Assembly: GCF_000009705.1 (NCBI RefSeq)
Contig: NC_003272.1
Coordinates: forward strand, 3,990,001-4,022,000
Direction of reading: 5' to 3'
DNA length: 32,000 bases
Source of the DNA: Nostoc sp. PCC 7120 = FACHB-418
Lineage (GTDB): Bacteria; Cyanobacteriota; Cyanobacteriia; Cyanobacteriales; Nostocaceae
Part shown: positions 1-32,000 of the stretch, piece by piece
How positions within the stretch are numbered: position 1 is the stretch's first letter
Layout: each line of letters starts with the position of its first letter
Translations under genes and position numbers: made by a program
The notes under the pieces: generated by a model
Databases searched by the model: none
What the model saw: only the letters and a program-made list of their open reading frames with translations
Told to the model about the DNA's origin: nothing

Positions 1-176
1 TTAGAAACTACCTGCTATTTTGCATATATTTTTTTTTATTTTTAATATTCGTAAATATAATTATAATTATCGAAAATACAGAACAAATGTTACTTATTCT
101 GGCAGAAGAGATCAATTATAAAACCATCTGTTACTATAAATTAAATATGTACTAATATGTTTTTTTACTTTCATAA

Positions 177-1358
177 ATGCTGCAAAATTTACAGCCGCTT
201 ACGCATAATTTAGTACTAGTTGGTGGAGGTCACACTCATGCTATTGTACTCAGAATGTTTGGCATGAAACCTCTATCTGGAGTACGTTTAACTTTAATCA
301 CCCCAGATGTTGAAACACCATACTCTGGAATGTTACCAGGACATATTTCCGGTGTTTACAACCGTGATGAATGCCATATTAACTTGCAAAGATTAGCTAA
401 CTTTGCTCAAGCGCAATTGTCTATTGATACAGTAGTTGACCTGGATGTGAAAAACCACAAAGTGATTTGTGCGAGCCATCAGGCGGTAGATTTCGACTTG
501 CTGTCTATCGATATTGGCAGCACTCCAGCCACAATATCTGTATCCGGTGCAGCAGAATATGCAGTGCCGGCTAAACCAGTGTCGCAATTACTAGAACATT
601 GGTATCAGATGCTAGATAGTGTAGTTCAAAAACCGCAAATCAAAAGGAGTATTGCGATCGCAGGCGGTGGTGCAGGTGGTGTAGAATTAGCCCTATCAAT
701 GCAAGCGCATCTGCACCGCATCTTAAAACAAGCCCAACAACCCCTGAGTAATCTGGAAATTCATTTATTTCATCGCCAAGCCCAACTGATGTCCCATCAT
801 CACCCATCAGTCCAACATCAAGTCAAACAAATTCTCACCAGACGCGGTGTCAAGCTTCACTTGAGGGAAACAGTTTCTCATATTGCACCATCTACCGACA
901 ACCAAGACGAAGAACTATTAGAAATTCAATGTGAATCTGGCATCAAAGTAAACTGCCATCAAATTTTTTGGGTAACCCAAGCCTCAGCCCCCCAGTGGTT
1001 AAAAGCCACAGGGTTAGCCACTGATGAGCGAGGCTTTATTTTAGTTGAGGACACATTACAATCGCCAACACACCCAGAGGTATTTGCATCTGGTGACATC
1101 GCCACAATGATTAATCATCCCCGCCCAAAAGCAGGGGTATTTGCTGTCCGCCAAGGTAAACCCTTATTCGACAACCTCAGGCGGAAATTAACGGGACAAG
1201 CACTCAAACCTTACAAACCACAGCAACAATATTTAAGTTTAATTGGTACAGGTGACAAAAGAGCGATCGCTACCAAAGGTTGTATCACTTTACCACCCCA
1301 TCAATTATGCTGGCAATGGAAGGACTGGCTTGACCGTCGCTTTATGCAGCAATTTTGA
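177..1358 (+). CDS. FAD/NAD(P)-binding pyridine nucleotide-disulfide oxidoreductase (NDH-2-like). It resembles the oxidoreductase half of cyanobacterial oxidoreductase-SelD fusions, but there is no SelD part here.
   Basis: 393-aa ATG ORF. N-terminal Rossmann motif LVLVGGGHTHA, second dinucleotide-binding motif IAIAGGGAGGVELA, and FASGDIA motif near the C-terminus, all typical of Pyr_redox_2 enzymes. Confidence 0.8.
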   Translation: MLQNLQPLTHNLVLVGGGHTHAIVLRMFGMKPLSGVRLTLITPDVETPYSGMLPGHISGVYNRDECHINLQRLANFAQAQLSIDTVVDLDVKNHKVICASHQAVDFDLLSIDIGSTPATISVSGAAEYAVPAKPVSQLLEHWYQMLDSVVQKPQIKRSIAIAGGGAGGVELALSMQAHLHRILKQAQQPLSNLEIHLFHRQAQLMSHHHPSVQHQVKQILTRRGVKLHLRETVSHIAPSTDNQDEELLEIQCESGIKVNCHQIFWVTQASAPQWLKATGLATDERGFILVEDTLQSPTHPEVFASGDIATMINHPRPKAGVFAVRQGKPLFDNLRRKLTGQALKPYKPQQQYLSLIGTGDKRAIATKGCITLPPHQLCWQWKDWLDRRFMQQF

Positions 1359-1412
1359 TGAGAAAATTCCACAACTGACGCACCAAAGTTATCTATTAAG
1401 ACAGGGTTTAAA

Positions 1413-1718
1413 ATGGCTGATATGAGAGCCAAAATTGAAAATCAAGTTTTATTTCTGCATCATGAAGACTTACCAGAGTTTAAAAAAGGTGGTTCTGTAG
1501 TCAGAAATTCTTATTTTTGGGCGCTACGTTCAATTGCTGGTAGAGCCTCCCGTTATCGGGACTGGGAATATGAGCCAGAAGTGTGGCTAGCACTGGCGCG
1601 AATGCTGTTGTCTTTCTCCGAGTCGGGATATTTGGGTTATCGAGAAACGATATTAGAGTTTCCTTTATCCCAAGGGGAAATTCCTGATTTATTACGAGAT
1701 GTCGCTACCTGGGAATAA
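1413..1718 (+). CDS. Hypothetical protein (101 aa), no recognisable domain
   Basis: ATG ORF 54 nt downstream of the oxidoreductase on the same strand. Composition is balanced and not repeat-derived. No motif recognised. Confidence 0.5.
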   Translation: MADMRAKIENQVLFLHHEDLPEFKKGGSVVRNSYFWALRSIAGRASRYRDWEYEPEVWLALARMLLSFSESGYLGYRETILEFPLSQGEIPDLLRDVATWE

Positions 1719-1998
1719 GTCAAGTCGCTTCGCTCCAATTCAAAATTAAAAATTCAAAATTCAAAATTAAAGACAATTAGTGGGAGCTTGTTGGCGTAGC
1801 CTTCCCGTAGGGTACTCACCACTAATTAAAGACCGCCCTTACGGATTCGCCAGTCACCTACAGAAGGAAACCTTCTTGCAGTGCTGGCTCACCAAATCAA
1901 AGATTATGGCGGGGGCTTGTACCCAGAATGAATTAATTCAAAATTATTTCCATTCTTCATTTTGAATTTTGAATTTTGCATTTTGAATTCAAAAAAGG
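1719..1998. repeat. Intergenic repeat element: inverted AT-rich arms (AATTCAAAATTCAAAAT) around a GC-richer structured core; MITE-like or a bidirectional terminator
   Basis: 'aattcaaaattcaaaat' at 1751-1767 is the exact reverse complement of 'attttgaattttgaatt' at 1959-1975. The core contains a hairpin at ~1848-1895 (GCCAG..AGAAGG-AAA-CCTTCT..CTGGC). The left edge 'gtcgcttcgctccaattcaaaatt' recurs at 15312-15338. Confidence 0.4.
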
Positions 1999-4095
1999 TT
2001 AAATACTCGAACTTAAACCCAAGCGAAAAGTAAACCCAGGACTATAAATTCGATTCACTCGCTCATATTGTTCACCTAGTAAATTTTCCAAGTAAACTGT
2101 TAGTCCTAAAGTACGAGTTAAGGGAATACGACCACTCAAATCTAAATTGACAAAAGACGGGACGAAATCGGTAGTTGTCTCACCTGGTCGGGTGAAAAAA
2201 GCTCTACGAGCGCCACTATTGTAGGTAACATACAAATTAGCCTGCCATCCTGAGTTTTGATAACCTACGCCAGTTTGTAATACAGAATAGGGAATCATTC
2301 CCAACTGTAAACCTCTTTCTGAACCTGTCTTAATTTGGGCATCTGTATAAGTGTAGTTGAGAAAAGTTGACCAGTTAGCGGCAACTTTTAATTGCAGTGC
2401 GGCTTCTAAACCATTGGTATCTACTAAGCCAATATTTGCCCATCTTCCAGCCACAATTCCTAAGCGATTATTCAGACTGCTGCCAAAATAGGTAAACTGC
2501 CCTGTTAAATTATCAGCAAGCTTGACATCTACCCCCGCAGTCCAAGAGGAACCTGTCTCCGGCTCTAAATCTGGGTTTGCTTCCCAACCATGAACTGTAT
2601 CATAAACATATAACTGATCTAAACCTGGGTTGCGCTGTCCTCCAGCCCAACTACCACGCATAGCAATTAATGGTGTGATGTCGTAACGTAGCCCCACACT
2701 AGGATTAAGATAATTGCCAAACTGACCATCAAAACTTTGTCTCAGTCCTAAATCTAACTGAAAACTATTACTCAGATTCCATGTATTCACAGCAAATAAA
2801 GCTGTATTTAATACGTTTCTATTTTCAGTTTCGTTAAACGCAATCCGATTCGGACTAGAGCTTAAAACATCGCCACTTAAATCAGTATTTTTTAAATCTA
2901 GTCCCCAACGCAACTTATTATTTGGAGAAATTCTCCAATCATGATCAATCCTACCAGTGAATTGTTGTGTATCTAAAACACCAGTGCGATAAAATTCTCT
3001 ACCTGCAAAAACTGTAGGGCCGTAGGTGCTGAAATAATTTTGGTTATAACCAAATGTAGTTGTCAGGTTAGAGTTATTGCCATTACCGAGGCGAGTTTTC
3101 CAAGATAAACCAATATTTAAACCATCATGGTCTAATCTATCTCTTTGTAGGGGAAATCCGAAATAAACTAAGCCTCTACGACTGCTGAGTTTAGTGATAT
3201 CTAAACTTAAAGAGTTTCTTTGATCTAAATCTAAACCAATATTGCCAAAATAGGTGCTAGTAGATGTATCTGCATTTGATAAAAACCCTTGGGAGTCACG
3301 ATTTGCTGCACCTACAGGCACACGATAACGGTTATCAACAAAGTACCGCTCAAAACTAAAATTATAAGTCGCCGCACCAACTGCCCCACTATAACTAAAC
3401 TGTTGATTATTGAGATTGAGTGAGCCAAATTCTAAACTACTTGTCAGTTTAGGTTGTGGATAACCTTTTTTGGTGATGATATTAACCACTCCTCCAAAAG
3501 CGGAGGAACCATATAAAGCAGAGGTCACACCGCTAGATAATTCGACACGCTCAATAGATTCTACAGGAATGCTATTCAGGTCAGTTGCACCATGATATGT
3601 GTTGACATCATTGTTAATTCGTCTGCCATTTATAAGAAATACAGACTGATTAATTGAGGCTCCCCGATAATAAGTACCTGTGTGTATATCTGCACCATGA
3701 CCAACATCATTAATGGCAAAACCAGGCATTCTTTTTAAGACATCAGCGACACTGGTAGCACCTTGTTTTTGAATTTCTTCTTGGTCAATGACGTAAGTGG
3801 GAGTAGATGCTGGCAGGGTTTCTGGTTCGGCGATCGCTTCTATGGTAATATCTGCATCGTCACTAGAAGTTTCCTCAATTTCCGGCTGTTCGCTAGGTTC
3901 ACCCTCTGGATTTAAGTCCCCTGGTGTCGATTGAGTTAATAATTCAGCACTGGTGGTGGGTAACTCAATTTCACTCAAATACGGAATATCAGAATTATCT
4001 ACTGTTTGAGTAATTTCCGTATCACTACCCAAAGCCGGAAATGCTAAAAATAAACTAGGAAAAGCAACAGGCAGCCAAAAAAAGCTCTTTCTCAC
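1999..4095 (-). CDS. TonB-dependent outer-membrane receptor
   Basis: 698 aa with a GTG start. Signal peptide MRKSFFWLPVAFPSLFLAFPALG, then an acidic linker. Plug-domain motifs (TYVIDQEEIQKQGATSVADVLKRMPGF, YYRGASINQSVFLINGRRIN) are followed by a long beta-barrel-type region rich in alternating aromatic, G, N and S residues. Confidence 0.9.
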   Translation of the reverse strand: MRKSFFWLPVAFPSLFLAFPALGSDTEITQTVDNSDIPYLSEIELPTTSAELLTQSTPGDLNPEGEPSEQPEIEETSSDDADITIEAIAEPETLPASTPTYVIDQEEIQKQGATSVADVLKRMPGFAINDVGHGADIHTGTYYRGASINQSVFLINGRRINNDVNTYHGATDLNSIPVESIERVELSSGVTSALYGSSAFGGVVNIITKKGYPQPKLTSSLEFGSLNLNNQQFSYSGAVGAATYNFSFERYFVDNRYRVPVGAANRDSQGFLSNADTSTSTYFGNIGLDLDQRNSLSLDITKLSSRRGLVYFGFPLQRDRLDHDGLNIGLSWKTRLGNGNNSNLTTTFGYNQNYFSTYGPTVFAGREFYRTGVLDTQQFTGRIDHDWRISPNNKLRWGLDLKNTDLSGDVLSSSPNRIAFNETENRNVLNTALFAVNTWNLSNSFQLDLGLRQSFDGQFGNYLNPSVGLRYDITPLIAMRGSWAGGQRNPGLDQLYVYDTVHGWEANPDLEPETGSSWTAGVDVKLADNLTGQFTYFGSSLNNRLGIVAGRWANIGLVDTNGLEAALQLKVAANWSTFLNYTYTDAQIKTGSERGLQLGMIPYSVLQTGVGYQNSGWQANLYVTYNSGARRAFFTRPGETTTDFVPSFVNLDLSGRIPLTRTLGLTVYLENLLGEQYERVNRIYSPGFTFRLGLSSSI

Positions 4096-4218
4096 TTCGT
4101 CTCACACCAAGTAATAACAATCACTAAGTGGTATTGTTACTTTTTTTGTAAAATTGTGTCAAAAGACACGCTGTCGTATTTCCCCTAGTTTATTGCGAAT
4201 GGCTTTGAGAAATAGGCT

Positions 4219-4339
4219 CTTAAGTAAGTCGGTGCAATAAAACCAAACTATGTGAAGAGAAGTAAATAAGGCTCAAACTTTTCCTCCCCCTGCTCCCTAC
4301 CTTCTTCCAACAATAATTATTTACACCGACCTACTTAGG
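4219..4339. repeat. MITE-like 121-bp element with ~16-22-bp imperfect terminal inverted repeats
   Basis: 'cttaagtaagtcggtg' (4219-4234) against 'caccgacctacttagg' (4324-4339): 14 of 16 positions are complementary. The interior carries a C-rich STRR-like run, 'cctccccctgctccctacc'. The arm core AGTAAGTCGGT also occurs at 27189-27199 in reverse orientation. Confidence 0.3.
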
Positions 4340-4743
4340 CGGGGAATTAAATATGTCACGGAACTTTTAAGTGCTGTGACATAATATTTAAACGCCTCTT
4401 CTTACAGACTGCTGTGCAGCTATGGCATGAATCCCATATCTTCTATATCTGGGTAAGTTAATAATTTCTAGTACCTAATCCTTACCCCCACTACTTTTGA
4501 GTAGTTTCCTTTAATCCATAGCTCATAAATCCAATAGTAAAGGCTAGCGCGAAAGGGAAAACAATCAACCAAAATAAGTCTTCTAACATAAGCTATCTGT
4601 GATTCCTCACTTTATTTATATTCTCAATTTTCTAGGAACAGATAAAAATATCTGGGCGGGAATAATACTAACTCCTTAACATTTGACAACAAATTTAAGC
4701 CTAGAACCCATATTACGAATTATTATGCTCTGGAAATAAAACC

Positions 4744-7700
4744 ATGAAAACCGCCGAAACCAAAACAACTTCTCATCAGCATCAAGGTAATTCTGCAAAG
4801 CCGTTTTTTGATGCCAATCATGAGCAGAAGTTCTTTGGGGCGGGAATAGTACAGACAAAACTATTTTTTCAACCACAATATACATCTTCAGAATTGGGAA
4901 TTCAGCGTCAGTGCAGGGATTGTGGAATTGAGCAACAAGGACAACCCCTTCCACAGATTCAACGTCAACCAATTTTTGAAAGTGAGAATGTAGAGACACA
5001 ATCTCATTTACAACGCCAAGCTACTACTAGTGATACTGCACCTGTTACCTATCTTCAACCGCAGGAAGAAGCAACACCAGAATTGGAGGAAACATCAGGT
5101 GATTTGGCTTCTCCGGTGATTCAGTCAAAAGGGGATGGAAGTATTCCTCCTGGGGATGGGGATAATTCGTTTCGCAGTGATACGGAAACCCCATTTTTTC
5201 AAGCGAAATTGACAGTAGGTGAGCCTGGCGATCGCTACGAAAAAGAAGCTGAGGCGATCGCTCATCAAGTCGTTTCCCAACCACAACCAAGCCAGCAACC
5301 AACTACTCATCCTGCGGTAACACAGCTTCAGCGCGCCAATAATGAACAGCCAGGCTCACCAATCCCCACCAACTTAGAAAGTCGGCTGCAACAAGCCCAA
5401 AGCAGTGGTACACCTTTAGATACCCAAACCCGCCTGAACATGGAAGCAGGCTTTGGCGCTGATTTCAGCCAAGTACGGGTTCACACAGGACAAGATGCAG
5501 CATCTCTGGCGCGATCGCTAGGGGCGGTGGCGTTCACCACTGGCAATCATATTTTCTTCAACACAAATCAATACCAACCCGCATCCGCGACTGGCAGAAA
5601 TCTCCTGGCTCACGAATTAACACACACTTTGCAACAGGATGCAGCTATACAACGACAGCCAGCAGTATCATCAACCTCCCATACAGTCCAAATGTTGCCG
5701 GAATCTATAATAGGACAAATCAATGATTATGCTCGGTATATTCCTGGATATACATTGTTTACCGTCGTTATCGGCTTTAACCCCCTTACAGGTAACGCAG
5801 TAGAACGCAATGCCAGCAATCTCCTAGAAGGACTCATGGGACTAGTGCCTTTTGGCACGTTTATTTTCGATAAATTGCGGGAGATGGGTATTCTCCAGTC
5901 AGCATTTACTTGGGTAGAGGGAGAACTAGGACGCTTAGATTTATCCGTAGGTAGGATTGAGCGCACTTTAGAAGCCGCTTGGGAAGATATCCACTTGGTA
6001 GCAGGATTTGATGATAATTTGGCGGTATTGCGGCAAAATTTCCAGCAACTTTATCAAGATGTGGAAGCCTTTGCGCGATCGCTCATCAACCAAATCATTC
6101 AATTAATCAAAGATGCAGCCATTAACTTAGCAGAAGGTTTATTAGCTAATAATCAAGCCTGGGCTTTAATTAAAAAAATCCTCAAACATGACCCTCTCAG
6201 GAATCAACCAGTCGCCGCCACCACCGTAGAAATCCTGGAAGACTTTCTCCGCCTCATCGGTAAAGAGCAAGAACTAGAGCAAATGCAGGAACGGGGAACC
6301 CTGGAACAAACAGCAGCTTGGTTAGATACCCAAGTTGGCACATTTATATCATTATTAGGTGAATTAGGCAGTTTATTTACCTCCGCTTGGGATGCAATTC
6401 AACCAGAAAACTTGCCCAATCTCTCGACTAACTTAGAAAGTATTATCAACCAGACTATCGGCTTCCTACAACGGGTATGGGATTTCGCCATCACTGTAGC
6501 AGCCAAAGTACTAGAACTAATCAAACAAGCCCTACTTGGTTGGTTGAGTTCCTTCGCCATCGATATTCCTGGGTATCACTTGCTCACCGTGATTATGGGC
6601 AAAGATATTTTTACTGAGCAATCCGTACCCCGCACAGTGATAAATATCATTCGCGGCTTCATGAGCCTGTTACCAAACGGTGAACAGAAGTTTCAGCAGA
6701 TGCAGGAAACTGGAGTGATTCCTCGCGCCGCCCAACGTATTGAAGCCCTGATGGGTGAATTGGGCATTTCTTGGCCGTTTGTGCAGGAGTTGTTCCTGAA
6801 TATTTGGAACACCCTCACCATTGAAGATATGGTCACCCCCATCGATACATTTATTAGAGTTCTAGAGCAATTCCGCGAACCCCTGAATCGTCTCCTCACC
6901 TTCGTCATTGAAGTAGTCAAGATTGTGCTGGAACTCCTGCTGGAGATAATGAATTTCCCCAGCGATATCATCGGTAATATCATGAATAATGCCTTACAAG
7001 CCTTAGATGATATTCAACAAGACCCCGTAGGCTTTCTACTCAACCTGCTCAGAGCAGTTAAAACAGGCTTTACTAACTTTTTCGACAATATCCTTCAGCA
7101 TTTGCTCAGTGGCGTTACCGATTGGCTCTTTGGTCAAGTACGCAAAGCCGGGATTGAACCACCAACAGAAATTACCCTAGAGTCAATTTTGAATTTAGTA
7201 TTGCAGGTACTAGGCGTTTCGATGGATCGGATCTGGTCGAAACTAGGCGATCGCATCGGTCAAGAAAATGTTGCCCGGATTCGCGGCGCAATTGACCGCC
7301 TATCAGGTATTTGGAACTTTGTCCGCGATGTCCAGCAACGAGGTATCGCCGCTATTTGGGAATACATCCAAACCCAAATTAGCAACCTGTGGAATATGGT
7401 ACTAGAGCAAGTCCGCAGTTGGATTGTATCGCGCATCATTGATCGCGTCATCGCCAAAATTGTCAGTATGCTCGACCCCACAGGTATCATGGCTGTCGTC
7501 AACAGTTTCATTGCCTTCTTTAACGCAGTGCAATCGGCAATTGAGTACTTCCGCGAAATTTTAGAAATCGTAGACTCCTTCGTGGGGATGGTTGCCGAAA
7601 TTGCCAGTGGTAGCATTGATCAAGCCGCACAGTTTTTAGAAAACCTACTAGCGCAAAGTTTACCAGTGGCGATCGGCTTTTTGGCTAATCAAGTGGGTTT

Positions 7701-8766
7701 AGGTAATATTGGCGACAAGTTACAAGAAATTATTGCCGGGATTCAGGGATTGATTGATCAGGCACTAGATTGGCTGATTGATCGGGCTGTGAATCTGGGA
7801 CAGGGATTGCTTAACGCGATCGGACTTGGAGAAGATAATTTAGAAGAAACAACAGGTGAGCCAGATACACCAGAAAGTCAAGCTCTTAAACAAGAAGTTG
7901 CTCTCGCAGTACAACAAGCTTTTGCGGAAGAGCATACAGGTGCAGAGACAGAGAGTATTATCGCTAGAATCCGTTCTCAATTCCAGGCACAAGGATTAGA
8001 CGACCTCTTTTTAGAACCAAACTCTAATGGAACTGGATTTATTCTGTATGCAAAAGCAAGTCCGAAGTATCCACTAGGCATATTCCAAAAAGAAGCAAAT
8101 ATGACACAAGCAGAAAGTGAACAAATGCTGCATTCAGCTATTCGTCTAACGTTAGTTGATTCTATAGGGTTTAATCGTCAAAATATTCCTTTGGTTGAAT
8201 CCACTGAAAAGAACATTGGTAGAGGTGGTGAAGCGTGGCAACCTGAAAATCTTACGACAGAAATTCGTGCAGTTACCTGGAATACCTCTGGAGCAAATCG
8301 TCGAAACAATATCACTCATGCCGAACGTCAATTTATGAATTGGATTACTAATCCTAGTCAAGAAAACGTTTTACTAAAACTGAAAAAGCTGGAAATCCAA
8401 AATATTAATGAAAGTCCTTGTGGAGCTTGTTCAAATCAATTAGCCCATCTAATAAGAGAAATTAGAGAGAAACAAACATCCGCAGGGCAGGTTTATCTAG
8501 AAGAAGCACACCTTTACTGGACAAAACGCCATTTAGGTGAGTCACCAACCAGCGCTAGCGACATTACTATATTGCGAGCAAGCGGTTGGACTTTGCACGC
8601 CCCCCAAAATCAGTTACCGATCCAAGGAATCGAGGACAGTAACTTGCAAGAATTACCTGGAGTATTAGAGTATGAACCAGGATTTAATCCTAATGATAGA
8701 GCAGTCGTTATTCATCCACCTGCGAGTAGTAGTTCTAGGAGCGGTGGAGTAAGAACCAGGGTTTAA
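4744..8766 (+). CDS. DUF4157 (eCIS-associated) protein with a C-terminal deaminase-fold toxin-like domain; candidate CIS cargo or effector
   Basis: 1340-aa ATG ORF. Leader motif TPFFQAKLTVGEPGDRYEKEAEAIAHQV (nt ~5188-5271). DUF4157 core GFGADFSQVRVHTG...AFTTGNHIFF...GRNLLAHELTHTLQQ, with HExxH at nt 5611-5625. Long duplicated helical region. C-terminal HAE (8317-8325) and SPCGAC (8413-8430). Confidence 0.9.
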   Translation: MKTAETKTTSHQHQGNSAKPFFDANHEQKFFGAGIVQTKLFFQPQYTSSELGIQRQCRDCGIEQQGQPLPQIQRQPIFESENVETQSHLQRQATTSDTAPVTYLQPQEEATPELEETSGDLASPVIQSKGDGSIPPGDGDNSFRSDTETPFFQAKLTVGEPGDRYEKEAEAIAHQVVSQPQPSQQPTTHPAVTQLQRANNEQPGSPIPTNLESRLQQAQSSGTPLDTQTRLNMEAGFGADFSQVRVHTGQDAASLARSLGAVAFTTGNHIFFNTNQYQPASATGRNLLAHELTHTLQQDAAIQRQPAVSSTSHTVQMLPESIIGQINDYARYIPGYTLFTVVIGFNPLTGNAVERNASNLLEGLMGLVPFGTFIFDKLREMGILQSAFTWVEGELGRLDLSVGRIERTLEAAWEDIHLVAGFDDNLAVLRQNFQQLYQDVEAFARSLINQIIQLIKDAAINLAEGLLANNQAWALIKKILKHDPLRNQPVAATTVEILEDFLRLIGKEQELEQMQERGTLEQTAAWLDTQVGTFISLLGELGSLFTSAWDAIQPENLPNLSTNLESIINQTIGFLQRVWDFAITVAAKVLELIKQALLGWLSSFAIDIPGYHLLTVIMGKDIFTEQSVPRTVINIIRGFMSLLPNGEQKFQQMQETGVIPRAAQRIEALMGELGISWPFVQELFLNIWNTLTIEDMVTPIDTFIRVLEQFREPLNRLLTFVIEVVKIVLELLLEIMNFPSDIIGNIMNNALQALDDIQQDPVGFLLNLLRAVKTGFTNFFDNILQHLLSGVTDWLFGQVRKAGIEPPTEITLESILNLVLQVLGVSMDRIWSKLGDRIGQENVARIRGAIDRLSGIWNFVRDVQQRGIAAIWEYIQTQISNLWNMVLEQVRSWIVSRIIDRVIAKIVSMLDPTGIMAVVNSFIAFFNAVQSAIEYFREILEIVDSFVGMVAEIASGSIDQAAQFLENLLAQSLPVAIGFLANQVGLGNIGDKLQEIIAGIQGLIDQALDWLIDRAVNLGQGLLNAIGLGEDNLEETTGEPDTPESQALKQEVALAVQQAFAEEHTGAETESIIARIRSQFQAQGLDDLFLEPNSNGTGFILYAKASPKYPLGIFQKEANMTQAESEQMLHSAIRLTLVDSIGFNRQNIPLVESTEKNIGRGGEAWQPENLTTEIRAVTWNTSGANRRNNITHAERQFMNWITNPSQENVLLKLKKLEIQNINESPCGACSNQLAHLIREIREKQTSAGQVYLEEAHLYWTKRHLGESPTSASDITILRASGWTLHAPQNQLPIQGIEDSNLQELPGVLEYEPGFNPNDRAVVIHPPASSSSRSGGVRTRV

Positions 8767-8808
8767 TCATCATGACAAAGCAAATATCGAATATAACAAC
8801 CAAAAATT

Positions 8809-9129
8809 ATGTCTTTTAAATTCAAGCACCCCCGTAAACCTCCTGTCTCCCCGGAAACAGAAAAACCATTCTTTCCAGGCGATCAGCTACGCGCCACCAG
8901 AGGCGATCGCCCAACTCCATCACCTTTCTTTAGCAGCAAAGTCACCATACAACCCAAGCTAAATGTAGGACAGCCTAATGATGTATATGAACAAGAAGCA
9001 AACGCTGTAGCTAATAATGTCAGCGAACCCAACATACAGCGTCTCGCCACAGAAGAGGATATGACGCAAACATCCATACTGCAAAAGTCAGAAGAACCTG
9101 AAGAAATACAGACTCAAGTTGCTAGTTAA
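8809..9129 (+). CDS. Small protein consisting only of a DUF4157-type N-terminal leader (no HExxH core, no toxin)
   Basis: 106-aa ATG ORF, 42 nt after the large DUF4157 gene. KPFF...SPFFSSKVTIQPKLNVGQPNDVYEQEANAVANNV...IQRL parallels KPFF...TPFFQAKLTVGEPGDRYEKEAEAIAHQV...LQRA of the upstream protein. The C-terminal tail is acidic. Confidence 0.55.
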   Translation: MSFKFKHPRKPPVSPETEKPFFPGDQLRATRGDRPTPSPFFSSKVTIQPKLNVGQPNDVYEQEANAVANNVSEPNIQRLATEEDMTQTSILQKSEEPEEIQTQVAS

Positions 9130-9183
9130 AAACAAAATTATCTAAGATAATCGCAAAAATGGATGAGAGATAAACACAAAAAA

Positions 9184-10866
9184 TCAAATCCAATCTACTA
9201 TCAGCATATCTTCCATCCAAGGGAATTTAACTATGTTCAGTCCCCACGGTAGACGACTGAGAAGGATATCAATGGATTGACGCTCAATCTGGAGTTTCCA
9301 CGCACCATTATCGTTACGGGTGAGTTTGCCTTCGCGCTGTAAAAAGCCTTCGCGTAGACCGTCGGGGCTGGTATTTTTTAGGGCTTGCCAGTAATCGATC
9401 GCTGTTTGTAATAGATGTTCAGCTTCATTTAAGGCGGTGGTGGGTAAATCAATGTTACAGGCGATCGCTTGATTTAATGGCCAGCCACAAAGTAATTTCG
9501 GTAATACCAACTCATATTCGGGGGCATCGGTTTGGCGAGTTGCTAGGTAATGTAAGAGATAAATTGCCGTTTGCTGTGCTGATTCGTCACGGAAGCTTTC
9601 TTGGTCTACTAGTGCGACATCGTTGAGATATATGTGCAGAAATGGGTGCAGTAGGACTAAGCCAGCTTGATTGATGTAGATACCGGTGATTTCTTCTTCT
9701 GGTGACAAGATGGAAGTTTGCGGGTTGTTTTGAGAATCGATTTGTTGATGTTGGTTGTTTGATTCGGGTGTGGCTTTGGGAGAGGATATTGAGTTTCTCA
9801 ACGCAGAGGGGATCTGAGGTTTACGCAAAGGGTCGTTGAGGTTTGTTGAGGTTGTGGTTTCAGGTGCTGGGGGTAGAATTTGGTTGAGTGTTGTTAGCCA
9901 AGGTGTTCTGGAGTTGGTGGGGATTGTGGCTAGGATAGTTCGCAACCGTTGATATATCCCGGAATCGGGTAGTTGTGTTTGTGATTCATTGGGTTCGGGG
10001 GTGGTAGGAGTAATTTGAGATTGGTTTGGGGATGCTTCGGGTGTGATGGTGGCTTGCTGTTGCCAAGTTTGGACGAGAATAGTTAGCCAGTTGCGTATCC
10101 ACACAGTCTTGGGTAAGGGTCTTGTTGAGGAGCTAGTTTGAGGGATTTCTGCTAGTAGTAACAGCCAAGCTTGTGTGTTGAGGAACTCATAGAAGCGATG
10201 GCATTCAGCCCACTGTAGGCGATCGCCATTTTGATTTAAACTCAACGCTTGGATAATTTGTTGTCCTTGGGTGAGTAGAGTAGACCAATCAATCCAAGTG
10301 GGTTGCAATTGCAAGACTAACTGATGGCAAAAGCTTTCTGGGAACTGGGAAACCAAGCGCTGTCTGACTTGCGGATTTGTGGCTAGCAATTCTCGTAAAG
10401 GTTGCTGCCATGTCGTTTCATTTTGTATGGCTGCTTGCCAACGGGGTATCCACTGTTGCCAGTTATTAGCCTCTACCCACCAAGGTAAGCGACCATACCG
10501 TAAAAAATATAACAATATCTCCCAATCTGCCGCACTCCGATTTTGGCTGAGTATTGGGGAATTTGTCTTAGTAGTTAGGCGATTCGCTAGATAATCTCTT
10601 AGCGTTTGGTTCACAGCACTGATTAATTTAGGTATAAATTCATCTTGAATAAATTGAGGATGAATAACGCCTAAATCTACAACCACTTGATCCAATCGCA
10701 CCACCTCATCAGCTGCTACCAACTGTTCAAAAAGTTGTGCCATTGCTGGTATGCCCTGTTGTTGCAATAAGCGACTCATATCTTCTTGCAAGCTCCAGAC
10801 ATCAGCTAGTTGCCCAGTATTTAGCTCCAGTACGGTTCGTCCGATGATGTGGCGTTGTTGTGTCAT
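9184..10866 (-). CDS. cis14: CIS tape-measure protein (Afp14/Cis14-like)
   Basis: 560 aa with an ATG start; last gene of the operon. The N-terminal block IIGRTVLELNTG...VVRLDQVVVDLGVI and the C-terminal block GIYINQAGLVLLHPFLHIYL match my recollection of the CIS tape-measure family. The middle is low-complexity and P/T/Q-rich. Confidence 0.75.
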   Translation of the reverse strand: MTQQRHIIGRTVLELNTGQLADVWSLQEDMSRLLQQQGIPAMAQLFEQLVAADEVVRLDQVVVDLGVIHPQFIQDEFIPKLISAVNQTLRDYLANRLTTKTNSPILSQNRSAADWEILLYFLRYGRLPWWVEANNWQQWIPRWQAAIQNETTWQQPLRELLATNPQVRQRLVSQFPESFCHQLVLQLQPTWIDWSTLLTQGQQIIQALSLNQNGDRLQWAECHRFYEFLNTQAWLLLLAEIPQTSSSTRPLPKTVWIRNWLTILVQTWQQQATITPEASPNQSQITPTTPEPNESQTQLPDSGIYQRLRTILATIPTNSRTPWLTTLNQILPPAPETTTSTNLNDPLRKPQIPSALRNSISSPKATPESNNQHQQIDSQNNPQTSILSPEEEITGIYINQAGLVLLHPFLHIYLNDVALVDQESFRDESAQQTAIYLLHYLATRQTDAPEYELVLPKLLCGWPLNQAIACNIDLPTTALNEAEHLLQTAIDYWQALKNTSPDGLREGFLQREGKLTRNDNGAWKLQIERQSIDILLSRLPWGLNIVKFPWMEDMLIVDWI

Positions 10867-10880
10867 AGCTTACTGCTTTT

Positions 10881-13800
10881 TCAACGGGGCTTAATTACAG
10901 AAGGTGGGGTTGAGCCAACTTGTTTAGATGATGAGTAAGTCCAACCGACGATTAACATGAAAATGGCAGTACTCATGGCTAGTAGCTGGGGTAGTTTGAT
11001 TTTGGTGATGATTTCTCCTCGGTTGAGGGGAAAGAGGTTTTGTATGCGTGTGAATAGGTTATCTGGGTTGGTGCTACGGGATGGGCTAGTGTCGGTGTCA
11101 GCGTCGATAACCCGGATGATAACTTTGATGGTAGCTCCTTCTAGGCGATCGCCATTTACTTCTCTGATAGCTTGTGCTTGAATCTCATGGATACCTATAC
11201 TCGGTTGCCAGTCATCAGGCATCCGGTAAGGTGCAGTGTTGGCGGTGAGTGCTTGGCGGCTGCCATTGGGTTTGGTGTAGGTGAAAATTACACTATTAAC
11301 CTTTTCTGGCACAGTCATCGCCTCAAAGGTGTACTGGTTATTAGGATTGAAGTCTGAGAGATTGAAGGTGCGATCGCCATCCAAATTAGTACTATTTATT
11401 ACTTCATTATTACTAATTGCCAGTAAATTTACTGCACGAACTTCAGGATGAGGAATCGGGTTTTCTGTCGGCGCATCTCCGCTATCAGGGTTAGAGGTAT
11501 CTTCAACGTCTCTCACTGGCACTTCTGGTGGTGGGACGATGGTAACTCGGCGTTCCGTGTTATTGCTACAGCCTTGATTGCTGATTGTATATCTCAGTGT
11601 AATAACTTTTTCTTCCTCATCACCCAAGTTCACTGCACTGGGATTGAATTGTGGGGGAGTTGTAGGGCTAATTACATCTGCTGTGATATCTTCTTCACCG
11701 TCAAAGGCTTGGAAAGTTCCGCCTAGTTGTGTAGCGATCAGCCCTACAGGCGGATCATTATTGGTGAAGGTGTCCCGGTTTCCTGTTGATAATCGGAAGT
11801 TGGCATTGGGTACAGCAAAAATCCTCAGTTCTTGGGTGAACTTATTACTACAGCCTTGGTTGCTAATACTGTATTCCAATGTAATGACTTTTTCTCTGGC
11901 TACACCCAAGTTAACTGCACTTGGGTCGAACTGTGGGGGTGTTGTCAGGCGATTAATGACATCTGCCGAGATATCTTCTGCACCATCGCGCACTTGGAAA
12001 GTCCCGCCCGGTACTCTGGCTATCAGGTCTACGGGTTCATCATTACTACAGAATCTGGTTTTACCTTGCCCAACTTGGAAGGTAGCATTGGGTACAGCAA
12101 AAATCGTTATATCTCGGCTTAACTCATTGGTGCAGCCTTGGTCACTGGTGATGGTATACACCAAGGTAATAACTTTTTCTGTTGCTCCTCCCAAATTAAC
12201 AGCACTGGGGTTAAATTCTTGGTTATTAATGACACTGGCGGAAATATCTGTTTCACTATCAAAAGCCCGGAAATTGCCGCCTGGTTGTGTGGCTCTGAGG
12301 GTTACGGGGTTTTCGTTACTACAGAAATTTGTTTTGATTTGGAAACTGGCATCTGGTAAGGGATAGACGGTAACGCTCAGGGTGTCGTAGCTGCTTTCAA
12401 CAACGTAGGTAAAAGTGATGGCTGTTTCCGAAGTAATATCGTCGGTAATGCGGCTGGGTTGGAAATAATATTTGCCGTCTGCAAAAAAGCTACCTTCGCC
12501 TTTCAGTGTGCCACCTGTCGGGTCAAGAATAAATTCATAGCGAGTTTCATCGCCTGCACAGAAAGTAGTTCTATCTAGCAACACGATGGGGCGAGGCTGA
12601 GTTAGTACATAACTAACAGTGGGGGTCTTGCTGCTAAAACGATAGGGTAGGCAAAAATCGCCAACAACGATATCTTCACGGTTGAGTAATTCTCGACTAG
12701 TCGCTAGTTCCTGGGGTGAACCTGGGGGTAAGGAAGCGTATTTCTTGATTACCTCGGTGCGGGCTTGATAAGTAGGATCGCGATCGGCACTTAGCAGGTT
12801 TCTCACTAATTCCCGTCCATCGACGTAGACCAAAACGAATGTACCGCCTTTCGGCACACCTCCCAAGTGTTCCATCCCCGGATTATTTTGTGCGAATTTA
12901 TGGAATAGTTGCAATTCCATGATCTGTGCCAAACGTTGCTGATAAGCTGTCATCAGCCCCTTGAGTTCAAAATAATTGAGCGTATCGGCGGCTAGGCGAT
13001 CGCCCATCCTCAACTCCAGTCGATTGACGCGGATGGAGGATTCTGGAACATCCCGCAGCAAACTATAGAGGGTTTCAAAGTCTTGAAACTCTGGTTGGTT
13101 GATAATGGGGCTATTACCCTCAAAATTAACAGTAAAGAAATTCAGCGAAATAAAGCTAATGTCTGCCGTCCCTCTATTTGCTGGTAAGTCCAGTTCATCA
13201 GCTAAGGAAAATCGCAGATAATAGCTGAGGGGGTTGTTGGCTGACTCAGGTTCTACCCCATAAGTAATTTTCCCCAAAGGCAGACAAGCCAATAAATCTC
13301 CAATAATGCGCTCCTGTTCTTGGGTCAGACTGTCGCCTGATAACCCAGAAAAGTTAATTACTGTCTCAAAACGCGCAATGCGAATACCTGCGGCGTTACG
13401 CAGATATAGGCGATAGCTGTCACCGCTTTCCTTGACAAATTCATAAGCTTCTTTAACGCTGGCTCTAGCCACAATGGGGTTAAATAGTTGGTCACTTTTA
13501 ATTTCCGCCAAACTAGTCTTGTCAAAGAAAACTCGTTTGAGTGTGTAAAGAAAAACATTCCGTGACCAGCTTTCCTCATATCTTTGCCAAAGTTTTGCAA
13601 AGGTATCTTTGATGCGTCCAAAGTCTGCATTCAAATCATCGAACTGACCAGAAATATTGATATCTTGAAAACTTTGCAGATTGCCAATCTTCAGGGTAAT
13701 GACATCAAAAGCTAAATTGTAGCGCTGCTGATAGTCGAGAATCCGTTGCAAAGCCGTGGCGTTGGCTTCCCCAATATGTCCTTCAATGCGGTAAAAAGAA

Positions 13801-15311
13801 TAGTCATCTAAACGGTGCAGTAAGTCAGAATTGGGGGTGATATTGGCGTTGTTGGGATAAAAGTAAGCCGGATGGGACTGACTGCGCCCTTTACGGTAAG
13901 TATCATAACTCCAGTATTGATACAACTGTGGATAATTGAGGTAATAAGGAATTGCCTGTTGGCTCAAGGTTGCAGCACGGTCTTTACTGGGGGTGATTTT
14001 TAGGGGCGTGTCATAAAAGGGTAACAGATAAAAACTATCCGCAGCGCACAGACGTACGAGGCGATCGTAAAGGAAGCGTACTTGTTTGACACGTAACTGA
14101 TTGCCGTTATAAATGGGGGATTGGCTAAAATTGCTCCGATATGGAGAATTTAGGGCATATACCTCTGGCTTTTGGTTGGGAAGTGGGACTAGTCCCAGCA
14201 TGAGGAACTTGGGAAAGCGTCGGGTATCTGGTGTAGCGTCGTCCATCAAGTCAAAAGCCGACTCTGCTAATTCCCGAAAAGCAGATACTAACTGACTGAG
14301 GTAGTCATAGAAGTATTGTAAGGCGTACTGGGCTTCGATTTGGGAAATAGGCGATCGCCTATTTTCTGCCGACGAGCCAGACACAATATCGCTGAGACGT
14401 TGATTAAGTAGGGTTTTCAACCCGGTGAAATCAGAGGGTGCAGGATTAAAAGACGAGAAAAAAGGCGAAAACAGCCGGAAAAGATTTGGGAATGTACGAT
14501 CAATCTCATCAATTGCTTGCAGACATACTTGTTGGTAGCCTTTAAGAAAGGCATCGTAGTCAACAATATTCGATAAACGAATGACAGGTGGTGTCTCCAG
14601 GGTATAACCGAAGCGTCGCACTTGGGGAAAGAAATTCTGGAAGAAAGAAGATTGAGCCTGGAATATGTCATTAATGCTGAAGTCTCGCCACTGTTGGGGT
14701 AAAGGCTCTCTGGAAAACCCTTGTTGCAGCAAAGCCTCAGCGCTCAACTTCTCCGGTACAGAACGGGGTAAGAGAAAATAGCGTAGGCGGAAATTCCTGT
14801 CTTTACCTGTATCATCACAATCGAGTAAACAAGAGTCCCGTTGCTGATCCTGAAGTTCATATACTACTACTAACGTCTGGTCAGCCAGAAACCTAGCAAA
14901 AGCATTCTCATCTGGTAAATTCTTGAGCGCTAACCGATTATTCCCTTCCTGTTCAAAGAGTTCTACAAGTTGATCAGTTGATGCGGCTGTTTGTTCTTCA
15001 CTAGGCGCGAACAAAGCCGAGGGTACAGACACTCCACTTTGATAATGAGTTAATTTTGTTTCCGCCAGAGAAATTATATATCCCTCAGAAGTAATACCAC
15101 ACCCTGGCGCAACAACTATGTTCACATCCCCCGGCTGATAGATGCTACTCACCTCCATCCCAGCCACAATTCCCATACCAATCAGATAAACACGAGTTAA
15201 CCGATTCTGCTCATCAAGATAGGTAACAACACGATTCAGGTCTTTATTAGTCAAAACCTGATTAGGCGTAAAAATAGGATAACTGTTAGGGATGGTAATG
15301 GTAGTAGTCAC
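10881..15311 (-). CDS. Large CIS-associated distal or baseplate-peripheral protein with 3 tandem Ig-like repeats, a C-terminal beta-sandwich-like domain and a C-terminal transmembrane anchor
   Basis: The track ORF extends to 15332 through a TTG inside a dispersed repeat. A GTG at 15311, preceded by GGAG with 9-nt spacing, is the more likely start. Three ~94-aa repeats lie at nt ~11540-12375. Hydrophobic helix LLAMSTAIFMLIVGWTY at nt 10935-10985, 17 residues from the C-terminus. Confidence 0.85.
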   Translation of the reverse strand: MTTTITIPNSYPIFTPNQVLTNKDLNRVVTYLDEQNRLTRVYLIGMGIVAGMEVSSIYQPGDVNIVVAPGCGITSEGYIISLAETKLTHYQSGVSVPSALFAPSEEQTAASTDQLVELFEQEGNNRLALKNLPDENAFARFLADQTLVVVYELQDQQRDSCLLDCDDTGKDRNFRLRYFLLPRSVPEKLSAEALLQQGFSREPLPQQWRDFSINDIFQAQSSFFQNFFPQVRRFGYTLETPPVIRLSNIVDYDAFLKGYQQVCLQAIDEIDRTFPNLFRLFSPFFSSFNPAPSDFTGLKTLLNQRLSDIVSGSSAENRRSPISQIEAQYALQYFYDYLSQLVSAFRELAESAFDLMDDATPDTRRFPKFLMLGLVPLPNQKPEVYALNSPYRSNFSQSPIYNGNQLRVKQVRFLYDRLVRLCAADSFYLLPFYDTPLKITPSKDRAATLSQQAIPYYLNYPQLYQYWSYDTYRKGRSQSHPAYFYPNNANITPNSDLLHRLDDYSFYRIEGHIGEANATALQRILDYQQRYNLAFDVITLKIGNLQSFQDINISGQFDDLNADFGRIKDTFAKLWQRYEESWSRNVFLYTLKRVFFDKTSLAEIKSDQLFNPIVARASVKEAYEFVKESGDSYRLYLRNAAGIRIARFETVINFSGLSGDSLTQEQERIIGDLLACLPLGKITYGVEPESANNPLSYYLRFSLADELDLPANRGTADISFISLNFFTVNFEGNSPIINQPEFQDFETLYSLLRDVPESSIRVNRLELRMGDRLAADTLNYFELKGLMTAYQQRLAQIMELQLFHKFAQNNPGMEHLGGVPKGGTFVLVYVDGRELVRNLLSADRDPTYQARTEVIKKYASLPPGSPQELATSRELLNREDIVVGDFCLPYRFSSKTPTVSYVLTQPRPIVLLDRTTFCAGDETRYEFILDPTGGTLKGEGSFFADGKYYFQPSRITDDITSETAITFTYVVESSYDTLSVTVYPLPDASFQIKTNFCSNENPVTLRATQPGGNFRAFDSETDISASVINNQEFNPSAVNLGGATEKVITLVYTITSDQGCTNELSRDITIFAVPNATFQVGQGKTRFCSNDEPVDLIARVPGGTFQVRDGAEDISADVINRLTTPPQFDPSAVNLGVAREKVITLEYSISNQGCSNKFTQELRIFAVPNANFRLSTGNRDTFTNNDPPVGLIATQLGGTFQAFDGEEDITADVISPTTPPQFNPSAVNLGDEEEKVITLRYTISNQGCSNNTERRVTIVPPPEVPVRDVEDTSNPDSGDAPTENPIPHPEVRAVNLLAISNNEVINSTNLDGDRTFNLSDFNPNNQYTFEAMTVPEKVNSVIFTYTKPNGSRQALTANTAPYRMPDDWQPSIGIHEIQAQAIREVNGDRLEGATIKVIIRVIDADTDTSPSRSTNPDNLFTRIQNLFPLNRGEIITKIKLPQLLAMSTAIFMLIVGWTYSSSKQVGSTPPSVIKPR
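11540..12375 (-). repeat. Three tandem ~282-nt coding repeats (Ig/PKD-like, Cys-containing modules)
   Basis: Repeat boundaries are marked by 'tttgctgtacccaatgc' (reverse complement, near 12104 and 11822), giving a 282-nt period. Protein repeats: FAVPNA.F......F..N..PV.L.A...GGTFQ..DG.EDI.ADVI....PPQF.PSAVNLG...EKVITL.Y.ISNQGCSN. Confidence 0.85.
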
Positions 15312-15380
15312 GTCGCTTCGCTCCAAATTCAAAATTCAACTTTTCTCAACTCTTCTCAACTCTTCCACCCAGCAATGTTA

Positions 15381-18300
15381 TTAATCATTAGCAGTTCCTA
15401 ACGCAGTCTGATTGAGGATAGCGGGATTATTATCAGCACTACTTTCTTCGCAATCATGTAACGTAGCTTTGGGGTACACATTCCGCAGTTGAGGCAGGAT
15501 TTTCAACAGACGGTTAAGCGTCCCTGTCAAATCACAGGCGGCGTTTTCGCAACTCTCCAGCGCCAATTGCTCTAACCAGTGACGATAAGCAAGCTCAAAA
15601 TCTCGCATTTGGCGGACATTCACCCAGGCAATTTTCAGAGCGATGTGTGCTGGAGCCTCTAGACGCAGAGTGCGTTCAACAAATCGGCGGAAAGGAATAT
15701 CACGAAAGCGTTGCGGCCAGTAGGGTAAAACGATTGTCACCCAAAAAGAATAAGGATCTGTTCTCGCTAAAAGATAGGGGTCGTCTGGTTCTGTATTGAC
15801 ATCCTCCGGCGTTACCAAAATGGGTAAAAAGCCATCGCCGGCTGTTAAGTCGGGGAGCTTGGTTCGGGGACGTAAAAGAATATGCTCTAGGAGATGGAAG
15901 CCTTCGTCATTGCTGTATTTTTGAATTTCTGCGATCGCTGCGGTGCGTTCTTCTCTACTGTTGTAATATTGCGCCGCAAAAATTTCGTCTTTACCTTCAT
16001 TGGTCAGTTCCCAGCCGTAAACACCATCATCACTATCAATCAGTCGGAAGTTCTCTTCATCCTGAGCCAGTTCCATCAAGGTGTTACCCTGTTCCCATGC
16101 GATATCCTCACTGGTGTAACGCTGTGTTCCTTGCAAAATCAACTGGTTGTCTGGGTTGTAAATTTGACTTATGTATGCTAATGAATCTAATGAATTGGTA
16201 CTAATCCTTAAACGAGCCGTGCGAACCAACAATAATAAATGCTCAATCGCTGCATCCCTTTCTGCTTCTGATGTATAGGTTTGGGTATGGATAGCGGCTA
16301 CACTGTTAGTATCGCGGGGACGGCTCAAAATCCGAAAGCCAAACTCCTTATTAGTTGTTGTAGGATTAATTACCCCTGTTTCAAATAGTGTACCTAAAAC
16401 ATCTTGGTAAAAGCGATCGCGGGCTGTAGTCTCATCACCATATATTTGGATACTTTGCAGTATAGTTGTTTCCTGGCGGTCTACGAGGCGATAACGGTAG
16501 CCAGAGGTGGGTGTTGTTGCTGCTTCTATAACTAAAAATGGTTCAAGAGCATTTAGGCGCTGGAAGGTAAGCAAGCGATCGCTTTCTGTGGTTGTTACTG
16601 CTAAAAGTTTGCCTGTCTTGTCGGTAATTCCTAAACTATAGGTCTGTCCAGTGTGATCCTTGGCTGGGCTGAGGTAGCGGTTGAGGTAGCGGAGGTTTTC
16701 GGCGAACTCACTAGCAGCTTGCCAAGCCAAATACTCTGTTGCGTATGAACTAATACCGCGTAATAAAGTTTGACTATTAGTAATGTCGTTGATAACAAAG
16801 ACATAACCATTGGTGATAGTCTCTATGGCAAACTTGTATTGATTCTGATTCGCTTGAATGTGAGTTAACCAGCGTTGTAAGCTTAGTTCTCTTTCTAACT
16901 CAGTTGGGAAATGGTGAGTATATTCACTAAGGAGACTGCCTTGATGATCAACTAAGCCGTAGCCGTAATAGGTGAATTTTTGCGGAGTCGTCCCTTGATC
17001 CTGACCTAACGTAATATTGCGGTAATTCTGCACGTCTTGAATTAGCCTCAAGCTAATAACCCCAGCGTCTACGGCTTCGGTGCGGGAAAAATAGCGTTGT
17101 ACACCAGTAAAGGTAATTACGCCAGAGTTGAGGGGAATTTGTAAGCGGAAGGAATATAAGTCCTCATCTGTCGGCTGGGTGATAACTAAATTTTGCAGGG
17201 CGGTATCATCTAGCTGGGATAACTGCGTTAATAAACTTTGTAGCAGTGGTTCTAAAGCTGCGGCTCGTTCTTTAGTGGAGGGAAAAAAGCGATCGCTCCT
17301 AACTATACTCTGATTTTGGGTATCTAATATTTCCCAACTGTAATGATAATAATACTTATATGAAAGTCGTTTGTAAAAGTTAGGGTGTAGGGCAAATAGC
17401 AATAATTTATCTTGGTCAGCCTGGGCTTGTTCTGTGGTGGCGTATCTCTGTTTACTAGTTAAGGTTAAGTCATCAGAACTAAAATCTATACTTAAAAATA
17501 AATTACGACTATCTTTATCTACACGATAGTGGCTGAGGTGACGACGACGCACATCATCAATCCCCAGCAACCGCAACACCCGCTTTTTGAAACCCGCTAC
17601 ATTATCGGTATCCCAGACAGCATGACAATCATAGTAATTGTAAGCCCGGAAGCGATCGCGGCTTAAGGTGGGATAGTCTTGTAAAAATTGGGCTTTGTCG
17701 TGAATAATTTCGGTTTCTTGGGTCGCCTTGTTGTTACGGGTGGCAAACATCTGATAATTCAACAAGACATAATCACTAAAAGACTCAGAAAAACGAGCTA
17801 GTAAATGATCTAAAAAACGATTACGGCGATCGCGATAAGTTTCCGGTGCTTCATCCAACACATCAAGATAGTTATCAGGGATAATTTTTTCTATTTCAGG
17901 AAAATCCAGCTTTTGGGTAAAGTAAGTACGCTGCTTCTCCTGAAGACGGGTAGCATAATCGTTTTGTTGGGGTTGAGTCACATCGACTTCCCAAGAAAAC
18001 AAGTCACGAATATGAGAGAGTTGAGCAAGGTAGCTTGCTAATAACTGATCAAAAAAGACGAGATAAGCTTTTAGTTGTAAAGCCTGAGCTTTGCGTAAAG
18101 CTGGGACAGTTGGTGGTAGTCCGTCTTCACTGATGCCGTAGGTCGTGGGAAAATCATGATGAATAGAATAATGGTCGGCTAAGTCGTAATAACTCCCCTT
18201 CGGAACAGGAATATCCAACTCATCTCTGTCGCGGATGGTTTTGATATAAGCTGCTTGTTGTTCATAATAGCGGCGTTCCACTTCTTCCTCATCTACACCG

Positions 18301-19388
18301 ATGGGTAATTCACTTTTAAAGAAGTTGATTTTTGATGTTTTCACCCCCAATACCGGACGATATTGATCAGTTAGTTGGAGATACCAAGGGTGTCCTTGAG
18401 TCTGACGTAAGCCGTTGATATAGTTAGCGATACTCAGTTTCTTGATAGCCGAGACACCAGGAACTTGCAGAATTTCCTGATATAAATCTGATGTATGCAG
18501 AATAGTCGGTAAAGTCAAAGCTTCTAATTCATCGGTATCAATAAAGCCATGACTTTTATATAGTCTATTCTCGCCATCAAAAACCGAAGGTCTACCAGCA
18601 AAGATTTCTGCTGGACTTTTACCTTTGTCTAGTAATTCCTGTAGGGTATAAAATTTGAGACGTGGTGATAAGAATTGTTGTATTCGCACGTAGATATTTA
18701 CCAACACATCTTCCGCATCAGCATTAGTTTCTAGTTGAATATCAGCGCAAATTCCAATTTCTTCTTCACCCAAAATCACGATATCTGCAAAATCTTCACA
18801 GAGATTGCGACTATCACACAATACTTGTTTGACTTCATCCAGCGTATCACCCCAAGAACGGTCAATTTGTCCGCAGGCATTTTTGCGGTAATCTTGGTCA
18901 AGATCCAACCTGACTGTATATAAACCACGGGGATTTAAAGTTTTAGATTCTGCTGTCGGAGGGTTGTACTGTAAACGTTTGTCTGAAAAATTTACATAAA
19001 TATTTGGCTCATAACTCGTCACCTTTTGCAGCCAAGCATTCCGCACCCCAGGAATATCGATTAATCGTTTGCGTACATCTAATTCAGTGACAGGATTACA
19101 AGTCAGGACTGCATCAGGGGTAAAAAAATTATTCTCCCGACTATTCCCATCCTGGGGATTCAACGCTAACAGGTCAGCAATATCTAGATTGTTGCGATAG
19201 CCTAAATCTGTAATCGCATAGCAAAGCACCTCCAGAATCGTGACACCAGGATCATGCAGGTTGTAATCAGTCCAGATTTTACCCGATAAAGCTTGTAGGT
19301 GTGTAATGCCAATATCCCGCAGAGTTTGAAAATTCAGATAAGGCGGGAAATCAGGTTTTTGCTTCGATATACTAAGATATTCCGGCAT
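15381..19388 (-). CDS. cis12: Large baseplate wedge protein (Afp12/Cis12 position)
   Basis: 1335 aa with an ATG start. N-terminal motif WTDYNLHDPGVTILEVLCYAITDLGYR is typical of phage and CIS baseplate-assembly proteins. Sits downstream of the baseplate-J gene in the operon. Confidence 0.75.
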   Translation of the reverse strand: MPEYLSISKQKPDFPPYLNFQTLRDIGITHLQALSGKIWTDYNLHDPGVTILEVLCYAITDLGYRNNLDIADLLALNPQDGNSRENNFFTPDAVLTCNPVTELDVRKRLIDIPGVRNAWLQKVTSYEPNIYVNFSDKRLQYNPPTAESKTLNPRGLYTVRLDLDQDYRKNACGQIDRSWGDTLDEVKQVLCDSRNLCEDFADIVILGEEEIGICADIQLETNADAEDVLVNIYVRIQQFLSPRLKFYTLQELLDKGKSPAEIFAGRPSVFDGENRLYKSHGFIDTDELEALTLPTILHTSDLYQEILQVPGVSAIKKLSIANYINGLRQTQGHPWYLQLTDQYRPVLGVKTSKINFFKSELPIGVDEEEVERRYYEQQAAYIKTIRDRDELDIPVPKGSYYDLADHYSIHHDFPTTYGISEDGLPPTVPALRKAQALQLKAYLVFFDQLLASYLAQLSHIRDLFSWEVDVTQPQQNDYATRLQEKQRTYFTQKLDFPEIEKIIPDNYLDVLDEAPETYRDRRNRFLDHLLARFSESFSDYVLLNYQMFATRNNKATQETEIIHDKAQFLQDYPTLSRDRFRAYNYYDCHAVWDTDNVAGFKKRVLRLLGIDDVRRRHLSHYRVDKDSRNLFLSIDFSSDDLTLTSKQRYATTEQAQADQDKLLLFALHPNFYKRLSYKYYYHYSWEILDTQNQSIVRSDRFFPSTKERAAALEPLLQSLLTQLSQLDDTALQNLVITQPTDEDLYSFRLQIPLNSGVITFTGVQRYFSRTEAVDAGVISLRLIQDVQNYRNITLGQDQGTTPQKFTYYGYGLVDHQGSLLSEYTHHFPTELERELSLQRWLTHIQANQNQYKFAIETITNGYVFVINDITNSQTLLRGISSYATEYLAWQAASEFAENLRYLNRYLSPAKDHTGQTYSLGITDKTGKLLAVTTTESDRLLTFQRLNALEPFLVIEAATTPTSGYRYRLVDRQETTILQSIQIYGDETTARDRFYQDVLGTLFETGVINPTTTNKEFGFRILSRPRDTNSVAAIHTQTYTSEAERDAAIEHLLLLVRTARLRISTNSLDSLAYISQIYNPDNQLILQGTQRYTSEDIAWEQGNTLMELAQDEENFRLIDSDDGVYGWELTNEGKDEIFAAQYYNSREERTAAIAEIQKYSNDEGFHLLEHILLRPRTKLPDLTAGDGFLPILVTPEDVNTEPDDPYLLARTDPYSFWVTIVLPYWPQRFRDIPFRRFVERTLRLEAPAHIALKIAWVNVRQMRDFELAYRHWLEQLALESCENAACDLTGTLNRLLKILPQLRNVYPKATLHDCEESSADNNPAILNQTALGTAND

Positions 19389-19397
19389 GGAGAAATA

Positions 19398-19424
19398 GGG
19401 TGTAGGGGTGCAAGGGTATAGGGG
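19398..19424 (+). repeat. G-rich short tandem repeat (GGGTGTAGGGGTGCAAGGGTATAGGGG), a G-quadruplex-type motif
   Basis: Four G3-4 tracts separated by 4-5 nt, on the plus strand (the template strand of the operon), 10 nt from the cis12 start codon. Confidence 0.6.
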
Positions 19425-19488
19425 AAAAACTAATAACTACTAAATTTTTGCGTTCCTCCGGGCTAGTTTGTGTTTAAAAATTTTAAAT

Positions 19489-19953
19489 CTATGTTGTTCC
19501 AGCTAATATATGAACTGTTGATTGTCCCAACAACCAAAAAAACATAATTCCTAATCCGATAAATAATATAGGAATAAATCTAGCGAGTAATTGCAAACGG
19601 ATTTCCATTTGCTTTTGATATTCAGTAAACTCTTGGTGGAGAGTTTCTAATTCATGTTGAAGCTTATCTACTTTTTGTTCTAACTCCTTGAGTAAAGATT
19701 TCCAGTCAGTGCTGATACCTGGTGTTTGCTCCTCCTTGGCGCAGATTTCGTTCTCAGACTGCATTTCCCATAGGCTGTGATTGTAGTAGACTACATCGCC
19801 TTTTTGGTAGGTTTGCCCTGGTTTCCAAATTCCATGAAAGCGATCATCTCGCTTATTTAGTGTCGAGTCGATTAACTCTACAAAATAAGTTTCGGATAAA
19901 CGACTTTTGTTTTTAAATAGACTTTTTAATTCGTTACGTTTTCGCAAATTCAT
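19489..19953 (-). CDS. Tail-anchored membrane protein: CBM5/12-like motif, coiled coil and C-terminal TM helix
   Basis: 154 aa; the ATG lies 2 nt after the baseplate-J stop. WKPGQTYQKGDVVYYNHSLWE (nt ~19762-19836), heptad-like LLKELEQKVDKLQHELETLHQEFTEYQKQ, and TM helix FIPILFIGLGIMFFWLLG (nt 19525-19578). Confidence 0.75.
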   Translation of the reverse strand: MNLRKRNELKSLFKNKSRLSETYFVELIDSTLNKRDDRFHGIWKPGQTYQKGDVVYYNHSLWEMQSENEICAKEEQTPGISTDWKSLLKELEQKVDKLQHELETLHQEFTEYQKQMEIRLQLLARFIPILFIGLGIMFFWLLGQSTVHILAGTT

Positions 19954-19955
19954 AT

Positions 19956-22900
19956 TTATTCACCTAACTCCAAATCATTTAATGATTCATAGCCAAGAAC
20001 GCCAGATTCAAGTTTCTGGTTATTAAAAACGATCGCCTGCTCGATAAATTCTTCAATCATGTGGTCTTGATTGCTAGTCTTTGGGGAAACTGAAGTGATT
20101 ACAGAACGGGGAGTGATGGCGATCGCTTCTCTGATATCTTGTTGATTATTCAGGTTCATTTTGAAATTCACGACATAATCAACGTAGTACTGCTCCTCAA
20201 CAAATTTGAGAATCGAAGACCGATAAACTTTACCCCCAAAGTTAATATCTGCACCGCTATCCACTGTCCAAGGGGTGAGAAAACCAACAATGGCTTGCTG
20301 CAATTCCCGGCGGTAATAACCAAAGTTGCTGCTGTATGGAGCTTTTAACTTGACTTGAAAGTCAACTTGGATGCGTTCATACTGGGGATTCACCACTTTA
20401 ATCATTGCCCAAGGGGAGCTTACACTAGCGAGATACTTTTCAATTTCTTGCAATAAGTTAATGTTGACCTTGGGTTCTAAATCGTTGGTGGTGCTGCGTT
20501 GTGACAAGTCAGGGATGACAGCTAAAGTCACAGAACCCGGTGCTAGTTCATATAACTGCTCCTGAGCGTCATCAAATTGCCCATGATTGATACAGCGTAC
20601 CTTATAAATTTGAGGAAACTTTTCTAGTACCAATCTCTCGTAGTCAAAAATGGCGACGGCTCGTCCTTTATGGCGTAGGCGTTCACTGATGCGGATGTAG
20701 AAATTCTCTGGCTGTTCTTTAACTCGTCCGCCAAAGGAAGTGTAAGGTTGGGCAATTTTTTTAACTTCCGGTTGGGGAACAGCTAGCTTACTAATTGTCC
20801 CACCTGCTAGGGGACTACCTAAATGGTTGGGGTCGTTACCTGCATCCTTGAAGGTGACGCGAGCCGCTTGGGTGTGTACACCGATGATTTCACAAACAGT
20901 CCGGCTACGCGCGGGGATAGTGACTTTGAGCCAGTGAAAATTGGGGTCGAGAATTGTGGTTTGATTCCTGCTAATATCTGCGGGAATGCCTAAATTAATA
21001 ATGCCAGAGGTAACTAATCCATTGCTGGCATCATTGACGATGCGATCGCCTAAAGATTCCCAAGCATTATCCTTGAGATAATACCACTGGAGTTTATATT
21101 CTTCCTGCCGACGCAAGCTTATATCCGCCGTTTCTTCTGCTACCTGAAACAATAGGGGTAAGGCTGTAGGCGGGTCTAGGTTTTGTAACCCAATGAATAA
21201 TTCACCTTCCTGGTTGAAATAGGGGAGCAAAGGAGGATTTACTGCCAAATTTACCTTTGCAAACCCACCGAAAGGATGTAGATGAAAAAGGATGCAATCG
21301 CTCATACCTGCTTGAGCAGTGTACTTGAGAGAGAGCGATCGCACAACCGGCAGATATGGTTCGTTAGGAATAATCGGTTCATCATCAAGGTTTACATAAT
21401 AGGTAGTAGCCGCAAATATTGATTTGTCTGGTCGGCGGTAATAAGCGCCGATGACCGCTTGTCGCTTCTGGTTACTACTAACAACTACCGTCTGATTGGT
21501 GGCTGCTGCTAGTACCTGCTTCGCCAACACTCTGGGATATTGTTCATGGAGAAAGTTACCCGACAATTGCAACCGCAGAAAACCAGTTTTAGTCTGAGGA
21601 GTGAACATTTCCACTGGTGCGGATTGATCAAAAGAATCTAGTTTTAAATTTGCTAATTTACTAGTAAGAGAAATTTCGGGAGTATCCAACAGATTAGCAG
21701 TTACATTAGCAGTAGTCGGATACCAAGTTTTTTGACGCAAACCTTGAATTTTGACTTTTCCTGGTTGAAAGTTAGCAGGAATATCATAGCCAGCGTAGAA
21801 CTCTATCCAATTATTAGGTTTTGGTGTTGCCAATTCTAGGGAAATTGTCAAGGCAATCAGGCGTTTTTGTAATACTTCTTGACTACCGATATAGAGATTA
21901 GCTTTGTCTTGAGGCTGGAAACCAAAAGGCTCAAAGGGTCTGGCAGGATTTAGGACAGAAACATCATTTTGTACTACCAGATTACGCACCTCATCCACAC
22001 GGGTTTGCACCGTAATATCGAGGATTTGGGCATCTCGAAAATAATGATAAGGCGATCGCTCATTCACCAACAGCTGATGATTCAATTCCAGCCTAGCTAC
22101 AGGTATCGGTCGTTCTAGTTGTAGAGGTAAATTCAGTTCTTTGGGGTCGTAGGGAATCGGTGCATCTGGGCGATAGGGTAAGATGGGAGCCACATCCGCC
22201 GCCAGTTCTACTACCAAATACAAATTAGAACCATCCCATCTAGTCTGCTCTTGACCATTGGTAGCAAGTTGACCAACAGGTAAAATAGGGGCAGGTATCC
22301 ATGCTTTCTCACCACTGAGATAAACTACAAACGCCTGATGTAGTTGATTATCGGGTAGCCGTGGGAAAAAGCCCCCCAGGGATAACTTAAATTCAACAAC
22401 ACGCCGACCCTCTTGTAATAAAAGCACATCAGAAGCGATCGCCACTCCTAAACGTGCATGATCACGCTGTTCATTACCAAAAGGCAACCATGTCTTAACA
22501 ATTTGTTCTTGGGGAAATGCTCCCCCCTTCCCATCCACAGAATTGGCGACTGGTGAAGCATACAAACCCGTAAGATTTTGCGGAACTGCTGCTGTTTTCC
22601 TCTCTTGGGAGTCGAGAAACAATCCTTTGAGGCTAGCAATTTGGGCTTTATGAATAACCGTTTCTGCATCAAGCTGATAAAACAGGTCTACCCCTGTCGC
22701 ATCTTTCCCCGCCTTGAAACTGGTACCAGCCGTCAGTTTATATTCCCGTTGAGATTTAGCTAACTCAAACAGCAAGTGAACCTGATCAGCTTGGGCTGGG
22801 CGATCTGGTAGTAACAGTACTTGACGGTAGAAAAAGTCCAAGTGTCGCTGCGTCAAGCGATTGAGGTCATCCCGTGCAGGTTGCAGCACCTCCAAAAAAG

Positions 22901-23651
22901 CAAAATAAAGCGATAAAAAAGGCTGATGGTCTTGGCGATCGCTTAAACTAGCCTTTAAGTAATTCGGCGCTTGTTGAATAATCTGCCGATAAGTTTGCAA
23001 CAACACCTGAAACACCGTATCCAGTTCTGTCCGTGCGTCCTTAACTGTACCCATCAACGGAGTCCGGTCACTTCTTAAAGGTGCATCGATAGTTAACCCA
23101 AATACCCCACTAAACCCCCGATAAAATTCCTCATCCACATTCCCGCAGCCCAACTCAAAAGACTGCATCCTCATTAAAGGTTCCGTCAAGTTTGTTTTGA
23201 CTAATCCTTTAATTACGGATTTCAAAGGCGTATAAGCTTCTATCCCTAGATACCATTGTTGTATCTTTGTCAATATCTCAGTTTTCCAAATACTTAATAC
23301 TTCACTGAGACTAGTAACAGTGCGTTCCGCCAAAAACGCTGCCAACTTTTGACTATATATATCCTTAACTACTTGCGGAGAAACCTTACTAATCAAAGCA
23401 ATTTGAATCGGAGTATTACCCTCAAAAAAGTTTTGCCAATTACCATCCGCATCGCTGGGACTCCAAGGCTGATTCTCCGCCCTGTAATACATCACCTTTG
23501 CACTCAGACGATATACCAAAACCAAAAAGTCAGCCAAATCACGCTCATCCACACCAATAGAAGCGGGAGACAAAGCTGAAACCTGGCGCTGGCGCTGGCT
23601 CACCCCATCGCGGATTAACGGGTTTTTCGGTAGATCGCGGTTGTTGCTCAT
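19956..23651 (-). CDS. cis11: Baseplate J/gp47-family protein (Afp11/Cis11-like), unusually large
   Basis: The track ORF starts at a TTG (23696); an ATG at 23651 (MSNNRDLPKNPL...) is more likely. C-terminal block GGTISKLAVPQPEVKKIAQPYTSFGGRVKEQPENFYIRISERLRHKGRAVAIFDYERLVLEKFPQI matches the Baseplate_J signature (..GG.d.E....r.R....lr.r.RAV...DyE.l.l..). Confidence 0.9.
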   Translation of the reverse strand: MSNNRDLPKNPLIRDGVSQRQRQVSALSPASIGVDERDLADFLVLVYRLSAKVMYYRAENQPWSPSDADGNWQNFFEGNTPIQIALISKVSPQVVKDIYSQKLAAFLAERTVTSLSEVLSIWKTEILTKIQQWYLGIEAYTPLKSVIKGLVKTNLTEPLMRMQSFELGCGNVDEEFYRGFSGVFGLTIDAPLRSDRTPLMGTVKDARTELDTVFQVLLQTYRQIIQQAPNYLKASLSDRQDHQPFLSLYFAFLEVLQPARDDLNRLTQRHLDFFYRQVLLLPDRPAQADQVHLLFELAKSQREYKLTAGTSFKAGKDATGVDLFYQLDAETVIHKAQIASLKGLFLDSQERKTAAVPQNLTGLYASPVANSVDGKGGAFPQEQIVKTWLPFGNEQRDHARLGVAIASDVLLLQEGRRVVEFKLSLGGFFPRLPDNQLHQAFVVYLSGEKAWIPAPILPVGQLATNGQEQTRWDGSNLYLVVELAADVAPILPYRPDAPIPYDPKELNLPLQLERPIPVARLELNHQLLVNERSPYHYFRDAQILDITVQTRVDEVRNLVVQNDVSVLNPARPFEPFGFQPQDKANLYIGSQEVLQKRLIALTISLELATPKPNNWIEFYAGYDIPANFQPGKVKIQGLRQKTWYPTTANVTANLLDTPEISLTSKLANLKLDSFDQSAPVEMFTPQTKTGFLRLQLSGNFLHEQYPRVLAKQVLAAATNQTVVVSSNQKRQAVIGAYYRRPDKSIFAATTYYVNLDDEPIIPNEPYLPVVRSLSLKYTAQAGMSDCILFHLHPFGGFAKVNLAVNPPLLPYFNQEGELFIGLQNLDPPTALPLLFQVAEETADISLRRQEEYKLQWYYLKDNAWESLGDRIVNDASNGLVTSGIINLGIPADISRNQTTILDPNFHWLKVTIPARSRTVCEIIGVHTQAARVTFKDAGNDPNHLGSPLAGGTISKLAVPQPEVKKIAQPYTSFGGRVKEQPENFYIRISERLRHKGRAVAIFDYERLVLEKFPQIYKVRCINHGQFDDAQEQLYELAPGSVTLAVIPDLSQRSTTNDLEPKVNINLLQEIEKYLASVSSPWAMIKVVNPQYERIQVDFQVKLKAPYSSNFGYYRRELQQAIVGFLTPWTVDSGADINFGGKVYRSSILKFVEEQYYVDYVVNFKMNLNNQQDIREAIAITPRSVITSVSPKTSNQDHMIEEFIEQAIVFNNQKLESGVLGYESLNDLELGE

Positions 23652-23699
23652 TGAATCGGGAGTGGGGGAAAAAGAGAAGTGTTGACCAATTACCAATGA

Positions 23700-24149
23700 C
23701 TAATTACCACTTCCTTCTTGTAGGTAGAAGGGGTAGACAAAGTTAAAGCGGGAATTTGTGCTGATGATGGTGCAATCTACAATGATTTGAATTAAGCCTT
23801 GGGCATCGGCTTCGTTAACTGCTGATGGATTTTGGCGATCGCTTATTCCTTGTTGAATATCTAGCTTGTTTAGGCGGATACGAGGCTCGTAATATAAAAT
23901 TGCCGTCCGTACCAGTTCTTTAATATTGCTAGCTACTGTAGGGCTAAGGCTTTCAAAGAGTAAGTCTTGCAAATTACAACCATAGTTGGGCTGCATTACT
24001 CGCTCACCCAAATTGGTAGACAAGAGAATTTGCAGGCTCTCTCGAATATCGTCTTCTGCACTGACAAGTCGGACACTCCTGGCTTTTTTCTCAAAGGTAG
24101 GGGGAAAACCCCAACCAGTACCTAAATAAGCGTTGCTCTCGTCGTCCAT
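23700..24149 (-). CDS. cis9: GPW/gp25-family baseplate wedge protein (Cis9)
   Basis: YLGTGWGFPP...DDIRESLQILLSTNLGERVMQPNYGCNLQDLLFE is the gp25 lysozyme-like signature. The likely ATG at 24149 is preceded by GGAGG inside the end of the PAAR gene (GGAGGCTGATATG); the track ORF begins at a TTG at 24161. Confidence 0.9.
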   Translation of the reverse strand: MDDESNAYLGTGWGFPPTFEKKARSVRLVSAEDDIRESLQILLSTNLGERVMQPNYGCNLQDLLFESLSPTVASNIKELVRTAILYYEPRIRLNKLDIQQGISDRQNPSAVNEADAQGLIQIIVDCTIISTNSRFNFVYPFYLQEGSGN

Positions 24150-24150
24150 A

Positions 24151-24453
24151 TCAGCCTCCAATGAGTACGGTAAATTCTCCCAAAACTATCGAGCCTCCGT
24201 GTGCTGTTGTATCACCCAAACGGGCAGCAGGTTTGCCCCCAATCATCACAGTTGAAGAACCAAGAACGATCGCATCAGGAGGCCCGACGCAGACACAACT
24301 ATCACCAAGGACAGCCGCAGGTAAACCCCGAATCAAAACTGTAGGTACACCCGGCCCCACAATCGCCCCCCCAACATGAGGGATAGGAGGAAGACCAGGA
24401 GTTTGCATTGGACAAATGTGCATATCAGTAAGACGAGCGGCGGGTTTTCCCAT
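24151..24453 (-). CDS. cis10: PAAR-domain spike-tip protein (Cis10)
   Basis: 100 aa with three PAAR-type motifs (KPAARLTD, LPAAVLGD, KPAARLGD) and a G/V/P-rich beta-cone composition. Confidence 0.95.
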   Translation of the reverse strand: MGKPAARLTDMHICPMQTPGLPPIPHVGGAIVGPGVPTVLIRGLPAAVLGDSCVCVGPPDAIVLGSSTVMIGGKPAARLGDTTAHGGSIVLGEFTVLIGG

Positions 24454-24470
24454 AAGATTCCTTTTGGAGT

Positions 24471-24506
24471 AGGGGCAGGGGGAGCAGGGCAGGGGAGGTG
24501 GGGAGG
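24471..24506 (+). repeat. G-rich STRR-like run (AGGGGCAGGGGGAGCAGGGCAGGGGAGGTGGGGAGG), a G-quadruplex-type motif
   Basis: Five G3-5 tracts with 2-4-nt loops in the 85-nt VgrG-PAAR spacer. They are on the plus strand, so the operon mRNA is C-rich here. Confidence 0.6.
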
Positions 24507-24538
24507 ATAAACTTCAGACCTCAGCAGCAGTCAACACC

Positions 24539-26308
24539 TTAATTAATCATTACTAATGAACCTTTTAGAACAGCGATCGCACTACTGGAAACTTCTGCGC
24601 CGGCGTTACCTTGGGCTTTGAATTGGGCGTTGGCTGCGATATTCACATTCAAGCCCTCAATGCTGACATCTTGAGTGGCTTTGAGGGTCAGTTTACCTGT
24701 GGCTTCTAGGGTGATGTCTTTGGGGCTATTCATGGCAATACCGCGATCGCTCATAGCGAAGGTGTTGCCGTTTTGGTCGGTGAGGGTGATACCTTTGTCT
24801 TCGTCGGAGATGGTGACTTTATTACCTCCTGGGGTTTGTAGGGTAATTATTTTCTTGTCGTCATCAAAAGTTAGCTGCATTTGAGAGCGCGTAAAAAACC
24901 CTTTGCGATGGTTTTCGGCGGTAGCGCGTAAAGGGGCTGGTTTAGCACTACTATTCAACATCCCTAAAACTACAGGATCACGGGGGTCATCGTTGAGAAA
25001 ACCGAGTATTACCTCATCGCCGACTTCGGGACGAAAGAAGGAACCGCGATTATTCCCCGCGTCTAGGGTGGCAATTCGCGCCCAAATCCCCTCGGCTTGA
25101 GCATCGATAATCGGCACTTTAACGAGGATGCGGTCTTCGCCGTTGGGGTCGTCTTGCAACTGCACCACCACCCCAATCTGTAAGCCATTTACCCCAGGGA
25201 GTAACCCCGCAGCAGGTTTATCAATAATGTCGACTTCTTGATAAAACCATTGGGGAGGAAGTCCCATCTGTATATGAGTGTCCCAAGCTCCCCCGACTAT
25301 TTCATGGCGAATACCGGAAACATAGGCGAGTCCATTAAAGCGATCGCCTACTCCCGCCAACTGAATCAACACATCGACCTTAGCATCAGGGTAGCCTTTG
25401 GTTTTCACCCGTCCCTGAATTTTGGCTAATCTACTCTTGAGTAGTTGAGCATCCGCCCAAGCCTTGAGTTCTGGTTCAGCCACCAAACCACTGTGACGCA
25501 GTTCCAATGCACTCAAGTCGATTACTTGCGCTAATTGCCGTCCTGATAAATTGCCTTGATTATTAACCGTAGGTTCGCTGGCTTCAGCTTCAACTAAGGC
25601 CTGATCAGCATAATTCCAAGAGGTTGCCTTTACTGCTTGATATTGGTGACGGGCATCCATCGCCGCTTCCAACTCTAGGAGATTGACACCGTAAGTTAAT
25701 GTAATCTGGGGAGCGCCGCTTGTGTTAGGAGCCTTCACCTTAATTTTTTCGTCTTGTGCCACCACAATCTGTCCGTTCATTTCCGCCCGTGACAGAATAA
25801 AATCCCAATCAGTGGCGTAATACTGGACAATTTCCGGATGCTGCACCTGGGTAGCTGCCACATCTGCCGATAAACTGTGTTGAGCGATAATTTCGGCGAT
25901 CGCATCACTATCTTTTGTATCCACAAAATAGCGATTATGACGACCAACAGTCAGTTTAGTAGCCAGACCCCGACAATCAAGCATCAGCATCGAGTCACCA
26001 TTAGCAGTCACTTTCAAGGCGTGTTTGACAATCAATCCTTGAAAAATCTTCTGATCTGAGCCGTCATACCCAGCCGCAATTTCCACCTCTTGACCAGGAA
26101 CTAAGTCAGCCCCCTCACTAGCTGCAAAAGTCTCATCCGCCGCCGCACCATCACGCAGTATAATTCGCGCCGTTGGTACACGGTTGACAATCTGATTCAC
26201 CGTTATAGATAGCACCGTGTAATCATTGGTGATGTCCTTACCATCAGATAAAAGTTTGAAGGTAGCGACATCATAGAGAGAATTTCTGGGGATGATGCGA
26301 TCGTTCAT
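24539..26308 (-). CDS. cis8: VgrG/gp27-gp5-like spike protein (Cis8)
   Basis: 589 aa. OB-fold block GVVVQLQDDPNGEDRILVKVPI...GIWARIATLDAGNNRGSFFRPEVGDEVILGFLNDDPRDPVVLGML. C-terminal beta-helix repeats (KVTISDEDKGITLTDQNGN...ITLEATGKLTLKATQDVSIEG). The start overlaps the upstream stop as ATGA (26305-26308). Confidence 0.95.
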   Translation of the reverse strand: MNDRIIPRNSLYDVATFKLLSDGKDITNDYTVLSITVNQIVNRVPTARIILRDGAAADETFAASEGADLVPGQEVEIAAGYDGSDQKIFQGLIVKHALKVTANGDSMLMLDCRGLATKLTVGRHNRYFVDTKDSDAIAEIIAQHSLSADVAATQVQHPEIVQYYATDWDFILSRAEMNGQIVVAQDEKIKVKAPNTSGAPQITLTYGVNLLELEAAMDARHQYQAVKATSWNYADQALVEAEASEPTVNNQGNLSGRQLAQVIDLSALELRHSGLVAEPELKAWADAQLLKSRLAKIQGRVKTKGYPDAKVDVLIQLAGVGDRFNGLAYVSGIRHEIVGGAWDTHIQMGLPPQWFYQEVDIIDKPAAGLLPGVNGLQIGVVVQLQDDPNGEDRILVKVPIIDAQAEGIWARIATLDAGNNRGSFFRPEVGDEVILGFLNDDPRDPVVLGMLNSSAKPAPLRATAENHRKGFFTRSQMQLTFDDDKKIITLQTPGGNKVTISDEDKGITLTDQNGNTFAMSDRGIAMNSPKDITLEATGKLTLKATQDVSIEGLNVNIAANAQFKAQGNAGAEVSSSAIAVLKGSLVMIN

Positions 26309-27009
26309 GATTGTGTTTTTTCCAGTGGTGGAAACCGCAAGTCTGTATTAGTAGCTAGTTTGCGGAAGTTAATTAAACCGTTGACCTTGGCAATCTGTAA
26401 ATAATAGGCAGGATCACCGTAAATTCGATGCGTCATCAAAGGCAAAGTATCACCAGCTTTCACCTTACGTTGATGGGTAACATCAGGGGATTGTTTACCT
26501 TCTTCTCGGACACGGCGATTCTGTTCAACGTAACTAGTAAAAGTTGTACTCAGCTTGGCTCGTAGTGGTTTACCAGTCTGATCAAACAGAGTGTAATTAA
26601 TCTGGAGATCAGTTAATAAACAATCAAAACCATTCTTCTCACCAAAGGAAAAGTCCCCCCAAATCAGGCGCAGAAAATTTGGTTTGTGAGTCTCACTATT
26701 CATGCTGTAGACCAAATCCAGAAACACCCGCACCTGGTCAGCAACATCCTGATGAAATTCCCCAGGCTTACCATTATTGACAGGTACTACACCAGTACCG
26801 TCAAAAGTAAAATCCAGCTTCAGTTCTTCTGGTTTAGTGAATTTAAATTCCGGGTCATTGCGCTGGGAACCCTGAGCTTGTTCACGGTTATATTCCACCT
26901 TAAAAGACTGGGAAAATTGCTCAGGATTAATCGGTAACTCAAATTCCCCCAACTTATTTTCAAAGCGCTTGTCTTGATATGCCAGGAGTTTAACTTTTGT
27001 GAGTGCCAT
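26305..27009 (-). CDS. cis7: LysM-containing tube-initiator/baseplate hub protein (Afp7/Cis7-like)
   Basis: 234 aa. N-terminal tube-like fold motif (ELPINPEQFSQSFKVEY...LKLDFTFDGTG) and C-terminal LysM (VKAGDTLPLMTHRIYGDPAYYLQIAKVNGLINFRKL). Confidence 0.9.
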   Translation of the reverse strand: MALTKVKLLAYQDKRFENKLGEFELPINPEQFSQSFKVEYNREQAQGSQRNDPEFKFTKPEELKLDFTFDGTGVVPVNNGKPGEFHQDVADQVRVFLDLVYSMNSETHKPNFLRLIWGDFSFGEKNGFDCLLTDLQINYTLFDQTGKPLRAKLSTTFTSYVEQNRRVREEGKQSPDVTHQRKVKAGDTLPLMTHRIYGDPAYYLQIAKVNGLINFRKLATNTDLRFPPLEKTQS

Positions 27010-27075
27010 AGTTTATAAATAGAAGGCAGTCCCGATGAAACAGGTTTCACAGCCAAACAGGAAAGATGTCTTTTT

Positions 27076-27110
27076 CCTACACCCTTACACCCTTACACCC
27101 CTACACCCCT
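27076..27110 (-). repeat. Octamer tandem repeat (TACACCC-type on plus; GGGGTGTAGGGGTGTAAGGGTGTAAGGG on the sense strand), a G-quadruplex-type motif
   Basis: 'cctacacccttacacccttacacccctacacccct'. On the minus (mRNA-sense) strand this gives four G3-4 tracts with 4-5-nt loops, 67-101 nt upstream of the cis7 ATG. Confidence 0.65.
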
Positions 27111-27197
27111 TTCAACTCAGGAGGTAGGAGAGAAAAGCCAGTTACTATCGGGGTTTTAAAGTTTTGCATTTTACGTTTAATTATGTCTACCGACTTA

Positions 27198-27350
27198 CTA
27201 TCTTTCTGACTTTTCTTGAAGAATAGCTAACACCTGTTCCACACAAGCAGCAATAATTGCTGATTGGTCGCCAGCACCCCCAGTACCTTGATTTTGTCCC
27301 CCCTCATTCACCGAAGCCTTAATCACTAGTTCTCTAATTTCCAACGGCAT
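27198..27350 (-). CDS. Small 50-aa CIS protein (positional equivalent of Afp6/Pvc6; DUF5908-like N-terminus)
   Basis: Not in the supplied track because it is under 60 aa. My own translation of the reverse complement gives MPLEIRELVIKASVNEGGQNQGTGGAGDQSAIIAACVEQVLAILQEKSER*. ATG at 27350, TAG at 27198-27200. It lies between the tube-like and LysM genes, 48 nt after the tube-like gene's stop. Confidence 0.6.
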   Translation of the reverse strand: MPLEIRELVIKASVNEGGQNQGTGGAGDQSAIIAACVEQVLAILQEKSER

Positions 27351-27398
27351 AAATTTATCCTCTTGTCAGTTGTCGTTAGTTATTCTCATCACTCCCCA

Positions 27399-27902
27399 CT
27401 ATTTCAAAGTTTCAAAATAGCTGTAATTCAACTCCAGCGATTCCACAGCAATAGAGTTTTGTTCAGCGTTGAACTCAGAAACCGACCATTTTTTAGGCCA
27501 AGCATTAATTACCTTCCAAGTCATCAGAGGTGCGATGGTCGAAGACCCGCCTGTGGCGATCGCTTCTGGTGGTTGATTAGGATCACTCCTCTCGATATGC
27601 AGCAGCCGTACCAACAAGTTCATCGGGCGAATATCAAAGTTGAGAATGGCATCCATACACCACTTCACCATCTGGGAATCATTCACTAAACCGCGCTTTA
27701 ACACCAGTGGATCATATTTAGTTCGCACCGGTAAAATATGTTCAAAACGATTTTCACCCCCTTCTTTGAGGGTTTCAGTCTGCATATCAACACTAAGTCC
27801 AGTCACACTCTGAAACCGGGTTTCAACCACATCCTTATCTAGGTTTTCACCCTGAAAAACGACCTCGAAAAAGAAACTAACTGGTGGATAGGTGCGAATC
27901 AT
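27399..27902 (-). CDS. Tail-tube paralog (Afp5/Cis5-like, gp19 family)
   Basis: 167 aa. PPVSFFFEVVFQG....RFQSVTGLSVDMQTETLKEGGEN is a gp19-type tube motif. It begins 11 nt downstream of the main tube gene. Confidence 0.85.
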   Translation of the reverse strand: MIRTYPPVSFFFEVVFQGENLDKDVVETRFQSVTGLSVDMQTETLKEGGENRFEHILPVRTKYDPLVLKRGLVNDSQMVKWCMDAILNFDIRPMNLLVRLLHIERSDPNQPPEAIATGGSSTIAPLMTWKVINAWPKKWSVSEFNAEQNSIAVESLELNYSYFETLK

Positions 27903-27913
27903 AGGAAATTAGT

Positions 27914-28345
27914 TTAGCCATTTTGAATAGTTAACCCTTCATGGGCAACTTCAATACTTTCTATCGCCACTTCGTTACCGTCACCTTTGAGGTCTGTTGA
28001 TTGTACTTTCGTAGGCCAAGCACGATTAACTTTCCAAACAACGACTGGTTCATGCTTTTCATTCAACAGACTAATCGTCAAATCACGACGCTCAATCGTG
28101 TTGAGCGCAACAGTATTCCACCATTTGTAAAAATCGTTATCCCCTTGGAATGTCCCCCGCTTCATCGTGATGTTGCTAAATTTCTGCATACCAGGCATCT
28201 TGAGTTTGTGGTACTGCGGTAAGTTACCTTCACGGTACTCTATAACCTCAGTTTCCACATCTAGTCCAGAAACTTCCGTGAACCCTAGACGAGAACCACC
28301 CCAATCGACCTGGAAATGAAACTTTGGTAAAGGATATTCAGCCAT
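27914..28345 (-). CDS. cis1: Tail-tube protein (T4 gp19 family; Cis1)
   Basis: 143 aa. YPLPKFHFQVDWGGSRLGFTEVSGLDVETEVIEYREGN is the classic gp19/Afp1 signature. Confidence 0.95.
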   Translation of the reverse strand: MAEYPLPKFHFQVDWGGSRLGFTEVSGLDVETEVIEYREGNLPQYHKLKMPGMQKFSNITMKRGTFQGDNDFYKWWNTVALNTIERRDLTISLLNEKHEPVVVWKVNRAWPTKVQSTDLKGDGNEVAIESIEVAHEGLTIQNG

Positions 28346-28459
28346 GATTATTACATCCGTTAATTTTGAAATTTATATAGTTTAGGACTTACCTATTCAG
28401 GTTGTCTGGTAAGGGTATAGGGGTATAAGGATTTTAAACATTAACACCCCTCTCCCAAA

Positions 28460-29914
28460 TCAACTTTCCTGCATCTTGTGAGAGAACTTGAGAATAATAA
28501 ACTCCGCAGGACGGACTACTGCCATGCCAATCTCTACAATCATGCGACCTTCGAGAATATCTAGAGCCGTCATGGTTTCGTTGAGTCCAATTTTGACGTA
28601 AAAAGCTTGTTCAGGTTTGGCTCCGGCTAAGGCTCCTGCACGCCATTGGAGGGTGAGGAAGTTTTCAATCATGGCTTTTACCTTAGTCCAGGTGTTGGCA
28701 TCGTTCGGCTCAAAGACAAATGGCTCACTACCTTTTTTGATGGATTCTTCTGCCATGTTGAAGAAGCGGCGCACAGAAACATAGCGCCACTCATTATCAT
28801 TACCTGCCAAGGTACGAGCGCCCCAGATTAAGGTTCCTTTGCCGGTGAAGGCGCGAATGGCATTGATAGATTTACCTGTGGGATGGACGTTGAGATTATT
28901 CTGCTGCTCGTTAGTGATTTTGAGGACAGGTTTGATGACCGAACTTAAGGCCACATTGGCTGGCGCTTTCCACACACCACGGGTGTTGTCGGTTCTGGCA
29001 TATTGTCCCACCACCAAAGGAGAAGGGGGAAGTATCAGAGGCAATTGATCAATAGCAGACTCAATGAGTGCATATTGAATACCATCACCACCATTGGCAG
29101 GATTGTAACCAGCCATTGTGAGAGTGTCCTGTTCTTCTGCACCTCCGTTGACGCTGCGGAAAATTGTTACAGCATCTTCTTGATAAAAGTAGTTAAATAT
29201 AGTTTCAATATCAGGAGCGTAACAAGCACCATATTTGAGGTTGTCCTGGGGCAGACTTAAATCTCGAAAAGCATTGGAAGCGCCCACAATTGCATTAGCT
29301 GGGATTGGTCTTGTCGCGGGTAATTTTAAATCCATGACTGTGAAGCGGTCTTGTAAATTAGCGCACTGCTCTAGTGCTGCACTCATCAAAGCAGCGTAGT
29401 TTTCATCACTGAGACTCTGACTTTCAGGAAATACTAATAGGGTGACTTCATCTTCTTTTGCCACCTCAGCTAATCCATTTTGTAGGGCTTCTAGTTGAAT
29501 CGTGCCAGTGTTACTCATAGGGCCGACTGACACTATGTAGCAGGGACCACCACCATTGGCAAAGTAAGCCTGCATGGAGTAATACAGGTTATGAGGACTA
29601 GGACTAGTAATCCTGGCGCTGGCTTTACGTTCTGTTAGATTACCTCTGCTATCGGTCGTATCTTGGATGACTACCTGAATGGTCGTCTCATTGATGGCTT
29701 TACCAAAAAATTGCTCATATTCCAGCAGCGAAGTGATTCTGACTGGTCGCAAAATCAGATTGTCAGCATCAGTATGAAAGTTTTCCACACCAACCTTGGC
29801 TATCTGGGTATAGCCAATAAAGGCGGGAATGGCAGTTTCTACTTGAGCAATGGAGGGAGGAAATTTGGATATTTCCTCAATATAGACCCCTGGAGTTTTG
29901 TAAGTACTTGGCAT
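28460..29914 (-). CDS. cis2: Contractile tail sheath protein (Cis2)
   Basis: 484 aa. N-terminus MPSTYKTPGVYIEEISKFPPSIAQVETAIPAFIGYT and C-terminal block IWGARTLAGNDNEWRYVSVRRFFNMAEESI are typical of phage and CIS sheath proteins. Confidence 0.95.
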   Translation of the reverse strand: MPSTYKTPGVYIEEISKFPPSIAQVETAIPAFIGYTQIAKVGVENFHTDADNLILRPVRITSLLEYEQFFGKAINETTIQVVIQDTTDSRGNLTERKASARITSPSPHNLYYSMQAYFANGGGPCYIVSVGPMSNTGTIQLEALQNGLAEVAKEDEVTLLVFPESQSLSDENYAALMSAALEQCANLQDRFTVMDLKLPATRPIPANAIVGASNAFRDLSLPQDNLKYGACYAPDIETIFNYFYQEDAVTIFRSVNGGAEEQDTLTMAGYNPANGGDGIQYALIESAIDQLPLILPPSPLVVGQYARTDNTRGVWKAPANVALSSVIKPVLKITNEQQNNLNVHPTGKSINAIRAFTGKGTLIWGARTLAGNDNEWRYVSVRRFFNMAEESIKKGSEPFVFEPNDANTWTKVKAMIENFLTLQWRAGALAGAKPEQAFYVKIGLNETMTALDILEGRMIVEIGMAVVRPAEFIILKFSHKMQES

Positions 29915-29931
29915 ATTTCTTGTTAATTGAA

Positions 29932-31131
29932 TTACAGATAAATATCAGAAAAAATACGAGCAATTCTTTGGCTGCCATCAGTTTCCGGTTGAATCAAGGT
30001 AATACTGGGGGCAGGCAAAGGTCTATCCTGGCAGTCGTTGAGTAGACTATCGGGACGTTGACGTAAACCAATAGGACGGGCGGTGGCGTAGGTGTGTGTA
30101 TCAATTAGGTTGAAGTAACTGGGCAGGTTCGCGGCGCTACAACCATGCGGTTGTTCATAGCGATAGCGCCAGCGAGTTGCGCGGTTCTTAAAACGAATGA
30201 CATAGGTTTTTGGTTGGATGAAAGTTTGTCCGGCGCTGGCTTGCAGTAGGGAGAAAGCCGATGGTACTAGTTCGGGATTGAGGATAACTTCTACTAGGGC
30301 AAATGCTTCTGGCAGACTATTATCTACGAGTACAAACTCAGCTACTTGGGTGTCATTCTCCAACAAGCGATAATGACCAGGTGTTTGTCCAACGAAGTTG
30401 AGGCTGGTGCTGAATGGTTCACCTGATTTATGGGTATCGGGAACGATGACATCAATAGCCCAAGATTCCTGCTCATTAGTATTGACTAAAGTAAAGTTAT
30501 ATGTATTATCTGGATTGGCGTTGGTGATAACTTGGGTGCGGTAGGTTCCCTGTCTTGGTAGATGGTCTAATTCGGAAACATACTGACTAGCTGGGAGACT
30601 ATCCCAATCACTAGGATTTGGTATGTTAGTAGCATTCCCTTGATAGGTGAGGGATTCTAGGGTTTTGTCTGCATGGGTGACTAGCTGCCCAAGCTGATAT
30701 TCGTTGTTAGTTGTGTAAGCTGATAAAGGTTGGGTGAGAAATAGAGCGTGTCCTTCGTTCCCAGAGAGGTTAGAGAAATAATAAATTTGATTGCGGCTGT
30801 TAATGAGGGACAGATTGGTAAAATTGGCAAAATAGCGATCGCTCACTACTAACCAAAATGTCAGTCTATAAACTCGGTCTATCGGGAAAATCGTCGGAAA
30901 CTGTCCCGATGGCGCTGCGTTGACATTAGCAAAAAGACTCGCCCCATAAAGTTGAGGACGGAACACCCAACGGAGATTAGCCAGCACCCGCAAACATTCC
31001 TGGGTAGGCACTAACGCCAAGGTACGAGAAATATCATAATTGTTGGGCAATGATCCAGGCGTATTCGGCTGTCCCAAATAAAAATCATGCCACAGTTCTA
31101 AGTTGAGGATTTTCTTATATAGAATCTTCAT
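29932..31131 (-). CDS. Conserved-position hypothetical CIS protein (399 aa) between the cap and sheath genes
   Basis: ATG ORF whose stop lies 17 nt upstream of the sheath gene start. No motif recognised. Confidence 0.7.
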   Translation of the reverse strand: MKILYKKILNLELWHDFYLGQPNTPGSLPNNYDISRTLALVPTQECLRVLANLRWVFRPQLYGASLFANVNAAPSGQFPTIFPIDRVYRLTFWLVVSDRYFANFTNLSLINSRNQIYYFSNLSGNEGHALFLTQPLSAYTTNNEYQLGQLVTHADKTLESLTYQGNATNIPNPSDWDSLPASQYVSELDHLPRQGTYRTQVITNANPDNTYNFTLVNTNEQESWAIDVIVPDTHKSGEPFSTSLNFVGQTPGHYRLLENDTQVAEFVLVDNSLPEAFALVEVILNPELVPSAFSLLQASAGQTFIQPKTYVIRFKNRATRWRYRYEQPHGCSAANLPSYFNLIDTHTYATARPIGLRQRPDSLLNDCQDRPLPAPSITLIQPETDGSQRIARIFSDIYL

Positions 31132-31239
31132 ACTTCGTCATAAGTACTCAGAGACTTGAAAAATTGCTGGGTAGGGAGCGACGAGTGCTAAGTCCTGAGT
31201 CAGAAATTCCTCCCAATCCCTAATCCCTTCTATTTGAAA

Positions 31240-31818
31240 TCACTCATTAATGTAGATTTCAGTAATGGTGCTACCTTCAGCTTGTCGTTTTGGAGCCTCT
31301 AAGGAGAGAATCCGAGCGCGATACAGAACAAAAGGAACTTGTTTACCTCCTAACGCTCCCCAAAGATGGTTAAGCTGCTCAAAAGTAAGGCTATAAAGGT
31401 CTGGTAATATCCTTAAGTCCCGCGATATACCACCGATACCAGGTGTAGTGGTAAAAGAAAGCTCTTTTTGCCACTGAAAAAATTCCACCACCCGTGAAAG
31501 CAATCTCAGAGATGTTTCGTATTGATTGTGTAACGCCGAAAAAAGGATAAATAAGTTGAGATTAACTGGAGGATTTTGGTAAATAGTGCGTCCGTTATCC
31601 AAACGATAATGAGGCGAATTTTTTAAGGTTGTCTCCTCCTGTAGATTCACAAGGCTCATGACTACATGACCATTGATCTGGTTGTTTTGACCACCGAGTT
31701 CTTCAGCCATTGCAATATTTTCGATGATCACAACTTGGCTAAGACCAAGTTCTGGCTCAAATTCAAGAATGTAGCGTTGCAAAGCAACCTGTATCAGCCT
31801 CATTGCATCGGATATCAT
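31240..31818 (-). CDS. cis16: DUF4255 (Pvc16_N) tail terminator/cap protein (Afp16/Cis16-like)
   Basis: The track ORF begins at a TTG (31839); an ATG at 31818 gives MISDAMRLIQVALQRYIL..., the usual DUF4255 N-terminus. VNLNLFILFSA and the C-terminal LYRARIL blocks are consistent with this family. Confidence 0.8.
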   Translation of the reverse strand: MISDAMRLIQVALQRYILEFEPELGLSQVVIIENIAMAEELGGQNNQINGHVVMSLVNLQEETTLKNSPHYRLDNGRTIYQNPPVNLNLFILFSALHNQYETSLRLLSRVVEFFQWQKELSFTTTPGIGGISRDLRILPDLYSLTFEQLNHLWGALGGKQVPFVLYRARILSLEAPKRQAEGSTITEIYINE

Positions 31819-32000
31819 AGGAAACCCCCAATGAATCAACTGGATACCTGAGTTTTTTTGGGAATTTGGGATTATAAGTTATGGCAACAAGAGTAAATAT
31901 TAATAAATTAGAAAGTTTTCTCCTGTTTCAGTAAAATTTGTCCTCAATTAACTGAGCAGATTAGCCTTTTTTTATCCAGATTGTGTCAAATGCAACAATT

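Follow-up and report, generated by a model that had tools for sequence, protein, structure and literature searches.

A DUF4157 protein with a tape-measure-like trunk and a predicted AID/APOBEC-like deaminase end as a probable cargo effector of the Anabaena contractile injection system

Introduction

Reports from 2011-2012 and later from 2021 describe proteins that join an N-terminal metallopeptidase-like domain to a variable C-terminal toxin, with no accompanying immunity gene. The DUF4157 domain spans 13 phyla, shows high eCIS specificity and lies N-terminal to toxins, from which it is separated by linkers that sometimes exceed 1000 aa (Geller et al. 2021); the first-pass annotation of the DNA analyzed here had stated this eCIS enrichment and toxin fusion accurately. 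One DUF4157-deaminase protein, EAT11, is lethal to E. coli and yeast. In AlgoCIS, the cargo proteins Cgo1 and Cgo2 fill the tube lumen, and their loading requires the N-terminal domain (NTD), while DUF4157 is dispensable.

The thylakoid-anchored contractile injection system (tCIS) of Anabaena sp. PCC 7120, encoded by the cluster all3313-all3327, is a published and structurally solved system, and alr3311 is already known as its putative cargo. Alr3311 and Alr3312 were named putative effectors and labelled as DUF4157 effectors without further detail; both turned up when the purified CIS preparation was analyzed by mass spectrometry (Weiss et al. 2022, PMC8894136). The word deaminase has 0 occurrences in the text of that paper, from which a tape-measure-like trunk is also absent. 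The present analysis adds for Alr3311 a helical body resembling phage tape-measure proteins and a predicted APOBEC-like cytosine deaminase as its toxin end. It further adds that Alr3312 has the leader without a metallopeptidase core, that the orientation of the two genes is unusual, and that the window lacks an AAA+ loading ATPase.

Genomic neighborhood of alr3311

The window, a 32,000-nt stretch of DNA, encodes at 4744..8766 (plus strand, ATG start) a 1340-aa product that is 100% identical to BAB75010.1 (P0245) of Anabaena/Nostoc sp. PCC 7120, which corresponds to Alr3311 by order and naming. The gene order of the locus agrees with all3313-all3327 plus alr3311/alr3312 of PCC 7120. Upstream lies an intergenic region of 648 bp (4096..4743; anticipated as ∼650 bp), shared divergently with a TonB-dependent receptor gene (1999..4095, minus strand). 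This region contains a palindrome of 15+15 nt (4352-4383), and at its right edge GC content rises from 0.37 to 0.48; the effector has the GC content of the CIS island, unlike its left-hand neighbors. A scan of 4096..4743 for a sigma-70-like site above chance, an Rfam family or an NtcA-type GTA-N8-TAC site found none, nor was any promoter or terminator signal above chance found at alr3311.

A 106-aa ORF between the effector and the tape-measure gene, missed in the first pass, repeats the PFF motifs and the leader. It occupies 8809..9129 (plus strand), is 100% identical to BAB75011.1 (Alr3312), and carries two PFF motifs and the leader KLNVGQPNDVYEQEANAVA. No metallopeptidase/DUF4157 core is found in it with current Pfam, and it has no relatives past identical copies. 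The gap to alr3311 is 42 bp on the same strand, and the two genes are probably co-transcribed.

Downstream, 54 bp separate the alr3312 stop from the stop of the convergent CIS tape-measure gene (PF19268, E=3.6e-129; 9184..10866, minus strand), the last gene of the structural operon; no convincing terminator is found in this gap. The remainder of the operon (10881..31839, minus strand) corresponds to all3314-all3327 and encodes, in transcription order, a Pvc16_N cap, a 399-aa protein, the sheath, two gp19-type tube proteins, a 50-aa ORF, CIS_tube, a VgrG-like spike, PAAR, gp25, Baseplate_J (1246 aa) and proteins of 154, 1335 and 1483 aa. No AAA+ ATPase is encoded in the 32,000-nt window. Since every CIS gene from 31839 down to 9184..10866 lies on the minus strand, alr3311 converges on the structural genes, and the strands bear out the orientation first described. 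Independent regulation of cargo and machine, also put forward in the first-pass annotation, is something we infer only from strand.

Among 80 related loci, the tape-measure gene lies directly upstream and co-directional in 37, other CIS genes lie within ≤10 kb in 14 more, and none (0/80) shows the convergent orientation. The convergent orientation is thus unusual, most relatives being co-directional and placed just after the tape-measure gene. A Scytonema relative, 62% identical in an alignment spanning 77% of the query, keeps the convergent order, which is therefore old and stable. Three further deaminase-type relatives are encoded inside CIS operons, and in an Algoriphagus congener a trunk homologue adjoins tape-measure and AAA genes; several cyanobacterial relatives lie >10 kb from any detectable CIS gene. 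The proposed link to the CIS machine holds both through the mass spectrometry (Weiss et al. 2022, PMC8894136) and through relatives, most of which adjoin CIS genes.

N-terminal region, leader and eCIS_core domain

The ORF and motif details given in the first pass are correct wherever they were checked, with positions verified by script. The N-terminal region (aa 1-154, 4744..5205, plus strand) is rich in Q/P/S/T/E and contains PFF/FF motifs, repeated I/L-Q-R-Q motifs and a CxxC (aa 57-60). Two PFF motifs (aa 20 and 150), three additional FF pairs (aa 30, 41 and 271) and four QRQ motifs (aa 54, 73, 90 and 303) are present; the net charge of aa 1-223 is -12. Hydrophobic-Q-R-Q/K motifs number 4.6 per N-terminal region, against 0.3 expected from shuffling. 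This segment is presumed to be a disordered loading region, a role suggested by the NTD deletions of AlgoCIS Cgo1 and Cgo2.

Next comes the leader motif KLTVGEPGDRYEKEAEAIA (aa 155-173, 5206..5262, plus strand), which lies outside the Pfam eCIS_core model and is predicted to be helical from ∼aa 164. A strict leader regex matches 29 of 40 homologues, and the motif is common to the alr3312 product and an Algoriphagus homologue. Across these 40 homologues from several phyla, Q153, D163, E166, E168, A169 and A173 are invariant or nearly so, as are H290, E291 and H294. The leader, metallopeptidase-site and Q-R-Q motifs are all beyond chance.

The eCIS_core domain (also DUF4157 or ‘PVC-metallopeptidase’; aa 224-300, 5413..5643, plus strand) is recognized by Pfam PF13699 with E=1.9e-31 and 108 bits (cut-off 22), and is modeled by AlphaFold2 with a pLDDT of 85-91. 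The HExxH reported as intact is present as HELTH at aa 290-294 (nt 5611-5625); upstream of it, E234 is invariant and H247 nearly so.

Helical trunk and linker

The trunk (aa ∼316-1027, 5689..7824, plus strand) had been regarded as a helical region of ∼700 aa. Its all-helical character is confirmed from aa ∼320 to 1030 in the AlphaFold2 model, which covers aa 140-1060 with a mean pLDDT of 72. It is more than a spacer, being the best-conserved part of Alr3311 and tape-measure-related: identity across phyla is 45-68%, with ∼100 invariant columns, and an internal duplication is apparent from the resemblance of aa 326-485 to aa 601-762. By sequence comparison the trunk is related to phage tape-measure proteins (Tme-like), and its matches to the tape-measure PHROG families phrog_58 (E=3.9e-15) and phrog_1272 (E=1.5e-13) could in part reflect shared long-helix composition. 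Searches by fold and by sequence found no trunk relative in the PDB, and no relationship to the locus's own CIS_TMP was found. Alr3311 has no clear transmembrane helices; its two hydrophobic peaks hold charged residues. Trunk-family conservation stops at a short, acidic, T/E/P-rich linker (aa ∼1028-1042, 7825..7869, plus strand), and at the same C-terminal position trunk homologues carry Endonuclea_NS_2, Ntox15, AHH or Tox-REase-7 domains.

Deaminase module

The C-terminal module (aa ∼1042-1295) is modeled, with a pLDDT of 77.7, as an alpha/beta fold of deaminase type with two helices and a beta-hairpin in front of it. The helices and the hairpin constitute a small N-terminal companion domain (aa ∼1043-1105, 7870..8058, plus strand), which accompanies the deaminase in 60 of the 123 representatives of the family that were analyzed. 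The predicted AID/APOBEC-like zinc deaminase domain (aa ∼1125-1295, 8116..8628, plus strand) contains HAE (aa 1192-1194, nt 8317-8325) and SPCGAC (aa 1224-1229, nt 8413-8430); neither HAE nor SPCxxC varies across the aligned family. The HAE...PCxxC signature and the modeled fold agree with the deaminase, preceded by a small domain, that had been proposed. A disordered tail (aa 1296-1340, 8629..8763, plus strand), with a basic stretch at its end, is common to only a few family members.

Against Pfam deaminase families, Alr3311 alone stays below every cut-off (22 bits versus 25-27). APOBEC_N matches 22 of the 22 family members scanned (best E=1.7e-9), and the family profile matches APOBEC3C in the PDB (E=1.1e-5). 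The best 50 Foldseek matches are all APOBEC or AID structures, with E-values of only ∼1e-3 and TM-scores of ∼0.45. Judged from these comparisons, the toxin belongs to a small bacterial family whose closest relatives are the AID/APOBEC deaminases.

Proposed function and alternative explanations

The modular reading as a CIS effector, with disordered N-terminus, leader, DUF4157, long helical part and deaminase, is supported, and we consider it probable that Alr3311 is a cargo effector of the Anabaena tCIS, belonging to a polymorphic family that combines DUF4157 with a tape-measure-like (‘Tme-like’) trunk, and that it acts broadly as follows. The acidic, Q-rich, disordered N-terminus and the conserved leader would target the protein to the nascent particle, where the long trunk would extend within the inner-tube lumen. 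Sheath contraction would expel Alr3311 with the tube, and the C-terminal AID/APOBEC-like zinc deaminase may then deaminate cytosines in the nucleic acid of a recipient. Candidate recipients are a grazer or competitor that encounters a ghost cell, and the dying producer cell itself. The DUF4157 HExxH may cut at hydrophobic-Q-R-K/Q junction motifs, freeing the toxin, or the domain may serve as an adaptor to the spike or baseplate. The toxin would stay unfolded or sequestered, or its producer would already be committed to lysis, so that no immunity gene is required. The genes alr3311 and alr3312 would form their own transcription unit, inverting the usual order of tape-measure gene then effector.

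The published part of this mechanism is solely the association with the particle preparation; the remaining steps we infer. Delivery and target stay proposals, since the cryoEM map has no density for Alr3311 and ghost cells, wild-type versus CIS-minus, had no effect on the organisms tested (Weiss et al. 2022, PMC8894136). The absence from the window of an AAA+ ATPase, the proposed AlgoCIS loader (PROCIS preprint 2026), also counts against the mechanism. The autoprotease step is likewise a proposal, against which it counts that Cgo1 toxicity is independent of HExxH and that DUF4157 is dispensable for loading.

The ghost-cell results also bear on an unlikely alternative, in which Alr3311 acts inside the producer as a self-directed cell-death or ghost-cell factor. 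The tCIS would fire only during stress-induced lysis and release the protein at or into the cytoplasmic membrane and cytoplasm, with the nucleic acids of the producing cell as the deaminase's target of damage. Contraction was seen only upon lysis or ghost-cell formation, and CIS-minus ghost cells more often have an intact cytoplasmic membrane, with other organisms unaffected (Weiss et al. 2022, PMC8894136). Streptomyces CISs with DUF4157 or Tme effectors serve the producer's own development, and there is no immunity gene at the alr3311 locus or at the loci of the three deaminase-type relatives; missing immunity genes are, however, general in this effector class. The trunk-plus-toxin family is moreover frequent among the classical extracellular CIS operons of Bacteroidota and other groups, and polymorphic C-termini are typical of inter-organism conflict.

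Somewhat less likely still is a mainly structural or assembly role, in which Alr3311 would fill or plug the tube like a second tape measure, or connect to the spike as an adaptor, its C-terminal domain being secondary or inactive. Trunk conservation far above the usual toxin level (45-68% identity across phyla), the matches to phage tape-measure families, the adjoining tape-measure gene in 37/80 loci and the binding of Streptomyces DUF4157 proteins to spike or baseplate proteins all fit such a role. It is set against a dedicated CIS tape-measure protein at the locus, AlgoCIS particles that still assemble, though empty, without Cgo1 and Cgo2, the swapping of homologue C-termini among unrelated toxin domains, and the invariance of the deaminase catalytic residues in the family.

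Finally, it is highly improbable that the inversion uncoupled alr3311 from the machine, leaving an orphan or decaying cassette that is expressed and not functionally loaded, with alr3312 as the stump of a second, deleted effector: the convergent orientation (0/80 related loci), the lack of a nearby AAA+ ATPase, the leader-only alr3312 with relatives limited to identical copies and the cyanobacterial relatives >10 kb from detectable CIS genes would suit this account, but the 1340-codon frame is intact with conserved trunk and catalytic residues all kept, Scytonema retains the convergent order (at the 62% identity over 77% of the query given above), and both proteins were among those detected in the CIS preparation (Weiss et al. 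2022, PMC8894136).

Comparison with known systems

The cargo effector considered here is the known one: relative to Alr3311/Alr3312 of the PCC 7120 tCIS, the window has the same proteins and the same neighbors, with no sequence difference. The predicted deaminase has its best sequence and fold matches in APOBEC3C/3F/3G/3H, APOBEC1, APOBEC2 and AID, and it shares the H-A-E...S-P-C-x-x-C zinc site with AID/APOBEC-like deaminases, including Wolbachia B3gp45 and Pseudomonas brassicacearum PSEBR_m1207 (Iyer et al. 2011). The vertebrate SWSPC motif is ESPC in Alr3311, the W being missing. Unlike AID/APOBEC proteins, the Alr3311 deaminase has a family-specific N-terminal companion domain and is placed at the end of a CIS effector, and its activity is a predicted one.

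Alr3311 and the PVC-metallopeptidase/DUF4157/eCIS_core toxins (Iyer 2011; Zhang 2012; Geller 2021; Danov 2024) alike have an HExxH domain on the N-terminal side and, at the C-terminus, a variable toxin, which may be a nucleic-acid deaminase; their genes are CIS-linked, with no immunity gene adjacent. The segment between DUF4157 and toxin is a long linker in those surveys, whereas in Alr3311 it is a conserved, duplicated, apparently tape-measure-related domain. The PVC-route deaminase toxins of 2011 belong to other clades, e.g. OTT_1508-like, unlike Alr3311.

AlgoCIS Cgo1 and Cgo2 (2022; PROCIS preprint 2026) have the same succession of disordered NTD, DUF4157 and C-terminal domain, and Cgo2, with 1228 aa, is similar in size to Alr3311. 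The trunk homologue of the Algoriphagus congener bears the same leader motif. The cargo genes of AlgoCIS are part of its gene cluster, whereas alr3311/alr3312 are inverted in Anabaena. Loading in AlgoCIS is proposed to require the AAA+ protein Alg15 (PROCIS preprint 2026); the Anabaena window holds no AAA+ gene.

Tme of Streptomyces davawensis (Nagakubo et al. 2024, PMC11126660), compared by its description, resembles Alr3311 in having an N-terminal DUF4157, a long and mostly helical body that appears remotely homologous to phage tape-measure proteins, a C-terminal enzyme predicted to target nucleic acid, and a gene that lies in the CIS cluster or borders it. Tme has 2247 aa and ends in a nuclease (PMC11126660), whereas Alr3311 has 1340 aa, ends in a predicted deaminase and, unlike Tme, is without clear transmembrane helices. 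Many trunk homologues of Alr3311 carry an EndA-like nuclease end (PF13930), of the same kind as that of Tme.

A polymorphic effector with a tape-measure-like trunk

The effector Alr3311 is encoded by an ORF with an ATG start and 1340 residues (4744..8766, +). A script check locates PFF at residues 20 and 150 (with extra FF pairs at 30 and 41), QRQ at residues 54, 73, 90 and 303, the leader KLTVGEPGDRYEKEAEAIA at residues 155 to 173, HELTH at residues 290 to 294, HAE at residue 1192 and PCGAC at residue 1225, and reproduces all motif positions recorded for this gene in the first-pass annotation. The protein matches a database cluster member (P0245) residue for residue, which carries the accessions BAB75010.1 and BAY68940.1; BAB numbers presumably stem from the original genome record of Anabaena/Nostoc sp. 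PCC 7120. The small ORF that follows encodes a protein identical to BAB75011.1. Because of the gene order and the consecutive accessions, we infer that the large gene is alr3311 and the small one alr3312. No NCBIfam model matches either protein. In contigs of sister strains, the gene order is unchanged and the DNA is essentially identical across the 18.8 kb compared.

A homologue search with Alr3311 returned 754 proteins, the best of which are 40-71% identical over 53-97% of its length and come from Cyanobacteria, Chloroflexota, Bacteroidota, Actinomycetota, Gemmatimonadota and Proteobacteria. Alignments of 40 and of 45 sequences reveal about 100 invariant columns between residues 222 and 1011, with conservation ending at about residue 1027. 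Beyond this point, homologues bear Endonuclea_NS_2 (PF13930), Ntox15 (PF15604), AHH (PF14412) or Tox-REase-7 (PF15649) domains. As read from these alignments, the exchange of C-termini on an unusually long constant part is the pattern of polymorphic toxins.

Most of this constant part is the trunk (residues ∼316 to 1027), which the first-pass annotation had described simply as a helical region of about 700 residues. That description stands in the AlphaFold2 model of residues 140 to 1060 (mean pLDDT 72, pTM 0.34), where the body is all-helical from about residue 320 to 1030; it is incomplete in that the trunk is also conserved, duplicated and related to tape-measure proteins. The internal duplication pairs residues 326 to 485 with residues 601 to 762 (5719-7029; 25% identity, E=5e-13), each repeat opening with an IPGYxLxTVxG motif. 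Comparison with PHROGs matches the trunk to two phage tape-measure families, phrog_58 (residues 435 to 791, E=3.9e-15) and phrog_1272 (residues 436 to 1045, E=1.5e-13). Searches of the PDB with the trunk gave no relative by fold (best E ∼1) or by sequence (best E 0.03). A check for transmembrane helices, a trait of Tme-like effectors, gave Kyte-Doolittle peaks at residues 717 to 735 (2.15) and 915 to 933 (1.66), but both segments hold charged residues. An origin of the trunk as a duplicate of the locus's own CIS tape-measure gene was considered and dropped, the profile comparison being negative.

The C-terminal deaminase and its nearest relatives

A word-index search with the last 313 residues of Alr3311 found a single relative, and HMMER, run exhaustively over 1.84 billion cluster representatives, yielded 125 family members. 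The match lies at the extreme C-terminus in almost all of the 125, and many members are long proteins or fragments ending in the trunk motif PVAIGFLANQVGLGN. The deaminase and the small domain upstream of it are both matched in 60 of 123 analysed members. In an alignment of 22 sequences, the A and E of HAE and the residues of PCxxC are invariant, while the H of HAE and the S preceding PC are kept in at least 90%. One representative, P0164 (2703 aa), carries the module in mid-protein (residues ∼1137 to 1472) and continues with repeated QxKCxxC motifs, another DUF4157 core containing HELTH and a long additional region; it represents either two fused effectors or tandem genes that were read through.

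Searched one by one against Pfam, all 22 members match APOBEC_N (best E=1.7e-9), 21 match SNAD4, 20 NAD1 and 18 APOBEC2; among bacterial toxin deaminases, the families MafB19, XOO_2897 and OTT_1508 are matched by only one or two of the 22. Alr3311 alone scores 22.2-22.3 bits against curated AID/APOBEC cut-offs of 25-27, i.e. just below them. Against the PDB, the family profile retrieves APOBEC3C (E=1.1e-5), followed by other APOBECs only. The model of residues 1040 to 1340 (pLDDT 77.7) gives the same picture by fold: the best 50 PDB matches in Foldseek are all APOBEC or AID (E ∼1e-3, TM-score ∼0.45), with probabilities mostly of 0.8-1.0 (range 0.54-1.00). The first-pass assignment of a C-terminal deaminase thus holds, with its zinc-binding and catalytic motifs in place at the usual spacing, and by profile and modeled fold the nearest known relatives of the predicted enzyme are the AID/APOBEC group. 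AID/APOBEC enzymes have been derived from bacterial toxin deaminases, and two AID/APOBEC-like proteins of bacteria were named, one in a Wolbachia endosymbiont and one in Pseudomonas brassicacearum (Iyer et al. 2011; Krishnan et al. 2018). Our literature search found no paper tying this deaminase family to CIS effectors or to Alr3311.

The metallopeptidase-like domain and putative processing motifs

The DUF4157 core with an intact HExxH, read from the sequence in the first-pass annotation, is borne out by a Pfam match to eCIS_core (PF13699, the former DUF4157; residues 224 to 300, E=1.9e-31, score 108.5 bits, cut-off 22), which spans HELTH. H290, E291 and H294 are invariant across the alignments of 40 and of 45 homologues. 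In the AlphaFold2 model, the core is a confident small alpha/beta fold; the leader is partly helical (residues ∼164 to 178), and residues 140 to 148 and ∼183 to 205 are disordered.

A short motif, a hydrophobic residue followed by QRK or QRQ, is enriched about 15-fold in the N-terminal regions of Alr3311 (4744-5670) and of its homologues in a family alignment. It occurs 4.6 times per protein there, against 0.3 in shuffled sequence, and its density is 1.6 per 100 residues, against 0.09 elsewhere in the protein. One copy always lies directly after the HExxH domain, at the junction with the trunk, and a related copy (VQxK in the family consensus) immediately precedes the leader. A CxxC pair (residues 57 to 60) follows one of the hydrophobic-QR motifs and recurs in cyanobacterial homologues. 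The enrichment and placement of the motifs are compatible with a processing role and prove nothing about one. Autoproteolytic release of the toxin by the PVC-metallopeptidase is itself a prediction (Iyer et al. 2011; Zhang et al. 2012), and in AlgoCIS the toxicity of the cargo protein Cgo1 is independent of the HExxH motifs (Xu et al. 2022), while the DUF4157 domain is dispensable for Cgo loading.

Genomic neighborhood of the effector

As the first-pass annotation had noted, the effector on the plus strand converges on CIS structural genes on the minus strand, and it shares a divergent upstream region, measured at 648 bp, with a TonB-dependent receptor gene (1999..4095, −). The CIS genes are transcribed in the order Pvc16_N cap, 399-aa protein, sheath, two gp19-type tube proteins, 50-aa ORF, CIS_tube, VgrG-like spike, PAAR, gp25, 1246-aa Baseplate_J, proteins of 154, 1335 and 1483 aa, and, last, the tape-measure gene (9184..10866, −), which lies 417 bp from the end of the effector. 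The window holds the complete complement of sheath, tube, spike and baseplate genes. The 50-aa ORF (MPLEIRELVIKASV..., 27198-27350, −) sits with the CIS_tube gene on one side and the tube genes on the other, brings the minus-strand total to 15 and is probably one of all3313-all3327. For the 1483-aa ORF, the gene callers' start lies 7 codons later, giving 1476 aa.

GC content is 0.44-0.48 across the effector and the CIS island and 0.37-0.40 in the left-hand neighbours, with the step at the effector start. The effector shares the GC content of the island and belongs with the machine, and the left border of the island appears to lie within the 648-bp intergenic region. This region also contains a near-perfect palindrome, TATGTCACGGAACTT-TT-AAGTGCTGTGACATA (4352-4383), upstream of both divergent genes at about 360 bp from the effector start and about 260 bp from the receptor start; it may be a binding site for a regulator. 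It holds no NtcA-type site. An Rfam scan of the window matched no family and no tRNAs were found, hence no riboswitch or sRNA is identified in the 648-bp region. Scans for sigma-70 promoters and intrinsic terminators performed at or below chance. Since it lies on the strand opposite to the operon, the effector must be transcribed from a promoter of its own. Between the convergent stops, the 54-bp gap shows no convincing terminator and has folding z-scores near 0, so that the two transcripts may overlap.

No immunity gene directly follows the effector; the next ORF is the leader-only alr3312 (8809..9129, +), which begins 42 bp past the effector and ends 54 bp from the tape-measure stop. Its 106-aa product, overlooked in the first reading, has two PFF motifs and the leader KLNVGQPNDVYEQEANAVA, and is 47% identical to residues 136 to 176 of Alr3311. 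Contrary to its published description, it gives no eCIS_core/DUF4157 match even at E=10. A search of 5.8 billion proteins retrieved identical copies only. A role as immunity protein was rejected, given its homology to the leader region of the effector and the lack of relatives beside other deaminase effectors. Alr3312 could instead be cargo or a competitor that consists of the leader only, or what remains of a deleted effector.

Gene order was compared across 80 related loci, taken from the GTDB genome set and scanned with the window's own CIS proteins. In 37 of them the tape-measure gene precedes the effector on the same strand by no more than 4.5 kb; a further 14 have other CIS structural genes within 10 kb, and no CIS gene was detected in 29, 15 of which offer under 4 kb of flank on the upstream side. 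A tape-measure gene on the opposite strand was found in none of the 80. Three other deaminase-ended effectors are encoded within CIS operons, with an AAA+ ATPase gene either preceding or following, and no conserved gene comes after them. An AAA+ ATPase gene also stands beside the trunk effector in related loci (L011, L082, L083, L085 and L086). No AAA domain was detected in any ORF scanned in the window, all the large non-overlapping ones included, nor did sister strains show an AAA+ ATPase over the 10 kb upstream (L087, 1-10000).

The closest named relative is that of Scytonema sp. UIC 10036 (62% identical across the 77% of Alr3311 that aligns), where the effector is followed by a same-strand gene and then by an opposite-strand tape-measure gene, convergent as in Anabaena. 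Because Scytonema matches, the convergent order is a trait of this heterocystous cyanobacterial lineage and no recent accident. No inverted repeats, as a mark of recent inversion, flank the effector cassette. The Scytonema locus (L082, 13899-22707) further carries a separate 219-aa eCIS_core protein and the AAA gene divergently upstream of the effector, and genes for a radical SAM protein, a 226-aa protein and a BMT5-like methyltransferase between its tape-measure and large baseplate-associated genes.

Proposed mode of action

The acidic, Q-rich N-terminus with its conserved leader would act as the loading signal, and the tape-measure-like trunk would lie extended inside the tube. The C-terminal module would work as a cytosine deaminase damaging the nucleic acid of the recipient, and the HExxH domain would either cut the protein or tether it to the spike. 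Cargo of like design is known from AlgoCIS: Cgo1 and Cgo2 (disordered NTD, DUF4157, CTD) fill the tube lumen (Xu et al. 2022), such cargo exits on contraction, and its disordered N-terminus is needed for loading.

The main alternative concerns the target, with the effector acting in the producer's own programmed death and not on another organism. The missing immunity gene fits the effector class, in which such genes are usually absent (Iyer et al. 2011; Zhang et al. 2012), and it also fits a system that Weiss et al. 2022 (PMC8894136) saw contracted only where cells lysed or became ghost cells. The same authors left both self-directed action and action on another organism open.

A bolder proposal can be framed, which we regard as rather unlikely: that Alr3311 ends in an active member of the 125-member family, and that this family is the closest prokaryotic kin of eukaryotic AID/APOBEC and occurs nearly only on tape-measure-like CIS effectors. 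If true, the thylakoid-anchored contractile injection system (tCIS, all3313-all3327) would deliver a polynucleotide cytosine mutator, and the family would stand as a candidate ancestor of AID/APOBEC, of the bacterial-toxin kind long postulated, as well as a source of new base-editing enzymes. The hydrophobic-QRK/Q motifs beside the leader and DUF4157 would then be HExxH cut sites that free the toxin.

Relation to known systems

The locus and the effector class of Alr3311 are already published, and its recovery here is a rediscovery. Within the literature searched, alr3311 is named only by Weiss et al. 2022, who described the locus, suggested both proteins as tube-lumen cargo and detected Alr3311 by mass spectrometry among the proteins of the Anabaena CIS preparation, with a map showing no density for it. 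The convergent layout was already on the published map, since the prefix 'alr' denotes the right-hand and 'all' the left-hand strand. The word 'deaminase' is absent from the text of that paper. At the level of the class, the PVC-metallopeptidase was described as a constant N-terminal domain joined to highly variable C-terminal toxins, nucleic-acid deaminases among them (Iyer et al. 2011; Zhang et al. 2012). Geller et al. 2021, whose findings on DUF4157 the first-pass annotation had given accurately, reported the domain in eCIS loci of 13 phyla with a 'very long linker' before the toxin, and showed that EAT11, a DUF4157-deaminase protein for which no clade is given, kills E. coli and yeast.

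The residual interest lies in what is added to these descriptions, namely the APOBEC-like toxin, the tape-measure-like trunk, the leader-only Alr3312, the inverted cassette and the ATPase missing from the window. An APOBEC-like cytosine deaminase is the first concrete biochemical hypothesis for the payload of the tCIS, and the tape-measure-like class suggests how the effector occupies the tube. Three oddities, the leader-only partner, the inverted cassette and the lack of a nearby loading ATPase, touch on the question of cargo loading. These points are testable in a genetically tractable organism for which mutants and particle preparations exist.

Compared with AlgoCIS/PVC-type cargo, whose systems encode a loading ATPase (Afp15/Pvc15/Alg15), the Anabaena window differs in that no AAA+ gene was found in it. 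Alr3311 corresponds to the class of the tape-measure-related CIS effector (Tme) of Streptomyces davawensis, which co-purifies with spike and baseplate proteins and combines an N-terminal DUF4157, remote tape-measure homology and an EndA-like nuclease at the C-terminus (Nagakubo et al. 2024, PMC11126660). Links to this class recur among the homologues: many trunk homologues end in a PF13930 nuclease, including one in Algoriphagus yeomjeoni whose gene directly follows the tape-measure and AAA genes, and a relative with 28% identity adjoins sheath and tube genes in a Streptomyces locus (L066). From these sequence features, Alr3311 is here filed as a Tme-like effector with an exchanged toxin end, Tme (BN159_7576) being compared by description. 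Like Tme, Alr3311 has an N-terminal DUF4157, a very long ORF, synteny with a CIS cluster and remote tape-measure homology; its own orientation is inverted and, unlike Tme, it carries a predicted deaminase at the C-terminus in place of the EndA-like nuclease.

What the first reader, a model, noticed from the sequence alone, without database searches (positions are those of the whole stretch)
8100..8766. AID/APOBEC-like deaminase signature (HAE-x30-SPCxxC) at the C-terminus of the DUF4157 protein: candidate mutagenic CIS cargo
Residues ~1130-1290 of the 1340-aa protein carry H1192-A-E1194 (nt 8317-8325). Thirty residues later comes S-P1225-C-G-A-C1229 (nt 8413-8430). This is the zinc-binding and catalytic signature of the cytidine-deaminase fold (H[AV]E ... 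PCxxC). The flanking blocks also resemble the AID/APOBEC branch as I remember it: HAErqFmnW (cf. H[AV]E..FL..), eSPCgaCs (cf. SWSPC..CA), eAHLYW (cf. ARLY) and ILRASGW (cf. L..AG.). Deaminase-fold domains are established warheads of bacterial polymorphic toxins (Iyer, Zhang, Rogozin and Aravind 2011; the T6SS toxin DddA). I know of no characterised case where one is the payload of a cyanobacterial phage-tail-like injection system. The N-terminal DUF4157 module and the position beside the tape-measure gene tie this protein to the CIS.
Basis: partly seen in the sequence, partly recalled or inferred. Interest (0 to 1): 0.9.

Follow-up and report, generated by a model that had tools for sequence, protein, structure and literature searches.

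The report
APOBEC-like deaminase warhead on Anabaena injection-system cargo
The large protein encoded next to the phage-tail-like injection machine of the cyanobacterium Anabaena PCC 7120 ends in a small zinc deaminase domain whose closest known relatives are the animal AID/APOBEC DNA-mutating enzymes, so the machine's unknown cargo is probably a nucleic-acid-editing toxin, a kind of cargo already known from related systems.

Summary
HAE (aa 1192-1194) and SPCGAC (aa 1224-1229) sit exactly where stated in the 1340-aa ORF 4744..8766, and the motif is expected about 1e-6 times by chance.

The window is the Anabaena/Nostoc sp. PCC 7120 thylakoid-anchored contractile injection system (tCIS) locus. 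The ORF is Alr3311 (BAB75010.1). It is a published "putative effector" detected by mass spectrometry in CIS preparations, and public annotation names only its DUF4157/eCIS_core domain.

Residues ~1158-1297 belong to a rare family of 131 cluster representatives, found in at least 8 phyla. E1194, C1226 and C1229 are invariant in it. The family's best Pfam, PDB-sequence and Foldseek matches are all AID/APOBEC. An AlphaFold model (pLDDT 87.7) shows the helix-4 deaminase topology.

The domain lacks the two C-terminal helices and the SWS tryptophan of classical AID/APOBECs.

The domain sits in the warhead position of a polymorphic CIS effector built as eCIS_core, then a tape-measure-like carrier, then a variable toxin. 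The same carrier elsewhere bears HNH, AHH, NS_2, REase and papain-like toxins and another deaminase type. All 6 contexts examined in full (5 relatives and the window) lie beside CIS genes.

The novelty claim is overstated, because DUF4157-deaminase CIS toxins were predicted in 2011-12 and shown toxic in 2021 and 2026. I class it as a new member of a known kind, with moderate interest.

The parts
4744..8766 (+). alr3311 (BAB75010.1), 1340 aa: CIS effector built as leader, eCIS_core, tape-measure-like carrier, then deaminase warhead
   Evidence: ORF. Exact-sequence look-up gives BAB75010.1 on a 6,413,771-bp contig, publicly named only 'eCIS core/DUF4157 domain-containing protein'. Weiss 2022 calls it a putative effector detected by MS.
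5188..5271 (+). Leader motif PFFQAKLTVGEPGDRYEKEAEAIAHQV (aa 149-176), upstream of the eCIS_core domain
   Evidence: Shared with Alr3312 (BLASTP E=3e-9) and with other eCIS_core proteins.
5413..5643 (+). eCIS_core / DUF4157 / 'PVC-metallopeptidase' domain (aa 224-300), with HExxH = HELTH at aa 290-294 (nt 5611-5625)
   Evidence: Pfam PF13699 E=1.9e-31; HELTH located.
5671..8043 (+). Helical, internally duplicated carrier region (aa 310-1100), remotely similar to phage tail tape-measure proteins. It is the constant module of a polymorphic effector family.
   Evidence: PHROG tape-measure families: phrog_1272 E=7.9e-8, phrog_4200 2.4e-6, phrog_58 1.5e-6. aa 700-1100 is found in 55/131 deaminase-family representatives and 22/27 genome loci. 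In other proteins the same module carries HNH_4, AHH, Endonuclea_NS_2, Tox-PL-2, Tox-REase-7 or Toxin-deaminase C-termini.
8044..8214 (+). Linker or pre-domain (aa 1101-1157), conserved only in the closest relatives
   Evidence: Only P0003 and P0005 match it. Family profile matches mostly start at about aa 1158.
8215..8634 (+). AID/APOBEC-like zinc deaminase domain (aa ~1158-1297), the predicted toxin warhead
   Evidence: Family of 131 representatives. Pfam AID/APOBEC families are the only consistent hits. PDB profile hits are APOBEC3C/G/F/B/H and APOBEC2. AF2 pLDDT 87.7. Foldseek top 24 are all AID/APOBEC.
8317..8325 (+). H1192-A-E1194: predicted zinc ligand (His) and catalytic proton-shuttle Glu, at the N-terminus of helix 2
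   Evidence: Read directly. E is invariant, H 95% and A 94% conserved. Aligns with HAE of APOBEC3C. Helix starts here in the model.
8413..8430 (+). S1224-P-C1226-G-A-C1229: predicted second and third zinc ligands, at the N-terminus of helix 3
   Evidence: Read directly. Both Cys are invariant, S 91% and P 95% conserved. Aligns with SPCPDC of APOBEC3C.
8635..8766 (+). Pro/Ser-rich C-terminal tail (aa 1298-1340) plus stop codon. No counterpart of APOBEC helices 5 and 6.
   Evidence: Non-helical and low confidence in both models. Family tails after the conserved Trp have a median of 29 aa and 13% Pro.
8809..9129 (+). alr3312 (BAB75011.1), 106 aa: carries only the leader motif. Second putative cargo or adaptor, not an evident immunity protein.
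   Evidence: No Pfam or NCBIfam hit. Motif match to Alr3311. An eCIS_core/leader protein is the commonest downstream neighbour in related loci. MS-detected with the CIS.
9184..10866 (-). all3313, CIS tape-measure protein
   Evidence: Pfam CIS_TMP PF19268 E=3.6e-129.
10881..31839 (-). tCIS structural genes all3314-all3327: Cis19, Cis12, Cis13, Baseplate_J/Cis11, gp25, PAAR, VgrG-like spike, CIS_tube, two gp19 tube proteins, sheath, Pvc16_N cap
   Evidence: Pfam hits. Gene order and sizes match Weiss 2022: All3316 is 154 aa with a TM segment at 122-154, all3324 is the tube, all3325 is the sheath.

Best explanation
Alr3311 is a modular cargo toxin of the Anabaena sp. PCC 7120 thylakoid-anchored contractile injection system.

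Modules. The N-terminal leader and the eCIS_core/DUF4157 domain (HExxH) dock the protein to the spike and baseplate end of the particle. The ~800-residue tape-measure-like helical carrier probably lies in the tube lumen. The last ~140 structured residues (aa ~1158-1297) form a minimal zinc-dependent deaminase of the AID/APOBEC-like clade.

Chemistry. H1192, C1226 and C1229 bind the zinc, and E1194 is the proton shuttle.

Action. On sheath contraction the protein is expelled with the tube and spike. The warhead may be released by the metallopeptidase-like domain. It then deaminates cytosines in polynucleotides of the recipient cell, most likely single-stranded DNA, causing C-to-U lesions, mutagenesis and death.

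Shown here: the motifs, their family-wide invariance, the fold prediction, the specific AID/APOBEC affinity, the warhead position on a polymorphic carrier, and the CIS linkage.

From the literature: the protein co-purifies with CIS particles.

Inferred: loading in the lumen, proteolytic release, catalytic activity, substrate and target organism.
For: - Motifs are present and non-random.
- E, C and C are invariant across 85 aligned homologues, and H, A, S and P are at least 90% conserved.
- The family has 131 representatives, and the domain is C-terminal in almost all of them.
- Pfam: 81/85 members hit APOBEC_N and SNAD4, 80 NAD1, 76 APOBEC2. About 35/85 reach roughly the APOBEC_N gathering score. 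Bacterial toxin-deaminase models barely register: OTT_1508 12/85 (best E 0.006), XOO_2897 10/85, DddA-like 1/85.
- PDB profile search: APOBEC3C E=3e-7, then A3G, A3F, A3B, A3H and APOBEC2. The alignment runs from strand 2 through strand 5. Other deaminases stay at E>0.3.
- AF2 model: pLDDT 87.7, pTM 0.79, helix-4 topology, with HAE and PCxxC at helix N-termini.
- Foldseek: ranks 1-24 are all AID/APOBEC (probability 0.57-1.0, at least 0.9 for ranks 1-23 except rank 18 at 0.82; TM-score normalised to the query, TMq, 0.35-0.49).
- Warhead position: the same carrier module ends in HNH_4, AHH, Endonuclea_NS_2, Tox-PL-2, Tox-REase-7 or BURPS668_1122-type deaminase in other proteins.
- CIS linkage: the window itself. 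All five relatives looked up sit at the end of CIS clusters. Of 27 genome loci, 22 have the carrier, and 13 have an eCIS_core domain in the same or an adjacent ORF.
- Carrier similarity to phage tape-measure proteins.
- Literature: Alr3311 and Alr3312 were detected by MS in CIS preparations but were not resolved in the map, and tubes were seen both filled and empty (PMC8894136). DUF4157 binds the spike complex in Streptomyces CIS (PMC11126660, PMC13277306). DUF4157-deaminase EAT11 kills E. coli and yeast (PMC8213781).
Against: - No enzymatic or toxicity data exist for this protein or for any proven member of its family.
- The window's own domain is just below every Pfam gathering cut-off (23.9 vs 25 bits for APOBEC_N).
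- Foldseek E-values are modest (at best 9.5e-4) and TM-scores are below 0.5.
- Zinc-site geometry could not be checked, because no coordinates were returned.
- Two hallmark AID/APOBEC features are missing: helices 5 and 6, and the Trp of SWSPC. Substrate preference therefore cannot be transferred from APOBECs.
- No immunity gene was found, so how the producer tolerates the toxin is unexplained.
- The tCIS is intracellular and its target is unknown, so the deaminase may act in the producer or in sister cells rather than in a foreign cell.
Confidence: 0.72

Rival explanations
1. The domain is an RNA-editing toxin. It would perform C-to-U or A-to-I deamination of tRNA, rRNA or mRNA in the target, rather than mutating DNA.
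For: The helix-4 division also contains the TadA/Tad2 tRNA deaminases (Iyer 2011). Weak profile hits to TAD2 and ADAT2 appear (E 0.3-0.5). APOBEC1 edits mRNA, and the top Foldseek hit is an APOBEC3H-RNA complex. Many polymorphic toxins target tRNA or rRNA (Zhang 2012).
Against: Sequence and structure affinity to AID/APOBEC is orders of magnitude stronger than to TadA/ADAT2. Nothing here discriminates substrate directly.
Confidence: 0.15
2. The domain deaminates free nucleotides or nucleosides (dCMP, dCTP, cytidine) or another small molecule, and poisons the target by unbalancing nucleotide pools.
For: 37/85 members give weak dCMP_cyt_deam_1 hits (best E 0.002). The best named matches in the viral structure library are phage dCMP deaminases (prob 0.80-0.97, E 0.015-0.04). 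tblastn's only, non-significant, phage hit is a dCMP deaminase.
Against: These hits are far weaker than the AID/APOBEC ones. [quoted passage not shown] Here that segment is 14 residues in the model, and the whole protein has only four cysteines, none of them in it. The other warheads on the same carrier are mostly nucleases acting on polynucleotides.
Confidence: 0.05
3. The deaminase is active but is not delivered to a foreign cell. It acts inside the producing filament upon stress-triggered tCIS firing, as a self-directed death or hypermutation effector linked to 'ghost cell' formation. This would parallel Streptomyces CIS effectors that act in the producer.
For: The tCIS is anchored in thylakoid membranes inside the cell and is associated with ghost-cell formation under stress (PMC8894136). 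Streptomyces Tme and Sle1 act on the producer's own development. No immunity gene accompanies the toxin.
Against: Relatives of the domain sit at the 3' end of CIS clusters of the eCIS gene set (sheath, tube, spike, PAAR, gp25, AAA ATPase) in many phyla. Absence of immunity genes is typical of PVC/eCIS toxins thought to target distant organisms (Zhang 2012). Weiss et al. also propose injection from ghost cells into predators.
Confidence: 0.2
4. The HAE...PCxxC pair is a chance or relic motif in a non-catalytic C-terminal plug of a structural DUF4157 protein.
For: The window's domain is below all Pfam gathering thresholds. A single-sequence PDB search found nothing.
Against: Chance expectation is ~1e-6. 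The catalytic residues are invariant in a family spread over at least 8 phyla. The deaminase fold prediction is confident. The domain occupies a slot that other proteins fill with bona fide toxin domains.
Confidence: 0.02

Closest known systems
Vertebrate AID/APOBEC polynucleotide cytidine deaminases (APOBEC3C, 3G, 3F, 3H, APOBEC1, APOBEC2, AID; Pfam APOBEC_N, SNAD4, NAD1)
   Same: H-A-E and S-P-C-x-x-C motifs in register. Helix-4 topology with a long strand-4/helix-4 loop. Similarity extends to strand 2 (W-x-T), strand 4 (..LY/..YW) and helix 4/strand 5 (L..L..AG.). These are the best and essentially only significant Pfam, PDB-sequence and Foldseek matches.
   Different: About 140 residues instead of ~180-190. 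No helices 5 and 6 after strand 5. No Trp in SWSPC or strand 3. Bacterial origin, fused to a CIS effector carrier. TM-scores are only 0.35-0.49. Activity is unknown.
Bacterial AID/APOBEC-like toxin domains of Iyer et al. 2011 (Wolbachia prophage WOCauB3 B3gp45; Pseudomonas brassicacearum PSEBR_m1207)
   Same: Bacterial toxin-type C-terminal deaminases whose best hits are AID/APOBEC. Both are cited as likely sources of the eukaryotic enzymes.
   Different: Those are described as delivered on SpvB/RHS (Tc-type) toxins, as keeping the two extra C-terminal helices, and (B3gp45) as keeping the Trp before CxxC. This family rides on eCIS_core plus tape-measure-like carriers and lacks those features. 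A direct sequence comparison could not be run, because the record is not in the collections.
EAT11 (AmyniDRAFT_7433, Amycolatopsis nigrescens), an eCIS-associated toxin (Geller et al. 2021, PMC8213781)
   Same: N-terminal DUF4157 plus a C-terminal predicted deaminase in an eCIS locus. The paper also notes linkers of more than 1000 aa between DUF4157 and toxin domains.
   Different: EAT11 was experimentally toxic to E. coli and yeast, whereas Alr3311 is untested. EAT11's deaminase subfamily is not stated and it has no Pfam deaminase hit in their tables. Whether it belongs to this family is unknown.
Tme (BN159_7576), tape-measure-related CIS effector of Streptomyces davawensis (PMC11126660)
   Same: Long ORF with an N-terminal DUF4157, a region remotely homologous to phage tape-measure proteins, and a C-terminal enzymatic warhead acting on nucleic acid. 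It is associated with the spike and baseplate proteins.
   Different: The Tme warhead is an EndA-like endonuclease and the protein is ~2250 aa with predicted transmembrane helices. Alr3311 carries a deaminase and has no convincing TM segment.
RS14790 of Micromonospora eburnea, a Sle1-type CIS effector with a cytidine-deaminase-like C-terminus (PMC13277306)
   Same: A tape-measure-like CIS effector with a C-terminal deaminase-like domain that is toxic in E. coli.
   Different: It lacks DUF4157 in the same polypeptide (a partner protein supplies it). It has a cognate immunity protein downstream (RS14785). No immunity candidate was found for Alr3311. Family relationship not testable here.
T6SS deaminase toxins DddA (SCP1.201/BaDTF1) and SsdA (MafB19-like/BaDTF2)
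   Same: Contractile-machine-delivered deaminase toxins that mutagenise or kill recipient bacteria. This rests on established knowledge, not on a test here.
   Different: These belong to the C-terminal-hairpin division of the fold. DddA-like Pfam matched 1/85 members, and no DddA or SsdA structure is among the top 50 Foldseek hits. They are delivered by T6SS with dedicated immunity proteins.

Membership tests
Zinc-dependent nucleic-acid/nucleotide deaminase superfamily (CDA fold, Pfam clan CL0109) | [HC]xE in helix 2 and PCxxC in helix 3, about 25-35 residues apart | tested here: met
   HAE at 1192-1194 and PCGAC at 1225-1229. The motif recurs with 22-36 spacing across the family. E, C and C are invariant.
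Zinc-dependent nucleic-acid/nucleotide deaminase superfamily (CDA fold, Pfam clan CL0109) | Three-layer alpha/beta/alpha fold with both motifs at helix N-termini | tested here: met
   AF2 model with pLDDT 87.7: b13-16, b26-29, helix 44-52 (HAE at 43-45), b66-70, helix 78-97 (PC at 76-77), b105-109, helix 122-130, b134-136. Foldseek matches deaminases only at the top.
Zinc-dependent nucleic-acid/nucleotide deaminase superfamily (CDA fold, Pfam clan CL0109) | His and two Cys positioned to coordinate one zinc ion; deaminase activity | not testable with these tools
   Model coordinates are not returned, and no biochemical assay is possible.
AID/APOBEC-like clade (Iyer 2011; Krishnan 2018) | Profile searches recover AID/APOBEC families as specific best hits | tested here: met
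   Pfam on the family: APOBEC_N 81/85 (best 7e-11), about 35/85 at roughly the gathering score. PDB profile: APOBEC3C 3e-7, other deaminases E>0.3. The window's own score is 23.9 bits against a cut-off of 25.
AID/APOBEC-like clade (Iyer 2011; Krishnan 2018) | Helix-4 division: helix 4 between strands 4 and 5, preceded by an extended loop | tested here: met
   Strand 105-109, a 12-residue loop, helix 122-130, strand 134-136 in the model. The region aligns with ARLY...LRSLAQAG of APOBEC3G.
AID/APOBEC-like clade (Iyer 2011; Krishnan 2018) | Trp in strand 3 and SxS (SWS) just before PCxxC | tested here: not met
   The window has N-E-S-P-C. Only the Ser next to Pro is conserved (91%), and there is no conserved Trp in or after strand 3.
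AID/APOBEC-like clade (Iyer 2011; Krishnan 2018) | Two additional helices after strand 5, carrying a D-aromatic motif and a Trp | tested here: not met
   No helices are predicted after strand 5. Family conservation ends about 10 residues after strand 5. The median tail is 29 aa with 13% Pro.
AID/APOBEC-like clade (Iyer 2011; Krishnan 2018) | Large hydrophobic residue (usually Met) at the end of strand 5 | tested here: inconclusive
   Strand 5 reads W-T-L-H-A-P. Leu is at the equivalent region (family consensus W.L.AP), but exact structural equivalence was not established.
eCIS/PVC DUF4157 toxins ('PVC-metallopeptidase' toxins, EATs; Zhang 2012, Geller 2021) | eCIS_core/DUF4157 domain with HExxH, N-terminal to the toxin domain | tested here: met
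   PF13699 at aa 224-300, E=1.9e-31. HELTH at 290-294.
eCIS/PVC DUF4157 toxins ('PVC-metallopeptidase' toxins, EATs; Zhang 2012, Geller 2021) | Encoded at the edge of a CIS structural gene cluster | tested here: met
   CIS_TMP, Baseplate_J, gp25, PAAR, spike, tube, sheath and Pvc16_N lie at 9184..31839. The same holds for five relatives.
eCIS/PVC DUF4157 toxins ('PVC-metallopeptidase' toxins, EATs; Zhang 2012, Geller 2021) | [quoted passage not shown] | tested here: met
   Carrier homologues end in HNH_4, AHH, Endonuclea_NS_2, Tox-PL-2, Tox-REase-7 or Toxin-deaminase.
eCIS/PVC DUF4157 toxins ('PVC-metallopeptidase' toxins, EATs; Zhang 2012, Geller 2021) | Physical loading on the particle, and toxicity on delivery | not testable with these tools
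   The literature reports MS detection of Alr3311 in CIS preparations (PMC8894136). Toxicity has never been tested.
Tme-like tape-measure-related CIS effectors (Nagakubo 2024) | Long ORF with an N-terminal DUF4157 plus a region remotely homologous to phage tape-measure proteins | tested here: met
   PHROG tape-measure families hit aa 310-1100 (E 7.9e-8 to 4e-4).
Tme-like tape-measure-related CIS effectors (Nagakubo 2024) | Conserved synteny of tme-type CIS clusters; EndA-like C-terminal nuclease | tested here: not met
   The C-terminus is a deaminase, not an EndA-like nuclease. Synteny with the S. davawensis cluster was not examined.
OTT_1508-like deaminases (the clade previously linked to the PVC metallopeptidase in cyanobacteria, Iyer 2011) | Match to PF14441; GxxK before CxxC | tested here: not met
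   The window domain has no hit. Only 12/85 family members hit at E<=1 (best 0.006). The sequence before CxxC is QNINESP.
DddA/SCP1.201-like dsDNA deaminase toxins | C-terminal hairpin division (strands 4 and 5 antiparallel, no helix 4); PF14428 match | tested here: not met
   Helix 4 is present. DddA-like matched 1/85 members at E=0.002.

The most novel reading that the evidence does not exclude
Alr3311's C-terminus may found a previously undescribed, CIS-dedicated bacterial clade of minimal (~140 aa, no helices 5 and 6) AID/APOBEC-like polynucleotide cytosine deaminases. The clade is spread over at least 8 phyla. It would be the closest prokaryotic relative, and a plausible donor pool, of the eukaryotic AID/APOBEC enzymes, because it is injected by phage-tail-like machines into other cells, possibly eukaryotic grazers. 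On this reading the biological role of the Anabaena thylakoid-anchored CIS is to deliver a DNA mutator. The domain would also be a compact new scaffold for base editing.
Probability: 0.25. Interest if true: 0.8.

Novelty: new member of a known kind. Interest (0 to 1): 0.55.

Why it matters
The Anabaena tCIS is one of the best structurally characterised contractile injection systems, yet its cargo's activity and the system's biological role remain open (PMC8894136). Assigning an AID/APOBEC-like deaminase warhead to Alr3311 turns that question into direct experiments: an E1194A mutant, mutational signatures, and grazer or competitor assays.

The work also defines a family that is rare but phylogenetically broad, exclusively CIS-linked in every context examined here, and closer to eukaryotic AID/APOBECs than to any other characterised deaminase. 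That adds concrete material to the Iyer/Aravind proposal that these immune mutators derive from bacterial toxins. The family also offers compact deaminase domains of possible use in base editing.

The general principle, deaminase warheads on DUF4157 CIS effectors, is already established.

Tried and rejected
- AF2 on a 2-sequence alignment gave pLDDT 42.7, and its Foldseek search returned noise such as DOT1L. I discarded both and repeated with the 85-sequence family alignment.
- Single-sequence searches found nothing: PDB phmmer, NCBIfam, tblastn against plasmids, and tblastn against phages, where the only hit was a non-significant dCMP deaminase.
- The search for homologous proteins with the domain or with the family alignment returned only 1 and 3 hits, and missed the query's own protein.
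I replaced it with a degenerate DNA motif scan, which gave 27 hits, all confirmed as family members.
- The Wolbachia phage WOCauB3 record (AB478516), wanted for a direct comparison with B3gp45, is not in the phage collection.
- The BFVD structure search gave only weak dCMP-deaminase matches.
- Clustering of ORFs within 2.5 kb downstream in 30 loci, to look for an immunity gene, found only further eCIS_core/leader proteins and CIS components.
- Promoter/terminator scans, base composition and Rfam were uninformative.
- I considered and rejected OTT_1508, XOO_2897, DddA-like and MafB19-type membership, and a chance motif.
- Whether EAT11 or RS14790 belong to this family could not be tested, because their sequences were not obtainable.

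Full report
**1. What is in the sequence**

ORF 4744..8766 (+) encodes 1340 aa.
- The flanking strings HAERQFMNW, ESPCGACS, EAHLYW and ILRASGW are all present.
- The protein has only four cysteines, two of them in this motif.
- H[AV]E-x24-36-PCxxC is expected ~1.2e-6 times in a protein of this composition. It occurs once in the six-frame translation of the window.

**2. Where the window comes from**

An exact-sequence look-up identifies the protein as BAB75010.1. It is also BAY68940.1 and MBD2170512.1, from Nostocaceae. It lies on a 6,413,771-bp contig and is publicly named only "eCIS core / DUF4157 domain-containing protein". The 106-aa downstream ORF is BAB75011.1, "hypothetical protein".

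The minus-strand genes at 9184..31839 are a complete contractile-injection-system cluster:
- CIS_TMP
- a 1483-aa and a 1335-aa protein
- a 154-aa protein with a C-terminal membrane segment
- Baseplate_J, gp25, PAAR and a VgrG-like spike
- CIS_tube and two gp19 tube proteins
- sheath and Pvc16_N

Gene order and sizes match the thylakoid-anchored CIS (tCIS) of Anabaena sp. PCC 7120, all3313-all3327, in Weiss et al. 2022 (PMC8894136). For example, All3316 has its TM segment at aa 122-154, all3324 is the tube and all3325 is the sheath.

That paper names alr3311 and alr3312 as "putative effector genes". It reports that both proteins were detected by MS in CIS preparations but were not resolved in the cryo-EM map, and it mentions only DUF4157. 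In the searchable library "alr3311" occurs in that paper alone. No paper there links APOBEC-like domains with CIS effectors.

**3. The C-terminal domain is a conserved deaminase domain**

A full HMMER scan of 1.84 billion cluster representatives, using the window domain plus its one close relative, found 131 proteins at E<=1e-3 and 35 at E<=1e-10.
- The matched region corresponds to aa ~1158-1297 of Alr3311.
- It lies at the extreme C-terminus of nearly all of these proteins, which are 400-1500 aa long.
- HAE...PCxxC with 22-36 spacing recurs throughout.
- In an 85-sequence domain alignment (A3), E1194, C1226 and C1229 are invariant. H1192, A1193, S1224, P1225, L1233 and W1282 are at least 90% conserved. 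Further family motifs are GG (1161-62), TWNT (1178-81), N-x-S/T before HAE, Q-F after it, W1259, and AGW-x-L-x-AP.

**4. Which deaminases it resembles**

*Pfam, window domain alone.* It scores SNAD4 24.1 bits, APOBEC_N 23.9, NAD1 23.4, APOBEC2 21.6, then NAD2, APOBEC4_like and APOBEC1. All are AID/APOBEC-clade models and all are just below the gathering cut-offs.

*Pfam, family level (of 85 members).*

| Pfam model | Members hit at E<=1 | Best E |
|---|---|---|
| APOBEC_N | 81 | 7e-11 |
| SNAD4 | 81 | 4.3e-09 |
| NAD1 | 80 | 6.8e-09 |
| APOBEC2 | 76 | 2.8e-08 |
| dCMP_cyt_deam_1 | 37 | 0.002 |
| OTT_1508_deam | 12 | 0.006 |
| XOO_2897-deam | 10 | 0.0017 |
| DddA-like | 1 | 0.002 |

About 35 members reach E<=2.3e-5, roughly the APOBEC_N gathering score.

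*PDB sequences.* A profile of A3 finds APOBEC3C (E=3e-7), then A3G, A3F, A3B, A3H and APOBEC2. TAD2, ADAT2 and T4 dCMP deaminase appear only at E 0.3-0.7, and DddA or SsdA do not appear at all. The alignments run from strand 2 (SVVSWKTG vs evvtWnts) through HAE and SPCxxC to ARLY...LRSLAQAG.

*Structure.* AlphaFold2 with A3 gives pLDDT 87.7 and pTM 0.79. The order of elements is b1, b2, helix (HAE at its N-terminus), short helix, b3, long helix (PC at its N-terminus), b4, a 12-residue loop, helix 4, b5. This is the helix-4 division of the deaminase fold.

Foldseek against the PDB puts AID/APOBEC structures at ranks 1-24: A3H, A3G, A3C, APOBEC1, AID, APOBEC2 and A3F. Probability is 0.57-1.0 (at least 0.9 for ranks 1-23 except rank 18 at 0.82). 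Similarity is modest, with E 9.5e-4 to 0.09 and TMq 0.35-0.49.

**5. Where it departs from classical AID/APOBEC**

Iyer et al. 2011 (PMC3239186) list these clade features: a Trp in strand 3, SxS before PCxxC, an extended strand-4/helix-4 loop, a large hydrophobic residue ending strand 5, and two extra helices after strand 5.
- The extended loop is present.
- The strand-5 hydrophobic residue is ambiguous (Leu).
- The Trp and the first Ser are absent (NESPC).
- The two C-terminal helices are absent. Nothing helical is predicted after strand 5. Family tails after the conserved Trp have a median of 29 residues and are 13% proline.

I therefore call it AID/APOBEC-like, its nearest known relatives, and not a bona fide member of the classical family. 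Zinc-site geometry could not be measured, because no coordinates are returned.

**6. It occupies the warhead slot of a polymorphic CIS effector**

Upstream of the deaminase, Alr3311 has three parts:
- a leader with the motif PFFQAKLTVGEPGDRYEKEAEAIAHQV (aa 149-176);
- eCIS_core/DUF4157 (aa 224-300, HELTH at 290-294);
- an ~800-aa helical, internally duplicated region that hits phage tape-measure PHROGs (phrog_1272 7.9e-8, phrog_4200 2.4e-6).

The module aa 700-1100 occurs in 55 of the 131 deaminase-family representatives, and eCIS_core in 17.

Searching that module alone returns 110 proteins. Their C-termini carry other toxin domains: HNH_4, AHH, Endonuclea_NS_2 (many), Tox-PL-2, Tox-REase-7, and a BURPS668_1122-type Toxin-deaminase. 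This is the constant-carrier, variable-warhead logic of polymorphic toxins.

It matches earlier descriptions:
- Zhang et al. 2012 on "PVC-metallopeptidase" toxins;
- Geller et al. 2021, who noted linkers of more than 1000 aa;
- the Tme effector of S. davawensis, built as DUF4157, a tape-measure-like region and an endonuclease, and bound to spike and baseplate proteins.

**7. Genomic contexts and distribution**

All five relatives looked up (P0003, P0006, P0009, P0012, P0015) lie at the end of CIS clusters. Their neighbours include sheath, gp19, CIS_tube, spike, PAAR, gp25, Tail_P2_I and an AAA ATPase, often next to a separate eCIS_core protein.

A degenerate DNA motif (W[NS]T...NxSHAE...SPCxxC) scanned over one genome per species returned 27 loci. 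All were confirmed as family members (E 1e-18 to 1e-39). They come from Actinomycetota, Chloroflexota, Bacteroidota, alpha-, beta- and gamma-Proteobacteria, Cyanobacteria (Crocosphaera), Verrucomicrobiota, Planctomycetota and Bacillota. Of the 27, 22 have the carrier module in the same ORF. At the protein level the motif catches about 40% of the representatives, so the family is rare but widely spread.

**8. Immunity**

Clustering ORFs within 2.5 kb downstream in 30 loci found no recurrent immunity-like gene. The commonest neighbour is another eCIS_core/leader protein, the class to which Alr3312 belongs through its leader motif. This agrees with earlier observations that PVC-type toxins usually lack immunity genes. 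How the producer tolerates the toxin remains open.

**9. Mechanism proposed**

Shown here: the catalytic motifs and their invariance, the fold prediction, the specific AID/APOBEC affinity, the warhead position and the CIS linkage.

From the literature: co-purification with CIS particles, DUF4157 binding to the spike complex, and toxicity of analogous DUF4157-deaminase or tape-measure-like deaminase effectors (EAT11; RS14790).

Inferred:
- The leader and eCIS_core dock the protein at the spike or baseplate.
- The tape-measure-like carrier occupies the tube lumen.
- Contraction expels the protein.
- The warhead, possibly released by the HExxH domain, deaminates cytosines in polynucleotides (most likely ssDNA), which is mutagenic and lethal.

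The rivals are an RNA-editing toxin, a nucleotide-pool deaminase, action inside the producer filament linked to ghost-cell formation, and an inert relic. They are weighed in the rival-explanations section. Only the last is effectively excluded.

**10. Novelty**

Much of this was already known:
- Deaminase toxins fused to the PVC metallopeptidase, including cyanobacterial ones of the OTT_1508 clade (Iyer 2011).
- Bacterial AID/APOBEC-like toxin domains on RHS/SpvB toxins (Iyer 2011; Krishnan 2018).
- DUF4157-deaminase EAT11, toxic to E. coli and yeast.
- A single APOBEC_N hit in an eCIS operon, listed in Geller's supplementary tables as a "eukaryotic domain".
- A CIS effector with a cytidine-deaminase-like C-terminus plus an immunity protein (2026).

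New here:
- the assignment of this activity to Alr3311, the cargo candidate of the structurally characterised Anabaena tCIS;
- the delineation of a CIS-linked family of truncated AID/APOBEC-like domains on tape-measure-like carriers.

I rate it a new member of a known kind, with a domain-level variant (no helices 5 and 6).

**Verdict**

| Item | Verdict |
|---|---|
| Observation | confirmed |
| Interpretation | supported in silico |
| Interest | 0.55 |

Noticed in passing
window 8809-9129 (+), alr3312: This 106-aa ORF has no Pfam or NCBIfam hit. It shares only the leader motif (PFF...Q.KL.VG.P.D.YE.EA.A.A..V) with Alr3311 aa 136-176 (E=3e-9) and with other eCIS_core proteins. Weiss 2022 describes it as containing DUF4157 and detected it by MS. 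A second eCIS_core/leader protein is the commonest downstream neighbour of family members (6 of 30 loci).
   Followed up: partly
window 5671-8043 (+), Alr3311 aa 310-1100: The carrier region is internally duplicated: aa 310-700 and aa 700-1100 cross-match in relatives. A motif IPGY..L.TV..G occurs at about aa 333 and aa 606. The region has no Pfam model although it recurs in over 100 proteins bearing different toxin C-termini.
   Followed up: partly
window 10881-15332 (-), all3314/Cis19; shadow ORF 11578-12366 (+): The 1483-aa Cis19 protein contains three tandem ~95-aa repeats (FCSN[ED].PV.L.A..PGG.F...D...DI.A.VI), visible in the translation. A 262-aa ORF on the opposite strand over the repeats is probably a shadow of them. 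No Pfam hit.
   Followed up: no
window 1737-1768, 1959-1989, 15336-15365, 27076-27110: Short tandem repeats of 7-10 nt units (AATTCAA, ATTTTGA, TCAACTCTTC, CCTACACC) lie in intergenic spacers. They resemble the short tandemly repeated sequences common in heterocystous cyanobacteria (from memory, not tested).
   Followed up: no
window 19489-19953 (-) all3316/Cis13; 15381-19388 (-) all3315/Cis12: Cis13 gives a sub-threshold CBM_5_12 carbohydrate-binding hit (24.2 bits against a cut-off of 26.2, aa 43-66). Cis12 gives a sub-threshold DUF1508 hit (aa 1121-1161).
   Followed up: no
window 4912-4923 (+), Alr3311 C57/C60: The only other cysteines of Alr3311 form a CxxC pair (CRDC) in the low-complexity N-terminal leader. 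Its role is unknown.
   Followed up: no
Genome-contig scan versus window 8275-8430: The window matches the degenerate DNA motif, but its own genome was not among the 27 loci returned. The species representative in that collection may differ or be masked. Similarly, the search for homologous proteins never returned Alr3311 itself for its own domain.
   Followed up: no
L025 (Bacteroidota MAG JBCBFT010000064.1), L021, L005-L007, L009: Several related loci encode two or more eCIS_core and/or carrier proteins in tandem. In L025 a second eCIS_core+carrier protein lies next to the deaminase-bearing one. This suggests arrays of alternative cargo toxins at CIS loci.
   Followed up: partly

What the first reader, a model, noticed from the sequence alone, without database searches (positions are those of the whole stretch)
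9184..31839. Near-complete contractile injection system operon with no phage replication or packaging genes
Fifteen co-directional genes cover cap, sheath, two tube paralogs, a small Afp6-position protein, LysM initiator, VgrG, PAAR, gp25, baseplate J, two further giant baseplate or distal proteins, a small membrane protein and the tape measure. Several junctions are translationally coupled: an ATGA overlap at 26305-26308, a GGAGG inside the PAAR stop region at 24150-24160, and gaps of 2, 11, 14 and 17 nt elsewhere. No capsid, portal, terminase, integrase or lysis genes occur in 32 kb, which argues for a tailocin/eCIS-type machine rather than a prophage. Two expected parts are missing from the window: the AAA+ ATPase (Afp15/Cis15) and an adenovirus-like Afp13-type tail fibre.
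Basis: partly seen in the sequence, partly recalled or inferred. Interest (0 to 1): 0.65.

Follow-up and report, generated by a model that had tools for sequence, protein, structure and literature searches.

The report
Known thylakoid-anchored injection system of Anabaena
The 15-gene phage-tail-like operon is real, but it is the already published and structurally solved thylakoid-anchored contractile injection system (tCIS, all3313-all3327) of the cyanobacterium Anabaena/Nostoc sp. PCC 7120, so the finding is correct but not new.

Summary
Fifteen co-directional minus-strand genes (9184-31839) encode cap, cap adaptor, sheath, tube, tube initiators, spike plug, VgrG spike, PAAR, gp25, three giant baseplate or crown proteins, a small membrane-anchored fibre and the tape measure. 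The stated junctions are all present. There are no phage head, packaging or lysis genes in the window or in the 9 kb beyond it.

The locus is not new. Twelve of the products match full length, at identity-level scores, the chains of PDB 7B5H/7B5I (All3314-All3327), so this is the Anabaena sp. PCC 7120 tCIS of Weiss et al. 2022. That work shows the particles stay in the cell, anchored in thylakoid membranes by Cis13 and Cis12. The "eCIS/tailocin" reading is therefore only partly right.

The "small membrane protein" is the tail-fibre-like Cis13. The adjacent convergent genes alr3311 and alr3312 (4744-9129) are the published candidate effectors.

The AAA+ ATPase is absent locally. An ortholog of the CIS-linked cyanobacterial ATPase lies about 0.2 Mb away in the same genome, paired with a conserved small membrane protein. 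Alr3311 ends in an AID/APOBEC-like deaminase domain.

Verdict: already known, low interest, with small unpublished-looking side observations.

The parts
31240..31818 (-). cis16A (all3327), cap, 192 aa
   Evidence: Pvc16_N 1.5e-38. Full-length match to PDB 7b5i_AA All3327, 409 bits. The mechanical ORF starts at TTG 31839; the published start is ATG 31818.
29932..31131 (-). cis16B (all3326), cap adaptor that terminates the sheath, 399 aa
   Evidence: No Pfam hit. PDB 7b5i_AB All3326, 1-399/1-399, 914 bits.
28460..29914 (-). cis2 (all3325), contractile sheath, 484 aa
   Evidence: Phage_sheath_1C 4e-13. PDB All3325 full length, 1084 bits.
27914..28345 (-). cis1 (all3324), inner tube, 143 aa
   Evidence: Phage_T4_gp19 3.3e-50. 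PDB All3324 full length.
27399..27902 (-). cis5 (all3323), tube initiator layer, 167 aa
   Evidence: Phage_T4_gp19 2.6e-39. PDB All3323 full length.
27198..27350 (-). cis6, spike plug, 50 aa
   Evidence: DUF5908 3.2e-19. Role taken from PMC8894136.
26305..27009 (-). cis7 (all3321), tube initiator, 234 aa
   Evidence: CIS_tube 7.8e-51. PDB All3321 full length, 524 bits. AlgoCIS homolog is named 'LysM domain-containing protein', 2.7e-52.
24539..26308 (-). cis8 (all3320), VgrG-like spike, 589 aa
   Evidence: Phage_base_V 4.5e-21. PDB All3320 full length, 1295 bits. ATGA overlap with cis7.
24151..24453 (-). cis10, PAAR spike tip, 100 aa
   Evidence: PAAR_motif 2.7e-25. SalCis10 9e-41.
23700..24149 (-). 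cis9 (all3318), gp25-like baseplate wedge, 149 aa
   Evidence: GPW_gp25 3.4e-23. PDB All3318 1-149. GGAGG lies 5 nt upstream of ATG 24149.
19956..23651 (-). cis11 (all3317), baseplate J-like protein with cage and other extra domains, 1231 aa
   Evidence: Baseplate_J 3.4e-6. PDB 7b5h_AH All3317 matches ORF residues 16-1246, 2798 bits.
19489..19953 (-). cis13 (all3316), tail-fibre-like thylakoid anchor with a C-terminal transmembrane helix, 154 aa
   Evidence: 154/154 identical to PDB 7b5h_AE. Hydrophobic window aa 122-140, mean Kyte-Doolittle 2.12. Weak CBM_5_12 hit.
15381..19388 (-). cis12 (all3315), baseplate wedge with a membrane-contacting extension, 1335 aa
   Evidence: PDB 7b5h_AD All3315 1-1335, 3060 bits. 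Homology to Alg12, Pvc12 and Afp12 is confined to about aa 5-623.
10881..15311 (-). cis19 (all3314), crown trimers, 1476 aa
   Evidence: PDB 7b5h_AA All3314 matches ORF residues 8-1483, 3357 bits.
9184..10866 (-). cis14 (all3313 by position), tape measure, 560 aa
   Evidence: CIS_TMP 3.6e-129, full profile.
4744..8766 (+). alr3311 by position: candidate effector with DUF4157/eCIS_core, a long linker and a C-terminal AID/APOBEC-like deaminase domain, 1340 aa
   Evidence: eCIS_core 1.9e-31, aa 224-300. H1192-A-E ... P1225-C-G-A-C motif. The family profile hits APOBEC3C at 2.1e-5. Named as a putative effector in PMC8894136.
8809..9129 (+). alr3312 by position: small candidate cargo protein, 106 aa
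   Evidence: Shares the pre-domain motif with Alr3311 aa 136-176 (BLASTP 1e-8). No Pfam hit at E<=10. Found by MS in purified particles according to PMC8894136.

Best explanation
The window carries the thylakoid-anchored contractile injection system (tCIS) gene cluster all3313-all3327 of Anabaena/Nostoc sp. PCC 7120 or a near-identical strain, plus its two convergent candidate effector genes. Published for this locus: a baseplate (Cis9, Cis11, Cis12) forms around a Cis8 spike, with the tip density probably a single copy of PAAR-like Cis10. The spike is plugged by Cis6. Cis7 and Cis5 start the tube, and Cis1 tube and Cis2 sheath polymerise over 22-23 layers (the length-setting role of the Cis14 tape measure is inferred from the family). 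Cis16A and Cis16B cap the tube and the sheath. The particle sits in a pore of the outermost thylakoid stack, facing outward. It is held there by the transmembrane helix of trimeric Cis13 and by an extension of Cis12. Cis11 forms a cage and Cis19 a crown around the spike. Contraction was seen only after stress-induced lysis, in 'ghost cells'. Inferred here: Alr3311, and perhaps Alr3312, are the cargo. Alr3311 would act as a zinc-dependent cytidine deaminase toxin. Loading or assembly would use a Cis15-type AAA+ ATPase encoded about 0.2 Mb away.
For: Twelve of the 15 products match PDB 7B5H/7B5I chains of PCC 7120 end to end. All3316 is 154/154 identical, and the others score 2.1-2.3 bits per residue, about the same as that identical pair. 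Gene count, order, strand and the convergent effector pair match the published description. Window 19932-32000 is 100% identical to a cyanobacterial assembly, GCA_014696765.1. The cyanobacterial HIP1 octamer GCGATCGC occurs 34 times against 0.18 expected, at equal density inside and outside the operon. Structure and in situ localisation are experimental results of PMC8894136. For the inferred steps: the eCIS_core hit; the HAE..PCxxC motif kept in 86 of 100 relatives; APOBEC profile hits; and the Cis15 ortholog and its CIS linkage in other cyanobacteria.
Against: Nothing contradicts the identification. I was not given the strain name, so PCC 7120 itself versus a clonal relative such as a FACHB strain is not settled. 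For the inferred steps, Foldseek found no deaminase or any other significant PDB match for the Alr3311 C-terminal model. Pfam deaminase hits are below gathering thresholds. Weiss et al. found no target organism and no clear phenotype. The remote ATPase has not been tied to the tCIS experimentally.
Confidence: 0.96

Rival explanations
1. A classical extracellular CIS (Afp/PVC-like) or R-type tailocin that is released by lysis and binds targets through tail fibres.
For: The core gene set and the DUF4157 effector are those of eCIS. The closest solved relative outside cyanobacteria is the released AlgoCIS. Ghost cells do expose the particles to the environment.
Against: [quoted passage not shown] Cis13 is a 154-aa transmembrane anchor, not a receptor-binding fibre. 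No lysis cassette lies in the window or its flanks.
Confidence: 0.05
2. The tail module of a contractile-tailed prophage or prophage remnant.
For: Sheath, tube, gp25, baseplate J, spike and tape measure are all phage-tail homologs.
Against: There is no capsid, portal, terminase, integrase or lysis gene in 32 kb or in the next 9 kb. The CIS-specific families Pvc16_N, DUF5908, CIS_tube, CIS_TMP and eCIS_core are present. HIP1 density equals that of the flanks, so the region looks long resident. The assembled particle has no head.
Confidence: 0.01
3. The PilT/T2SSE-type ATPase and KaiB-domain genes just beyond coordinate 32000 replace the missing Cis15 ATPase of this system.
For: They are co-directional with the operon, and the KaiB-domain gene ends 476 nt upstream of cis16A. 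They occupy the position that an AAA+ gene holds in Calothrix anomala.
Against: The protein is not homologous to the AAA+ ATPase. Among 30 related CIS loci, the pair appears only in PCC 7120-type contigs. The same genome keeps a true ortholog of the CIS-linked AAA+ gene elsewhere.
Confidence: 0.05

Closest known systems
tCIS of Anabaena sp. PCC 7120 (all3313-all3327; Weiss et al. 2022, PMC8894136; PDB 7B5H, 7B5I)
   Same: Everything tested is the same. The 15 genes have the same order and strand. Twelve products match the PDB chains full length at identity-level scores. The two convergent effector genes are the same.
   Different: No difference was detected. Only the strain label is unverified.
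AlgoCIS of Algoriphagus machipongonensis (eCIS subtype Ib; PMC8894135; PDB 7AEB, 7AEF)
   Same: It has the bipartite cap (16A/16B), the Cis6 plug and the same core order. It is the strongest non-cyanobacterial matches for Cis12 (2.3e-116), Cis11 (8.3e-121), Cis8 (1.4e-170) and Cis7.
   Different: AlgoCIS is released as an extracellular particle. It lacks the Cis13 transmembrane anchor. Its Cis12 is about 400 aa shorter.
Afp (Serratia entomophila) and PVC (Photorhabdus) eCIS
   Same: They share homologous sheath, tube, spike, gp25, Afp11/12, tape measure and cap N-domain. They also load cargo into the tube.
   Different: Afp and PVC have three sheath paralogs, a long adenovirus-like Afp13 fibre and an in-cluster AAA+ ATPase (Afp15/Pvc15, the payload loader), and they are released. 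Here there is one sheath, a 154-aa membrane-anchored fibre, a Cis19 crown, a split cap and no ATPase in the cluster.
Cytoplasmic CIS of Streptomyces coelicolor (PMC10066040, PMC12237407)
   Same: It stays inside the producer, acts on stress and is linked to cell death rather than to classical secretion.
   Different: It floats free in the cytoplasm and depends on the membrane protein CisA. It is not anchored in an internal membrane system.

Membership tests
tCIS (thylakoid-anchored CIS, Weiss et al. 2022) | Complete CIS core: sheath, tube, tube initiators, spike, PAAR, gp25, Cis11/12 wedge, tape measure | tested here: met
   Pfam hits and PDB matches.
tCIS (thylakoid-anchored CIS, Weiss et al. 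2022) | Short tail-fibre-like Cis13 with a C-terminal transmembrane helix | tested here: met
   154/154 identical to All3316. Hydrophobic stretch aa 122-140, mean KD 2.12.
tCIS (thylakoid-anchored CIS, Weiss et al. 2022) | Cis12 with a C-terminal extension beyond the Afp12/Pvc12 core | tested here: met
   1335 aa. Homology to Alg12, Pvc12 and Afp12 is limited to about aa 5-623. Full-length match to All3315.
tCIS (thylakoid-anchored CIS, Weiss et al. 2022) | Cis19 crown protein | tested here: met
   Match to All3314 over 1476 aa, 3357 bits.
tCIS (thylakoid-anchored CIS, Weiss et al. 2022) | Particles anchored in thylakoid membranes in situ | not testable with these tools
   Shown by cryoET for the identical locus in PMC8894136.
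Extracellular CIS of Afp/PVC type | AAA+ ATPase (Afp15/Pvc15) encoded in the cluster | tested here: not met
   None in the window or in the 9 kb beyond 32000. The Anabaena cell is blank in Supplementary Table 1. An ortholog exists about 0.2 Mb away.
Extracellular CIS of Afp/PVC type | Long receptor-binding Afp13-type tail fibre | tested here: not met
   The only fibre-like protein is the 154-aa membrane-anchored Cis13.
Extracellular CIS of Afp/PVC type | Release of particles into the medium | not testable with these tools
   The published fractionation found sheath and tube almost only in the cell pellet.
Extracellular CIS of Afp/PVC type | DUF4157/eCIS_core toxin gene next to the cluster | tested here: met
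   eCIS_core 1.9e-31 in the 1340-aa ORF at 4744-8766. The layout matches that described by Geller et al..
Contractile-tailed prophage | Capsid, portal, terminase, integrase or lysis genes contiguous with the tail genes | tested here: not met
   No such family in any larger ORF of the window or its flank.
Type VI secretion system (i-iii) | TssB/TssC two-part sheath, TssJLM membrane complex and ClpV, with no tape measure or Cis6 | tested here: not met
   There is a single phage-type sheath. CIS_TMP and DUF5908 are present. No T6SS membrane-complex families were hit.
AID/APOBEC-like deaminase toxin domain (C-terminus of Alr3311) | H-[AV]-E ... P-C-x-x-C zinc-binding motif, conserved in relatives | tested here: met
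   H1192AE and P1225CGAC. Kept in 86 of 100 relatives. Invariant in alignment A1.
AID/APOBEC-like deaminase toxin domain (C-terminus of Alr3311) | Significant similarity to curated deaminase families or solved deaminases | tested here: inconclusive
   Pfam SNAD4/APOBEC_N at 22 bits is below the gathering scores of 25-27. One relative is above threshold. Of 31 profile hits in PDB, 28 are APOBECs, best 2.1e-5. Foldseek on the AF2 model (pLDDT 80.8) gave no significant hit.

The most novel reading that the evidence does not exclude
The PCC 7120 tCIS is not ATPase-less. An unlinked Cis15-type AAA+ gene about 0.2 Mb away serves this machine as loader or assembly factor. That gene is always paired divergently with a conserved ~168-aa membrane protein, and in other cyanobacteria the pair sits next to CIS or DUF4157 effector genes. 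The main cargo, Alr3311, would be an AID/APOBEC-like nucleic-acid deaminase toxin with no recognisable immunity gene beside it. That would give concrete handles on the still unknown function of tCIS, whether self-killing or killing of grazers.
Probability: 0.4. Interest if true: 0.35.

Novelty: already known. Interest (0 to 1): 0.1.

Why it matters
The operon itself adds nothing. Its structure (2.8-2.9 A), cellular location and gene assignments were published in 2022. The check still has some value. The side observations could help with the open question of what tCIS does. They offer a candidate loader ATPase with a membrane partner outside the cluster, and a predicted enzymatic activity for the main candidate effector. 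Both are testable in a genetically tractable strain.

Tried and rejected
- Rfam at gathering thresholds found no RNA family in the window.
- Sigma-70 promoter and intrinsic terminator scans gave fewer sites than shuffles: 22 against 31.5 and 16 against 23.1 promoters, and 11 against 14.1 and 10 against 12.4 terminators. They say nothing about operon boundaries.
- NCBIfam gave no useful hit for Alr3311, Alr3312, Cis16B, Cis13, Cis16A or Cis14.
- A single-sequence PDB search with the Alr3311 C-terminus found nothing. The word-indexed homolog search found only one relative. The exhaustive HMMER search was needed to find the family.
- Foldseek against PDB with a good AF2 model found no deaminase. 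I therefore rest the deaminase call on the motif, the profile hits and the secondary-structure order, and mark it as inferred.
- I considered whether the PilT-type ATPase and KaiB-domain pair beyond the window substitutes for Cis15. I rejected this because it is not homologous, is not CIS-linked elsewhere, and a true ortholog exists.
- I checked whether the 455-aa gene beside the remote ATPase is conserved with the 455-aa ORF near the Calothrix ATPase. It is not; the equal length is coincidence.
- Pfam found no LysM domain in Cis7.
Full report
**1. Observation**

The span 9184-31839 holds fifteen co-directional ORFs on the minus strand. Pfam assigns most of them:
- Pvc16_N, 1.5e-38
- Phage_sheath_1C, 4e-13
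- two Phage_T4_gp19, 3.3e-50 and 2.6e-39
- DUF5908, 3.2e-19 (the 50-aa ORF at 27198-27350)
- CIS_tube, 7.8e-51
- Phage_base_V, 4.5e-21
- PAAR_motif, 2.7e-25
- GPW_gp25, 3.4e-23
- Baseplate_J, 3.4e-6 (in the 1246-aa ORF)
- CIS_TMP, 3.6e-129 (in the last gene)

Three ORFs (399, 1335 and 1483 aa) have no significant Pfam hit.

I read the junctions base by base. ATGA lies at 26308-26305. GGAGG lies at 24159-24155, inside the end of the PAAR gene and 5 nt before an ATG at 24149.

**2. No phage head or packaging genes**

The other larger ORFs of the window encode:
- a pyridine-nucleotide disulphide oxidoreductase (177-1358)
- a TonB-dependent receptor (1999-4095, minus strand)
- a 1340-aa protein with an eCIS_core/DUF4157 domain (4744-8766, plus strand)
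- two small ORFs without hits

An exact-protein look-up of the 399-aa product returned contigs that extend past coordinate 32000. Window 19932-32000 is 100.000% identical to one of them, GCA_014696765.1 contig JACJQP010000002.1. Beyond the window lie genes for a KaiB-domain protein, a PilT/T2SSE-type ATPase, a small ORF, a DEAD-box helicase, a pentapeptide-repeat protein and ABC transporter components. None of these is a capsid, portal, terminase, integrase or lysis gene.

**3. Identity**

A search of the PDB sequence set gave the answer.
- The 154-aa ORF is 154/154 identical to chain 7b5h_AE, 'All3316 protein'.
- The 399-aa ORF matches All3326 over 1-399.
- The 1335-aa ORF matches All3315 over 1-1335.
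- The 1483-aa ORF matches All3314 from its residue 8.
- The 1246-aa ORF matches All3317 from its residue 16.
- A concatenated query matched All3327, All3325, All3324, All3323, All3321, All3320 and All3318 end to end.

These other matches score 2.1-2.3 bits per residue, about the same as the pair shown to be identical. I therefore infer identity or near identity throughout.

These are the chains of the thylakoid-anchored contractile injection system of Anabaena sp. PCC 7120. Weiss et al. [quoted passage not shown] The window reproduces that layout exactly.

The cyanobacterial HIP1 octamer GCGATCGC occurs 34 times against 0.18 expected. Its density is about 1.1 per kb inside the operon and 1.0 per kb outside. 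This fits a long-resident chromosomal locus of a cyanobacterium.

**4. What each gene is**

Using the published nomenclature, the minus-strand order is:
- cis16A (cap)
- cis2 (sheath)
- cis1 (tube)
- cis5 (tube initiator)
- cis6 (spike plug, the 'Afp6-position protein')
- cis7 (tube initiator)
- cis8 (VgrG spike)
- cis10 (PAAR)
- cis9 (gp25)
- cis11 (baseplate J-like, with cage and two more extra domains)
- cis12 (baseplate wedge with extension)
- cis19 (crown)
- cis14 (tape measure)

The deposited sequences imply later starts than the mechanical ORFs for four genes: cis16A (31818), cis9 (24149), cis11 (23651) and cis19 (15311).

**5. How it works**

The following is shown experimentally for this locus in PMC8894136.
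- Particles of about 119 nm have 22 tube and 23 sheath layers.
- Six narrow connectors are Cis13 trimers whose C-terminal helix enters the membrane. Deleting that helix releases the particles.
- Six wide connectors are the Cis12 extension.
- Sheath and tube proteins stay in the cell pellet.
- Contracted particles were seen only in stress-induced ghost cells.

The biological role is not resolved. No target organism was found. The CIS mutant showed only a tendency towards more ghost cells with an intact cytoplasmic membrane.

My sequence check agrees with the anchoring parts. Cis13 has a hydrophobic stretch at aa 122-140. Cis12 resembles Alg12, Pvc12 and Afp12 only over its first ~620 residues.

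**6.

The reading as a 'tailocin/eCIS-type machine' is wrong as a mode of action.

The 'missing Afp13-type fibre' is present in a reduced, membrane-anchored form (Cis13).

The 'missing AAA+ ATPase' is correct for the window and for about 9 kb on each side. The Anabaena column of the authors' Supplementary Table 1 is blank at Afp15/Pvc15.

**7. The ATPase, followed further**

In the closest non-identical locus, Calothrix anomala FACHB-343 (sheath 78% identical), a 448-aa AAA (PF00004, 1.3e-26) gene lies directly upstream of cis16A and is co-directional with it. It is Cdc48/p97-like by PDB comparison. Homologs also flank cis16A in two other cyanobacteria-like loci.

A homolog search with the Calothrix protein returned a 448-aa protein, P0161. 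It is 76% identical, is named from Anabaena sp. FACHB-709, and also occurs on a 6,413,771-bp contig.

P0161 is encoded on the same contig as the window's cluster, at 292,454-293,800. On that contig cis16A starts at about 72,942 and cis14 ends at about 95,576. The ATPase gene is therefore about 197 kb beyond the tape-measure end.

Orthologs in four further genomes all lie next to CIS genes or eCIS_core effector genes:
- Calothrix sp. NIES-2100
- Tolypothrix tenuis PCC 7101
- Nostoc carneum NIES-2107
- Synechococcus sp. PCC 7336

In five Nostocales loci, a 160-172-aa protein is encoded divergently next to the ATPase gene. It is 42-47% identical to the PCC 7120-type copy and has one strong hydrophobic helix.

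Pvc15 is the payload loader in PVC (PMC10097599). By inference, the remote pair is a candidate loader or assembly module of the tCIS. I found no paper that says so, but my literature access is partial.

**8. The effectors**

The 1340-aa protein at 4744-8766 has eCIS_core at aa 224-300, including HELTH. A linker of about 850 residues with no detectable family follows, then a C-terminal domain with H1192-A-E and P1225-C-G-A-C separated by 30 residues.

Evidence for a deaminase domain:
- Pfam gives sub-threshold hits to SNAD4, APOBEC_N and NAD1 (E about 2e-4).
- An exhaustive HMMER search found 100 relatives, mostly at the C-termini of long proteins. One of the nine I scanned against Pfam also carries eCIS_core.
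- Of those relatives, 86 keep the motif.
- In an alignment of 27 sequences, H, A, E, P, C and C are invariant.
- A profile of that alignment hits APOBEC3C at 2.1e-5, and 28 of its 31 PDB hits are AID/APOBEC deaminases.
- An AlphaFold model (pLDDT 80.8, pTM 0.76) has the strand and helix order of the deaminase core, with both motifs at helix N-termini.

Evidence against: Foldseek found no significant PDB match for that model. I leave this as an unresolved discordance.

The layout of DUF4157, a long linker and a C-terminal toxin, including a deaminase example (EAT11), is known from Geller et al. 2021 (PMC8213781).

The 106-aa protein at 8809-9129 has no Pfam hit even at E<=10. It does share with Alr3311 the short motif that precedes the DUF4157 domain (BLASTP 1e-8). 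The paper states that both proteins contain DUF4157. By my search, only the larger one carries the domain itself.

**9. Verdict**

The finding is a correct recognition of a real system that is already known in atomic detail. Novelty is 'already known' and interest is low.

Three items look unreported in the literature I could search, where 'alr3311' occurs in one paper only:
- the remote Cis15 ortholog with its membrane partner
- the deaminase assignment of Alr3311
- the absence of a detectable DUF4157 domain in Alr3312

All three are modest, testable additions, and none is a new kind of system.

Noticed in passing
window 8161-8766 (+), aa ~1140-1340 of the 1340-aa ORF at 4744-8766: The C-terminal domain of the DUF4157 effector (alr3311 by position) carries a cytidine-deaminase zinc motif, H1192AE...P1225CGAC. 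The motif is conserved in 86 of 100 relatives. A family profile hits APOBEC3C/G/F/H. Foldseek on a pLDDT-81 model found no deaminase. The activity is not mentioned in the tCIS paper text I read.
   Followed up: yes
window 8809-9129 (+): The 106-aa ORF (alr3312 by position) has no eCIS_core/DUF4157 hit even at E<=10, although the tCIS paper says it contains DUF4157. It shares only the ~40-residue motif (PFF..KL.VG.P.D.YE.EA.A.A..V) that precedes the domain in Alr3311. It could be a leader-only cargo or a truncated effector.
   Followed up: partly
L036 10001-11347 (+) and 9298-9804 (-); GCA_014696765.1 contig JACJQP010000002.1 at 292454-293800: The same genome encodes a 448-aa AAA+ ATPase that is 76% identical to the one adjacent to cis16A in Calothrix anomala. 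It lies about 197 kb beyond the cis14 end of the cluster. It is paired divergently with a 168-aa predicted membrane protein that is conserved (42-47% identity) beside the ATPase in five Nostocales loci. In four other cyanobacterial genomes the ATPase sits next to CIS or eCIS_core genes.
   Followed up: yes
L001 6614-8837 (+), which is 295-2518 nt beyond window coordinate 32000: A PilT/T2SSE-type ATPase (432 aa, with a proline-rich N-terminus) and a 254-aa protein with a C-terminal KaiB domain lie directly upstream of cis16A and are co-directional with it. Among the 30 related CIS loci fetched, the pair was seen only in PCC 7120-type contigs. It is probably unrelated to the CIS.
   Followed up: partly
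window 19489-19953 (-); L007 20270-20758 (+): Cis13 has a weak CBM_5_12 (carbohydrate-binding module) hit at aa 43-66: 24.2 bits against a cut-off of 26.2. Its Calothrix ortholog passes the cut-off at 28.8 bits. It is odd to find a carbohydrate-binding-like module in a fibre that anchors to thylakoid membrane.
   Followed up: no
window, 34 sites from 654 to 30842: The HIP1 palindrome GCGATCGC occurs 34 times against 0.18 expected. Its density is similar inside the CIS operon (25 sites in 22.7 kb) and outside it (9 sites in 9.3 kb). This suggests the operon is long adapted to its cyanobacterial host.
   Followed up: yes
window 1413-1718 (+) and 4096-4743: A 101-aa ORF has no Pfam or NCBIfam hit. 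A 648-nt intergenic region lies between the divergent TonB-dependent receptor gene and the effector gene. It may hold the effector promoter. Neither was analysed further.
   Followed up: no
L041 4986-5126, L042 4780-4920, L044 4134-4274: A called 46-aa ORF recurs upstream of the small-membrane-protein and AAA+ pair in three Nostocales genomes. I did not compare the sequences, and it was not called in the PCC 7120-type locus.
   Followed up: no

Follow-up and report, generated by a model that had tools for sequence, protein, structure and literature searches.

By its sequence, the window (the whole stretch of 32,000 nucleotides from Nostoc sp. PCC 7120 that was analysed) is the type locus of the published thylakoid-anchored CIS (tCIS), all3313-all3327, of Nostoc/Anabaena sp. 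PCC 7120. The gene order all3313-all3327 is the same as in the published tCIS locus (Weiss et al. 2022), and Cis13, Cis19, Cis12 and Cis11 correspond residue for residue to the PDB 7B5H chains All3316, All3314, All3315 and All3317, respectively. Furthermore, a complete set of CIS structural genes is found with Pfam in one operon (matches to sheath, two gp19 tube proteins, CIS_tube, VgrG/OB, PAAR, gp25, Baseplate_J, CIS_TMP and Pvc16_N). A preliminary description of this DNA had proposed a CIS of the thylakoid type known from Anabaena PCC 7120 and a comparison with the PCC 7120 cluster; this comparison gives 100% identity for Cis11, Cis12, Cis13 and Cis19, and the window is that very locus. A rare injection-system class was thus recognised correctly from raw sequence. 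Most of this is a rediscovery, since the tCIS had been described in 2022, including its structure and mutants; the one modest addition is a C-terminal helix of Cis19. The features of the window are as follows.

4744..9129, plus strand: putative effector genes alr3311/alr3312, divergent (ORF-to-gene assignment inferred from order)
9184..10866, minus strand: cis14 (all3313), tape measure protein (Pfam CIS_TMP, E 3.6e-129)
10881..15311, minus strand: cis19 (all3314), 1476-aa "crown" protein with a GTG start at 15311 (7b5h_AA "All3314")
10884..10928, minus strand: short polar tail of Cis19, SKQVGSTPPSVIKPR, disordered in AF2
10929..10994, minus strand: C-terminal hydrophobic helix of Cis19, aa 1440-1461, LPQLLAMSTAIFMLIVGWTYSS, a putative tail anchor (hydropathy, AF2, homologues)
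10935-10985, minus strand: hydrophobic core of the Cis19 helix, LLAMSTAIFMLIVGWTY, followed by 17 residues (translated ORF)
11031..11063, minus strand: amphipathic motif DNLFTRIQNLF, ~13 aa upstream of the Cis19 helix (hydrophobic moment 0.63; conserved)
11106..12353, minus strand: flexible arm of Cis19 (AF2 pLDDT >90 in domains, <50 in linkers)
11106-11444, minus strand: fourth beta-sandwich of the arm (AF2)
11445-11534, minus strand: Pro/Asp-rich linker of the arm (AF2)
11535-12353, minus strand: three Ig-like repeats of the arm (AF2)
15381..19388, minus strand: cis12 (all3315), 1335 aa, outer baseplate wedge (1335/1335 identical to 7b5h_AD)
16089-17561, minus strand: "wide connector" extension of Cis12, aa 610-1100 (extent from Weiss 2022, PMC8894136)
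16716..16775, minus strand: predicted amphipathic helix of Cis12, aa 872-891, SQTLLRGISSYATEYLAWQA (Weiss 2022, Supplementary Fig. 8)
19489..19953, minus strand: cis13 (all3316), 154 aa, tail-fibre position (154/154 identical to PDB 7b5h_AE "All3316" and BAB75015.1)
19492..19590, minus strand: C-terminal transmembrane region of Cis13, aa 122-154 (hydropathy; deletion in Weiss 2022)
19525-19578, minus strand: hydrophobic core of Cis13, FIPILFIGLGIMFFWLLG, followed by an 11-aa tail (translated ORF)
19585..19707, minus strand: helical coiled-coil stalk of Cis13, aa 83-123, toward the membrane (weak Pfam leucine-zipper match over 83-123)
19956..23651, minus strand: cis11 (all3317), 1231 aa, inner baseplate wedge with cage and Cis13-binding extensions (Pfam Baseplate_J)
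23700..31839, minus strand: remainder of the operon, i.e. cis9 (gp25), cis10 (PAAR), cis8 (VgrG), cis7, cis6, cis5, cis1 (tube), cis2 and caps (Pfam)
27198-27350, minus strand: cis6, located as a separate small ORF
within 23700..31839, minus strand: cis2, the sheath gene (all3325), and two cap genes, all3326 and all3327 (Pfam; numbering after Weiss 2022)

The mechanical cis19 ORF (10881-15332, minus strand) encodes 1483 aa from a TTG at 15332, and the deposited protein has 1476 aa; ORF residues 8-1483 are identical to 7b5h_AA, and BAB75013.1 matches as well, bar V/M at the start codon. For Cis11, ORF residues 16-1246 are identical to 7b5h_AH. An eCIS_core domain (Pfam) is present in the effector-region ORF 4744-8766; alr3311 and alr3312 were named putative effectors by Weiss 2022 (PMC8894136). 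The 1340-aa eCIS_core protein was considered as a further carrier of membrane segments, its aa 714-735 and 906-933 being hydrophobic, and was rejected, since these windows contain E and K and are amphipathic rather than transmembrane.

For this exact locus, the seating and non-release of the particle were shown by cryo-ET and western blot. The phage-tail-like particle is assembled in the cytoplasm and seated in a pore of ~35 nm in the outermost thylakoid stack, with baseplate and crown facing the cell envelope in 98.6% of particles; some particles are found in the second to fourth thylakoid layers, and none in supernatants. Firing was observed exclusively after lysis induced by stress, at which stage the particles are exposed by "ghost cells", many of them without cytoplasmic membrane, and the crown trimers tilt outwards on contraction (all PMC8894136).

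The established anchor is Cis13. Its trimer occupies the position of the Afp13 fibre; six such trimers are bound through their N-terminal domains to the C-terminal extension of Cis11, and from each trimer a triple alpha helix runs to the membrane, where the C-terminal helix penetrates the thylakoid membrane (Weiss 2022, PMC8894136). Deletion of this helix frees the particles (9/14 free, 5/14 loosely attached at odd angles; PMC8894136). The tail-anchoring proposed for Cis13 in the preliminary description has thus been demonstrated experimentally, as membrane insertion and as anchoring, and the question of which proteins make the anchor, which was regarded there as open, had already been answered for Cis13 and Cis12 (PMC8894136). 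Besides, the flanks of the Cis13 helix fit an N-in/C-out orientation (mean K+R of 3.2 before and 0.15 after the helix in 20 homologues). Our survey of loci points to a wider occurrence of helix-bearing Cis13 than is given in the published table, e.g. in Calothrix NIES-3974.

The large size of the wedge proteins (Cis11 1231-1246 aa, i.e. >1200; Cis12 1335 aa) had been taken as a sign of an extended anchoring baseplate, and this agrees with the structure, in which the extra domains of Cis11 form a cage and that of Cis12 a second, wider connector (Weiss 2022, PMC8894136). Alg12, Pvc12 and Afp12 (922-963 aa) match Cis12 over about aa 5-623 only. The predicted Cis12 helix has a hydrophobic moment of just 0.27, and sfGFP-Cis12 did not bind to membranes in E. 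coli (Weiss 2022, PMC8894136).

Cis19 carries the second hydrophobic C terminus of the cluster. The preliminary description had read the ends of both the 154-aa and the ~1476-aa protein as a hydrophobic segment followed by 11 and 17 residues, respectively, and both segments lie in the translated ORFs exactly there. These segments exceed chance. Of all 19 proteins in the window, they have the two lowest Hessa biological-scale sums (0.72 for Cis13, 1.82 for Cis19; next 4.6), with Kyte-Doolittle means of 2.12 and 1.69 in the best 19-residue windows; the Cis19 values are moderate, with one window above KD 1.6. Nevertheless, none of 198,206 19-residue windows in the soluble comparison set (240 BLAST-confirmed Cis9/11/12/14 homologues) reaches the value of the Cis19 helix. 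The next-best Hessa sums within the same proteins are 18.0 (Cis13) and 6.5 (Cis19), i.e. each has a single hydrophobic segment, and neither therefore has an N-terminal signal peptide, as had been supposed.

In Cis19, the uncharged stretch comprises 23 residues and is followed by 14 residues (15 past the end of the AF2 helix). AF2 places here an isolated 22-residue helix (1440-1461, pLDDT 54-69) past four bead-like beta-sandwiches and a disordered linker; a further AF2 helix at aa 1420-1426 lies in the DNLFTRIQNLF region, and a motif of the LLNRLRVLF type is retained in "truncated" Cis19 homologues that have no C-terminal helix. A single hydrophobic helix near the C terminus, a short tail and no signal peptide are what is expected of a tail anchor. 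We also considered a sorting signal of the PEP-CTERM/exosortase or sortase type and rejected it: NCBIfam (E <= 1) gave no match in the last 89 aa or in full-length Cis19 except for a weak N-terminal CIS13_fam, and the tail is 14-15 aa long and polar, with neither a basic cluster nor an N-terminal hydrophobic segment in the protein. With Foldseek, the best matches of the arm were cadherin/protocadherin ectodomains, the Sap S-layer protein and GhpA; the search with the C-terminal model returned only generic Ig/cadherin-like strings, which gave no hint at the function of the last beta-sandwich. The published structure contains no model of the C-terminal ~50% of Cis19, which was read as tail-fibre-like protrusions, and TMHMM was applied to Cis12 and Cis13 only (Weiss 2022, PMC8894136). 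A membrane helix of Cis19/All3314 is mentioned neither in Weiss 2022 nor in its supplement or the searchable later papers, a set with most subscription papers and the UniProt feature tables outside it.

Among relatives, the Cis19 helix with its GW(T)Y belt is present in 22 of 92 cyanobacterial homologues, although the C-terminal regions are only 29-61% identical (whole proteins 37-67%). The pattern comprises a basic residue, 18-29 uncharged residues, the GW(T)Y belt, (R/K)Q and an S/P/Q-rich tail; the tails past the helix are 12-34 aa long and mostly start with (R/K)Q. The charge bias is weak (K+R 2.7 before vs 1.6 after the helix). Six of the 18 loci with a short helix-bearing Cis13 possess the Cis19 helix, compared with 0/14 fibre-type loci (Fisher p = 0.024, uncorrected for phylogeny), and no surveyed locus combines a Cis19 helix with a Cis13 devoid of one. 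About three quarters of the homologues have no Cis19 helix, close relatives included; as it is absent from 12/18 loci with helix-bearing Cis13, it must be dispensable for anchoring. The Cis19 helix looks real and, in the homologues that possess it, conserved, and is a plausible putative anchor.

Two further possibilities concerning the distribution of the helix were considered and rejected. As Table S2 of Weiss gives no Cis13 helix for Calothrix, the Cis19 homologues of which are helix-bearing, Cis13 and Cis19 were suspected to be complementary anchors, either one or the other being used; however, in Calothrix NIES-3974 the locus has a gene for a 165-aa Cis13 whose helix is clear, and in the surveyed loci a Cis19 helix never occurs without a Cis13 helix. 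Recent pseudogenisation of the helix end finds no support in the DNA past the stop codons, as three-frame translation revealed no GW(T)Y-type remnant past the stop of 12 helix-less cis19 genes; one metagenomic protein (P0021) alone stops exactly before the helix found in its nearest relatives. A neighbour-joining tree of the Cis19 N-terminal halves suggests that the helix was lost repeatedly, but it is rough and was not relied on.

The published tCIS operon, supplemented with flexible Cis19 arms as putative accessory second tethers, is very probably the best explanation of the locus as a whole. According to this proposal, Cis19 would surround the spike cage as six trimers, each of the 18 chains contributing an arm of four beta-sandwich beads, a disordered linker, the tail-anchor helix (aa 1440-1461) and the polar tail. 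From the cytoplasmic side, the helices would most probably enter the thylakoid membrane around the pore and provide there a second, flexible set of accessory tethers; in the crown, the modelled halves of Cis19 have their C termini clustered at the peripheral side (Weiss 2022, PMC8894136). We thus infer a putative second membrane tether, and such a flexible residual tether would explain the 5/14 loosely attached particles of the Cis13 helix-deletion mutant. The putative tail anchor at the end of the unmodelled arm offers an explanation of this residual tilted attachment and a reinterpretation of the "crown protrusions". However, the hydrophobicity of the Cis19 helix is no more than moderate (KD 1.69), with S and T among its residues, free fibre-like crown protrusions are seen on ghost cells and purified particles, and a detergent micelle was seen for Cis13, whereas none is reported for Cis19 (Weiss 2022, PMC8894136).

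These protrusions, 15 nm long and free on purified particles and ghost cells (PMC8894136), are what would be expected if the hydrophobic C terminus resides in no membrane of the producer and the arm is a true tail fibre. The helix would then pack on other chains or on a beta-sandwich, bind a partner or engage the target membrane after ghost-cell exposure. In Weiss 2022 and in the 2026 receptor-binding-domain catalogue, Cis19 (eBAP4) is indeed regarded as a fibre bearing Ig/PKD adhesion modules; in most homologues the C terminus is formed by other modules, which are not hydrophobic, and the AF2 confidence for the helix is low. However, 20-25 uncharged residues with basic flanks, an aromatic belt, a polar tail and a disordered linker have the standard look of a membrane anchor, the helix occurs only in systems with membrane-anchored Cis13, and 18 exposed helices per particle would presumably be prone to aggregation in the cytoplasm. 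We regard the tail-fibre interpretation as rather unlikely.

Two other interpretations assign the helix a role in firing. The fold of Alg19/Cis19 was reported to be similar to TssK, and Cis19, instead of being a free fibre for receptor binding, might be a TssK-like baseplate adaptor with its own tail anchor, which would provide 18 extra flexible tethers and couple the state of the membrane to crown opening and firing. As the crown has to tilt outwards for passage of the tube, tethers on it would link firing to the membrane, and rupture or swelling of the membrane during ghost-cell formation could open the crown through them; we consider this version doubtful. Still more doubtful is an insertion of the Cis19 helix into the cytoplasmic membrane instead of the thylakoid, so that the crown arms would bridge the thylakoid-held particle to the cell membrane; a rupture or shift of the latter at lysis would draw the crown trimers outwards and thereby permit firing. 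The orientation toward the cell envelope, the outward tilt of the crown trimers and firing only after lysis would suit this possibility, as would the visibility of crown protrusions only in ghost cells (PMC8894136) and the reported resemblance to the T6SS baseplate-to-membrane adaptor; an arm of four beads with linkers of ~30 and 35 residues could span a few tens of nm. Density between crown and cytoplasmic membrane is, however, not reported, the modelled C termini point to the crown periphery and not forwards (PMC8894136), and particles in the second to fourth thylakoid layers are out of reach of the cell membrane. Finally, an ordinary released extracellular CIS with two hydrophobic ends arisen by chance would account for the core genes in common with Afp/PVC, but is practically ruled out by the identity of the locus with a system that is thylakoid-anchored in cryo-ET and absent from supernatants (PMC8894136), by the conservation of both helices in homologues and by the lack of a comparable segment in 240 soluble CIS proteins.

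Among known systems, the tCIS of PCC 7120 (Weiss et al. 2022, PDB 7B5H) shows no sequence difference from the window. AlgoCIS of Algoriphagus machipongonensis (Xu et al. 2022; PDB 7AEB, 9WSZ/9WT0) resembles the tCIS in the spike cage on Cis11/Alg11 and in the Cis12/Alg12 core, and has a downward-pointing Alg19 fibre homologous to the N-terminal half of Cis19 (9wt0_a vs Cis19 aa 338-837, E 7.6e-39). Unlike the tCIS, it is released into the medium; Alg12 (922-933 aa) does not possess the 610-1100 extension of Cis12, a transmembrane helix is not reported (the term is absent from Xu et al. 2022), and the Bacteroidota Cis19 homologues in the analysed set have no hydrophobic helix at the C terminus.

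Afp and PVC (PDB 6RAO, 6J0N) have the sheath, tube, spike, PAAR, gp25, Cis11/12 wedge, tape measure and cap in common with the tCIS, but their wedge proteins are smaller (Afp11 607 aa, Pvc11 728 aa; Afp12/Pvc12 about 950-963 aa), a crown protein is missing, and back-folded Afp13/Pvc13 fibres take the place of the 154-aa membrane anchor, in line with the earlier remark that such systems carry fibres rather than membrane anchors at this position. The present locus differs from this type in that its Cis13 has 154 aa and ends in a membrane helix, whereas related fibre-type loci encode a Cis13 of 555-923 aa without helix; release of the tCIS into the medium was excluded experimentally (Weiss 2022, PMC8894136).

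The T6SS, with TssK and TssJLM, follows the same concept, in which a contractile machine is held at a membrane by a trimeric protein of the baseplate periphery. TssK is not known to have a helix of its own; it docks on distinct membrane proteins, which reside in the cytoplasmic membrane. Tail-anchored proteins, characterized by a single C-terminal helix, a short luminal tail and post-translational insertion, are a further parallel. Membrane insertion has been shown for Cis13 only (Weiss 2022); like such proteins, Cis13 and Cis19 each have one helix within ~35 residues of the C terminus, no signal peptide and their bulk in the cytoplasmic assembly.

The window carries one long operon on the minus strand, running from 31839 down to 9184, and encodes the components of a contractile injection system (CIS). 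Its genes and neighbors are as follows.

operon, minus strand: cap (Pfam Pvc16_N)
operon, minus strand: sheath (Pfam)
operon, minus strand: two gp19-type tube proteins (Pfam)
operon, minus strand: CIS_tube protein (Pfam)
operon, minus strand: VgrG-type spike (Pfam)
operon, minus strand: PAAR protein (Pfam)
operon, minus strand: gp25 protein (Pfam)
operon, minus strand: 1246-aa Baseplate_J protein (Pfam)
operon, minus strand: tape measure (Pfam CIS_TMP, E 3.6e-129)
27198-27350: Cis6-like ORF of 50 aa (ORF search)
177-1358, plus strand: flanking pyridine nucleotide-disulphide oxidoreductase gene
1999-4095, minus strand: flanking TonB-dependent receptor gene
4744-8766, plus strand: 1340-aa eCIS_core-domain protein
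8809-9129, plus strand: 106-aa ORF downstream of the latter

The interval 10881-19953 consists of three genes (ORFs of 154, 1335 and 1483 aa). A Protein Data Bank sequence search identified the 154-aa protein as the "All3316 protein" (7B5H chain AE, 154 of 154 residues identical), the 1335-aa protein as All3315, the Baseplate_J protein as All3317, and the 1483-aa ORF, if read from an internal GTG, as the identical 1476-aa "All3314 protein". Exact-sequence look-up led to BAB75015.1 and BAB75013.1 of Nostoc sp. PCC 7120 (the sole mismatch being V/M at the GTG start), and also found these sequences in the near-identical strain FACHB-709; Trichormus variabilis NIES-23 is another such strain (Weiss Table S2, PMC8894136). 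The DNA accordingly comes from PCC 7120 or from a near-clone of it. The locus is thus the operon all3313-all3327 studied by Weiss et al. 2022, in which All3316, All3315, All3317 and All3314 are Cis13, Cis12, Cis11 and the "crown" protein Cis19, respectively (PMC8894136). The assignment to the thylakoid-type CIS in the preliminary description is therefore borne out, and the window belongs to the thylakoid-anchored CIS (tCIS) family as its founding member. The 1340-aa and 106-aa ORFs presumably are the putative effectors alr3311 and alr3312; the latter had no match in a Pfam search and contains "DVYEQEANAVA", similar to the beginning of the eCIS_core domain. The flanking genes at 177-4095 look unrelated to CIS.

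Most of the anchoring mechanism has been published. The tCIS particles assemble in the cytoplasm and sit in ~35-nm pores of the outermost thylakoid stack, baseplate towards the envelope. Narrow and wide connectors, six of each, keep them in place, and the anchors are the helices of Cis13 together with the connector built from Cis12 (Weiss et al. 2022, PMC8894136). Narrow connectors are Cis13 trimers with a C-terminal triple helix that passes into the membrane, wide ones are formed by an extension of Cis12 (aa 610-1100), and extra domains of Cis11 make the cage and bind Cis13. In E. coli, sfGFP-Cis13 was membrane-bound only with the helix, and truncation of Anabaena Cis13 after His100 left particles free-floating (9/14) or loosely attached at odd angles (5/14). 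Exposure and occasional firing occur only after stress-induced ghost-cell formation, and upon contraction crown and cage tilt outwards (all PMC8894136). The proposals that the 154-aa protein is an anchor and that the oversized Cis11 and Cis12 belong to the anchoring baseplate were consequently correct, although already published.

The predicted C-terminal helix of Cis19, conserved in part of its homologues, is the sole new element. Weiss et al. analyzed amphipathic/transmembrane helices for Cis12 and Cis13 only (Methods), modelled ~49% of Cis19 (729/1476 residues), and mention a helix in Cis19 neither in the main text nor in the supplement (PMC8894136). In a catalogue of CIS receptor-binding domains from 2026, the crown protein is placed in fibre type eBAP4, with flexible Ig/lectin/PKD chains, and the word "transmembrane" does not appear; nothing further on the All3314/Cis19 helix was found in the remaining searchable literature. 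The helix is a modest, testable lead and not a new kind of system.

Both hydrophobic ends lie exactly where first described, at nt 19525-19578 in Cis13 (followed by 11 residues) and nt 10935-10985 in Cis19 (followed by 17). The best 19-residue window of Cis13 has a Kyte-Doolittle mean of 2.12 and a biological-scale (Hessa) sum of 0.72 (second-best 18.0), that of Cis19 1.69 and 1.82 (second-best 6.5). Among all 19 proteins encoded in the window, no Hessa sum is lower than these two, and the next is 4.6. A whole-protein hydropathy scan revealed no further hydrophobic segment in either protein and, therefore, no signal peptide, as had been proposed. Among 198,206 windows from 240 BLAST-confirmed Cis9/11/12/14 homologues of 75 related loci, none reached the Cis19 Hessa value (lowest per-protein minimum 2.36); the Wimley-White octanol scale discriminates less well, with 36 background windows reaching the Cis19 value on that scale. 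The hydrophobicity of the Cis19 helix is nevertheless only moderate, and its positive-inside bias is weak (K+R 2.7 before vs 1.6 after, compared with 3.2 vs 0.15 in Cis13 homologues). A further point against it is that Weiss et al. describe a detergent micelle at the helices of Cis13 but none for Cis19 (PMC8894136).

An AlphaFold2 model of Cis19 residues 938-1476 (mean pLDDT 84.9) predicts the following features.

938-1476, within: three Ig-like domains and a fourth beta-sandwich (pLDDT >90)
1267-1285 and 1407-1439: disordered linkers
1420-1426: short helix
1440-1461: single 22-residue helix (pLDDT 54-69)
after 1440-1461: disordered tail

Foldseek hits for this chain of domains were cadherin and protocadherin ectodomains, the Sap S-layer protein and the GhpA grappling hook; as modelled, it is a generic flexible arm. 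C-terminal sorting-signal models did not match Cis19. Its residues 20-82 give a weak hit (E 0.0056, well short of the cut-off) to the NCBIfam "CIS13 family" model, which fits the idea of a baseplate-attachment module common to crown and fibre proteins. Note that the internally repetitive 262-aa ORF at 11578-12366 (plus strand) is antisense to three Ig-like repeats of cis19, which it mirrors, and is almost certainly not a gene.

At least 120 Cis19 homologues are among the matches listed in a large protein collection, and C termini were compared in the closest 92, mostly cyanobacterial. An alignable helix module ends 22 of these 92: a basic residue, 18-29 uncharged residues, a GW(T)Y aromatic belt, usually (R/K)Q, and a 12-34-residue S/P/Q-rich tail. 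Thirteen end shortly past a conserved amphipathic LLNRLRVLF-type motif, 14 have a different helical C-terminal module, and the remainder end otherwise. PCC 7120 also has this motif, a little upstream of the helix.

11031-11063, minus strand: amphipathic motif NLFTRIQNLF (hydrophobic moment 0.63)

The motif is kept even in homologues without the helix and might serve in docking or in peripheral attachment to a membrane. In a rough neighbor-joining tree, helix-less "truncated" forms nest within helix-bearing groups at least three times, which suggests that the helix is a labile module. No helix remnant was found downstream of 12 helix-less genes. The homologue P0021 terminates at "...YEYKIKPN", precisely where its nearest relatives P0017 and P0020 run on into the helix; either a nonsense mutation arose recently or the assembly is faulty here.

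A genomic scan (one genome per species) yielded 75 loci, 32 of which, the window included, have complete genes for both Cis13 and Cis19. Short Cis13 carries its helix in 18/18 loci sampled; the Cis19 helix is present in six of these (the window, Leptolyngbyaceae RU_5_1, Scytonema hofmanni UTEX 2349, Calothrix NIES-3974, an uncultured Calothrix and Brunnivagina elsteri) and absent in 12, and it is present in none and absent in all 14 loci with long fibre-type Cis13 (Fisher p = 0.024 over the 32 loci, uncorrected for shared ancestry). As most systems with helix-bearing Cis13 lack the Cis19 helix, the latter is accessory at best.

The long Cis13-type fibres (555-923 aa; L011, L012, L028, L043, L047, L051, L058, L059 and other loci) have a conserved motif "...AYQNLVPVL.KA..EL" ~20-40 residues from the C terminus, which may resemble the intramolecular chaperone at the end of phage tail fibres; their loci encode a very large Cis12 (2000-2700 aa). 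A 725-aa fibre-length Cis13-like protein of a Phormidesmidales MAG (L035:5247-7424), with the hydrophobic end helix TTVLAIGVLVSWIMIAIF followed by 5 residues, may be an intermediate from fibre-type to anchor-type Cis13. In Calothrix sp. NIES-3974, the gene that separates those for Cis11 and Cis12 (L004:5380-5877) encodes a 165-aa homologue of Cis13 with a clear C-terminal helix, YLTLLTLGIAIALVWLFGGAIY. Supplementary Table 2 of Weiss 2022 gives no Cis13 transmembrane domain for this strain (PMC8894136); the helix was probably missed by the authors' BLASTP with a 33-aa query.

Each of the 18 Cis19 chains would end in a putative tail anchor, on an arm that we infer to reach roughly 15-20 nm plus linkers. 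Most likely, these anchors would insert into the thylakoid membrane around the pore, for two reasons: the modelled portions of Cis19 have their C termini clustered at the periphery of the crown (PMC8894136), and a flexible tether that remains would account for those particles of the Cis13 helix-deletion mutant that stay loosely attached at a tilt. Alternatively, the helix could reside in the membrane that the crown faces, the cytoplasmic one, and rupture of this membrane would then be coupled to opening of the crown. Finally, it might be inserted nowhere; Cis19 would then be a genuine fibre, with some other function for its hydrophobic end. Sequence alone does not separate thylakoid insertion from these two readings.

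With Afp and PVC, the tCIS of the window has only the core in common. Outside cyanobacteria, the closest relative with a solved structure is AlgoCIS. Its Alg11 and Alg12 correspond to the core portions of Cis11 and Cis12, and its Alg19 (9WT0, "PKD domain-containing protein") aligns to aa 338-837 of Cis19 (E 7.6e-39). Unlike the thylakoid-anchored tCIS, AlgoCIS particles are released into the medium. The AlgoCIS paper never mentions a transmembrane element, and it describes the fold of Alg19 as similar to that of TssK, the adaptor that joins the T6SS baseplate to its membrane complex.
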